In this document: piece after piece, positions 1 to 64,000 of the stretch
Numbering within the stretch: position 1 is the stretch's first letter
Layout: every line of letters starts with the position of its first letter
Origin: Nemertoderma westbladi
Taxonomy: Eukaryota > Animalia > Xenacoelomorpha
Direction of reading: 5' to 3'
NCBI GenBank assembly: GCA_032718475.1
Contig: JAUCBJ010002740.1
Location: forward strand, 1-64,000
DNA: 64,000 nt
Position numbers and translations under genes: made by a program
The notes under the pieces: model-generated
Told to the model about the DNA's origin: nothing
Databases searched by the model: none
What the model saw: only the letters and a program-made list of their open reading frames with translations

Positions 1-260
1 AAAAATCTCCTTTAAGAGCTCCAATTTCCCCAGGAACATCCGGCATTTATAATATTAATAATTTGAGTCCTCCGATCCAAACTATACCCCCCAACCATGT
101 GCTATGTGCTCCCCTTTGGGTGCAAGCCCCTCAACATCTACAGCCTCTACCTGGCCGTTTTCTTCTCAATGTTCCTTGCAAGGTCCCTCACAATCAAATC
201 CCCATTCCCCTCGGCGCCTTGATTGTCCATCCTGCAACAAATCATGCCTAATTAATAGCA

Positions 261-2381
261 GTGGCCAACTTAGGAAACATAAAACCAGTAAAGGATCCAC
301 CTGCCCTGGAATCAGAACATTGCCTCCCCTTTCCACGCACGCAACCGCTAAACCATGGCGCAATGTCCCAGGACAATGCAATCCCAGAGGTCCCTGACCC
401 TGGAATTGCACCACTCCTAGTGTCAACTGCCACTATTAAATCCTATATCAAGAGCTTTAAACCTGGGTCAGCCGCTGGTCTATCTGGATTGCGCCCCCAG
501 CACCTCCAGGATGCTACTTCCAAACGGTCCGGTGATTCAGGCACCTTGATATTGTCATCTACCACATCCCTAGTCAATAAGTTGCTAGCTGGTGATGTCC
601 CCATCCACATTCGTCCAGTCATTGCTGGTGCTGCTATGCATGCCTTCACCAAGAAGGGTGGGGGGATCAGGCCCATAGCAGTCGGAGAGACCTGGCGCCG
701 TTTAACTGCCAAGTGTGCTTCTGGTTCTGCTTCTATGAAATTTGCCACCATATTTGCCCCACTCCAACTAGGGTTTAGTGTCTCAGGAGGCGGTGAAGCT
801 GCAGTGCATTCCCTCCGGAACTTCATTTCATCTTCCCATCCAGAAGATGTTTTCATTAAACTGGACTTAACCAAATGCCTTCAATACGATGCGTCGTGAT
901 CATGTTGCAGAATGTTTGAGAGAGCATGCTTCAGAACTATTACCTTTCTTTAGCCTTTGTTACGAGGATGCAACCTTCTTATCCTATGGTAACGAGATTT
1001 TGAAATCTGATAAAGGCTTCCAGCAAGGAGACCCTGTCGCTATCTTTGGATTCTGCCTTGGTCTCCACCCCATGCTCAAACTCTTGAAATCCCGCCTCAG
1101 AATTGGCTATGTCGATGACGTTGGTATTGGGGGCAAGTGGGACAAAGTTCTTACTGACTTAATAGCATTTAGAGATGCTTGCAAAGAGATTGGCCTCATT
1201 CCTAATGAAAGCAAGTGTGAGATTACCACTTTCTGCCCTGAAGATGCCCCAGACATAATCAGCGCCTTAAGGCAGGAATGTCCACTCACCAAAGTCACTG
1301 CACCTGCAGATCTCATCCTCCTGGGTTCACCCCTTGGGCCAGATGCCCTCGATGTCACCCTAATTGAGAAACTCGAATGCCTCCAACAGTTTAGAGTAGG
1401 ACTTAATCTACCAGGACACTATGATGCATTCTTCCTTCTTAAGAACTGCCTGGCGATGCCTAAGCTAATGTACTGTATACCCTAAGGACGTCTCCTGCCT
1501 TTACTTCCCCCGACCTGATCGGGCGCGTCGACAACTGCATTAGGGATTCACTTCAAGATGTGACCAACACGTCCATGGCCCCTGACTGCTGGACGCAGGC
1601 TTGCCTCCTTTGTCGGTTCGGGGGCCTCGGTGTACCATCTGTGAGGCTGACAGCCCCAGGTGCTTACCCCGCCTCAGTACACCGCAACCACGAACTAACC
1701 TCTGCTATCACTGGAATCTTGGATGAACCTTTGTTCTTTCGAGCTGCCGTTGAGTGTGGGAATGCTACTCACCTTCCTTTGATTTTCCTGAGACACCAAG
1801 CAACCAAAGATCTTGGCAGGACCCAGTATCCAAATCCCAACTGGCATCACTAATTTCATCTACTGATAATAGCTCTGTGTCCCGCCTTAAGGGCTGCCAA
1901 GCACCTGGTTCTGGTGATTGGTTGAATGCCATCCCCTCTGCTACCCTTGGCCTCCGCCTTGCCGATGAACAGTTCGGTATGGCTGTTGCTCTCCGTCTTG
2001 GCGGCGCACCTGTTTGCTCTTCCCACCCTTCCTTGTGTGTGTGGCGCCGTCGTTGATGCTTCAGCCAGCCAAGCCTTAGTCTGCAAGTTTGCCAAGAGCA
2101 GACATGCACGACACCGCCTGTGCAATGACACCATCTACCGCGCCCTCCAATCCACTGAGGTACCCGCAACCCTTGAACCAGTCGGGCTCAGCAAAGGCCC
2201 TTTGTCATTCCATCGGCAGTTAGGCCACCGCTTGGAGAAGGTCAGTGGCAACAAGAGGTCTACGCAATTCCTGCGTCAACGCCTTGGGATAGCAATCCAA
2301 GCTGGGAATGCCTCCTGCATAAAGGAGTCATTCAACCTCCCCGAGAACCGCTGCTACCGGGAGACCAACATGCCACCTTAA
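261..2381 (+). mobile_element. Degenerate CRE-clade non-LTR retrotransposon (RT + remnant restriction-like endonuclease), frameshifted; 5' part may extend off-window
   Basis: Consecutive ORFs 261-899, 889-1485, 1560-1853, 1754-2056 and 1926-2381 carry SAAGLSGLRPQHL, GGIRPIAVGETWRRL, QLGFSVSGGGEAAVH, GFQQGDP, YVDD, LLGSPLG, SGDWLNAIPS, CVCG..C..RHARH and the C-terminal QFLRQRLGIAIQAGNA, all typical of CRE-like elements. Several frameshifts are present. Confidence 0.9.
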
Positions 2382-3774
2382 TCCTATCCTCTCCCTCCCT
2401 CCATTATTTTAATTTTAAATTCCTTTGGATGTTAGAGAAACGAGAGTTATCCGTCAGCCATTGATATGCACAGTCCTTAGTGGATTACTGACATAAAGCG
2501 CGTCAGAGGTCGCGTCATGCTGCTACCGGTTGCAGGTCGGTACACCAGAATTTTGCGTTACCCCATCACTAGGCCTATCCAATACGCGTCAACCAGGCAA
2601 AAATTTGGGAGTAGGAGTTCGGAGTGGGAGTAGGTACAGTAAACTATTTCCAAAACTTACCAAACTTTAACGCGAGCCGCTAATCGAGCGAAATTTTTTC
2701 TAGCACAGTAGGTGTTTATGCGTTACATATTATAATATCAAGCTGTAATAATATCGCGTGTTGTTTCAATGAGTTATTTTAAGCACAAAATCAAACCCAT
2801 AACGAGAATTACAAAAATAAACTCTCTAAAATTAACAGGATATTCGCTTTTATGTGATCCTGTGAAGAGTGAAGATGACACCGCAGAGAAATCAGCAGCT
2901 AATTGACTTGACCAACCCACCATATTTATCTTCAGAGGAATTAGGTTTGAGCACATATCTTCAAATATTATTTATTACCTAAATTTGAATTTATAAGGCG
3001 GATATAGCCTGATATGCATCATTACTCATGACATGTCATTTTCATTCATTTCCAAATGGAATATCCTTCATTAATATCATTGATAAATAACAATTCCACA
3101 CAGGACAGTTGCAAAAAGGATTATCTTTTTTGATAGCAACTTTATGTGTGTTAATTGCCTGAAGCTGAAGATAATATGTAAAATATTTTACCAAACATAC
3201 GACGATGTACAGAACTTATCAGGGTTGCTTGAACTATAATAACTCCGCTACATTGGGTAATCTTAATACCAATTAATTGACTTGTTTAAATATAGGAGAA
3301 AATTTGCTGTTTTTTTTTAGAGCACGGGAGCTTTTTCTGCTTTTGGTTCTTTTTATATTAGTTATGATTTATTCCTAATATTTTTTATTCCTTTTTTAAA
3401 TTATACAATTCCCAGGCTCTAAAAACGCATTACACACAAAAAACTTATGTGGTTAAATATTTACTCCTCAAAGGCTGTGCAAAAAATCATCCTTATATTC
3501 ATTAAAATGTCAATAAAAAATACAGGTCAGTTCAGAAAGGAGCATCTTTTATTGATAGTAACTTTATGTACCGGTATGTTATCAGCGTGCAAATACGTGA
3601 AAACAATTCCACATACACGACAATTTATATACCTTTGCAGTTTATGGAAGTTAGGTTGAAAAACGCGGAGCCTATAAAACGTTATAATGTTTTTTTTCGT
3701 TTTTCTCAAAACGCATTTTTCGTACTTACTCCCTATTGTATATCACCGCTTCAAGTGATTGCTATACTGTGGCG

Positions 3775-4372
3775 TGATCTACTATAGAAGGTCATATCGT
3801 GACCATAGAGCCAGAACAACACATACCACAATTAAAAAAAAAAATTTTTCACCAAAATTACTCAAGATGGCGTTCTACATCTTATGTTAAAATCCTAGAC
3901 TTGTATGTCAGTTCGTTTAGGAGATATGGAAAACCAGAACAACCCACACAACATAGAAGTTGAATACTGTTAGAGGTAAAACAACACATACCACACTTTC
4001 CCTATCATACTTTGCCAGGAAAAACACCATTCAATAGTCGAGGAATGACGTGAGTTCTTATGTTTCTGTGATAAAATCCTAGAGGTAAAACAACACACAC
4101 AGACTAGAGTTAATGTTAAATTTCAGTTGTTCCAGTTGTTTTGCCTCTTTGGAAAATAACGAAAAACAGTTTTTTTCAGTAACAAAATTTATTCTGAATG
4201 CTAGCCACTATTATAAAATGTGTCATTGTATCTTCCCAGACCTCTGTCGAAAAAATAGGAGACGGGATCCATATAGAGGGAAATGAGAAGGTTTTTTGAA
4301 TTTTTCTCGAAACCACATTTTTTGGTGAGTGTTGTTCTGGCTCTTTGGACACGATATATCTATAGTAGATCA
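3775..4372. mobile_element. Non-autonomous TIR element (MITE)
   Basis: Imperfect inverted termini: tgatctactataga...atatcgtgaccatagagccagaacaacac (3775-3822) versus gtgttgttctggctctttggacacgatat..tctatagtagatca (4329-4372). Confidence 0.6.
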
Positions 4373-4827
4373 TGACTGTGCAATCGTATAACTTTTTTTT
4401 AATAATTGTTAATTATTTGATTGATAATATTTCCATTTGCAATTAAATTGATTGATATTTCCAATTGCAATTAAATTGATTGCTGGCATGCAATTAAATA
4501 TAATCAATTTTTAATAGGCCTTGAACGGGATTGGCACTTTTTACTTTTTATGGTGCCCGGATATATTTTTTGTACAAGCTACGTAGTGTACCGATTATAG
4601 ATAGGTGTGTAATACACTGTTTAATTTAAAAAGCCTATTTCATTCAAATTGAAATAAAACACTAGCTTCCATAATATTTCAATATTATATGGATAAAGAC
4701 GGCCAAGTACAGTAGGATTGAGCACAGTAGCTGCAGATGGTTTGTTAGATAGGAGGCCATAAGGACGTACATTGCGGACATACAAGCTATCAGGTAGTAT
4801 TTCCAGGTCTATATTTTACCTGAGCTG

Positions 4828-4890
4828 CTCCTGCTAGCGGAATGGTTAGAGTGCCAGAGGTCGCCAGTTCGATCCCACCTGGACGTCATT
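4828..4890 (+). mobile_element. Degenerate tRNA-derived SINE head (Pol III A/B boxes)
   Basis: A-box-like tagcggaatgg (~4835) and B-box-like gttcgatccc (~4867); no full cloverleaf. Confidence 0.4.
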
Positions 4891-5072
4891 GCCGAATTTG
4901 CTAAGCTGTGCCCAACGAGAGTTATAATATATGAAACCACTCATTCATCCAAATTACCAATAATAAATTATAAAATGAAAAATCAGTTCAGCTAATGTCA
5001 TACAATGTCGGAGACTTAAATGATGAATGAAGGACTGAACTTAAAACACTGTCCTAAGTCTGGGACTAGTCC

Positions 5073-6480
5073 TAGTTATGAACAACGCGGACAGTACCGC
5101 TCCTAGGTAGTTATGAACAACGCGGACAGTACCGCTCCTAGGTAGTTATGAACAACGCGGACAGTACCGCTCCTAGGTAGTTATGAACAACGCGGACAGT
5201 ACCGCTCCTAGGTAGTTATGAACAACGCGGACAGTACCGCTCCTAGGTAGTTATGAACAACGCGGACAGTACCGCTCCTAGGTAGTTATGAACAACGCGG
5301 ACAGTACCGCTCCTAGGTAGTTATGAACAACGCGGACAGTACCGCTCCTAGGTAGTTATGAACAACGCGGACAGTACCGCTCCTAGGTAGTTATGAACAA
5401 CGCGGACAGTACCGCTCCTAGGTAGTTATGAACAACGCGGACAGTACCGCTCCTAGGTAGTTATGAACAACGCGGACAGTACCGCTCCTAGGTAGTTATG
5501 AACAACGCGGACAGTACCGCTCCTAGGTAGTTATGAACAACGCGGACAGTACCGCTCCTAGGTAGTTATGAACAACGCGGACAGTACCGCTCCTAGGTAG
5601 TTATGAACAACGCGGACAGTACCGCTCCTAGGTAGTTATGAACAACGCGGACAGTACCGCTCCTAGGTAGTTATGAACAACGCGGACAGTACCGCTCCTA
5701 GGTAGTTATGAACAACGCGGACAGTACCGCTCCTAGGTAGTTATGAACAACGCGGACAGTACCGCTCCTAGGTAGTTATGAACAACGCGGACAGTACCGC
5801 TCCTAGGTAGTTATGAACAACGCGGACAGTACCGCTCCTAGGTAGTTATGAACAACGCGGACAGTACCGCTCCTAGGTAGTTATGAACAACGCGGACAGT
5901 ACCGCTCCTAGGTAGTTATGAACAACGCGGACAGTACCGCTCCTAGGTAGTTATGAACAACGCGGACAGTACCGCTCCTAGGTAGTTATGAACAACGCGG
6001 ACAGTACCGCTCCTAGGTAGTTATGAACAACGCGGACAGTACCGCTCCTAGGTAGTTATGAACAACGCGGACAGTACCGCTCCTAGGTAGTTATGAACAA
6101 CGCGGACAGTACCGCTCCTAGGTAGTTATGAACAACGCGGACAGTACCGCTCCTAGGTAGTTATGAACAACGCGGACAGTACCGCTCCTAGGTAGTTATG
6201 AACAACGCGGACAGTACCGCTCCTAGGTAGTTATGAACAACGCGGACAGTACCGCTCCTAGGTAGTTATGAACAACGCGGACAGTACCGCTCCTAGGTAG
6301 TTATGAACAACGCGGACAGTACCGCTCCTAGGTAGTTATGAACAACGCGGACAGTACCGCTCCTAGGTAGTTATGAACAACGCGGACAGTACCGCTCCTA
6401 GGTAGTTATGAACAACGCGGACAGTACCGCTCCTAGGTAGTTATGAACAACGCGGACAGTACCGCTCCTAGGTAGTTATG
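5073..6480. repeat. 35-bp minisatellite, ~40 essentially identical copies (ttatgaacaacgcggacagtaccgctcctaggtag)
   Basis: Direct reading shows a 35-bp period, no variable spacers, and an internal hairpin gcgg-acagta-ccgc. Confidence 0.97.
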
Positions 6481-6557
6481 CACATACACGAATGTCCGAG
6501 ACGCCGGGGGGGGATGGGGCTGGGGTGCCTGTGGGCGCTACCCGAATGTCCGAGGCG

Positions 6558-6589
<32 letters not shown>

Positions 6590-7372
6590 CTGGGGTGCCT
6601 GTGGGCGCTACCCGAAACTATATTCCCACCCGCCATAAGATTATTGTCATTAATCGGCCTCACATACTCAACATCGACTTATCTGCTGGGGAGAGAATTT
6701 TAGTGAAATAAAAAGATCGTCTGATAAATAAATTGTTGCATCTGGATAACAATATTATTTAATGTAATAAGTTATAATAAATCAAGTTTTATTTAAAATA
6801 GGCCAATATTAATTCAGCAGCAAAAACTAAAAGGCATAAAAAATAGTCGGGCAGACAACATCTTCCGATTGAGTATTGGTACTAATGTTTTGAGTGATTA
6901 TAGTTAGGTATTATAATCGTAATAAATAATACGATACCCTGCAGTAGGATACCCTGCACAGAGCTGGCATCATTAGGGTGTTCCGTAAATATTCTTCAGG
7001 AAGATTAATGCTGCTAGTTGGGCATCAGTTGGCAATATTATCTATCTAATCACTCAAAACATTTTTTACTATAGGTACTCCCCAACACCATACGGGACAG
7101 CACAATTGTGGAGAAATAAGGCCATGCGCACTCTAATATAGGTCCACTAAACTAACTACTTATTACAAAATAGCCAGTTAGATAATTATTCTAAAAGTTA
7201 AAAAAATAAATTGGACGTGCCAATATTATAGATAGGTGTATAGATAGGAGCTATTAAACCAATTAAAGGAATTAATACCATAGTGCAAAAATTATCCTGT
7301 AAGATAGACGACCAAACATTCCGTATATATGTACAGCCAGCAAGTATGGACCATATTATATACTTATACGAT

Positions 7373-8215
7373 TCAGTTTCGTACGCCAGGGGGCGCGGTT
7401 AAATAAATCTGATTGGTGGCGTCGTAAATAAGATTTACGTGGAATCTCGACTTGTCGTCCTTGGTAACGGTATTAGGAGGGCATGGCAGACCATCCCGGT
7501 TGAATCCAATATGTTGTCCCTTGTAATGGAACGATTCGAAAGTCGCGTAACTCGACGCAGTAACCCCGATACGAAACTTACACCATCCATCGCCGCGCCC
7601 GTTTCCTTGCATATTGTTGTTATAAATACAAAGATGATTGGCAGGGTAGGCCATGCTTCTCAACATGATGACGTCATTGGATACCAGACCGACCATGAAA
7701 TGGCTAGCGGGGTCATTGTGTTTCTGTTCGCATAAAGTATCGACAGCCCCGTTTGGGAATATCCGAAGACATTTGTTGGTTAGCTTGTGCACCAACTGGA
7801 CGATATTCCCGTTGCGGAAGTTACCTTGGACGGGGGTTCGACCTTGTTGGTCTAAACTGTGGGTCACGTCGTCCAAAACGCTCCCGGCTGCCGATCCCAC
7901 TGCGGTAACAAACTTACCCAGGGAGGTGTTGCCTAGCGATTTACCCGAACTTTTTTGTGGCGGTGGGGGGTGGACGCCGGGTTGACGTTGGGGTGGGTAA
8001 CCACCTCCTTGCTGTGGGTAACCACCTCCTTGCTGTGGGTAACCTCCTCCTTGCTGTGGGTAACCACCTCCTTGTCCTTGCTGTGGTTGTTGGGGAGCGT
8101 AACCAGGGTTGGCGGAATAGGCAGGTGGTTGACCTTGGTTTGGGTAGTTCTGAGGAGGCATGTTTGCCTGATAGCCATACATTGCTTCCGGCGGAGGAGC
8201 GCTCGGGGTAGTCAT
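7373..8215 (-). CDS. 280-aa protein: Pro/Gln/Gly/Tyr-rich low-complexity N-terminus (GGGYPQQ x4) + C-terminal FGF/fascin-like beta-trefoil domain; no signal peptide
   Basis: Uninterrupted GC-richer ORF. Motifs CLRIFPNGAVD, VIMLRS, CKFRI and ATFESFHYKGQHIGFNRDG parallel the FGF-type trefoil strands (LRIHPDGRVDG; YRSxxYxxWYVALKRTG). Confidence 0.85.
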   Translation of the reverse strand: MTTPSAPPPEAMYGYQANMPPQNYPNQGQPPAYSANPGYAPQQPQQGQGGGYPQQGGGYPQQGGGYPQQGGGYPPQRQPGVHPPPPQKSSGKSLGNTSLGKFVTAVGSAAGSVLDDVTHSLDQQGRTPVQGNFRNGNIVQLVHKLTNKCLRIFPNGAVDTLCEQKHNDPASHFMVGLVSNDVIMLRSMAYPANHLCIYNNNMQGNGRGDGWCKFRIGVTASSYATFESFHYKGQHIGFNRDGLPCPPNTVTKDDKSRFHVNLIYDATNQIYLTAPPGVRN

Positions 8216-11200
8216 TATGAAAATAATTATGTAGGGTAATACCGGCAGACCGGTACTAATAGCAATAGCAATAGGTACCGAACCGGAATTATATTACCGG
8301 TAATTTGCGAATTATTAATTTAAATTTAGCCTAATAGGCCTAAATAATTACAGAATTAAATTACCTAAGATTAGACCTCCAGACGGTGGACGATACCAGT
8401 TCAGCAGTAGCAGACTCAACACAGCTGACGGAAACCAAGGCCTTCGATCAGTCGTGGACGTAGTACGTACAGGAATGACTTACATCTAACAGTCTAACCT
8501 ATCACCTACAGGAGTACCTGTAAAATGTAGCCTACTACTGTACTAACCATAACCATGGAAACTAACGTAGGCCCACATCATTCTGCCATTACCGGTCTGC
8601 CGGAAGCAGTGTACACCAAGCAGCCAAGGCCTTGGTCTACAGAACATGTTACAGTTTTATTGTTGCATGTTGGGAGTAATCAGCGTTATTCTAACCAAAA
8701 TAACAAACGAAACTCAATAGACAGATAGAACATGTTACAGTTTTATTTTGGGTGTAGGCCTACTCAGCGGGGATATCACACTAGAGTCGCCACTTTTTCA
8801 TGGATCTAGTTGGCCTCGCAGGTTACTAGAGTGCAGAGTGACGGCCCAAACCCGAATTAAAGCAGTCAGGCAGTACCGTAATTTAGCCCCAAAACTTCTT
8901 GCTGTCTTGAGGCTCTAGGCCTGATAGAATTAGATCTATACAGCTATATAACAGTATAATCTACCCTAGATCTAATAAATTTTGTGTAATTTCTGACATT
9001 ACAAGGCCTATTGTCAGTATTGTCCCTTCGCCTTCGCTTCGGGCCAATCAGCCAATAGCAAAAAGTCCGAAATTCCACAAAATTTCTTAGATTACAGGAT
9101 TAGAGCCTCATGACTTTAGGCCTAGGGAGGGACGCTAAAACACAAAACACGAGGTAGAATAAAACGTCTGTCCTATCTGATCTGATCTGACCACATCTGA
9201 TCCTATAACCAATCAGAAGAAAGAGATATAATTGTAAAAGGTACTGTCAGTTGCGTAAATATCCAATAGGGGAACGGGTTGCTGGGATACATAGCATTAT
9301 CATCATGTGACATAATTAATGTACAGTACAGGCATACCGGTATGCAGTCAATGCAACAAGGTATGGTAGGTGTAGGAACTACAGTAGGAACATACTGTAG
9401 ACGGTAAAGTTAAGTAAAGCAAATTTCCAACGGCCGTTAAGCCAGGGATTACGCACAAAGTCTGACGACTTACTGACTTATTTCCAGTGTGGTCCCCCCA
9501 GAACTATACTCCCCAGATGCCAGAGGAAACTCAGGCCCATGTGAATATTCCCCAGAGTGCCCAGGAAAGCTAATGAGTCAACGCATTTGTTTAAAGGGAT
9601 GGGTCACGAGGTGGGTGGTCGGCAGGTCGGTGGGATAATGGGAATATCAGAATATGGCAAACAATAAACGCTGTTTGTTACCTACAAATTTGGGGAAAGG
9701 AGCAGGTTACAAAGGCGGGCTTTTCTAACCAAAACAATAAACGTTGTTTTGAATGGGAGAAACTTTTAGGCTCGTTAAGCCAATGAATGCCTCCCCCCCC
9801 CCCCCCCCTTAAACTAATGTCTTCTAATTGATCTTGTTAGAGATTTTCGTTTGGAAACATTGCTGTAAGATAGTGAAGTCATATTATACATATTTGAATT
9901 GGGCAATGAAACCCTCTGGTAAATTTACGAAGGCAAAATGCGATATTTGTGACATTTCTTTACTACAAAGCACTCAAAGTTCACCCTTCTCCGGGAAAAA
10001 TCGACGCAAATCTAAAATACTGTAAGTGTAACCTGTTCCATTGACTTTAGTTTATTGTTTCGGTTATAATAATGTGCCACTACAACCTGCTCTCATCCCT
10101 TACTTGATAATCTCTATAAAATTATAAACGTCTGTTTGTTTGTCAGCTAAAGGCTTTCAAGCGGGAACAGTTAATAATAATCTGTGACTGCATTTGTTCA
10201 TTGTGTAATCCTGGGAGTAATCTGGTTGAAAACCTCAACGTTTAACTAACGTAGAAATCTGATTGGCTGATATCTCTAATGCCAAAGCCAATAAACCTCT
10301 CCCTCCATGTAGCCATTTGAGAAAGCATAATTAATGTCATGACCAGTTCGCAACAGATACCCCACCCCAACCATTGGATTTACTTGGTACCTCAGCTAGC
10401 TGGAGGTCAAATTATAATTTACGTTAACGTCTACGATTTGGAGAAAAATCCTTCCCCATTCACTAACATGGGGCGAGTTTGTGTCTGCTTGGGCGAATAT
10501 TACATATTATACACTATTTAATTTTTATTCAATAAATAACCATACATCTTTATATTAATCACTCGAATAAATTAAAAACTTTGTGGGAATGGGACACGGT
10601 GAATCGACCGACCTATGTTATTTTTATACAACGTGAACTTAATTTTACCCCCTTAAACAATTAATAACCGAAATAAGAACCCAAATAATCGATACATTTC
10701 TGTGTATATTTGACCACCAAGTACTGTTTACTGTTTATCCTGATATAAAGTCGGTCTGGAAGCCAATAAAGCTCTATGTTTGTAGTTCTATAGCTCTAGA
10801 TCAGCAATCACAAATCCCCTTACTTTAAGTAAACACTCTGTTAACTTGCTGCTTTCCCCCAACTGAGCAGTTGGTTTGAAAATTTGATATCACGAGAGGT
10901 GAAACAATAAATTACCCACTAAATTGTCGTTATTACCCAGTCGCCAGTGTTATTGATAAATGTGCCAGTTATAATTTAAAATGTTCAATTTTAATGTAAA
11001 AAGAAAAATTATGTCAGCAAAAACAAAAAAATATACTTGATATAATAAATTAGCCATAAATTTCGAGATAATTAAATAACATTATTATTATTATTATATT
11101 ATATATATTATATATATATATTATATTATTATTATCAAATCGCAACATCTGATATAATTTGTTTTCTGGATAATAGTATTATAGTAATATACATCCGGTA

Positions 11201-11615
11201 TAAATATAAAACAATTATTTACGGGTTACGGATATACACAAAACTCTGATATTGATACAAAATATTACTAATATTATTATTACATTATTATATTAGCACA
11301 AAAATAATCAGGAATTTAAGCACATTGAAAAAATTAATGATATATTTTCAACGTGAGAGTTCAAAACAAAACAAAAAAAATTATAATAATTTTAGATAAA
11401 CATAAACATACCGGTAACATAGTATCGTACTATATATATTTAACTATTTAAATAAGTACATATTTATTTAAATAAGTACATATTAACTCTTAATTACTGC
11501 AATTATTAATGTTAAACTCATGCAAAATTTTATTCGAAATTCCCCCCACATTGGCTGTTTGGCACAATAAAAACTACTGATATAAACACAATCAAAAGGC
11601 CTAGGCTGGTGGCCG

Positions 11616-12380
11616 TTACAGTTTATTAAACGCAGCGCTTTTAGACTTCCAGTCCAATGATTCTTGATTTCCTTTATTCTTGTTTTTCCTGCGGCCAGCA
11701 GCTAATTCTCTAGCTGCTTTCATATCGCTCACTGGATCGTTTGGGGCATAGGGGGGCGGAGGGCCGGGGCCCACAGGAGGGGCACCTCCCTGGTTCGTCG
11801 TGTTCTCCTTGTCTACTTCATCAACATCAACCTCTGTATCCTTGTCAACATCACCTTGGTCCACTTTAGTCTCATCCGTATCTACCTTGACTTCTTCTGT
11901 AATATTATCTGCTTCTGACGTCGCTACATTACGGAGGTCTTCCACTACTTTCTCTTCGTCTAGCGATACGGAATCTGTTTTATCGTCGGAATTGAGTTGG
12001 TCTCCTTTCGCCAAGGTGATGGCAAAGGAATCCACCTCTGCTTGAGTGGCGCCTTCAACCATCTTCTCATTCGGTGTGATATTTTTTGATTTGAAGTATT
12101 GGTTCGATTGTGGATCGATTACCAACAAGGACACATTCCTGTCCAGTTGTTTAATGAGGGCGACCACCTGCGTGTGGCTATCGTTCTCTACACCAACCCC
12201 ATTCACCGCGAGCACCAGATCATTCACAATCAATCCACCTTGCTCCGCAGATGAACCCTTTTCGACGCTCTTTATAAATTGACCTATGACGCCTTTCTCC
12301 CCATGTAAATTAAAACCGTAGCCATTGGGAAATTTTTTTAAAACGCAGAGCCGCGGCTTGTAAACTTGTCCGGAATCCAT
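11616..12380 (-). CDS. NHERF1: NHERF/EBP50-family PDZ scaffold (single PDZ + acidic linker + C-terminal ERM-binding motif)
   Basis: PRLCVL...GYGFNLHGEKG...QFI..VEKGSSAEQGGL...D...VNG..VE..SH.QVV..I is an NHERF-type PDZ. The C-terminus LDWKSKSAAFNKL matches the EBP50 tail MDWSKKNELFSNL. The symbol is family-level, not a proven ortholog. Confidence 0.9.
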   Translation of the reverse strand: MDSGQVYKPRLCVLKKFPNGYGFNLHGEKGVIGQFIKSVEKGSSAEQGGLIVNDLVLAVNGVGVENDSHTQVVALIKQLDRNVSLLVIDPQSNQYFKSKNITPNEKMVEGATQAEVDSFAITLAKGDQLNSDDKTDSVSLDEEKVVEDLRNVATSEADNITEEVKVDTDETKVDQGDVDKDTEVDVDEVDKENTTNQGGAPPVGPGPPPPYAPNDPVSDMKAARELAAGRRKNKNKGNQESLDWKSKSAAFNKL

Positions 12381-12639
12381 CCCTATTGACTAATCTATAG
12401 AAATCCCAACAAAATAAACCGAAAACGATCAATGATAGCCAGAATCTCAGCTCTATCACATATGCGGACCCGTGATTAATTTACCATCTGTGATCTGCAA
12501 TCAGCACAACAACAAACCAGCGTTATTTTATAAATATGTTACCGGTAGGCCTATACTGCTATACCATAGTGAAACTTATAAATAAAAATCGTAAATACAA
12601 TATTTTTGTAATTTCGACTAAATTTTTCGATTTGTTAGT

Positions 12640-12910
12640 TTCTTGGTTTGTGTAGTGTTGAGATCGATCTGTCTGGCAATCTGTCTGTCAAAATGTAAGA
12701 CAGACAGACAACCGACTGACGGACAGACTAGATTCCACCAAATATTAAAACTGACATCGGAAATGAAATCAGCGACCCCGAAAACCCCCGTAAATATAAT
12801 TTTAGCTCAGTGGTGTGCTTCCTTCCTGTGCCTGTCAGACACTATTAACCAAGCAGACCTCATAAAGGCAATTTTCAGATTTTGCGTGGGAAGGTTTGAA
12901 CTTTGAAGTC
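12640..12910 (+). mobile_element. Dispersed repeat (non-autonomous, Helentron/HINE-like); inverted related copy at ~60200-60550
   Basis: aaaactgacatcggaaatgaaatcagcgacc and ttttgcgtgggaaggttt match the reverse complements ggtcgctgatttcatttctgaggtcagtttt (~60327) and aaccttcccacgcaaaa (~60211); (gaca)n microsatellite. Confidence 0.5.
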
Positions 12911-13325
12911 AATTAGGCCTATCTCTGAATGACTTTTTTTTCACACGAAAAATACTACTCCTCCGCCATTTCTTATCACTTTTTGTGATACGCTTTAGCT
13001 TTAATAAACGTCGACAACTTTTATTATTTCAGAATATTTCCCCATTTTTTGTAAGAAAAAACATAAAAAAACGTGGATTTTAACAATTTTTTAAGAATTT
13101 AGATTTTTTTTAATTGCCAATTACCGGTATCAGAAATAGAAAATGAAAATGAAAATAAAAAATGTGGTCATAGAATATGATGAAAATGAACATGCTAGTT
13201 CCAAAAAATTTGGTACCGGTAGGCCTATTGAAAAATATAAATGGAAAATAACGGAGTTAGTCTTTTTAGCGAAATTTTTGAAATCTCACGCAAGCCGCTA
13301 GCACTAGGGGGCGCTTAAAATTCTG

Positions 13326-13476
13326 TTTCAAATTTGGAATTTCATGCAATCTCATCTGCTCATTACTGCATTAAGATTTGTAGAAGAATTGGAGCCCCCC
13401 CCCCCCCCCCCCCCCCTCCAATTATTCTACAAATCTTAATGGGCAGATGAGATTGCATGAAATTCCAAATTTGAAA
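13326..13476. repeat. Fold-back inverted repeat (~60-bp arms) around a poly-C loop
   Basis: tttcaaatttggaatttcatgcaatctcatctgc...ttaagatttgtagaagaattggag, then poly-C, then ctccaattattctacaaatcttaatgggcagatgagattgcatgaaattccaaatttgaaa. Confidence 0.85.
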
Positions 13477-14374
13477 TATGGGGCAGGTACGGTTACGGTA
13501 GGCCTACCTGAATAACGACACTATATTCCAGGACATGGTGTACAATAAATTAACGAACTAACTATGAGCCGGTTGCAAAAATAAGACTGTCAGACTGTGT
13601 CTGTAACCTAATAATAACCAATCAGCCAATGCTGCAATTTCTATGTCGGTATGTTCCTGACTCCTGAGTTAACGTTTATTATTTTGATTCAGCAAGTTAT
13701 TTTGATTTTGATTCATTTTGATTTTGATACAGCTGTAACTGGTAACCTGCTTCTTTCCATTAATGATAAAATATAAAGTAGTTTCCATTACCGGTATTGC
13801 TGGATTTGGTTAGAACTTAGAACTTGGAAATATCCACCACACCCGCACCACCCTCCCGTCACTGTCTGACAGTCTGACTGTAAGTATAACCCGCTCCTTT
13901 TCCTTAAATTAAGAAATGGAAATACTGAAATACAGTTTCGTTATTCGTTTATGGTACAGGCTGACAGGTACGGTATTATTATGTCATATGTTTGGAAATT
14001 CTGAAATTGGTTTCAAAAAATTACCGGTCGCCTACTGCAGTACTGCTGACTGCCTATGAAAATATCTAGGCGGAAGGAAGGTAGCGGTCAGCCGGTAGGG
14101 CCTATAAAAAAATTCTTGATTAAACAATTGTTTTGACTTCTTGGCACTTCTGCACTTGGCAGCTTGGTGCTTGGTTTCGCTTGAGCACTGCTAAAAAAAA
14201 ATCGATTAAATTAAAAAAAATAACATGATGCAGTGATGGTTTCTGGTTTCATTTGAGGTTGAATACCGGTCAGCCGGTAAACTCACTAAAAAACAAAATA
14301 TGAAATCACGGGCAGACGGGTCCACTCGTCCGCATATGCAGATATGTGACATTTGACATTCCCAGAGTCTCAGC

Positions 14375-15117
14375 CAGGGATGGCAAAAACCATGGTTTTT
14401 TTTAAAAAAATTTTTGGTTTTGGTTTTATTGTTTGGTTTTTTATGGTTTTTTTCGTTTTTTTATGGTTTTTCTGTGGTTTAAATATATCCAATACCGTAC
14501 AGCAATACATACAAATGTAGGGCCTACGTACAACAGTCTGACAGTACTGCAGTACAACCCTTGCGCTTGCCCAATAGACTGATAGAACAAAATACTGGAA
14601 TAACTGAATACCGGTAAGGCCACATACAGTATGCTGGTTTGATATTGATAATACGCCAGCAAAGCGAGCAAAACCTTTTCATTAACATTGCAAAATGAAC
14701 AGATGAAAAAGAAACACGAGCAAAACTCAAAGTGAGAGAAATTTGTTCATTCTAATCTAACAGCTGAACAGTGCAAAATGACTGAATGATAAGATAAAGA
14801 AACGCGAGCAAAACTCATAGTCATAAGTGAGCGAAATTTTTTCCTTCTAACAGTGCAAAATAAAAAAAAAAGAAACGAGAGCAAAACTCAAAGTGAGCGA
14901 AATTTTCTCATTCTAACAGTCTGACAGTGCAAAATGAAAAAGAAACGCGACTACCAGTTTGCTTTATATTATTTACAGTGTTACCGTAATTGTAAAATTT
15001 TATGAAAAACCATAAAAAACCATAAAAAACCAATTTTTTCGCCTTTTTTTAAAAGTTGGTTAAACCAAAAAACCATAAAAACCCAATGGTGAGAAAAACC
15101 ATTGGTTGCCAACCCTG
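14375..15117 (+). mobile_element. hAT-superfamily MITE, copy 1
   Basis: TIRs cagggatggcaa / ttgccaaccctg; perfect 8-bp TSD gtctcagc (14367-14374 and 15118-15125). Confidence 0.92.
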
Positions 15118-15166
15118 GTCTCAGCAGAAAGGTGTGTTTTACGTCAGTACCTACGTACCCCGGTAC

Positions 15167-16153
15167 CAGGGATGGCAAAAACCATGGTTTTTTGAAAAAA
15201 AATTTTTGGTTTTGGTTTTATTGTTTGGTTTTTTATGGTTTTTTTCGGTTTTTTATGGTTTTTTATGGTTTTTCTGTGGTTTAATTAAATCCAATACAGC
15301 AATACATACAAATGTAGGGCCTACATACAGACATACAACAGTCTGACAGTACAACCCTTGCGCTTGCCCAATACAGCAATACAATAGACTGATAGAACAA
15401 AATACTGGAATAACTGAATAAGGCCACATACAGTATGCTGGTTTGAAGCGTTTCTTCTGCTGTTCTGTTCTGTCCTTACTCCAGTACTCTCATCCAACCC
15501 ATCAGCTCAGCCCATGTCAGCATGCGACAAAATACTAACACAGTAACAACATACCAGCATACAACGTAAATATACATACCAACGTCCAGACGTCTGCACT
15601 GCTCCACTGCACGCCAGGCTGCAAACCACCACTGACTGACTGAACCGCGCACAACGCCTGCGTACAATTTTTCAGCCCCGCACTGCCGCAATATTGGACA
15701 ATACAGCAATATACCTACTGCGCATGCACCGAAAAAAAACGCGCACACCACATTTTAACAATGTAAACGAGAAACATACGCCAGCGAAGCGAGCAAAACC
15801 TTTTCATTAACATTGCAAAATGAATGAACAGATGAAAAAGAAACGCGAGCAAAACTCAAAGTGAGAGAAATTTGTCCATTCTAACAGCTGAACAGTGCAC
15901 AGTGCAAAATGTAAGATAAAGAAACGCGAGCAAAACTCAAAGTGAGCGAAAATTTTTCCTTCTAACAGTGCAAAATGAAAAAGAAACGCGACTACCAGTC
16001 TGCTTTATATTATTTACAGCGTTAATTGTAAAATTTTATGAAAAACCATAAAAAACCATAAAAAACCAATTTTTTCGCCTTTTTTTAAAAGTTGGTTAAA
16101 CCAAAAAACCATAAAAAACCAATGGTGAGAAAAACCATTGGTTGCCAACCCTG
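15167..16153 (+). mobile_element. hAT-superfamily MITE, copy 2 (longer)
   Basis: Same TIRs; perfect 8-bp TSD cccggtac (15159-15166 and 16154-16161); extra ~330-bp internal segment (~15446-15775). Confidence 0.92.
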
Positions 16154-18744
16154 CCCGGTACTAACGTAAGAAACAACAAACAGCGATATCCGGTACCGGT
16201 AGTTTCTTCCTACAGTCCTACGCTACGGAAATGATAGTACAGTAGTATCCCTGTATCCTGGTATCATTTGAGTATTACTGTCTTAGGCAGTTAGGCCTAC
16301 CGCTGTACCGGTAGGCAGGTAGGCCTACAGCTGTACAGTATTACTGTATTAACCACTACCAGACTACTCACTACAGCACTAGGCAGCTAGGCCTACCCAC
16401 TACCAATTACCGGACCGGTCTGCCGGTAAATACAGTACAGCAGTACCTACAGTAATAAACAACATAATTAACATTCTATTGCTGTACCCGTCAGCGCGTC
16501 AGCCCGTATTGTTGAAAAAGCGGGCAGCTAGCTGCATCAGTCTGCTTATTTTATAAATCTTTCCATACCCTGTGTAGCAATTGTTCACTGTTGTTTGTTA
16601 GCTAATTGGCTAAAAATATTTTTTTAATGAAGGGATTCCTATTACCTGAGTGGCTGACTTCTGAGTTGAGGAAATTTTTTAACTTCAACATCTAAGCGCT
16701 AACTAGTACTCATTGCACAATAATTCACAAGAATGCTGAATTCGAGGTGGTGAGTGGTTCCATAATAATCATGCTTTCTCTATGAGTAATAAATTAATTT
16801 TATTTAAACTACCTAATTGATATCTAAAGATAACAGAGCGACACGATGAGCTTTGGTTTAAAGACCAAATCGGTATTATGGTCAAACTTTACACTTGACA
16901 AACATCCTAGCTATTATTACATTATTATTATCAAAATTATCTGTTGATTCCCCACACATTTGTTATGGGTTGGGTTTAATGGCTTATAAATTGGCAAATG
17001 TGGGCCATTAACCCGATGTGTTAACACTTCCATTCATATTCTCCCTTATGTATCGGTTAGATTTGCAATTTTCGGTGGTTAATCAGTGCATATGAATCAA
17101 TTGCGTGAGCCTGAGCATTTCCAAAATTGTCCAAAAAGTGTACCATACTTAACGGAGGTTTTTTGTAAGAAAATGTGAACTGATGCAGATTTAGATCACC
17201 ATTTCTTAGATATTTTGTTGCCATGTATGGGTTGTATCATTGAGATTGCTACGTCAAAATTTATTTGGCCAGTTCGAAAAAACGGTTATATCCCATAACG
17301 GGACGGATGTCCCATACTTGACATTGTGTTGGGTTAGAAGTAAATTATGGTCTAAACAATGAATTACTTAATTTAATTAATGGTTTGGGGCTTACCAGTC
17401 ACAGATAAACTGTAACCAGGCTCCTTCCCCTTAATTGACAACAGAGCAAATTAACTATTTGTGTAAATTATTATTATTATTCATTTTAATCCGGATAATA
17501 TAGTAAAATAATACACATTATCCATATTCTAATTACGTCCTAAAATTAACCTAGTGATTATAATGTAATTAAGTATTATAAGCACAGAAATAATGAATAT
17601 TAGTATAACTATGCAATCTTGCATTGACCGCATTCTGGAACAGTGCTGCGTTCCCACGACAACTGTTGTAATTACTTTGGTTAGGAAAGGGTTTTGAAAT
17701 TGGGACAATAGTTGAGAATGGGATGAATGTTGGGAATGGAAAAGGAGTTTGCAGTGGGATGGACGATAAACTGGATTGAATTGAATTGAATTGAACTGGA
17801 TCAAAAATTTTGTGTATCACATTGTTATTAACTGGAAAAAAAATATTTAGCCCCACTTTTCACGTCAAAGTTTCCCATAAAGTGAAACTTTATGTTGTCA
17901 CTGCACTGGTTTAAAAATTTCTTATCCGTGACAGAATTTTAAATTTTTTTATCACTAGAAAACTTTCTAGTTTATTCTGATATCTCTTGCCGGATACCTC
18001 AATACCGCCATTAAACTATTGACACTTCCAATTTTCAAGAATATTGACATGAAGTACGAAAAAAAATTGGTATAAATTTCCTATACGTGAAAAAATTCAT
18101 GCATTTAGGAATCTTTCTCTCAATAACGGCCAATAAATTTTTGGGGCACTTTCTGGTTTCATATGGAGAAATTATCATTCTTTCTAAAAATCAATATGGC
18201 GAATTCTCAAAGTTAATTTCAAAATCCGACAAATCTCAAAAATCACGTACGGGACGCAGGTCAATATGGTTGGCATTGACCCATATATTTATTTATGTAA
18301 AATGTTCTAGAGGAAATTATTTTTGTTCCATTCTTTAAAAGATCTAAAGTGATACAGTATAAAAAACAACTTCGTTTGTAAATGATAACGAACATGTTCT
18401 CTGGAAGGGTACAATAGAGAAGTAGCTTAAAGCAGGTACGCGCGCGATGGTTGAGATTTACACCAGATTATTCGATAGCTATTTAAACTTACTTACGTAT
18501 AAATCACACTTTCTAGTCTCCAGTGGGGCGAGCCACGAAGTTGGCGGAGCCTTAGCGAACTGACACTGTTAGGGGGTGGATAAATTTTTGAAAATAGTTG
18601 AAATTGTCGTTGTCATCGTCATCGCTACGATTTTGACATACTAATAACTTTGTCGGATTTAAATCTGTCGAGTTAAGAATTTGTAGTCATCAATAGGACC
18701 AAAAGATTAGATTTTTAAGAGACTTTTAGACACTATTAGTTCAA

Positions 18745-19355
18745 CAGTGTCCAGCTAGAGGGCTACATGTCTAAACAATAAATTTCCTCCCATTGCTTTG
18801 CTTTTACTTCGTTCAAGCTGAACCTTGTCAGATATGATGTAGACCATTAGCTGTTTCTTGCCCAAAGAAGGATAATCCGTCTGCAGTTTAGCAGTCTACC
18901 GCTAGAGGGAGGAATGTCTGTAAGTGGAATTCTTTATTTATAATCGGTTCGAGCTGAAACTTGCCATATATGCATTAGAACACAACCTGCGTCTTTGTGG
19001 GGCCTGTAATCGATCTGCACTTCTCCAGTCTGCCGCTAAAGAATATAGAAATAGAAATAAAATGAAATAGAAATAGAAAATTTATAAAAAGTGACAACCT
19101 TCCCTATTTCGTTGATCTTCATCTGTTTAAGTTGAATATTGGAGTATATGTATTTGACCACATGTTGCATCTTATTGAGAAATGTGGTCGGCCTGCGTTC
19201 TCCAGTCTGCCGCTAGATGGCGATATGTCTGAAAGTGAAAACATTCTTCATTTTCGTTATTTATTATCCTTTCAAGTTGAATCCTCCATACTCCTCCGCA
19301 TGCTGCATCTTGGTGGGGACGCTAATACACCTGCAGTTTTCCAGTTTATCACTAA
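18745..19355 (+). repeat. Dispersed repeat with ~140-150-bp subunits carrying ccgctagagggcg-like motifs; relatives at ~20640-20850 (-) and ~35930-36480 (+)
   Basis: Recurring ctgcagttctccagtctgccgctag(a/g)(g/t)ggcga and aagctgaa(a/c)cttg blocks. Confidence 0.6.
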
Positions 19356-19795
19356 TGGATGTTAATGGGGGTTTACTGTGTAATGGATGTTAATGGGGGT
19401 TTACTGTGTATGGATGTTAATGTGGGTTTACTGTGTATGGATGTTAATGTGGGTTTACTGTGTAATGAATGTTAATGGGGGTTTACTGTGTATGGATGTT
19501 AATGTGGGTTTACTAGCAAATGTCATGGGTGATAGGGAGTTGTGGCGGTGCAATTTTGTTGACAAGCCGGCACAGCATTCTTAAAAATGCAGCTGCAATG
19601 CAGCATGCCGATCCTAGTAGGGTTTACTGTGTAATGAATGTTAATGGGGGTTTACTGTGTATGGATGTTAATGTGGGTTTACTGTGTAATGAATGTTAAT
19701 GGGGGTTTACTGTGTAATGGATGTTAATGGGGGTTTACTGTGTATGGTTGTTAATGGGGGTTTACTGTGTAATGGATGTTAATGGGGGTTTACTG
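19356..19795. repeat. ~30-bp minisatellite (atggatgttaatgggggtttactgtgta), interrupted
   Basis: About 11 copies in two blocks, seen directly. Confidence 0.9.
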
Positions 19796-21198
19796 CATCA
19801 TGTATGCATCCTACACAATTTTCGTGATGATTGATCAACTTCTGGTTGAACTAAACAGTTGATTCTATCTAGGCTCATTCGAAACCCAATGACCGACTTT
19901 CAAAATCGGATTTAATGAAATAAATTCTTGAAATATTGCCCGAAAAGATCTGGGCAGGGCCTATACATAGATATCACCAATGCTTAGTTCATGATTCAAT
20001 CTAAAGATTTTGTACAAAATGTCGATAAATATTCTCTAATTTTTTGTATTTATGGTAAGGTACTAATGGTACACGAATACATGGTCTGCACAGGGACGGA
20101 TTATGGCATTCACCACTTAAAAAATATGCTAGGCCTATATAAATAATGCCATACCGGTAACTATTTCTTGAAACAAGTCAAAACAATTTTTGCGGAATAT
20201 TCCTCTCGGCCTACATACATAATTCTGCAAACAGAACGAATATCGGTTGAGTAGTTAAAAAGTAGATAGAGAAAGTGTCCCAAAAAAGCCAAGGCGAGAA
20301 AAATGACATTTCAATTTCCTCTTGATTACAACTGAACAAAAATAACTCTAGAACTAAACAACTTATCGAAAAACTGATTTCAGATTCGGAATTACCACCC
20401 CACACCCCCCCCCCCCCCCCCCCCCCTAATGGGCCCTTCTATTTTGTTTCAAATGGAAACAAATGGTTAATGTTAAATTAATTTGTTTATGTTAAATGGT
20501 ATCAAACCTCTGCAAATTATGTCCCGGGCAGCTGTAGGTACATACATAAGTCCTCTGGGCTCTTACTGCTGAAGCCACGAGATCCCTTGAAGGTATTGTA
20601 CATACACCACGACTCCATTGCCTAGTAACCAATTCATAGCTACTGTATGGTTTTCACTTGAGATATTTCGCCCTCTAGCGGCAGCCTTCTGAACTTCAGA
20701 CTACTCTGTGACTCCGTGAAAGATATAGCCTATGATATAGTAGATGCCTACCGAGTTTAAACCTAATCGGAATGAAAATAACAAAGTTAGAAAATATGTT
20801 AATTTTCAGATAATACGCCCTCTAGCGGCAGACTATGGTACTGCAGGCGGCTGGATATAGGTAAGAGTAATTAGTAATCAGAGGTATCACGAAAGGGGGG
20901 CGGGGCGTTTGGATCCAAATATTATTAAAAACCTGTTGCTTGGTTAAAGCTAATTGGGGGTCAAAAGTCAACAATAAAGCTGTCTGGCTATAGATAAGAG
21001 TAATTAGTTACCAGTAAGGGAGCTGTATACCCTAGGGCTAAGTATAACGAGATGAAAGTTAATGAGGTCATTTAGAAAGTAATATATAAACTAATTAATG
21101 GTAAATCTAAAAATAGAAATAAATTGAATAAATTAAAATGAAATACAAATAAATAAGTATCAATAAATAAAAGAGCTGAGGTGTCACTTATGACACCC

Positions 21199-21485
21199 TC
21201 TTGGGCAGCTTTGTGAGAGCACTGATGACCATTGCGTGTCAGTGCGCTAATCAGTCTGATTAATTAGGATAATCAATTAAACCCTAATTAGAAGTCATAA
21301 GACACCTATTAGGGTTTAATTGTACTAATTAATTGATGACACCTGTCAATTATGGTCTAATTAGCCTAATTAGGAGGTGGCACCCAGACAGTCTGGCGCC
21401 AATGACACCCATAGGGTGATAAAAGGGTGTCATATGATACCCAATGGGTGTCAGTGGGGTCTAACTGTCACAAAGCCGCCCAAGA
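21199..21485. mobile_element. Short inverted-repeat element (MITE-like) with internal tgacacc/ggtgtca motifs
   Basis: tcttgggcagctttgtga (21199) versus tcacaaagccgcccaaga (21468-21485). Confidence 0.55.
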
Positions 21486-22094
21486 CTCTACTACTAACGT
21501 CTATAGTTAGAAACTGGTCTTGGTAATATACAGGTAGATGAATTGGGGAATTACATATGGCTGATCGCGAAGTGTGAAGGTGTAGTTTTAAGGGTGCGGC
21601 CGATTATCGATCCCAGTTACGAGGCCAATGTATGTAGGTATCTGTAGACTGGCTCAATGAAATTTAACTAATAATAACAGTTGATTTTCACAACGTTTTT
21701 GATGGACGCTTTTTGATGATAGAACGACGGCAGATGACAGTTTCCCAGGATGAAGTAAGCAAGCTTAACATACCGATACCATTATTTCATCCGTTGCCAT
21801 GTGCAAGATTCAAGGATGAAGCCCATTTTCTAATAATCGTAAGCCTTTTCTACGTATTAGTCATCATCTGGTACTTTACATAGACCTAAGCTTACTACGA
21901 TGACAATAAAATTTTACATCCGAACATACGAATCTATCATTTGTATTGTACAAGAGATTATAGTAGGATTAACATCTGGTGTATTGTAGGATTATACACA
22001 AGAGATAGGTGGAACGATGAAAAATAGTTCACTTTGTCTTATTTTGATATCGGCGTTGTTGTCAGAAAACCAAAGGTAAGTTCTCCAAATGTAA

Positions 22095-25000
22095 TTTTCA
22101 CTTCCCACAGAAATGCTGTCATTTATGTGAGTTCTTTTTCACTTCCCTCAGAAATGCTGCCATTTCTGTTGGGTTCTTTTTCACTTCCCACATAAATACT
22201 GTCAGTTCTGTGGGTTCTTTTTCACATCGATCGTAAATGCTGTCTTTTCTGTGGGTTCTTTTTCACTTTGATCAGAAATGACGTCACTTCTGTTTTATTT
22301 TTGCCATTTATGAGGGTTCTTTTTCACTTCCCTCAGAAATGCTGTCATTTATGTGGGTTCTTTGTCACTTCATTCGGAAATGCTCTCATTTCTCTGGGTT
22401 CTTTTTCACTTCCATCAGAAATATCAGAAATGCTGCCATTTCTGTGGGTTATTTTTCACTTATATCAAAAATGCTGCCATTTCTGAGTGTTCTTTATCAC
22501 TTCCCTCAGAAATGCTGTCTTTTCTGTGGGTTCTTTTTCACTTTGATCAGAAATGACGTCATTTCTGTGGGTTCTTTTTCACTTCCCTCAGAAATGCTCT
22601 CATTTAGGAGGGTTATTTTTCACTTATATCAGAAATGCTGTCATTTCTGTGGTTTCTTTTTTACTTCCCTTAGAATGCTATCATTTCTGTGGGCTCTTTT
22701 TCATTTCCCTCAAAAATGCTGCCATTTCTGAGGGTTCTTCTTCACTTCCCTCCGAAATGCTGTCATTTCTGCGGGTTCTCTTTCACTTATATCAGAAATG
22801 CTGTCATTTCTGTGGTTTCTTTTTTACTTCCCTTAGAAATGCTATCATTTCTGTGGGCTCTTTTTCATTTCCCTCAAAAATGCTGCCATTTCTGAGGGTT
22901 CTTCTTCACCTCCCTCCGAAATGCTGTCATTTCTGAGGGTTCTTTTTCACTTCACTCAGAAATACTCTCATTTCTGTGGTTTCTTTTTTACTTCCCTTAG
23001 AAATGCTATCATTTCTGTGGGCTCTTTTTCATTTCCCTCAAAAATGCTGCCATTTCTGAGGGTTCTTTTTCACTTCACTCAGAAATACTCTCATTTCTGT
23101 GGGTTCTTTTCACTTCCCTCAGAAATGCTCTCATTTCTCTGGGATCTTTTTCACTTCCCTCAGAAATGCTGTCATTTCTGTTGGGTTCTTTTTCACTTCC
23201 CACATAAATGCTGTCAGTTCTGTGGGTTCTTTTTCATTTCCCTCAAAAATGCTGCCATTTCTGAGGGTTCTTTTTCACTTCCCACAGAAATGCTCTCATT
23301 TCTGTGGGTTCTCTTTCACTTCGATCTGAAATGCTGTCATTTATGTGGACTCTTTTTCACTTCCCTCAGAAATGCTGTCATTTCTGTTGGGTTCTTTTTC
23401 ACTTCCCACAGAAATGCTCTCATTTCTGTGGGTTCTCTTTCACTTCGATCTGAAATGCTGTCATTTATGTGGACTCTTTTTCACTTCCCTCAGAAATGCT
23501 GTCATTTCTGTTGGGTTCTTTTTCACTTCCCACATAAATGCTGTCAGTTCTGTGGGTTCTTTTTCATTTCCCTCAAAAATGCTGCCATTTCTGAGGGTTC
23601 TTTTTCACTTCCCACAGAAATGCTCTCATTTCTGTGGGTTCTCTTTCACTTCGATCTGAAATGCTGTCATTTATGTGGACTCTTTTTCACTTCCCTCAGA
23701 AATGCTGTCATTTCTGTTGGGTTCTTTTTCACTTCCCACAGAAATGCTCTCATTTCTGTGGGTTCTCTTTCACTTCGATCTGAAATGCTGTCATTTATGT
23801 GGACTCTTTTTCACTTCCCTCAGAAATGCTGTCATTTCTGTTGGGTTCTTTTTCACTTCCCACATAAATGCTGTCAGTTCTGTGGGTTCTTTTTCACATC
23901 GATCGTAAATGCTGTCTTTTCTGTGGGTTCTTTTTCACTTTGATCAGAAATGACGTCACTTCTGTTTTATTTTTGCCATTTATGAGGGTTCTTTTTCACT
24001 TCCCTCAGAAATGCTGTCATTTATGTGGGTTCTTTGTCACTTCATTCGGAAATGCTCTCATTTCTCTGGGTTCTTTTTCACTTCCCACATAAATGCTGTC
24101 AGTTCTGTGGGTTCTTTTTCACATCGATCGTAAATGCTGTCTTTTCTGTGGGTTCTTTTTCACTTTGATCAGAAATGACGTCACTTCTGTTTTATTTTTG
24201 CCATTTATGAGGGTTCTTTTTCACTTCCCTCAGAAATGCTGTCATTTATGTGGGTTCTTTGTCACTTCATTCGGAAATGCTCTCATTTCTCTGGGTTCTT
24301 TTTCACTTCCCACATAAATGCTGTCAGTTCTGTGGGTTCTTTTTCACATCGATCGTAAATGCTGTCTTTTCTGTGGGTTCTTTTTCACTTTGATCAGAAA
24401 TGACGTCACTTCTGTTTTATTTTTGCCATTTATGAGGGTTCTTTTTCACTTCCCTCAGAAATGCTGTCATTTATGTGGGTTCTTTGTCACTTCATTCGGA
24501 AATGCTCTCATTTCTCTGGGTTCTTTTTCACTTCCCACATAAATGCTGTCAGTTCTGTGGGTTCTTTTTCACATCGATCGTAAATGCTGTCTTTTCTGTG
24601 GGTTCTTTTTCACTTTGATCAGAAATGACGTCACTTCTGTTTTATTTTTGCCATTTATGAGGGTTCTTTTTCACTTCCCTCAGAAATGCTGTCATTTATG
24701 TGGGTTCTTTGTCACTTCATTCGGAAATGCTCTCATTTCTCTGGGTTCTTTTTCACTTCCCACATAAATGCTGTCAGTTCTGTGGGTTCTTTTTCACATC
24801 GATCGTAAATGCTGTCTTTTCTGTGGGTTCTTTTTCACTTTGATCAGAAATGACGTCACTTCTGTTTTATTTTTGCCATTTATGAGGGTTCTTTTTCACT
24901 TCCCTCAGAAATGCTGTCATTTATGTGGGTTCTTTGTCACTTCATTCGGAAATGCTCTCATTTCTCTGGGTTCTTTTTCACTTCCCACATAAATGCTGTC

Positions 25001-26836
25001 AGTTCTGTGGGTTCTTTTTCACATCGATCGTAAATGCTGTCTTTTCTGTGGGTTCTTTTTCACTTTGATCAGAAATGACGTCACTTCTGTTTTATTTTTG
25101 CCATTTATGAGGGTTCTTTTTCACTTCCCTCAGAAATGCTGTCATTTATGTGGGTTCTTTGTCACTTCATTCGGAAATGCTCTCATTTCTCTGGGTTCTT
25201 TTTCACTTCCCACATAAATGCTGTCAGTTCTGTGGGTTCTTTTTCACATCGATCGTAAATGCTGTCTTTTCTGTGGGTTCTTTTTCACTTTGATCAGAAA
25301 TGACGTCACTTCTGTTTTATTTTTGCCATTTATGTGGGTTCTTTGTCACTTCATTCGGAAATGCTCTCATTTCTCTGGGTTCTTTTTCACTTCCATCAGA
25401 AATATCAGAAATGCTGCCATTTCTGTGGGTTATTTTTCACTTATATCAAAAATGCTGCCATTTCTGAGTGTTCTTTATCACTTCCCTCAGAAATGCTGTC
25501 TTTTCTGTGGGTTCTTTTTCACTTTGATCAGAAATGACGTCATTTCTGTGGGTTCTTTTTCACTTCCCTCAGAAATGCTGTCATTTATGTGGGTTCTTTG
25601 TCACTTCATTCGGAAATGCTCTCATTTCTCTGGGTTCTTTTTCACTTCCATCAGAAATATCAGAAATGCTGCCATTTCTGTGGGTTATTTTTCACTTATA
25701 TCAAAAATGCTGCCATTTCTGAGTGTTCTTTATCACTTCCCTCAGAAATGCTGTCTTTTCTGTGGGTTCTTTTTCACTTTGATCAGAAATGACGTCATTT
25801 CTGTGGGTTCTTTTTCACTTCCCTCAGAAATGCTCTCATTTAGGAGGGTTATTTTTCACTTATATCAGAAATGCTGTCATTTCTGTGGTTTCTTTTTTAC
25901 TTCCCTTAGAAATGCTATCATTTCTGTGGGCTCTTTTTCATTTCCCTCAAAAATGCTGCCATTTCTGAGGGTTCTTCTTCACTTCCCTCCGAAATGCTGT
26001 CATTTCTGAGGGTTCTTTTTCACTTCACTCAGAAATACTCTCATTTCTGTGGTTTCTTTTTTACTTCCCTTAGAAATGCTATCATTTCTGTGGGCTCTTT
26101 TTCATTTCCCTCAAAAATGCTGCCATTTCTGAGGGTTCTTTTTCACTTCACTCAGAAATACTCTCATTTCTGTGGGTTCTTTTCACTTCCCTCAGAAATG
26201 CTCTCATTTCTCTGGGTTCTTTTTCACTTCCCTCAGAAATGCTCTCATATCTGTGGGTTATTTTTCACTTATATCAAAAATGATGCCATTTCTGCGGGTT
26301 CTTTTTCACTTTGATCAGAAATGACGTCATTTCTGTGGGTTCTTTTTCACTTCCCTTAGAAATGCTGTCATTTATGTGGGTTCTTTTTCACTTCCCTCAG
26401 AAATGCTCTCATTTCTGTGCGTTCTTTTTCACTGTGATCTGAAATGCTGTCATTTCTGCGGATTCTCCTTCACTTATATCAGAAATGCTGTCATTTCTGC
26501 GGTTTCTTTTTCACTTCCACTTCCCTCAGAAATACTGCCATATATGAGGGTTCTTTTTCACTTATATCAGAAATGCTGTCATTTCTGTGGTTTCTTTTTC
26601 ACTTCCCTTAGAAATACTATCATTTCTGTGGGTTCTTTGTCACTTCCCTCGGAAATGCTCTCATTTCTCCGGGTTATTTTTCACTTATATCAAAAATGAT
26701 GCCATTTCTGCGGGTTCTTTTTCACTTTGATCAGAAATGACGTCATTTCTGTGGGTTCTTTTTCACTTCCCTTAGAAATGCTGCCATTTCTGAGGGTTCT
26801 TCTTCACTTCCCTCAGAAATGCTGTCATTTCTGTGT
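22095..26836. repeat. 41-bp satellite array A (cacttccctcagaaatgctgtcatttctgtgggttcttttt) with higher-order repeats (225 bp x ~6.5; 330 bp)
   Basis: Unit contains the palindrome agaaatg-nnnn-catttct; identical 74-aa ORFs recur every 225 bp from 23868 to 25218. Confidence 0.97.
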
Positions 26837-26859
26837 GTAGAATTCTGAAGAAATTTTTG

Positions 26860-27960
26860 CATTAATCGGATCACTTATTCACTTAATATACAACGGTTCG
26901 AATACACATGCGTCTCCAGGGTTACTCCCTTGCGCCATACTTAATCATCATTGTGGTGGATTATATTTTACGCATTTCCTTAGACCATCATAATAAAGAT
27001 GATAAGGGTGATGATATATATATACCCTATTGGCTCCAGAAGTCGAGGAAATCCAGCCAAGCACATTACTGATCTCGAAATTGCTGAGTACTTAGGAGTA
27101 CTTTTAGAATCACCGGCTCCTTAGTTCATTGGAGCAAGCTGCTTCTACTGTCCGATGAACTTTTAGAAGTTTTTTTTTAACTCAATGAAGACCAAAAATT
27201 TTGTCATTCAACTTAAAAGTCCCCAGGAAATTTCTCACCATATGTGCATAATCTATAAGTTTGATTTGTTTGAGCATGTGGGTGACTTCTGCTACTTTGG
27301 ACAGCATTGACGGTACTGTACAGAGTTTCGAAGTCATAGATTACATCCGAATCTTAAGGTTCGATTATTTAAACTGGCAAGTTATGTTGGGTTCTAACTG
27401 CTGAGGACAATATTCTCTGGATGCTCACATACTGCATAGAAAACCACGCTACTGTAGTTTCATATTGTCAAGTACAATTAGTACATTTAAAGGAGCAGCT
27501 TGGTCTAGTGGTGACATTACTGTGCTTCCGATTAGGGAGCCCGGGTTCGATCCCTAGATGGGGCAGCACTGTTTGGGCACAGTGCTTTAAATGCTGCAGC
27601 CTAGCCCAACCCCTGCTTTCATCCTTCAGTGGTCGATAAATGGGAACCAAGGCAACTTGGGAAACAGAGTGGAAGGGTTTACTGTGGAAGATCACCCATG
27701 GTGGTGAACAGGCATTCCTTCGCTTAACGAGCCTAAAAGATTCTCCCATTCAATTAGTACATTTCCAACCGGAACCTATACAGTATTTCTGTGAGGTATC
27801 TCATTGGTCCCCCCAAGCACTTGAATAGAGCCGCCTCCGTTTCGCATGACATTGCTGTCTCCGTGAAGACCATTCTGTGCACAATCTTGTGCTTTGGCAA
27901 TTTTATGGAGAAAATAAGCATGGCGGACTGCCCATGATTATTTTGAAGCGCCTCATAAAG
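26860..27960 (+). mobile_element. Decayed RTE-like LINE reverse-transcriptase fragment, interrupted by a SINE
   Basis: Translates to QGYSLAPYLIIIVVDY (~26918; cf. QGDTLAPYLFIIVLDY), ITDLE, RLRFA*HC (~27832) and LVLWQ, with stops and frameshifts. Confidence 0.7.
27489..27750 (+). mobile_element. tRNA-derived SINE with a conserved central domain
   Basis: A box tggtctagtgg, B box ggttcgatccc, central ctttcatccttcagtggtcgataaatgggaacc (resembles the MetaSINE-type domain as I recall it); 14-bp TSD caattagtacattt at 27475-27488 and 27751-27764. Confidence 0.88.
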
Positions 27961-28396
27961 ATTTTGAGTTTTTAGTTTTTAGAGTTTTTGATTGACGGTT
28001 TTTGATAGCCCTTGATATAAATTGGAACGACGGCAGATGACAGTTTCCCAGGATGAAGTAAGCAAGCTTAACATACAGATACCATTATTTCATCCGTTGC
28101 CATGTACAACATTCAAGGATGAAGCCCATTTTCTAATAATCGTAAGCCTTTTCTACGTATTAGTCATCATCTGGTACTTTACATAGACCTAAGCTTACTA
28201 CGATGACAATAAAATTTTACATCCGAACATACGAATCTATCATTTGTATTGTACAAGAGATTATAGTAGGATTAACATCTGGTGTATTGTAGGATTATAC
28301 ACTAAAGATAGGTGGAACGATGAAAAATAGTTCACTTTGTCTTATTTTGATATCGGCGTTGTTGTCAGAAAACCAAAGGTAAGTTCTCCAAATGTA

Positions 28397-31300
28397 ATTT
28401 TCACTTCCCACAGAAATGCTCTCATTTCTGTGGGTTCTCTTTCACTTCGATCTGAAATGCTGTCATTTATGTGGACTCTTTTTCACTTCCCTCAGAAATG
28501 CTGTCAGTTCTGTGGGTTCTTTTTCACTTCCCACAGAAATGCTCTCATTTCTGTGGGTTCTCTTTCACTTCGATCTGAAATGCTGTCATTTATGTGGACT
28601 CTTTTTCACTTCCCACATAAATGCTGTCAGTTCTGTGGGTTCTTTTTCACATCGATCGTGAATGCTGTCTTTTCTGTGGGTTCTTTTTCACTTTGATCAG
28701 AAATGACGTCACTTCTGTTTTATTTTTGCCATTTATGAGGGTTCTTTTTCACTTCCCTCAGAAATGCTGTCATTTCTGTTGGGTTCTTTTTCACTTCCCA
28801 CAGAAATGCTCTCATTTCTGTGGGTTCTCTTTCACTTCGATCTGAAATGCTGTCATTTATGTGGACTCTTTTTCACTTCCCTCAGAAATGCTGTCATTTC
28901 TGTTGGGTTCTTTTTCACTTCCCACATAAATGCTGTCAGTTCTGTGGGATCTTTTTCACATCGATCGTAAATGCTGTCTTTTCTGTAGGTTATTTTTCAC
29001 TTTGATCAGAAATGACGTCATTTCTGTTTTATTTTTGCCATTTATGAGGGTTCTTTTTCACTTCCCTCAGAAATGCTGTCATTTCTCTGGGTTCTTTTTT
29101 ACTTCCCTCAGAAATGCTGCCATTTCCGAGTTCTTTTTCACTTCCATCAGAAATATCAAAAATGCTGCCATTTCTGTGGGTTATTTTCCACTTATATCAG
29201 AAATGCTGCCATTTCTGAGTGTTCTTTTTCACTTCCTCAGAAATGCTGTCATTTCTGTTGGGTTCTTTTTCACTTCCCACATAAATGCTGTCAGTTCTGT
29301 GGGTTCTTTTTCACATCGATCGTGAATGCTGTCTTTTCTGTGGGTTCTTTTTCTCTTTGATCAGAAATGACGTCATTTCTGTGGGTTCTTTTTCACTTCC
29401 CTCAGAAATGCTCTCATTTCTGAGGGTTCTTTTTCACTTCCCTCAGAAATGCTCTCATTTCTGTGGGTTCTTTTTCACTTATATCAAAAATGCTGCCATT
29501 TCTGAGGCTTCTTTTTCAATTACGTCAGAAATACTGCCCTTTATGAGGGTTCTTTTTCACCTCCCTCAGAAATGCTGTCATTTATGTGGGTTCTTTGTCA
29601 CTTTCCTCAGAAATATCAAAAATGCTGCCATTTCTGTGGGTTCTTTTTCACTTCCCACAGAAATGCTCTCATTTCTGTGGGTTCTTTTTCACTTATATCA
29701 GAAATGCTGCCATTTCTGAGTGTTCTTTTTCACTCCCACAGAAATGCTGTCATTTATGTGGACTCTTTTTCACTTCCTCAGAAATGCTGTCATTTCTGTT
29801 GGGTTCTTTTTCACTTCCCACATAAATGCTGTCAGTTCTGTGGGTTCTTTTTCACTTCCCTCAGAAATGCTGTCATTTCTGTTGGGTTCTTTTTCACTTC
29901 CCACATAAATGCTGTCAGTTCTGTGGGATCTTTTTCACATCGATCGTAAATGCTGTCTTTTCTGTAGGTTATTTTTCACTTTGATCAGAAATGACGTCAT
30001 TTCTGTTTTATTTTTGCCATTTATGAGGGTTCTTTTTCACTTCCCTCAGAAATGCTGTCATTTCTCTGGGTTCTTTTTTACTTCCCTCAGAAATGCTGCC
30101 ATTTCCGAGTTCTTTTTCACTTCCATCAGAAATATCAAAAATGCTGCCATTTCTGTGGGTTATTTTCCACTTATATCAGAAATGCTGCCATTTCTGAGTG
30201 TTCTTTTTCACTTCCTCAGAAATGCTGTCATTTCTGTTGGGTTCTTTTTCACTTCCCACATAAATGCTGTCAGTTCTGTGGGTTCTTTTTCACATCGATC
30301 GTGAATGCTGTCTTTTCTGTGGGTTCTTTTTCTCTTTGATCAGAAATGACGTCATTTCTCTGGGTTCTTTTTTACTTCCCTCAGAAATGCTGCCATTTCC
30401 GAGTTCTTTTTCACTTCCATCAGAAATATCAAAAATGCTGCCATTTCTGTGGGTTATTTTCCACTTATATCAGAAATGCTGCCATTTCTGAGTGTTCTTT
30501 TTCACTTCCTCAGAAATGCTGTCATTTCTGTTGGGTTCTTTTTCACTTCCCACATAAATGCTGTCAGTTCTGTGGGTTCTTTTTCACATCGATCGTGAAT
30601 GCTGTCTTTTCTGTGGGTTCTTTTTCTCTTTGATCAGAAATGCTGTCATTTATGTGGGTTCTTTGTCACTTTCCTCAGAAATATCAAAAATGCTGCCATT
30701 TCTGTGGGTTCTTTTTCACTTCCCACAGAAATGCTCTCATTTCTGTGGGTTCTTTTTCACTTCCCACAGAAATGCTCTCATTTCTGTGGGTTTTTTTTCA
30801 CTTATATCAGAAATGCTGCCATTTCTGAGTGTTCTTTTTCACTTCCCTCAGAAATGCTGTCATTTCTGTTGGGTTCTTTTTCACTTCCCACATAAATGCT
30901 GTCAGTTCTGTGGGTTCTTTTTCACTTCCCACAGAAATGCTCTCATTTCTGTGGGTTCTTTTTCACTTCCCACAGAAATGCTCTCATTTCTGTGGGTTCT
31001 CTTTCACTTCGATCTGAAATGCTGTCATTTATGTGGACTCTTTTTCACTTCCTCAGAAATGCTGTCATTTCTGTTGGGTTCTTTTTCACTTCCCACATAA
31101 ATGCTGTCAGTTCTGTGGGTTCTTTTTCACATCGATCGTGAATGCTGTCTTTTCTGTGGGTTCTTTTTCACTTCCTCAGAAATGCTGTCATTTCTGTTGG
31201 GTTCTTTTTCACTTCCCACATAAATGCTGTCAGTTCTGTGGGTTCTTTTTCACATCGATCGTGAATGCTGTCTTTTCTGTGGGTTCTTTTTCACTTTGAT

Positions 31301-32615
31301 CAGAAATGACGTCATTTCTGTGGGTTCTTTTTCACTTCCCTCAGAAATGCTCTCATTTCTGTGGGTTCTTTTTCACCTCCCTCAGAAATGCTGTCATTTA
31401 TGTGGGTTCTTTTTCACTTCCTCAGAAATGCTGTCATTTCTGTTGGGTTCTTTTTCACTTCCCACATAAATGCTGTCAGTTCTGTGGGTTCTTTTTCACT
31501 TCCCACATAAATGCTGTCAGTTCTGTGGGTTCTTTTTCACATCGATCGTGAATGCTGTCTTTTCTGTGGGTTCTTTTTCACTTCCCACAGAAATGCTCTC
31601 ATTTCTGTGGGTTCTTTTTCACTTCCCACAGAAATGCTCTCATTTCTGTGGGTTCTCTTTCACTTCGATCTGAAATGCTGTCATTTATGTGGACTCTTTT
31701 TCACTTCCTCAGAAATGCTGTCATTTCTGTTGGGTTCTTTTTCACTTCCCACATAAATGCTGTCAGTTCTGTGGGTTCTTTTTCACATCGATCGTGAATG
31801 CTGTCTTTTCTGTGGGTTCTTTTTCACTTTGATCAGAAATGACGTCATTTCTGTGGGTTCTTTTTCACTTCCCTCAGAAATGCTCTCATTTCTGTGGGTT
31901 CTTTTTCACTTCCCTCAGAAATGCTCTCATTTCTGTGGGTTCTTTTTCACCTCCCTCAGAAATGCTGCCATTTCTGTGGGTTCTTTTTCACTTATATCAA
32001 AAATGCTGCCAATTCTGAGTATTCTTTTTCACTTCCCTCAGAAATGCTCTCATTTCTCTAGGTTCTTTTTCACTTCCCTCAGAAATGCTGCCATTTCTGA
32101 GGGTTCTTTTTCACTTTCCTCAGAAATATCAAAAATGCTGCCATTTCTCTGGGTTCTTTTTCACTTATATCAAAAATGCTGCCAATTCTGAGTATTCTTT
32201 TTCGCTTCCCTCAGAAATGCTGTCATTTCTGTGGGTTCTTTTTCACTTCACTCAGAAATACTCTCATTTCTGTGGTTTCTTTTTTACTTCCCTTAGAAAT
32301 GCTATCATTTCTGTGGGCTCTTTTTCATTTCCCTCAAAAATTCTGCCATTTCTGAGGGTTCTTTTCACTTCCCTCAGAAACACTGCCATTTCTGAGGGTT
32401 CTTTTTCACTTCCCTCAGAAATGCTGTCATTTCTGAGGGTTCTTTTTCACTTCCTTCAGAAATGCTGTCATTTATGTGGGTTCGTTGTCACTTCATTCGG
32501 AAATGCACCCATTTCTGTGGGTTATTTTTCACTTCCCTCGGAAATGCTCTCATTTCTGTGGGGTCTTTTTCACTTCCCTCAGAAATGCTCTCATTTCTCT
32601 GGGTTCGTTTTCACT
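28397..32615. repeat. 41-bp satellite array B (same family as array A), with a ~979-bp internal duplication
   Basis: Same unit; identical ORFs at 28930/29909 and 29073/30052. Confidence 0.97.
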
Positions 32616-34493
32616 GTTCACCACCATGGGTGATCTTCCACAGTAAGCCCGTCCACTCTGTTTCCTAAAGGAATGCCTGTTCACCACCATGGGTGATCTT
32701 CCACAGTAAACCCTTCCACTCTGTTTCCTAAAGGAATGCCTGTTCACCACCATTGGTGATCTTCCACAGTAAACCCTTCCACTCTGTTTCCTAAAGGAAT
32801 GCCTGTTCACCACTATGGGTGATCTTCCACAGTAAACCCTTCCACTCTGTTTCCTAAAGGAATGCCTGTTCACCACCGTGGGTGATCTTCCACAATAAAC
32901 CCTTCCACTCTGTTTCCTAAAGGAATGCCTGTTCACCACCATGGGTTATCTTCCACAATAAACACTTCCACTCTGTTTCCTAAAGGAATGCCTGTTCACC
33001 ACCATGGGTGATCTTCCACAATAAACCCTTCCACTCTGTTTCCTAAAGGAATGCCTGTTCACCACCATGGGTGATCTTCCACAATAAACCCTTCCACTCT
33101 GTTTCCTAAAGGAATGCCTGTTCACCACCATGGGTGATCTTCCACAGTAAACCCTTCCACTCTGTTTCCTAAAGGAATGCCTGTTCACCACCATGGGTGA
33201 TCTTCCACAATAAACCCTTCCACTCTGTTTCCTAAAGGAATGCCTGTTCACCACCATGGGTGATCTTCCACAATAAACCCTTCCACTCTGTTTCCTAAAG
33301 GAATGCCTGTTCACCACCATGGGTGATCTTCCACAATAAACCCTTCCACTCTGTTTCCTAAAGGAATGCCTGTTCACCACCATGGGTGATCTTCCACAAT
33401 AAACCCTTCCACTCTGTTTCCTAAAGGAATGCCTGTTCACCACCATGGGTGATCTTCCACAGTAAACCCTTCCACTCTGTTTCCTAAAGGAATGCCTGTT
33501 CACCACCATGGGTGATCTTCCACAATAAACCCTTCCACTCTGTTTCCTAAAGGAATGCCTGTTCACCACCATGGGTGATCTTCCACAGTAAACCCTTCCA
33601 CTCTGTTTCCTAAAGGAATGCCTGTTCACCACCATGGGTGATCTTCCACAATAAACCCTTCCACTCTGTTTCCTAAAGGAATGCCTGTTCACCACCATGG
33701 GTGATCTTCCACAATAAACCCTTCCACTCTGTTTCCTAAAGGAATGCCTGTTCACCACCATGGGTGATCTTCCACAATAAACCCTTCCACTCTGTTTCCT
33801 AAAGGAATGCCTGTTCACCACCATGGGTGATCTTCCACAATAAACCCTTCCACTCTGTTTCCTAAAGGAATGCCTGTTCACCACCATGGGTGATCTTCCA
33901 CAATAAACCTTTCCACTCTGTTTCCTAAAGGAATGCCTGTTCACCACCATGGGTGATCTTCCACAATAAACCCTTCCACTCTGTTTCCTAAAGGAATGCC
34001 TGTTCACCACCATGGGTGATCTTCCACAGTAAACCCTTCCACTCTGTTTCCTAAAGGAATGCCTGTTCACCACCATGGGTGATCTTCCACAATAAACCCT
34101 TCCACTCTGTTTCCTAAAGGAATGCCTGTTCACCACCATGGGTGATCTTCCACAATAAACCCTTCCACTCTGTTTCCTAAGGGAATGCCTGTTCACCACC
34201 ATGGGTAATCTTCCACAATAAACCCTTCCATTCTGTTTCATAAAGGAATGCATGTTCACCACCATGGGTGATCTTCCACAGTAAACCCTTCCACTCTGTT
34301 TCCTAAAGGAGTGCCTGTTCACCACCATGGGTGATCTTCCACAATAAACCCTTCCACTCTGTTTCCTAAAGGAGTGCCTGTCCACCACCATGGGTGATCT
34401 TCCACAATAAACCCTTCCACTCTGTTTCCTAAAGGAGTGCCTGTTCACCACCATGGGTGATCTTCCACAATAAACTCATCCACTCTGTTTCCT
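32614..34493. repeat. 63-bp satellite, ~30 copies, SINE-derived
   Basis: Unit ctgttcaccaccatgggtgatcttccaca(g/a)taaacccttccactctgtttcctaaaggaatgc is the reverse complement of 27658-27720. Confidence 0.97.
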
Positions 34494-34496
34494 GAT

Positions 34497-34654
34497 AGGC
34501 AGGTTCCATACAGACTACTACTCACTATTCAAGGGCGTAATTGTCATTACGATTACAATACAAAATCAAGGATGTGTTCTAGAATTATTTATAATTATTT
34601 TGTATTGTATTATGCGATTTGAGTAGTAGTGAGTAGTCTGTGTGAACACTGCCT
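34497..34654. mobile_element. Small MITE (PIF/Harbinger-like TIRs)
   Basis: aggcaggttccatacagactactactcac versus gtagtagtgagtagtctgtgtgaacactgcct. Confidence 0.6.
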
Positions 34655-35031
34655 TACATACATACAATCATTAACTTTACCAACTACCTACATTTAGTAC
34701 GAAGCAGGAAGGTACAATCAATCTGATCCATTCGTATTTGGAGTTTTTTCGAATATTTTTTACAGATACTGTACAAGTTTAAATTTTAACTTTAAATTAC
34801 AAAAACGTATTAGTGGCGGTTTCCAAGGTAACGGCCCGCCCAATCCATTCGTGGGGGGGGGGGGGGGGGGGGTTTAATTAACATAGTCGGTTAGATATAA
34901 TAACATTATACAATAATATCTCTGGAGAACATAAATATCAGTGGAACTGAATTCTAACCAAATTTTTATTATCATTTAAATTAAATTAAATTTTATTTCA
35001 ATTTCATCAGGCTAGATAATTACAAATCGAG

Positions 35032-35092
35032 ATGACGAAGTTATCAATCACGTCACTGATGCTTGTTATCATCTGTTCTACTTCCAGATCAG
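35032..35092 (+). CDS. Coding exon 1 of secreted ShKT + 4-module protein: signal peptide MTKLSITSLMLVIICSTSRS
   Basis: Acceptor tttcatcag|35011, ATG at 35032, hydrophobic core, phase-1 donor cag|gtagg that is in frame with the ShKT exon. Confidence 0.75.
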
Positions 35093-37048
35093 GTAGGCCT
35101 ACTCTGTATTGTAAAGAGTATAATACCTATACTAACCAACTAAAACCAAAATAACTAAATATTTTGGATATTTTTGTGGCGGGTACCTATGACCCTGAAG
35201 ATGCCCCGAGGTGTGAAATTGATTGGTCGGTAACGGTGATGGTTGATGTTACTAACTAACTAACTTTTTTTTAAGTATATTAATATACGAACGGGCGTTA
35301 TAAGAGCTCCAGATTTTTTCTAACTGGTATTCCTTGTTGTTTTATACGTTATGAACGCCCTGAAGTCGGCATGTCGTTTCCTGAATAACTGTTTGAAAAT
35401 GACATACTGTACTGTACTACTGCACCACTACAGTATCTACACAACAGTACTGCTGTTGTTACCGGTATCCCACAGTAGTTTAGGGATAAGAGGATTTTCA
35501 AAGGCCAAAAATGGGACTACAATATCAGAAAACTCTCTCCTATTCTAGCTAATCATTAGCGCGAGGGTTTAATACAACATAATTGTGTATTTAAATTCCC
35601 TCCTATATCAGCCAATATATAACAATAAGGGGGGAGTAATAAAGTCACATATTTGTCCATTTATATCATCCCCTAAAATAGGAGGATAAATTTATCAATT
35701 TATTAGTAAATTATTACACCACCTAAATAATTAACCCGTGCGCTTTTGGAGTTGAAATAAGTGTTTCTGCGCGCGATTTAATGTAGCGGGGTTTTAAAAC
35801 CAAATTTATTCCATAGACTGTACCAACGTGCTCCATTTTGTCGTGTGCTATTTAATTTAAATATATTTTATTTAATTAATTACATACAGTTACCCCGGTT
35901 TGAGGTGTAACGAAAAAATAAATGTTTAAGCTGAATCTTGTACCAGACCAAATGTTGCCTCTTAATGAGGAAGGTGATTCTTCTGCAGTTATCCAGTCTG
36001 CCGCTAGGTGGCGAAATGTCTGAAAGTGAAAACCTTCTACCATTTCCGTGATTTGAATTCGTTTAGGCTGAATCTTGGCTTATATGTACTATACTACTGT
36101 ACATGTTTCTTCTATGTGAAGAAGGTGATCGGTCTGCAGTTCTCCAGTCTGTCGCTAGAGGGCGACAGACTGGAGAATCTTCCTGTAAAAAATTACGTTT
36201 ATTTGATTTAATCAGCTGAAACTTGGCATATAAGTACTAGAAAACTGGCTGCTTCTTTGTGGGACGGTGACGGTACTCCATCTACATTTCTAGAGTTTAC
36301 CACTAGAGGTCGAAATATCAGAAAGAAAAAACCTTCTCTCATTTCGTCATTTGTTATCAGTTCAAGGTGGAACTTGGCAGATATACACGCTAGACCGCAG
36401 ACCATCCATAGGCTGCGTCTTTGTTGGGACAGTAATCCCTCGCCAGTTCTCCAGTCTACCGCTAAGTGGGTTAAAATGAAAACATTTTAGAAATATGTGA
36501 AATAAAAACCTTCAGCCCTTTCGTTTTATTGTTCCTGATTGATTCCCGGCACATATATTCTAGACCTCAGAGTGGTTTTTTCTCAGCAGATATATGTATA
36601 TTTTATATGTATGAATATTGGTTTTACATATATAATATTCCATTATACATAAATAAATATATTGATATATTCCTATATATGATACAATACGATACGTCAT
36701 GTGTGTGTGATACGCATTCAATAATAATTTTTGTTCAATATTCCACGAGTAACCGATGGTGAACCGACTACCAGAGTCGTCATTTTGAAGGATAAAACCT
36801 TTCAATTTCTTGGTATTGTTCCAAACCAAGTTTATGATGAAGAATTGCCAATTCCATTTTACCTGAAATTTCACGAGCTTGTCTTATCAATATACGTATC
36901 GTAATGTTTAATTTCTGTATATTTTGAGGTATTACTCCAATTATTTTATTGTTGTCATTTACTGTATATTAATCCGAACTTGATATGTACTCTACGGTGT
37001 AAATTAATTACTTCTCAATAACCTCACTATAATTTAATTTAATTACAG

Positions 37049-37165
37049 AAATTTGTGAAGATGCAAATTCAAATTGCCCTGCTTGGGCGGCCCGTGATCA
37101 ATGTGAGGCAAATCCTTTATACATGCTGAAGAATTGTCGGTTGTCATGTAAAGAATGCGTTAAAG
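37049..37165 (+). CDS. Coding exon 2: ShKT (ShK toxin-like) domain
   Basis: ttacag| (E)ICEDANSNCPAWAARDQCEANPLYMLKNCRLSCKECVK |gttag; canonical six-Cys ShKT spacing (C..C..W...C..NP.YM...C..SC..C); 117 nt, phase 1-1. Confidence 0.92.
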
Positions 37166-37330
37166 GTTAGTTTTTTCGCACCGTACAACTGTTAAGAACG
37201 AGGCTGATTGAACACCTGGAGTTTTCGATGCCAATTTTTAACAACTGCTCAACAATGATTATATATTGCCACATAACTTCATAGTCTAATTATATTTGTT
37301 TATTCTATCGTTATTATTTTATTCCTAAAG

Positions 37331-37726
37331 GGAGATTCACTATTCCTGCGACATTTGTAAGCGAGAAGGTTGGCCCAAATGGTCCTGAAGCCAAGTGCGG
37401 ATACGATATCAACGTGAGTTACGAGCAGGGCGATGCGGAAGTGCGTAGGCTGATAGACGAAGCAGACAGCTGCACCCAAACTGTTACCACCTCAACCCGA
37501 TACATCTACAGCCCCGACCTCTGTTTTGCTGATCGTGATGGCAACAAGCATCCATTCGATGTCTGGACCAATACAAAGTGCAGTCAGAGCTCTACTGAAT
37601 GTCTCGAGACCATTGTTGTTGCAAACAAGAAGTTACTTCCCATCACGAAATTGCAGGTTGGGGATACCGGTTCGTCCAATGAGGTGATCTACAGTGAAAC
37701 AGTCAGTGACATCGACTGCGTAAAGG
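37331..37726 (+). CDS. Coding exon 3: module 1 (Caspr/Neurexin-IV-type fibrinogen/COLFI-like domain)
   Basis: cctaaag| GRFTIPATFVSEKVGPNGPEAKCGYDINVSY...DRDG...KKLLPITKLQVGDTGSSNE...DIDCVK |gttag; 396 nt, phase 1-1. Confidence 0.88.
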
Positions 37727-37732
37727 GTTAGT

Positions 37733-40700
37733 TGATTGTTAGTGGAAACCAGGATAGTTTATCGGCTTACTGTGTTTGTTAGTGGACACCAGGATAGTTT
37801 ATCGGCTTACTGTGTTTGTTAGTGGACACCAGGATAGTTTATCGGCTTACTGTGTTTGTTAGTGGACACCAGGAGAGTTTATCGGCTTACTGTGTTTGTT
37901 AGTGGATACCAGGATAGTTTATCGGCTTACTGTGTTTGTTAGTGGACACCAGGATAGTTTATAGGCTTACTGTGTTTGTTAGTGGACACCAGGATAGTTG
38001 ATCAGCTTACTGTGTTTGTTAGTGGACACCAGGATAGTTTATCGGCTTACTGTGTTTGTTAGTGGACACCAGGATAGTTTAACGGCTTACTGTGTTTGTT
38101 AGTGGACACCAGGATAGTTTATCGGCTTACTGTGTTTGTTAGTGGACACCAGGATAGTTTATCGGCTTACTGTGTTTGTTAATGGGCACCTGGAGAGTTT
38201 ATCGGCTTACTGTGTTTGTTAGTGGACACCAGGATAGTTTATCGGCTTACTGTGTTTGTTAGTGGACACCAGGATAGTTTATCGGCTTACTGTGTTTGTT
38301 AATGGGCACCAGGAGAGTTTATCGGCTTACTGTGTTTGTTAGTGGACACCAGGATAGTTTATCGGCTTACTGTGTTTGTTAATGGGCACCAGGAGAGTTT
38401 ATCGGCTTACTGTGTTTGTTAGTGGACACCAGGATAGTTTATCGGCTTACTGTGTTTGTTAGTGGACACAAGGATAGTTTATAGGCTTACTGTGTTTGTT
38501 AGTGGACACCAGGATAGTTTATAGGCTTACTGTGTTTGTTAATGGACACCAGGATAGTTTATCGGCTTACTGTGTTTGTTAATGGGCACCAGGAGAGTTT
38601 ATCGGCTTACTGTGTTTGTTAATGGGCACCAGGAGTTTATCGGCTTACTGTGTTTGTTAGTGGACACCAGGATAGTTGATCAGCTTACTGTGTTTGTTAG
38701 TGGACACCAGGATAGTTTATCGGCTTACTGTGTTTGTTAATGGGCACCAGGAGTTTATCGGCTTACTGTGTTTGTTAGTGGACACCAGGATAGTTGATCA
38801 GCTTACTGTGTTTGTTAGTGGACACCAGGATAGTTTATCGGCTTACTGTGTTTGTTAGTGGACACCAGGATAGTTTATCGGCTTACTGTGTTTGTTAGTG
38901 GACACCAGGATAGTTTATCGGTTTACTGTGTTTGTTAGTGGACACCAGGATAGTTTATCGGCTTACTGTGTTTGTTAATGGGCACCAGGAGAGTTTATCG
39001 GCTTACTGTGTTTGTTAGTGGACACCAGGATAGTTGATCAGCTTACTGTGTTTGTTAGTGGACACCAGGATAGTTTATCGGCTTACTGTGTTTGTTAGTG
39101 GACACCAGGATAGTTTATCGGCTTACTCTGTTTGTTAATGGGCACCTGGAGAGTTTATCGGCTTACTGTGTTTGTTAGTGGACACCAGGATAGTTTATCG
39201 GCTTACTGCGTTTGTTAGTGGACACCAGGATAGTTTATCGGCTTACTGTGTTTGTTAATGGGCACCAGGAGAGTTTATCGGCTTACTGTGTTTGTTAGTG
39301 GACACCAGGATAGTTTATCGGCTTACTGTGTTTGTTAGTGGACACCAGGATAGTTTATCGGCTTACTGTGTTTGTTAGTGGACACCAGGATAGTTTATCG
39401 GCTTACTGTGTTTGTTAGTGGACACCAGGATAGTTGATCAGCTTACTGTGTTTGTTAGTGGACACCAGGATAGTTTATCGGCTTACTGTGTTTGTTAATG
39501 GGCACCTGGAGAGTTTATCGGCTTACTGTGTTTGTTAGTGGATACCAGGATAGTTTATCGGCTTACTGTGTTTGTTAATGGGCACCAGGAGAGTTTATCG
39601 GCTTACTGTGTTTGTTAGTGGACACCAGGATAGTTGATCAGCTTACTGTGTTTGTTAGTGGACACCAGGATAGTTTATCGGCTTACTGTGTTTGTTAATG
39701 GGCACCAGGAGAGTTTATCGGCTTACTGTGTTTGTTAGTGGACACCAGGATAGTTGATCAGCTTACTGTGTTTGTTAGTGGACACCAGGATAGTTTATCG
39801 GCTTACTGTGTTTGTTAGTGGACACCAGGATAGTTTATCGGTTTACTGTGTTTGTTAGTGGACACCAGGATAGTTTATCGGCTTACTGTGTTTGTTAATG
39901 GGCACCAGGAGAGTTTATCGGCTTACTGTGTTTGTTAGTGGACACCAGGATAGTTGATCAGCTTACTGTGTTTGATAGTGGACACCAGGATAGTTTATCG
40001 GCTTACTGTGTTTGTTAGTGGACACCAGGATAGTTTATAGGCTTACTGTGTTTGTTAGTGGACACCAGGATAGTTTATCGGCTTACTGTGTTTGTTAGTG
40101 GACACCAGGAGAGTTAACGGGTTACTGTGTTTGTTAGTGGACACCAGGATAGTTGATCAGCTTACTGTGTTTGTTAGTGGGCACCAGGATTGTTTATCGG
40201 CTTACTGTGTTTGTTAGTGGACACCAGGATAGTTGATCAGCTTAATGTGTTTGTTAATGGACACCAGGATAGTTTATCGGCTTACTGTGTTTGTTAGTGG
40301 ACACCAGGATAGTTTATAGGCTTACTGTGTTTGTTAGTGGACACCAGGATAGTTTATCGGCTTACTGTGTTTGTTAGTGGACACCAGGATAGTTTATCGG
40401 CTTACTGTGTTTGTTAATGGGCACCAGGAGAGTTTATCGGCTTACTGTGTTTGTTAGTGGACACCAGGATAGTTTATCGGCTTACTGTGTTTGTTAGTGG
40501 ACACCAGGATAGTTGATCAGCTTACTGTGTTTGTTAGTGGACACCAGGATAGTTTATAGGCTTACTGTGTTTGTTAGTGGACACCAGGATAGTTGATCAG
40601 CTTACTGTGTTTGTTAGTGGACACCAGGATAGTTTATCGGCTTACTGTGTTTGTTAGTGGACACCAGGATAGTTTATCGGCTTACTGTGTTTGTTAATGG

Positions 40701-43700
40701 GCACCAGGAGAGTTTATCGGCTTACTGTGTTTGTTAGTGGACACCAGGATAGTTGATCAGCTTACTGTGTTTGTTAGTGGACACCAGGATAGTTTATAGG
40801 CTTACTGTGTTTGTTAGTGGACACCAGGATAGTTGATCAGCTTACTGTGTTTGTTAGTGGACACCAGGATAGTTTATAGGCTTACTGTGTTTGTTAGTGG
40901 ACACCAGGATAGTTTATCGGCTTACTGTGTTTGTTAGTGGATACCAGGATAGTTTATCGGCTTACTGTGTTTGTTAGTGGACACCAGGATAGTTTATCAG
41001 CTTACTGTGTTTGTTAGTGGACACCAGGATAGTTTATCGGCTTACTGTGTTTGTTAGTGGACACCAGGATAGTTTATCGGCTTACTGTGTTTGTTAGTGG
41101 ACACCAGGATAGTTTATCGGCTTATTGTGTTTGTTAATGGGCACCAGGAGAGTTTATCGGCTTACTGTGTTTGTTAATGGGCACCAGGATAGTTTATCGG
41201 CTTACTGTGTTTGTTAGTGGACACCAGGATAGTTTATCGGCTTACTGTGTTTGTTAGTGGACACCAGGATAGTTGATCAGCTTACTGTGTTTGTTAGTGG
41301 AAACCCCCATAGTTGATCAGCTTACTGTGTTTGTTACTGGCACCAGGATAGTTTATAGGCTTACTGTGTTTGTTAGTGGGCACCAGGAGAGTTTATCGGC
41401 TTACTGTGTTTGTTAGTGGACACCAGGATAGTTTATCGGCTTACTGTGTTTGTTAGTGGACACCAGGATAGTTTATCGGCTTACTGTGTTTGTTAGTGGA
41501 CACCAGGATAGTTTATCGGCTTACTGTGTTTGTTAGTGGACACCAGGATAGTTGATCAGCTTACTGTGTTTGTTAGTGGACACCAGGATAGTTTATCGGC
41601 TTACTGTGTTTGTTAATGGGCACCTGGAGAGTTTATCGGCTTACTGTGTTTGTTAGTGGATACCAGGATAGTTTATCGGCTTACTGTGTTTGTTAATGGG
41701 CACCAGGAGAGTTTATCGGCTTACTGTGTTTGTTAGTGGACACCAGGATAGTTGATCAGCTTACTGTGTTTGTTAGTGGACACCAGGATAGTTTATCGGC
41801 TTACTGTGTTTGTTAATGGGCACCAGGAGAGTTTATCGGCTTACTGTGTTTGTTAGTGGACACCAGGATAGTTGATCAGCTTACTGTGTTTGTTAGTGGA
41901 CACCAGGATAGTTTATCGGCTTACTGTGTTTGTTAGTGGACACCAGGATAGTTTATCGGTTTACTGTGTTTGTTAGTGGACACCAGGATAGTTTATCGGC
42001 TTACTGTGTTTGTTAATGGGCACCAGGAGAGTTTATCGGCTTACTGTGTTTGTTAGTGGACACCAGGATAGTTGATCAGCTTACTGTGTTTGATAGTGGA
42101 CACCAGGATAGTTTATCGGCTTACTGTGTTTGTTAGTGGACACCAGGATAGTTTATAGGCTTACTGTGTTTGTTAGTGGACACCAGGATAGTTTATCGGC
42201 TTACTGTGTTTGTTAGTGGACACCAGGAGAGTTAACGGGTTACTGTGTTTGTTAGTGGACACCAGGATAGTTGATCAGCTTACTGTGTTTGTTGGTGGGC
42301 ACCAGGATTGTTTATCGGCTTACTGTGTTTGTTAGTGGACACCAGGATAGTTGATCAGCTTAATGTGTTTGTTAATGGACACCAGGATAGTTTATCGGCT
42401 TACTGTGTTTGTTAGTGGACACCAGGATAGTTTATAGGCTTACTGTGTTTGTTAGTGGACACCAGGATAGTTTATCGGCTTACTGTGTTTGTTAGTGGAC
42501 ACCAGGATAGTTTATCGGCTTACTGTGTTTGTTAATGGGCACCAGGAGAGTTTATCGGCTTACTGTGTTTGTTAGTGGACACCAGGATAGTTTATCGGCT
42601 TACTGTGTTTGTTAGTGGACACCAGGATAGTTGATCAGCTTACTGTGTTTGTTAGTGGACACCAGGATAGTTTATAGGCTTACTGTGTTTGTTAGTGGAC
42701 ACCAGGATAGTTGATCAGCTTACTGTGTTTGTTAGTGGACACCAGGATAGTTTATCGGCTTACTGTGTTTGTTAGTGGACACCAGGATAGTTTATCGGCT
42801 TACTGTGTTTGTTAATGGGCACCAGGAGAGTTTATCGGCTTACTGTGTTTGTTAGTGGACACCAGGATAGTTGATCAGCTTACTGTGTTTGTTAGTGGAC
42901 ACCAGGATAGTTTATAGGCTTACTGTGTTTGTTAGTGGACACCAGGATAGTTGATCAGCTTACTGTGTTTGTTAGTGGACACCAGGATAGTTTATAGGCT
43001 TACTGTGTTTGTTAGTGGACACCAGGATAGTTTATCGGCTTACTGTGTTTGTTAGTGGATACCAGGATAGTTTATCGGCTTACTGTGTTTGTTAGTGGAC
43101 ACCAGGATAGTTTATCAGCTTACTGTGTTTGTTAGTGGACACCAGGATAGTTTATCGGCTTACTGTGTTTGTTAGTGGACACCAGGATAGTTTATCGGCT
43201 TACTGTGTTTGTTAGTGGACACCAGGATAGTTTATCGGCTTATTGTGTTTGTTAATGGGCACCAGGAGAGTTTATCGGCTTACTGTGTTTGTTAATGGGC
43301 ACCAGGAGAGTTTATCGGCTTACTGTGTTTGTTAGTGGACACCAGGATAGTTTATCGGCTTACTGTGTTTGTTAGTGGACACCAGGATAGTTGATCAGCT
43401 TACTGTGTTTGTTAGTGGAAACCCCCATAGTTGATCAGCTTACTGTGTTTGTTACTGGCACCAGGATAGTTTATAGGCTTACTGTGTTTGTTAGTGGACA
43501 CCAGGATAGTTGATCAGCTTACTGTGTTTGTTAGTGGACACCAGGATAGTTTATCGGCTTACTGTGTTTGTTAGTGGACACCAGGATAGTTTATCGGCTT
43601 ACTGTGTTTGTTAGTGGACACCAGGATAGTTTATCGGCTTATTGTGTTTGTTAATGGGCACCAGGAGAGTTTATCGGCTTACTGTGTTTGTTAATGGGCA

Positions 43701-46330
43701 CCAGGAGAGTTTATCGGCTTACTGTGTTTGTTAGTGGACACCAGGATAGTTGATCAGCTTACTGTGTTTGTTAGTGGACACCAGGAAAGTTTATCGGCTT
43801 ACTGTGTTTGTTAGTGGACACCAGGATAGTTGATCAGCTTACTGTGTTTGTTAGTGGAAACCAGGATAGTTGATCAGCTTACTGTGTTTGTTAGTGGACA
43901 CCAGGATAGTTTATAGGCTTACTGTGTTTGTTAGTGGACACCAGGATAGTTTATCGGCTTACTGTGTTTGTTCATGGGCACCAGGAGAGTTTATCGGCTT
44001 ACTGTGTTTGTTAGTGGACACCAGGATAGTCGATCAGCTTACTGTGTTTGTTAGTGGACACCAGAATAGTTTATCGGCTTACTGTGTTTGTTAGTGGACA
44101 CCAGGATAGTTTATCGGCTTACTGTGTTTGTTAGTGGACACCAGGATAGTTTATCGGCTTACTGTGTTTGATAATGGGCACCAGGAGAGTTTATCAGCTT
44201 ACTGTGTTTGTTAGTGGACACCAGGATAGTTTATCGGCTTACTGTGTTTGATAGTGGACACCAGGATAGTTTATCGGCTTACTGTGTTTGTTAATGGGCA
44301 CCAGGAGAGTTTATCGGCTTACTGTGTTTGTTAGTGGATACCAGGATAGTTTATCGGCTTACTGTGTTTGTTAATGGGCACCAGGAGAGTTTATCGGCTT
44401 ACTGTGTTTGTTAGTGGACACCAGGATAGTTGATCAGCTTACTGTGTTTGTTAGTGGACACCAGGATAGTTTATAGGCTTACTGTGTTTGTTAGTGGACA
44501 CCAGGATAGTTGATCAGCTTACTGTGTTTGTTAGTGGACACCAGGATAGTTTATAGGCTTACTGTGTTTGTTAGTGGACACCAGGATAGTTTATCGGCTT
44601 ACTGTGTTTGTTAGTGGATACCAGGATAGTTTATCGGCTTACTGTGTTTGTTAATGGGCACCTGGAGAGTTTATCGGCTTACTGTGTTTGTTAGTGGATA
44701 CCAGGATAGTTTATCGGCTTACTGTGTTTGTTAGTGGACACCAGGATAGTTGATCAGCTTACTGTGTTTGTTAGTGGACACCAGGATAGTTTATCGGCTT
44801 ACTGTGTTTGTTAGTGGACACCAGGATAGTTTATCGGCTTACTGTGTTTGTTAGTGGACACCAGGTTGTTTATCGGCTTACTGTGTTTGTTAGTGGACAC
44901 CAGGATAGTTTATCGGCTTACTGTGTTTGTTAGTGGACACCAGGATAGTTTATCGGCTTATTGTGTTTGTTAATGGGCACCAGGAGAGTTTATCGGCTTA
45001 CTGTGTTTGTTAATGGGCACCAGGAGAGTTTATCGGCTTACTGTGTTTGTTAGTGGACACCAGGATAGTTGATCAGCTTACTGTGTTTGTTAGTGGAAAC
45101 CCCCATAGTTGATCAGCTTACTGTGTTTGTTAGTGGCACCAGGATAGTTTATAGGCTTACTGTGTTTGTTAGTGGACACCAGGATAGTTGATCAGCTTAC
45201 TGTGTTTGTTAGTGGACACCAGGATAGTTTATCGGCTTACTGTGTTTGTTAGTGGACACCAGGATAGTTTATCGGCTTACTGTGTTTGTTAGTGGACACC
45301 AGGATAGTTTATCGGCTTATTGTGTTTGTTAATGGGCACCAGGAGAGTTTATCGGCTTACTGTGTTTGTTAATGGGCACCAGGAGAGTTTATCGGCTTAC
45401 TGTGTTTGTTAGTGGACACCAGGATAGTTGATCAGCTTACTGTGTTTGTTAGTGGACACCAGGAAAGTTTATCGGCTTACTGTGTTTGTTAGTGGACACC
45501 AGGATAGTTGATCAGCTTACTGTGTTTGTTAGTGGAAACCAGGATAGTTGATCAGCTTACTGTGTTTGTTAGTGGACACCAGGATAGTTTATCGGCTTAC
45601 TGTGTTTGTTAGTGGACACCAGGATAGTTTAACGGCTTACTGTGTTTGTTCATGGGCACCAGGAGAGTTTATCGGCTTACTGTGTTTGTTAGTGGATACC
45701 AGGATAGTTTATCGGCTTACTGTGTTTGTTAATGGGCACCAGGAGAGTTTATCGGCTTACTGTGTTTGTTAGTGGACACCAGGATAGTTTATCGGCTTAC
45801 TGTGTTTGTTAATGGGCACCAGGAGAGTTTATCGGCTTACTGTGTTTGTTAATGGGCACCAGGAGAGTTTATCGGCTTACTGTGTTTGTTAGTGGACACC
45901 AGGATAGTTTATCGGCTTACTGTGTTTGTTAATGGGCACCAGGAGAGTTTATCGGCTTACTGTGTTTGTTAGTGGACACCAGGATAGTTTATCGGCTTAC
46001 TGTGTTTGTTAGTGGATACCAGGATAGTTTATCGGCTTACTGTGTTTGTTAATGGGCACCAGGAGAGTTTATCGGCTTACTGTGTTTGTTAGTGGACACC
46101 AGGATAGTTTATCGGCTTACTGTGTTTGTTAATGGGCACCAGGAGAGTTTATCGGCTTACTGTGTTTGTTAGTGGACACCAGGATAGTTGATCGGCTTAC
46201 TGTGTTTGTTAGTGGACACCAGGATAGTTTATCGGCTTACTGTGTTTGTTAGTGGACACCAGGATAGTTGATCGGCTTGCTGTGTTTGTTAGTGGACACC
46301 AGGATAGTTTATCGGCTTACTGTGTTTGTT
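37733..46330. repeat. 40-bp intronic satellite, ~215 copies (agtggacaccaggatagtttatcggcttactgtgtttgtt)
   Basis: Begins a few bases after the exon-3 donor; variant units show a 2118-bp higher-order duplication. Confidence 0.97.
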
Positions 46331-47493
46331 TTTGTCTTCTCATTGGAGTTAATTTTTGAGACCGGGGTGTTGGGGGGGGGGGAGGGGGGGGGAGGGGTGG
46401 GGGCTGGACGCAAATTCAATCTCAGCAAATTAATATATCTTCTCGATTGATAGTAAATTATTAATTTATGGAAAGGAGCAGGGTACAGTGTATTGTGACG
46501 GGATCCCGATACCTAAAATTCGGTGGAAAATCCCGATCCCGATTGAAAAATATCGGGATTTTTCAGGATTTGCTATATCTGAATTTATATGCCGTGCAGC
46601 TTAAAATTTGTCAAATTGTTTAAAAATGTACAATTTTACCAATAACAAACACAAATATTTATTTAATATTTAAAATGTTGCAAAAATTATATTAAAAAAA
46701 GTTTGGGAAATGAAATAGGTAGGCCTGCGAGGGAAATCTGTGTACCATTTGAAAAAAATGATATTTTTATTGGATATTTTTACATAATCTTGGCATTTTT
46801 TAGTAGACCTACATTATATATAACATCTCCAATTATTATCTCCAACTAGTGCAGTGGCACGTTATTCTCTATCCTAAACAATAATCTAAAGTGAATAGAA
46901 ATAGGTTATAGTTTTCTTTTTGGGAGTAATCAGCTGTTTTACGTCGACTTTCCCCTGGAGAGGGATGAATTTTGTTTGCCTCCTAAGCCCCCCCCCCCCC
47001 CCCCCCACTCTCGTCCCAATCTGTAATTAATTGAAACATGTTAACCCATTTTGCGCATTTGTACCAATAATGGTCTAATCATGATAGTTTAGTACTGTAG
47101 TACACACTGAATATTCAATAATAAGTTAATTGATGTTGTATACTAATCTATAAAATTGAGTTAGTTCGCAACAATTATGATATAAGGTACTTCTTATTCT
47201 TCTTGCAATAATGTATATACCTATTTCTGTTGAATGTTTTGAACCATATAGGCCTACACGACATGCGTGTGTATCTTTATATCTGTTTTAGCAGATTGCA
47301 GAACGAGGACATTGTAGATGGTATTCAGGATTAATGATCCTGCATATACGTATTCAATAATGTATTTTATTCCAAAATTGTAACATTACTCAACGCCGTT
47401 AGTATTAACAGCGATTTGTTATTTAGCACTTTACAACTTTATAGTACATTACAGCATTGTATTGGCTTGTACATTTAGTATTGTATTTGGTGT

Positions 47494-47582
47494 TATTGTT
47501 TACGTGGTAACCATGACGGCGTTAAGTAATGTCCCCTTAGTGGACATTACTTAACGCCGTCATGGTTACCACGTAAACAATA
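47494..47582. repeat. Perfect 41-bp-arm palindrome with a 7-nt loop
   Basis: tattgtttacgtggtaaccatgacggcgttaagtaatgtcc-ccttagt-ggacattacttaacgccgtcatggttaccacgtaaacaata. Confidence 0.92.
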
Positions 47583-48439
47583 GGTGGAAATGATAGCCAG
47601 ATAGGCCTACTGCATTACCTACCGGTAGGCGGGGTATAGCTATTAATAACCAGTAGGGCCTAGTTATATTATTATAACATGGCTCCAAACCTCGCGATAA
47701 ATATAAGCTAACTTATTTATAACATATTTTATGTAATTTTTACATTTATTTATACAGCAACTAATATAATTTGTGCAGTTTCTATCACTTATAATGTATA
47801 TGTACAATCATTTCGTAATGTTAAAATTTTGGAATAAAACTACATGCATACTTGTTGCAAAGTACTTTACAGTGTTCTGAATCTCGTGGCTTTATTTTCA
47901 CTCTCTCACTAACGTTCGTTCGTGTAAAAAGACACTCGGATCATCACACTGTAAAAGGGCTACTTTACACACAAGTATGTAAATAGTTATTGCAATAATA
48001 AGGTAGTGGGGGGACTTATATATGTATGTATGTATGTATTTATAGACCAAAGTAAGAAATAAATAAACACACATTACCGATTACACAAAATATATAACTA
48101 TTTAGTCCAGGGAATATAACGCTCTAAGTAGGTAAATTATAATAACACATGAATAATATAAATAGAAATTGTTCGAAATAATCAATGAAATCAGAGATGT
48201 AAATAAATTAATTGCCAAAATACTCATCAAAATGTCAAAGGAAGAAATAAATAAACAAACATTACCGATTACATAAAATATATATCTATTTAGTCCGGGG
48301 AATATAACAGATATATAATAATTAAGAGATGGTGAGGGATATAAATAAACCTGTGGTAAAGTTCTGCCTTAATAGATGTAGAACTTTACTTTTTTTTTAC
48401 TACTGTATACTGTATGTATACGAATATTTATATCTACAG

Positions 48440-48853
48440 TGGATGTCGGTGTGGGCAAGTTTACTATTCCTGCGACATTCACAAGCGAGAAGGTTGGCCC
48501 AAATGGTCCTGAAGCCAAGTGCGGATACGATATCAACGTGAGTTACGAGCAGGGCGATGCGGAAGTGCGCGCTATGATAGACAAAGCGGACATCTGCCGT
48601 CAAACCATAACAACTTCAACCAAAGGCATTTACAGCCCCGATCTGTGTTTTGCCGATCGTGATGGAATCAAGCATCCATTCGATGTCTGGACCAATACAA
48701 AGTGCAGTCAGAGCACTACTGAATGTCTCGAGACCATTGTTGTTGAAGACAAGAAGTTACTGCCCGTCACGAAATTACAAGTTGGGGATACCGGTTCGTC
48801 CAATGAGGTGATCTACAGTGAGACAGTCAGTGACATCGACTGCGAGAAGTTCG
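48440..48853 (+). CDS. Coding exon 4: module 2
   Basis: tctacag| VDVGVGKFTIPATFTSEKVGPNGPEAKC...DIDCEKF |gttag; 414 nt, phase 1-1. Confidence 0.88.
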
Positions 48854-49233
48854 GTTAGTTCAGCTATTAGTTATTAGTTGTTAGTCCAGGGGGGGGGGGG
48901 GGGGGGGGGGGGGGGTAGCATACAAATATGGGCACCCCTAGGCATATCTTATCTTCTTCTTGTAAGTGAGAAGATCTCAACCCTCTTAAATTATTTGAAT
49001 AATGATAATATGCCAAATATAAAATAAATATGCGGAATAATATTAGCGAAGTATTATTGTACCTTCTTCATTGTCGATGCTCAAAAAATACTGTAAGGTA
49101 TATTGTAAAATTCCAAATAATATTTCTCGCCCACTAATAAATCCACACTGCTTTATTATTCTGGAGAGGTTCTTAATGTAAGCAAAACTATTAAATGTTA
49201 CGTGAACTTGTAATTTTTGTAGAATAATTTTTT

Positions 49234-51309
49234 ATGCAGCACCCCAACCCCACTCTCTATGGAACACCCCAACCCCACTCTCTATGGAACACCCCAACCC
49301 CACTCTCTATGCAACACCCCAACCCCGCTCTCTATGGAACACCCCAACCCCACTCTCTATGGAACACCCCAACCCCACTCTCTATGGAACACCCCAACCC
49401 CGCTCTCTATGGAACACCCCAACCCCACTCTCTATGGAACACCCCAACCCCACTCTCTATGGAACACCCCAACCCCGCTCTCTATGGAACACCCCAACCC
49501 CACTCTCTATGGAACACCCCAACCCCACTCTCTATGGAACACCCCAACCCCACTCTCTATGGAACACCCCAACCCCACTCTCTATGGAACACCCCAACCC
49601 CACTCTCTATGGAACACCCCAACCCCACTCTCTATGGAACACCCCAACCCCACTCTCTATGGAACACCCCAACCCCACTCTCTATGGAACACCCCAACCC
49701 CACTCTCTATGGAACACCCCAACCCCACTCTCTATGGAACACCCCAACCCCACTCTCTATGCAACACCCCAACCCCACTCTCTATGTAACACCCCAACCC
49801 CACTCTCTATGGAACACCCCAACCCCACTCTCTATGGAACACCCCAACCCCACTCTCTATGGAACACCCCAACCCCACTCTCTATGGAACACCCCAACCC
49901 CACTCTCTATGCAGCACCCCAGCCCCACTCTCTATGCAGCACCCCAACCCCACTCTCTATGGAACACCCCAACCCCACTCTCTATGGAACACCCCAACCC
50001 CACTCTCTATGGAACACCCCAACCCCACTCTCTATGGAACACCCCAACCCCACTCTCTATGCAACACCCCAACCCCACTCTCTATGTAACACCCCAACCC
50101 CACTCTCTATGGAACACCCCAACCCCACTCTCTATGGAACACCCCAACCCCACTCTCTATGGAACACCCCAACCCCACTCTCTATGGAACACCCCCAACC
50201 CCACTCTCTATGCAGCACCCCAGCCCCACTCTCTATGCAGCACCCCAACCCCACTCTCTATGGAACACCCCAACCCCACTCTCTATGGAACACCCCAACC
50301 CCACTCTCTATGGAACACCCCAACCCCACTCTCTATGGAACACCCCAACCCCACTCTCTATGGAACACCCCAACCCCACTCTCTATGGAACACCCCAACC
50401 CCACTCTCTATGGAACACCCCAACCCCACTCTCTATGGAACACCCCAACCCCACTCTCTATGCAGCACCCCAGCCCCACTCTCTATGCAGCACCCCAGCC
50501 CCACTCTCTATGGAACACCCCAACCCCACTCTCTATGGAACACCCCAGCCCCACTCTCTATGGAACACCCCAACCCCACTCTCTATGGAACACCCCAACC
50601 CCACTCTCTATGGAACACCCCAACCCCACTCTCTATGGAACACCCCAACCCCACTCTCTATGGAACACCCCAACCCCACTCTCTATGGAACACCCCAACC
50701 CCACTCTCTATGGAACACCCCAACCCCACTCTCTATGGAACACCCCAACCCCACTCTCTATGGAACACCCCAACCCCACTCTCTATGGAACACCCCAACC
50801 CCACTCTCTATGGAACACTCCAACCCCACTCTCTATGGAACACCCCAACCCCACTCTCTATGCAGCACCCCAACCCCACTCTCTATGCAGCACCCCAACC
50901 CCACTCTCTATGGAACACCCCAACCCCACTCTCTATGGAACACCCCAACCCCACTCTCTATGGAACACCCCAACCCCACTCTCTATGGAACACCCCAACC
51001 CCACTCTGTATGGAACACCCCAACCCCACTCTCTATGGAACACCCCAACCCCACTCTCTATGGAACACCCCAACCCCACTCTCTATGGAACACCCCAACC
51101 CCACTCTCTATGGAACACCCCAACCCCACTCTCTATGGAACACCCCAACCCCACTCTCTATGGAACACCCCAACCCCACTCTCTATGGAACACCCCAACC
51201 CCACTCTCTATGGAACACCCCAACCCCACTCTCTATGGAACACCCCAACCCCACTCTCTATGGAACACCCCAACCCCACTCTCTATGGAACACCCCAACC
51301 CCACTCTCT
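49234..51309. repeat. 25-bp intronic minisatellite, ~83 copies (ggaacaccccaaccccactctctat)
   Basis: Direct reading; two CCCC runs per unit. Confidence 0.97.
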
Positions 51310-52105
51310 AAGTTAATTAATTTCTATTCATCGAGTTAATTTGTTTATGATCCACTTTACAAATATATTTTTTTCGAGAGTAACCAATAACAACCATGCA
51401 ATGTCAAACTATGCATTAGCTGTATTTTCATGGAGGTGATGTCAGTTTTTTTTCAATTTTTTTGACCGTTTTTTACTCTTTTGTCCGTTTATTTTTGCAT
51501 AAGGACTTATGTGTTAGTTTATTGACTATAAGCCCACAAGGGACCAAGAGGCATATCTTATCTTCTTCTTGTAAGCTTCTAATTGCTACATTAAATTGTA
51601 GCAATTACAACTGCTCACATACAGCAACAATCACGACTTACCTGGCAAACTGTAAATGAGGTATCTGGTCGGAAAAGTTGTGCAAAGGGGCGCCTCAAAG
51701 CCGATAGTCCCGAATAACGTGTTGGGAAGTGGAAAATCACTTCAGCAACTTGCTTGGGCAACCACCAAACATCGAGATGAACACCAAACATCATTGACCT
51801 ACAAAGAATATATAAGACAAGACGCTACCCATAGAAACAGAATACTTTACACCTGTCAAACTCCAGAGAAACTTTAATTAAAAGTGCTGGTGCTGAACAG
51901 ACCATTGTTGGATGTTTGCAACCGGATGCTGAAAGCGGAAGAGCTACCGCCAATTTGGACTAAAGGTCAACTAGAACCAGGAAAGGAGACTTCGGTATAC
52001 CAACAAACTATCGTGGGATCTGTCTGCTTGTGGTATCTGCCAAAAATACAACAAAATGATCCTATATAAAATTAGACCTCACATAGAGAAACTGTTGCGT
52101 CAGAG

Positions 52106-52314
52106 CATGGAATGCTATATAGAGAGTCTCTATATAGCATTCCACGAACCTCCGCATGAACCTTCCATGAAATATTCTATACCGACGGCAGTCGTACAGA
52201 AGACTAAAGCGGGATCAGTGCAAGCTGCTGTCCTTAGACGAGCTTTAAAGGTTGTGCGCCCTCGACCCCTTCAGTCCTCCGATAAACGTGTCGATATCTA
52301 TATAGCATTCCATG
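52106..52314. mobile_element. P-element-like MITE inserted in the LINE
   Basis: TIRs catggaatgctatataga / tctatatagcattccatg; TSD gtcagag on both sides; removal restores LRQSQNGFR. Confidence 0.8.
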
Positions 52315-52388
52315 GTCAGAGCCAAAATGGATTTCGACCAAATAGGTCACCAATAGCTCAGATACTTGCGCTATGGATGCTGATTGAA

Positions 52389-52890
52389 TATGAGTATAGA
52401 TACCGTCGGGTCTACCTCTACGTAATTCGGAAATACCTCAATCTCAACTACAATGAGGATAACTTAGATACTTCACCAATAATAGATGAGAGAATGTAAT
52501 ATCACCGAGAGGAAGGTGATATATGACGTATCTAATCAATATGCACTTAAGTGAAACTACAACAAAACCTCCGGTAAATATAACCAATATTGGTAACATC
52601 TGGCTAATCTGTCGTTAACACTTTACTCATCTTTGTCCTAATCCGAGAGCTGTAAATGGCCCCTTTTCTAGATTCATTGTCCCCCTACACCACCGATATA
52701 AGCGTCACCAATTATAATAGCACTTCTCAATGGGCTCTTAGTAGTACTAATTAACCCAGCATTTGTTTAGTACAATCCATAATTGTTTGCTCACTTCCTG
52801 TTATGTATCCAACTCCACTTTACAGCCAATATTATATCCAAGGGTATTGCTTATCTATTGCCATTATTGATTAAATATTATTCACTCACA
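52389..52890. mobile_element. Probable solo LTR inserted in the LINE
   Basis: Termini tatgagt (TG mutated to TA)...actcaca; 5-bp TSD ttgaa (52384-88, 52891-95); internal tataa and attaaa signals; the LINE RT resumes right after it. Confidence 0.7.
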
Positions 52891-53724
52891 TTGAAGGAAT
52901 CAAAGAACCTTCCTGCAGTCCTGATATTTGTGGACATCAAGAAACTGTTCGACTACTTCCATAGAAATTGTAATGCTGGAAATCCTAAGAGCTTATGGAA
53001 TACCAGAAGTAATTGTTGCTGGTATTGGATTGTTACATTGTGACACAGAAGCACATGTACTTTTCAATCCTGCCTGGAGTACTAGAAGGCGCCATTACTA
53101 TTCATAATGGTATTGGATAATAATACACATAATAATAGATTCAGGCTTTTCTAACCAAGACAAACAATCTCATTAACATAAGAGGGTAAGGACCAAGTTA
53201 AAGAGGCGTGATTACCAAACCAAAACAATAAATCATTAGTATCAATTTACTCCTGCTACTACTGTTCCCATCTTAACTATGACTTATAACTCCTTGGCAT
53301 AGACATACCAGTTCATTTCTTCATTACTGTACTAGGTCGAGCGAGATAGAACAGTGGAAATAAGGTCCTTCAAGGCTTTCCAATTCTTCATCCATAGTTG
53401 TCGCAATGACATTTCTCCCTATTCCAGACTAGGTTTTAAGTCTATATACTGTATGTTGTAGCCGGTCGTCCACGGCAACTCTTGCCATGTTTAGTTAAAA
53501 TAAGTTTAAGTATAATCAATTAAATTGACATCAATAAAATAAAAATATTATTGCACAGCACATATTGCAAGATTAAAATAAAATCTGATTATTACTGTAC
53601 ATACAATCGTACAAACAATAGTAAACTATAATGATATGATAAAATATGCCGATACGTTAGGGAGTTATAAACTTAGTTAAACTATTATATGTTAGTTACT
53701 AAGTGTTAGCATAGCAATAAAACC

Positions 53725-56600
53725 TTATTATTATTTGTATTGGAAAATTTTGTCGTGCTTTGTTTTGAAGTTAAATCAAGACAATATCCCCTTGATGTAT
53801 TTCTCGCTTGACTCTCCCTTAGCCGAAGGTGATCCATTGCTAATATTTACTAAGAGCGTTTTTTTACTGTAGTCATATAGTAACATCGATTTTAGCGAAG
53901 GGCAGGGGAAATACTTGTTACACTTTTCAAAAGTGGAAGCGAGGCCCTGTTAGATTGGCAAGGACCGTTGAAAAGAGTTGAATCGCCAATTGGGTGCGCG
54001 TTGCATTCGAATCAACAGCCCAATGGCCGCACGGAAGGATTCAATGGCCGCACGAAAGTTTAAATGGCCTCACGGAAGGATTCAATGGCCACACGGGAGG
54101 ATTCAATGGCCACACGGAAGGATTTAATGGCCACACGGAAGGATTCAATGGCCACACGAAAGGATTCAATGGCCACACGGAAGGATTCAATGGCCACACG
54201 GAAGGATTCAATGGCCACACGGAAGGATTCAATGGCCGCACGGAAGGATTCAATGGCCACACGGAAGGATTCGAAGGCCGCACGGAAGAATTCAATGGCC
54301 ACACGGAAGGATTCAATGGCCACACGGAAGGATTCAATGGCCGCACGGAAGGATTCAATGGCCACACGGAAGGATTCGAAGGCCGCACGGAAGGATTCAA
54401 TGGCCACACGGGTGGATTCAATGGCCACACGGAAGGATTTAATGGCCACACGGAAGGATTCAATGGCCACACGAAAGGATTCAATGGCCACACGGAAGGA
54501 TTCAATGGCCGCACGGAAGGATTCAATGGCCACACGGAAGGATTCGAAGGCCGCACGGAAGGATTCAATGGCCACACGGAAGGATTCAATGGCCGCACGG
54601 AAGTTTAAATGGCCTCACGGAAGGATTCAATGGCCGCAGGGAAGGATTCAATGGCCACACGGGAGGATTCAATGGCCACACGGAAGGATTTAATGGCCAC
54701 ACGGAAGGATTCAATGGCCACACGAAAGGATTCAATGGCCACACGGAAGGATTCAATGGCCACACGGAAGGATTCAATGGCCACACGGAAGGATTCAATG
54801 GCCACACGGAAGGATTCAATGGCCACACGAAAGGATTCGAAGGCCGCACGGAAGGATTCAATGGCCACACGGAAGGATTCAATGGCCACACGGAAGGATT
54901 CAATGGCCGCACGGAATGATTCAATGGCCGCACGGAAGATTCAATGGCCGCACGGAAGGATTCGAAGGCCGCACGGAAGGATTCAATGGCCACACGGAAG
55001 GATTCAATGGCCACACGGAAGGATTTAATGGCCGCACGGAAGGATTCAATGGCCGCACGGAAGGATTCAATGGCCGCACGGAAGGATTCAATGGCCGCAC
55101 GGAAGGATTAAATGGCCGCACGGAAGGATTCAATGGCCGCACGGAAGGATTCAATGGCCGCACGGAAGGATTCAATGTCTATATCGTTTGTCTTAAATAA
55201 TTTTAAAATTAGAGTTGCTTACATAGCTAAGCTACCGACATGGAGGAGGCTGCGTAGTTTCTTCTGATAGTGTACATTTACAGCTTCCCTTGCCTCCTCT
55301 GTTACAGCTCCCATCTGGAATATTAGGTTATAGAGTAGTACTGGTTTGGCGTACGAGTTCCATAAGGTTGCAACGTCGTCAACTCTAACATGCTTTGCGT
55401 CCACCCGGTTCGTTTGAAAGTTTTACTCACCACAGTAATTGGTTTGATACACTCGTTATATATCTTTGTTTTTGTAGCTTTAATTTTAAAATCTAGGAGA
55501 TTTAAAGGCGTTGAAACGGCAACTAAGTTGCCATTGATAGTTCGAATTATTGGAGTAATGTAATGAGGTTTTCAATTGAGTAGCCATCCATTTGGTTTTC
55601 TGCTGCTCGATTCGTACGTAATAATCCAATGGATTTGAGATTGGTTTGAATTTAGTCAGTCATAGTTAGTTTCTATGTCATTCGGGTTTGTTTGTAAGAA
55701 TATCATCAGCATAGATTGTAAGGGCCTATCCAGATCCCATTACTGAAACAGCCAATACCCCTGTTCTTCAGGCTAGCAGTAGTGCTGTCAGCGGTATAGA
55801 AGTTGAAAGGGTATGTGAGTATGTGAGATTAGCGATCCCCCTTTGACCACGTTTGACCAGAAAACCTTATTTGTCAATGCTGTTACAGAAATTCGACCAA
55901 TCGCGTAGTATTCAAGTAGTGAGCTGCAGACGTGTGGATCTATAGCAGTCGTTTGCTTCTTAAACAGATGCGAACGGCCCACATTGTCGAAAGCATCTTG
56001 GATGTCCATACTCCATCTGAAACATGTACACTTGCTTCCCAGGTTGACGTTGGTTCTCAATTGCCTCCAGTATAGTACCAACTACGATATCCGCACCGAT
56101 ATTATTTTTATATGCTACTTGGTGTTCATTTTGCAAGAGATCTGCTAATAGTGTTTTCTCACTAGGGACTCAAACACTTATCGAAAGACGCATTGCCCAT
56201 TATGACTTCCCGTTATTTATGTTTTTCCCTTTTCCTTTGTGTATAGTTGTGGCATCTGTGCTACCAAATTGAGTTGGCAGTCGGCCAATATTTAAAGCGC
56301 ATTCTAGAATTTTCCTTATATGCTCGCTGTCTCTCTACGTTAGTATGAGTGAAAGGTTAGGGCTTCACGGTCAGGTGCCTTTCCTTGAGAAAGGATCCAT
56401 GTAACTGGTATTACTGGTGTGTGTGAATTTATGCATCTTTTATTTACTTGATCTGTAATATTGCCGTTATCTTTAGTCTCGGTGTGCAATTTTCCTGGGG
56501 TTCCCAATATCTGTCCTGTAGTTGCGTATTGACCCCTGTACAGTGTACACTGGTCGAGGTTGGTGGTGGATCTCATCGTTTGGTTGAGAAGAAATGCCAG
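53725..56600 (-). mobile_element. Highly decayed CR1/L2-like LINE (RT region and 3' end)
   Basis: Minus strand reads MDIQDAFDNV, VVKGGSLIS and tatgctgatgatatt (YADDI, ~55700), with a (taa)n tail near 53730. Confidence 0.6.
54020..55176. repeat. 21-bp minisatellite, ~55 copies (ggattcaatggcc(a/g)cacggaa)
   Basis: Direct reading; ~545-bp higher-order duplication (54057/54602). Confidence 0.97.
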
Positions 56601-56794
56601 AATTGTTAGGGGTCTTTAATTTTCTTGTTAGAATAATGTCCGATTTTGTCCTGTAATCTGTTGTTTGTTAAGAAATTAGGTTACGTAGGTCCCGGTTGTC
56701 CTTTTGGATTCCCGAAAAGCGGCATGCAGTTTAATTCCATAGTCCGTCTCTTTGTTCGTTAAGTGTGACCAAGCATTGTAGAGCCTTTTGGTTG

Positions 56795-57250
56795 TTTGTG
56801 GGGCGAGCCACGAAGTGAGTGAGCCTTAGCGTAGTGGTACCATTAATCAACCTGTCGTTCTGTCGTTCTGTCGTTCTGTCGTGTTCAATTTTAAACGTTA
56901 ATAACTCGGCCAATCTTTGATGAAATCTATCCAAACTTGGTACACATGTTGTTTGGCAAAAGTTTAGAAATTTTCCAAGTAGAATTTCCGTGTGGCCTTC
57001 GAGAAGCTAAGATAATAGCAGTTAATTAGTTAATTAAGTTGATTGCGGTGAAAACGCCATTTTCAACCTGCCTTTTAAAGGAAATTAATTGTTTTACAGT
57101 ATAAGATTTAAATAATTATACTTAAAAATTATACAGATATAATCCCCATACGCCATTCTATTATAGTTTTTAATTAGTTTAAGTGATTTGCTTTAATAAA
57201 TGTGTCTTTAATTGATCTAAACGTAATTAAACCGCACAATTATTGAGTAC
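56795..57250 (+). mobile_element. Helentron/DINE-1-like non-autonomous repeat; related head at ~18522
   Basis: Shared gtggggcgagccacgaagt..gagccttagcg, a (ctgtcgtt)n microsatellite and atccaaacttggtacaca. Confidence 0.5.
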
Positions 57251-59098
57251 AAATTTAATCCTTCCCATTATTGGTCAAGTCTCTGCTGGTGTGGAGCTAG
57301 CTGCTGGGAGTTGTGGCTGTAGACTAACCTGAGAGGAATTGTAATAGAGGCAACCAGTATTGCTATTCCAGCCCAATCACTGAATTGTGTTTATTATAGG
57401 CTGGACGGGCCGCATAACCGTTCGACTATTACTACTATTGCTATCTCAGTTAAATGACAGATATAATAACATAAATACAATCCATGACATGGCTGTTGTA
57501 GGCTTCTGAAATAGTTTATTCCACAATGTATATGTCTGGTTATTTTTTAATTGAATTTTTGCAAAGTAGTAAAATTAATGTTCTTAAAAATAATATTATT
57601 ATTTTATATGTAACCTAGGAAATTAGCTACATTTTTTCGCTGCAGCTTTAAGAGTGTACATTGATTTAATATTATTTCAATACCCATATTACTACATCGG
57701 CATAAGATGCGTTGGCGTTGTATCACACATCTCCACATATCACACATCTCCACATAGATGTATCAACAGTTACTCGCACAGTTTCGAAACTTCGCATAGT
57801 TATAACTGTATAAAGATCGTCAGTCTGCGTTTAGGAAAAATATTTTATGACAAAACAGGACAAGCGACGAGCGCAACGAGGCATATAATGAAGACGAGTA
57901 CTGCGTTGACTAAATTATTATATAAACCACCTGGCTTCACATATTGATCGCATCCCTAGTTATTATTATTATAAAGATCGTCCTAGCTTGCGTTTAAGAA
58001 ATATATTTAAATACAAAACAGTACGAACGCAAAGAGGCTTATAATGAAAACGAGTACTGCGTTTATTATATTCCTATAAACCACCTGGCTTTGCATATTT
58101 AACGTGCGATTGGAAATAAGTTCGTGCTACCCTTCCGTGGGTGGTAGATGTCGCGGTTATGTATTGGTGGTTGGGAAGGGTGGGGGGGGGGGGGGAGATT
58201 AAAAGGGGTGAACACGTATTGTCCACCTTTCTTTGATTGATTGGTGGTGTGGGTAAATTTCTCAAAACCTGATTTTGTGATACAGTCGCTGCATTTTAAT
58301 TTGTATATAATAACTAGGCCTCGTGCTGCGCGAAGTCCCCACGAACGTGTATTCCTGCGGACTATAATTTACTTAATACATTTTGATGCAGCTACTTGCA
58401 GAATATTGGTCAAAGCTAGCATATAATTTTCCATTGCGTCAAAGATCCATGAGGATGGGGATGGTGGAAATTCCTGTTCAAGAATGTTGAGTTGTGTTGA
58501 TGGTGTGATGTGTTGAGTCATGTGTTGATTGCCAGAAAAGTTGATGACCTAGCCTTTACTTCTTCAGCAGCGCCAACTGAGTCACAGTCTGCGCTCTCGG
58601 GCCAATTACTGGGATAGAGAGTCGTTAGCGATCAAGTACAGTAATGCAGCATTACCTATCCTATACCTGGTAGGCAGTAGTGGACAGATCGAATTATCGA
58701 TATGTATGTTTAAAATGACTAGCATTTCCGAATGACCTGTCAATAAAGAGTCAATAGTTCAATTCACTGAACAACACATACCAGGACATCTAAACGTAAA
58801 AAAACAAAAAAAAATAACAAAATAAAATTTGATGGGACACGAAAAGGTTTTCTGCATTCTCATAGTCACTTATCTTTCTTATTGGCAATGTTGTTTTATT
58901 GATTGCACGAAATAACTGACTGTATGTGTATGAGACTTCAATGTCCTTAAATTTGTATCTTTAGTGGACTGATAGTTGTCATGATGGCACTGATAGTTGT
59001 CATGATGGCACTGATAGTTGTCATGATGGCGTTTCTAGTATTCCACTATTCCATCATCTTTTATACTACTGTATATATATTTTTTGTTATTCTTAAAG

Positions 59099-59497
59099 AG
59101 GAAGTTACTATTCCAGCGACATTCGTAAGCGAGAAAGTTGGACCCAGTGGACCTGAAGCCAAATGCGGATACGATATCAACGTGAGTTACGAGCAGGGCG
59201 AGGATGAAGTGCGTGCTATCATAGACAGGTCGATCAGCTGCATCCAAACCATAACTATATCATCCAAAGGCATTTACAGCCCCGATCTGTGTTTTGCCGA
59301 TCGTGATGGCAACAAGCATCCATTCGATGTCTGGACCAATACAAAGTGCAGTCAGAGCACTACTGAATGTCTCGAGACCATTGTTGTTGAAGACAAGAAC
59401 TTACTGCCCGTCACGAAATTGCAGGTTGGGGATACCGGTTCGTCCAGTGAGGTGATATACAGCGAGACTGTCAGTGACATAGTCTGCAAAAAGGCAG
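59099..59497 (+). CDS. Coding exon 5: module 3
   Basis: ttcttaaag| EEVTIPATFVSEKVGPSGPEAKC...DIVCKKA |gttag; 399 nt, phase 1-1. Confidence 0.88.
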
Positions 59498-60951
59498 GTT
59501 AGTTTGTTTGTTGTCAGATGCACACCACAGTTAGATGCGCAAATGGACCGCAAATAAAAACGTGATCCCCAACTCATATAAAATAAAGTTTTGTTCATTG
59601 TTTTGGTTAGAAAACACTAACACTGCAATCTGCTCATTAATGTTTTAAATTAAATTAAATTAAATTAAGGTTTTAAACCCTCTAATCACATTTGGTGTTT
59701 GTGGTAATTTTGCGCCATTAACTCCAGTTGCACTATTAATTGATTGCAATCCTTATTTATGTGCAGGTTTGTTAAAGTGTTCATTAACAATTTATTCGTT
59801 TTTGACGCCCCTTGGCGACCAGAGCCAACATTTTATTTTTGACTTAAAATGCTATTCCTTCTTATGCTTTATTTTCAGAAGTACTGATAGTAACCTGTTT
59901 TTTGGAATCAACAATTGTCGATTACGTGATAAAATTCGAGAAAATTTTTTTCGTTACCTTTTAAGGAAAATACCGCGAATTATCAAAATATATTTCAAAT
60001 TGTCAAAAAAACGGCTGCATTTCACGTAAAACAAGTTATAACAGATTAATAATGGCAATACTAAAAACACAGCTCGAATTTATTATTGCGCGCACGACTA
60101 GCTTATTTGATACAAAAAAGTAAAAATTTGTTTAAACATTTAAAATTGCACAGGAGTAGTAATTATAAAATGAAAAAATGCTATTCCGAGATAATTTCCT
60201 TTAAATTTTGAACCTTCCCACGCAAAAACTGTCTGTTAATATGTAAGAATGTCTGTCAATATATGTATATCTAGCTACAAGAAAGCACCAAACAATGCTG
60301 AGATTTTTGCTATGGTGGTTTTCCTGGTCGCTGATTTCATTTCTGAGGTCAGTTTTCTCTTTTAATGACTTTAGTTTTCTGTATGTCTGTTTGTCGGTCA
60401 GTTTGACTGTCCGAAGGTCTGTCTTTCAAAATGTAAGAAAATGGCACACCACCATTTAGCCATAAGTTCAGCTACAGGGGTTGTCCTGGTCGCAAAATTC
60501 ATTTCTGATTTCAGTTTTTACATTTGATGGCTTTCAAACTATCTGTCTTTGACAGTAAATGACTTTTACGTAAACTGAATTACTTTATCTGGGCTCCAGT
60601 TGCTACTGTACCATCCTGGAATCTGGTGTCCTAATATGAGAGGCTCGTGTTACTCATCATTAACCAATGCAACAATTGATAATTTCGAGAACTCCCCCTT
60701 AAATCTTACATTTTGTAAACTCCTCATCCAGTAAGCCTCCAGTCCCGCCTAAAGAGTCTGGGGTTGAGAAATTCAGTGCAAAATCTCCTGGTCGAAATGT
60801 GCGGGGCGAAATGTCATACGGGGCGAAAAGGTCCGGAGACCAAATAGTGTAGTAAGAAAGGTCAGCGACAAAAATTGGGAACGAAAAGTCCGCAATGACC
60901 AGAGATAGTAGAGGTCTGAGTTGTTAATTATCCCGTCATTGTTTCATACAG

Positions 60952-61349
60952 GAAGGTTGACAATTCCCGCAACACTCGTAAGCGAGAAGGTTGGACCAAA
61001 TGGTCCTGAAGCCAAGTGCGGATACGATATCAACGTGAGTTATGAGAAGAGCGATGCGGAACTGCGCGCTCTGATAGACGCAGCCTACAGCTGCCACCAA
61101 GTCGTTACCACCTCAACCCAATACATCTACAGCCCCGATCTGTGTTTTGTTGATCGTGATGGCAACAAGCATCCATTCGATGTCTGGACCAATACAAAGT
61201 GCAGTCAGAGCACTACTGAATGTCTCGAGTTCATAGTAGTTGACGATAAGAAGTTACTTCCCATCACGAAATTGGCGGTTGGGGATACCGGTTCGTCCAA
61301 TGAGGTGATCTACAGTGAGAGTGTCAGTGAGATAGTCTGCGACGTCTAA
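60952..61349 (+). CDS. Coding exon 6 (terminal): module 4 and stop
   Basis: tttcatacag| GRLTIPATLVSEKVGPNGPEAKC...EIVCDV taa; aataaa at ~61673. Confidence 0.88.
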
Positions 61350-63269
61350 TTCTATTTATTCTGTTGGTCATGAGCTCATGGTGATAGATAACTTGGTGAC
61401 CGGTTTTTTTTGTTTCTTTGTGCAGATCAGCTACATATACCTGCTACATATAATTTTGGTTGTCAAAATGCTTCACCAAAGAACTTTAGTGTTCAAAGCG
61501 GTTCATTAAATATATAGAAAATTTGGTGTTCAAAATGCTCAATTATTGTACTTGTTTTTGCCTGTAATGGAATAGTGGTGCTTTTCTGCTACAGTAGACA
61601 ACGCATTCTTTGCTGGGTGTTGGTGTGTAGCAATTAGTAAATTAATATATATATAATTATTATATAATAATCAATAAATAATTTTATTATATATTATGTG
61701 GTTGTTATCAAATAAGAGGCCAACCCGCTACTGTTGGGTTAAATAGATACAGGTATACGGGGTATACGGGGATACGGGTAAATAGATACACAGCTAGAGT
61801 TGCGGCACTATAAGTCCATAGTGGAGCCTTATTTTACCCCGGTTTTGTTAAAGCCACAAAACTCCATTACTCTTGTAAGGAACTCGTAGGGGTATCCCCG
61901 TGTCGCGCAAAGGTCCTGGTAGTCTACTTTTGTTCTGTGGAATGTCCAGGGGGTACGTGAGAGTCTATAGAAGCGGAGAAGTTGGTCTCGTACGACTAGG
62001 AAAAATAGCATAATTTAGGATAAATAACTCCCCGGGGACCCTCTCACTCCAGGACAAGCTCTACAGCGTCCAGTTATATATGTATAGGTATTAATTAGGA
62101 TTGAAACAAAGAACTCTAATCATTTGCCTGCTTACTTTTATTCCGAATATTATTGGCAGGAGTTGATGAATTTGGCTGTCATATAATACCGTAACCCTTT
62201 AACCTTACCCGGTCTATATTCCCATACATTATACATTAATAACAAACCTAAACCATATAGATATAATAACAAACCATTATTATAGAAATATTTTGGCAAT
62301 AAGAGTAAGCAGAGATTTATGATTTCACATTGTCTTAGGGACAGTTTGGGGCCTCTGGTTGTGACCAGTCAACCCATTATTCCTGTTGTTTTCTCACGAG
62401 GTTTAATACCGTAATAATGTAGAGCCTTTTGGTCAACTTGTCTTCCAAGAACTCGTTGGCCAAGTTATAAAACAACACCAATTTATTATTAGAACACCCA
62501 TCAATTAATAGTTCCCCATTGAATATTACAAACAACTGCGGGGTAACTCTTTATACAGTATAATTGTCCTTTAAATTATGATAACCTATTATATTGAAAG
62601 TGATGTTTATTAAATTATACTGTACTATATACATTTTAAAGATGGAGGAGAGCTTTATAGCTGTTTTACTTTTAATTCCTACTTTGTGGAATATTTTAGA
62701 AATACACAACACTGCTGATTGTTCAACATTGGGAGTTAGTGTGGCTCCTTCTCGCCTTACAGTTAACCGCAGTCGAGAGAGGAGCCTCCGGATTGGCCAG
62801 ACCATGGTGTTTCATGTTTACCGATAACTTTACATACTTTACTATTCTAGAAAGCCTTGAGGAAATGTAAAATGGTTAATTCAATAGATAGCTGTAAAAT
62901 AGCACTTTATAACATTTTTATAATAACGAATAATAATTATATGCTGCCATATTTAACATTATGGCTAGAGATAAATAAGTATTTCAATAAAATAATGTTA
63001 ATTTTAAAATGTAGACTATAGCGCAGAGTGTTGCAATATTGTAACAGTAATTATAAGGATAGGCAAAGGCGATACTTTATAGTCATGCAATTTAGGCCGA
63101 CATCGTAATCATTTTCTAGAATATTTCAATCTTCTATGTAGCTAAACGGTATATTTTCGCTATTATAGGATATTTATATATTTTTTGGTAAACACTGAAA
63201 TATTGTAACTTTATTTGGGTACCAAACACACAACATTAATTCATCAAACTTCACGAGTATTCAGTCCCC

Positions 63270-63896
63270 ATGGAAGTATGTAAGAAATATCTTCATGGAA
63301 AACAAAAAAGTCAGACATCTGGACAAAAACATCGGGTAGCTGGAGAGACAAAATCATCGGAAATAGGAAGAACTGACATCGATAAATTTAATCGATACTG
63401 TAAGAGATTCAATGCTGACAAACCCCCATGGGTGGTTGGGAGGCGTGCGAAAGTAATGCACTGCGAAAACTCGAGTAAAAATGATGCCACGATGAAATGT
63501 TATGAAATAACTGACAGCTGTTTATATACTGATTCTAGAATTCGTAATCCTTCTGGGCTAAGCGTAGAAGGGCATGGATGTAAGACAGAAGACTTGTACA
63601 AACACAACCTCCGAACTCGTCTCTGCAATAGTATCTCTCCGCTCCATCTGCTTCCATCTAAACCCAATCAGCATAACTTTCTGTCCGCCTCTCGACATGA
63701 ACATTCGCACTCTTGTAAACCACTCACCAGCTACCGTAGTAACGGCGGTTTCGCGACCTGTGCTACCCGAAGACTCCCCAGTGCCACGTTGCTATACAGT
63801 TGTCCGACAGACAGTCCGGGCTCGTTTACGCGGGATAGCCCAATTACTCCAGACAGAGGCAGTGATGAGTCGGGGTTCTATTCAGATCATTATTAA
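63270..63896 (+). CDS. Possible coding exon/ORF (208 aa, Ser/Thr/basic-rich, unknown product)
   Basis: Long non-repetitive ORF, GC-richer than its flanks, ending SDESGFYSDHY*; possible acceptor ttcag at 63260-64; no recognisable domain. Confidence 0.35.
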   Translation: MEVCKKYLHGKQKSQTSGQKHRVAGETKSSEIGRTDIDKFNRYCKRFNADKPPWVVGRRAKVMHCENSSKNDATMKCYEITDSCLYTDSRIRNPSGLSVEGHGCKTEDLYKHNLRTRLCNSISPLHLLPSKPNQHNFLSASRHEHSHSCKPLTSYRSNGGFATCATRRLPSATLLYSCPTDSPGSFTRDSPITPDRGSDESGFYSDHY

Positions 63897-64000
63897 TTAT
63901 TAACAGATATATTTTATATTAAATTATTAAATTTTATCAAAGTGTAATGTGTGTATAAATTGGGAAGTTACCCTACGACGTCCCTCGTGTAAAATGTCAC

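What the first reader, a model, noticed from the sequence alone, without database searches (positions are those of the whole stretch)
35032..61349. Unassembled six-exon gene: signal peptide + ShKT toxin domain + four tandem Caspr-type fibrinogen/COLFI-like modules
Seen in sequence: exons 35032-35092, 37049-37165, 37331-37726, 48440-48853, 59099-59497 and 60952-61349 join through canonical GT/AG phase-1 introns into 1785 nt (594 aa + stop). There is no transmembrane segment. From family knowledge: exon 2 is a textbook ShKT domain. The module motifs (E...Y...V.Y...ALID...C.Q.I; DRDG; DKxLLP(V/I)TKLxVGDTG..E; terminal C) track the fibrinogen-like domain of Caspr/CNTNAP/Neurexin IV, but the Cys-rich CACG...CNCD loop looks shortened. 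Inference: a secreted multivalent lectin-like or recognition protein carrying an ion-channel-toxin-fold module, possibly for defence, venom, mucus or innate immunity. I know of no named protein with this architecture.
Basis: partly seen in the sequence, partly recalled or inferred. Interest (0 to 1): 0.85.

Follow-up and report, generated by a model that had tools for sequence, protein, structure and literature searches.

The report
Secreted four-petal collagen-tail protein with ShKT
Six in-frame exons of an animal gene likely splice into one predicted secreted protein, in which a small sea-anemone-toxin-type domain leads four near-identical modules predicted to fold like the outer 'petal' of the collagen tail but lacking the base piece that relatives keep, so it likely grips repeated targets in mucus or matrix rather than acting as a sugar-binding lectin or a toxin.

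Summary
The six exons are real at the stated coordinates: GT/AG, all phase 1, 1785 nt. Exon 2 is ShK (PF01549, E 1.7e-9). Exons 3-6 are four recent copies (76-88% identical, dN/dS 0.25-0.39). They belong to the Caspr/neurexin-IV-type, COLFI-related domain family (96 relatives). Two models match the procollagen C-propeptide petal, residues 79-246 (Z 10.8 and 9.0). In a profile search that is the only part matching fibrinogens, and in collagen it holds the calcium site and much of the trimer interface. 96 of 102 homologous domains score for a base and the other 6 show a degenerate one; the window has none. So 'fibrinogen-like lectin' is unsupported. The ShKT lacks the Lys-Tyr pair and is likely an accessory domain. 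Tandem arrays occur in 7 of 97 relatives; none carries ShK. Best reading: a secreted, single-chain, multivalent binder in mucus or matrix. Splicing and function are inferred. New variant of a known kind; moderate interest.

The parts
35032..35092 (+). Exon 1: start codon and predicted signal peptide (20 residues plus a split codon)
   Evidence: hydropathy and upstream in-frame stop; single copy in the window
37049..37165 (+). Exon 2: ShKT domain, six Cys, net charge zero (5 K/R, 5 D/E), phase 1-1
   Evidence: PF01549 E 1.7e-9; best PDB match 2MCR_A E 2.3e-5; single copy in the window
37331..37726 (+). Exon 3: petal-only COLFI/Caspr-type module 1, six Cys, one N-glycosylation sequon, phase 1-1
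   Evidence: model mf3ccf9fa2ad8 (pLDDT 70.9) matches 5K31_A 79-246, Z 10.8, rmsd 2.6, 129 aligned
37736..46330 (.). 40-bp satellite (about 215 copies) filling intron 3; holds 164 donor-like GTTAGT hexamers
48440..48853 (+). Exon 4: module 2, with five extra N-terminal linker residues, phase 1-1
59099..59497 (+). Exon 5: module 3, phase 1-1
   Evidence: model mc86e2962a5d3 (pLDDT 76.2) matches 5K31_A 79-246, Z 9.0, rmsd 3.1, 121 aligned
60952..61349 (+). Exon 6: module 4 and stop codon
61350..61678 (+). Likely 3' UTR with candidate polyadenylation signals ATTAAA (61505) and AATAAA (61673)
   Evidence: use untested

Best explanation
The six exons likely splice into one predicted secreted glycoprotein of 594 residues whose four modules are predicted to be stand-alone 'petals' of the collagen C-propeptide (COLFI)/Caspr-type fold and likely bind a repeated extracellular target in mucus or matrix by avidity, with the ShKT likely a disulfide-stabilised accessory domain and not a channel blocker. 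Shown: exon anatomy, family membership of the module, loss of the base subdomain, purifying selection. Inferred: an ancestral signal-ShKT-petal gene was assembled from phase 1-1 exons, then the petal exon was duplicated to four. Inferred: without stalk and base the protein cannot trimerise the way procollagen does, so repetition within one chain supplies the multivalency that the trimer gives elsewhere. Inferred: the nearly invariant stretch (core residues 56-90) is the shared binding or structural face, and the variable helix (30-55) faces neighbouring modules or is freed from its old interface. The target is not identified.
For: Fold: both models rank procollagen C-propeptides first (Foldseek E 1.8e-4 and 1.7e-4; VIA Z 10.8 and 9.0, the only chain with Z of 8 or more among 48,161 each time), over chain residues 79-246; PMC5353611 (passages) defines the petal as 77-246 and the base as 30-76 with the Ca2+ site and interchain disulfide. 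Family: 96 proteins at E 0.001 or better, many with PF01410, several named CNTNAP5, contactin-associated protein-like 2 or neurexin-4; 14 invariant columns with 8 of the relatives, among them four Cys and G-D-T. Base missing: base profile scores 15 bits or more before 96 of 102 homologous domains, 0.5 or less on window exons, best E 1.2 in six frames of the window; intron 2 is only 165 nt; linkers from the last Cys to the next module's first conserved motif are 5-10 residues. Selection: dN/dS 0.25-0.39; 18 of 35 variable positions lie in one 26-residue stretch, 0 of 10,000 shuffles reach that. Secretion: signal-like exon 1, even Cys numbers, one sequon per module. ShKT without the dyad is reported in mucus proteins (PMC7333891, passages).
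Against: No ligand or tissue is known; 'mucus or matrix' rests on analogy. Model confidence is moderate (pLDDT 71 and 76) and identity to 5K31 is 12%. The direct link to a full neurexin-IV-like protein is weak (hhalign 48%, 20 columns); membership comes through profiles. The base profile was built from 77 of the domains it was tested on. The invariant stretch also has low synonymous divergence (pS 0.116), so gene conversion may explain it as well as a binding site. In collagen III the petals themselves carry interchain contacts (PMC5353611), so loss of the base does not exclude oligomers. Lack of the dyad does not exclude channel activity (PMC6409789, passages).
Confidence: 0.5

Rival explanations
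1. A secreted pattern-recognition or lectin-like protein: each petal has gained a sugar or microbe-surface site, and the variable helix gives each module a different specificity.
For: Variation is clustered; beta-sandwich carbohydrate-binding modules appear among the lower fold matches (Z 5-7.8); four copies suit avidity for glycans.
Against: The fibrinogen-related part is absent; those fold matches are within the range the tool calls common arrangement; in the variable stretch pN 0.23 is below pS 0.36, so no sign of positive selection; only one gene copy in the window.
Confidence: 0.2
2. A venom or defence protein in which the ShKT blocks potassium channels and the petals act as carrier or anchor.
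For: Canonical six-Cys ShK at the N-terminus of the mature chain; MMP-23 ShK modulates Kv1 without the dyad (PMC6409789, passage).
Against: No Lys-Tyr pair at the aligned place; net charge zero; best PDB matches are ShK domains of metalloproteinases, and no anemone toxin was among the 3 hits at E up to 10; five-residue linker to module 1, with no dibasic site seen in it.
Confidence: 0.08
3. The internal exons are alternative cassettes: exons 3, 4 and 5 are skipped or chosen singly, giving proteins with one to four petals, so the 594-residue form is only one product.
For: Exons 2-5 are all multiples of three and phase 1-1, so any can be skipped in frame; intron 3 holds 164 donor-like hexamers.
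Against: All acceptors look of similar strength by my crude score; symmetric exons are also what plain tandem duplication leaves; no sequence feature enforcing exclusion was seen.
Confidence: 0.15
4. A collagen-assembly modulator: free petals mimic procollagen C-propeptides and bind procollagen or its processing partners, such as the proteinase enhancer.
For: Top fold matches include C-propeptide-PCPE-1 complexes; the variable helix likely corresponds to collagen helix-4, whose ends make interchain contacts (PMC5353611; correspondence inferred).
Against: By sequence the module sits with the Caspr-type branch, not with collagens (no collagen chain among the 10 weak hits); only 12% identity to 5K31.
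Confidence: 0.07

Closest known systems
Caspr/CNTNAP/neurexin-IV 'fibrinogen-like' domain and the many small secreted proteins of corals, lancelets and hemichordates that databases label CNTNAP5, contactin-associated protein-like 2 or neurexin-4 (e.g. P0021, P0046, P0081, P0095)
   Same: C-x-Q, W, C...C, K-x-L-P, G-D-T and terminal Cys motifs; 23-35% identity over most of the module for the best-covered hits.
   Different: No base subdomain; the second Cys of C-x-Q-x5/6-C (105 of 105 homologous domains) is lost in all four modules; the C-x-C loop (90 of 105) is cut down; two Cys at new places; long stem branch of 2.88 changes per column; no laminin-G, EGF, discoidin or membrane anchor; ShKT in front.
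Fibrillar procollagen C-propeptide (COLFI, PF01410; PDB 5K31, 4AE2)
   Same: Predicted fold superposes on the whole petal, residues 79-246.
   Different: No triple helix, stalk or Ca2+-binding base; 12% identity; no PF01410 hit at E up to 1; four copies in one chain.
Unnamed tandem-array relatives P0001/P0015 (three domains), P0003, P0016, P0017, P0018, P0019 (two or three)
   Same: Several copies of the domain in one chain; P0001 is the best single hit (E 3.7e-11).
   Different: Each repeat keeps a base or a degenerate base, repeats are old and divergent, none has ShK.
ShKT-bearing multidomain secreted proteins (astacin-ShKT, CAP-ShKT, limpet mucus P-vulgata_14, Toxocara mucins; PMC6409789, PMC7333891)
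   Same: Six-Cys ShKT without the Lys-Tyr dyad used as an accessory domain.
   Different: Partner domain: none of the passages read names a COLFI- or Caspr-type partner.

Membership tests
ShKT domain (PF01549) | Six-Cys pattern above Pfam's gathering score | tested here: met
   38.5 bits vs 20.9, profile 2-37 of 37
ShK-type Kv1 toxins | Lys-Tyr functional dyad between Cys3 and Cys4 | tested here: not met
   absent at the place where 2MCR_A has it; dyad defined in PMC6409789
ShK-type Kv1 toxins | Measured channel block | not testable with these tools
   needs electrophysiology
Caspr-type/COLFI-related domain superfamily | Sequence homology of the petal part | tested here: met
   homologue-only profile finds all four exons at E about 1e-11
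Caspr-type/COLFI-related domain superfamily | Base subdomain (Cys...Tyr-x-Ile-Asp-Pro...Val-x-Cys) before the petal | tested here: not met
Caspr/CNTNAP/neurexin-IV proteins | Laminin-G and EGF domains, transmembrane segment (as in P0108) | tested here: not met
   no such Pfam hit in exons 2-6, no membrane segment, stop in exon 6
Fibrillar collagen C-propeptide (COLFI) | Petal fold | tested here: met
   predicted models; Z 10.8, rmsd 2.6, 129 aligned and Z 9.0, rmsd 3.1, 121 aligned
Fibrillar collagen C-propeptide (COLFI) | Gly-X-Y helix, coiled-coil stalk, Ca2+-binding base | tested here: not met
   none in the six exons; match begins at residue 79; regions defined in PMC5353611
Fibrillar collagen C-propeptide (COLFI) | Trimer formation | not testable with these tools
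   needs biophysics on the protein
Fibrinogen-related lectins (ficolin, tachylectin-5, FIBCD1) | Sequence homology to the fibrinogen C domain | tested here: not met
   no PF00147 hit; in the family profile, matches to fibrinogen-related chains end at profile position 208 or earlier, where the window's modules only begin
Fibrinogen-related lectins (ficolin, tachylectin-5, FIBCD1) | Fold match to the fibrinogen C domain | tested here: inconclusive
   not among the listed rows; an unlisted family is not excluded
Fibrinogen-related lectins (ficolin, tachylectin-5, FIBCD1) | Carbohydrate binding | not testable with these tools
   needs a glycan array

The most novel reading that the evidence does not exclude
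The COLFI petal has become a free, exon-sized module that folds without stalk, base or calcium. Because a petal's two ends lie side by side and the linkers are only 5-10 residues, the four copies cannot form a rod: they fan out from one hub as a single-chain four-petal rosette that rebuilds the procollagen 'flower' inside one polypeptide, with the fast-changing helix tuning petal-to-petal contacts and the ShKT sitting where the base used to be.
Probability: 0.25. Interest if true: 0.65.

Novelty: new variant of a known kind. Interest (0 to 1): 0.42.

Why it matters
It shows that the 'fibrinogen-like' domain of the Caspr/neurexin-IV type is two separable parts, a fibrinogen-related base and a collagen-type petal, and that nature appears to use the petal alone. 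A soluble, naturally base-less petal would be a simple tool to ask what this little-studied domain binds, a question open also for human CNTNAP proteins (recalled, not from a call). It also warns against reading 'lectin' or 'toxin' from domain labels. The parts are all known kinds and ShKT is a promiscuous partner, so the surprise is moderate.

Tried and rejected
No whole genome is held for this window, so paralogues elsewhere in the genome were not examined. RNA runs: none was listed for 59099-61500; this is no evidence on expression, and no reads could be laid. Complex prediction of three copies of module 3: verdict 'no answer', score 0.00, alignment not used; no evidence for or against binding. 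Word-seeded protein searches with module 3 (longer proteins, 188 candidates) and with the four-module alignment (near lengths, 209 candidates) gave no hit; the third search scored only the 7988 best candidates of 241-2000 residues, so close relatives or other petal-only proteins can have been missed. Metagenome contig scan: 138 pattern matches, none confirmed. PDB sequence searches with module alignments: 0 hits and 10 weak hits, nine papillomavirus E6 chains over about 40 residues, rejected as chance. Three of the six hits (P0002, P0005, P0006) are Ig-repeat proteins matching 28-36 residues and were dropped. ESM Atlas: only sub-0.9 leads for module 3, none for P0004. No fibrinogen C domain was listed in the fold searches. 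Separate genes per module: rejected, exons 1 and 2 occur once in the window. Missed base exons in the introns: none found. Intron-3 satellite as an amplified exon-intron junction: not supported, 182 of 1000 shuffles align as well. Homology among intron ends beyond the donor: none above shuffles. Tree of 43 of 109 domains: window clade 100/100, sister P0004 95/95, but on a very long stem and P0004 is a fragment, so origin is unresolved. Paper searches found no description of ShKT joined to COLFI/Caspr-type domains or of a base-less petal; the library lacks most subscription journals and I read no supplements, where domain tables could list it.
Full report
Observation. The six exons measure 61, 117, 396, 414, 399 and 398 nt, sum to 1785 nt, are bounded by GT and AG, and all five introns are phase 1; each exon is open in frame and the last ends in TAA. 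An in-frame stop stands five codons before the ATG. The acceptors rank in the top 20-80 of 1549 AGs by a crude score, and two polyadenylation-like hexamers follow the stop. Exons 1 and 2 occur once in the window and the module four times, so this is one gene and not four. Introns 3 and 4 are long because of satellites. The splicing itself is inferred from DNA.

Exon 1 and exon 2. Exon 1 has a Lys at position 3, a hydrophobic core (9-residue mean 2.86) and a Ser-rich end, as a signal peptide would; no predictor was available. No other segment is hydrophobic enough to span a membrane. Exon 2 is a full ShK domain (PF01549, 38.5 bits). Its best solved relatives are ShK domains of metalloproteinases (2MCR_A, E 2.3e-5; 2K72_A, E 0.49); it does not carry the Lys-Tyr pair where 2MCR_A does and its net charge is zero. 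PMC6409789 (passages) calls that dyad essential in ShK, lists ShKT as a common accessory domain, and warns that its absence does not prove inactivity. PMC7333891 (passages) reports dyad-less ShKT in a limpet mucus protein and nematode mucins.

The modules. They have no Pfam hit at E up to 1. They are 82-88% identical to module 1, and dN/dS is 0.25-0.39 in all six pairs, so they are maintained as protein. Each has six Cys and one N-glycosylation sequon. A full HMMER scan of 1.84 billion representatives gave six hits; three were short chance matches to Ig-repeat proteins and three were real (P0001, E 3.7e-11; P0003; P0004). A profile from three modules and those three relatives found 96 proteins among 7988 scored candidates, many with PF01410 and several named CNTNAP5, contactin-associated protein-like 2 or neurexin-4, and one full neurexin-IV-like protein with laminin-G and EGF domains (P0108, E 7.2e-6). 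An alignment with eight relatives keeps 14 invariant columns. A profile from 105 homologous domains alone finds the four exons at E about 1e-11 and nothing else in the window. The direct comparison with P0108 is weak (48%, 20 columns).

Fold. Two AlphaFold2 models (pLDDT 70.9 and 76.2) both rank procollagen C-propeptides first by Foldseek and by VIA-align (5K31_A: Z 10.8, rmsd 2.6, 129 aligned; Z 9.0, rmsd 3.1, 121 aligned; next rows 7.8 and 6.5). The matched range is 79-246. PMC5353611 (passages) divides the C-propeptide into stalk (8-29), base (30-76, with Ca2+ and the interchain disulfide) and petal (77-246, with a Cys81-Cys244 bond). The module is therefore one petal.

Relatives carry a base before the petal. 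Of 107 domains in 97 proteins (P0007, a near-copy of P0001, left out), 5 are cut off upstream and were dropped; 96 of the other 102 score 15 bits or more with a base profile, and the remaining 6 show a degenerate Cys...Val/Ile-x-Cys segment by eye (the profile was built from 77 of them). The window's exons score 0.5 or less, six frames of the window give nothing better than E 1.2, intron 2 has no room for such an exon, and only 5-10 residues separate one unit's last Cys from the next module's first conserved motif. Searching the PDB with the family profile, fibrinogens, angiopoietin-like proteins, tachylectin-5A, tenascin and FIBCD1 match only up to profile position 208, the base. So the modules have lost exactly the part that earns the name 'fibrinogen-like', and the lectin analogy does not carry over. 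They also lost a Cys present in 105 of 105 homologous domains, shortened the Cys loop and hold two Cys at new places.

Variation. Of 128 core positions 35 vary; 18 fall in residues 30-55, the one long helix and the strand after it (0 of 10,000 shuffles). There pN is 0.23 and pS 0.36, which is relaxed constraint, not positive selection; residues 59-90 are nearly fixed (pN 0.019) but also have low pS (0.116), so conversion is possible. That the helix equals collagen helix-4, whose ends make interchain contacts, is inferred; I saw no residue-level superposition.

History. All internal exons are phase 1-1, the classic state of shuffled extracellular modules (established knowledge). The four internal donors after exons 2-5 all read GTTAGTT, 4 of 9 occurrences in 64 kb, and exons 2 and 3 end in nearly the same ten bases, which suggests, without proving, that the duplicated unit took its donor from the ShKT exon. 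The tree (43 of 109 domains) joins the four modules (100/100) on a 2.88-long stem next to the fragment P0004 (95/95); the origin is unresolved. Earlier scan notes on this genome point to a nemertodermatid or acoel worm; I did not test this.

Mechanism. Most likely (0.5) the gene makes a secreted glycoprotein in which four petals in one chain supply the multivalency that stalk-and-base trimers give in collagen, binding a repeated target in mucus or matrix, with ShKT as an accessory cap. Rivals: a newly evolved lectin or pattern-recognition protein (0.2), alternative cassettes (0.15), a channel-blocking defence protein (0.08), a procollagen-assembly modulator (0.07). Since the petal's termini are neighbours in collagen and the linkers are short, a single-chain rosette is the boldest reading not excluded (0.25).

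Novelty. Tandem arrays of the family are not new: 7 of 97 relatives have two or three domains, and earlier unchecked notes describe two- and seven-domain arrays in other animals. No ShK was found in the relatives (no PF01549 in the 96 rows; no hit better than E 2.3 among 141 stored proteins). Ten paper searches and passages of PMC12549020, PMC7058181, PMC4224354 and PMC6453901 gave no description of this architecture or of a base-less petal; supplements were not read and eukaryotic coverage of the databases is uneven. Verdict: real gene, new variant of a known kind, interest 0.42.

Noticed in passing
window 11616-12389 (-): Uninterrupted 257-codon frame with one PDZ domain (PF00595, E 3.1e-14), an acidic linker and a C-terminal tail that resembles NHERF/EBP50 (resemblance recalled); apparently intronless.
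   Followed up: partly
window 7373-8293 (-): Uninterrupted 306-codon frame with Gly/Tyr/Pro/Gln repeats followed by an FGF-type beta-trefoil match (PF00167, E 8.2e-8, above cut-off); an unusual pairing, exact sequence not in the protein collection.
   Followed up: partly
window 252-2378 (+): Decayed retroelement in four separate frames; weak reverse-transcriptase match (PF00078, E 4.8e-5, below cut-off), likely non-LTR.
   Followed up: partly
window 37736-46330: 40-bp satellite starting ten bases into intron 3, about 215 copies with 164 GTTAGT hexamers like the true donor; not shown to derive from the exon end.
   Followed up: yes
window 5073-6484, 22305-32615, 32614-34493, 49233-51310, 54021-55177: Further satellites of 35, 41 (with higher-order repeats), 63, 25 and 21 bp; with the intron-3 array they fill about 40% of the window.
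   Followed up: no
whole window: The palindrome TAGGCCTA occurs 15 times against 0.83 expected from base composition, once in the exon-1 donor.
   Followed up: no
window 34985-35031 (+): A T-rich tract ending in CAG at 35010 lies 21 bases before the ATG, suggesting an upstream untranslated exon and a 5' UTR intron.
   Followed up: no
window 63240-63893 (+) and 51975-52496 (+): Open frames of 218 and 174 codons without Pfam match at E 0.1; unexplained.
   Followed up: partly
stored proteins P0020-P0107: A very large set of about 330-390-residue proteins joining two Ig domains to one Caspr-type/COLFI domain, some named from stony corals; looks like an expanded, little-described family.
   Followed up: no
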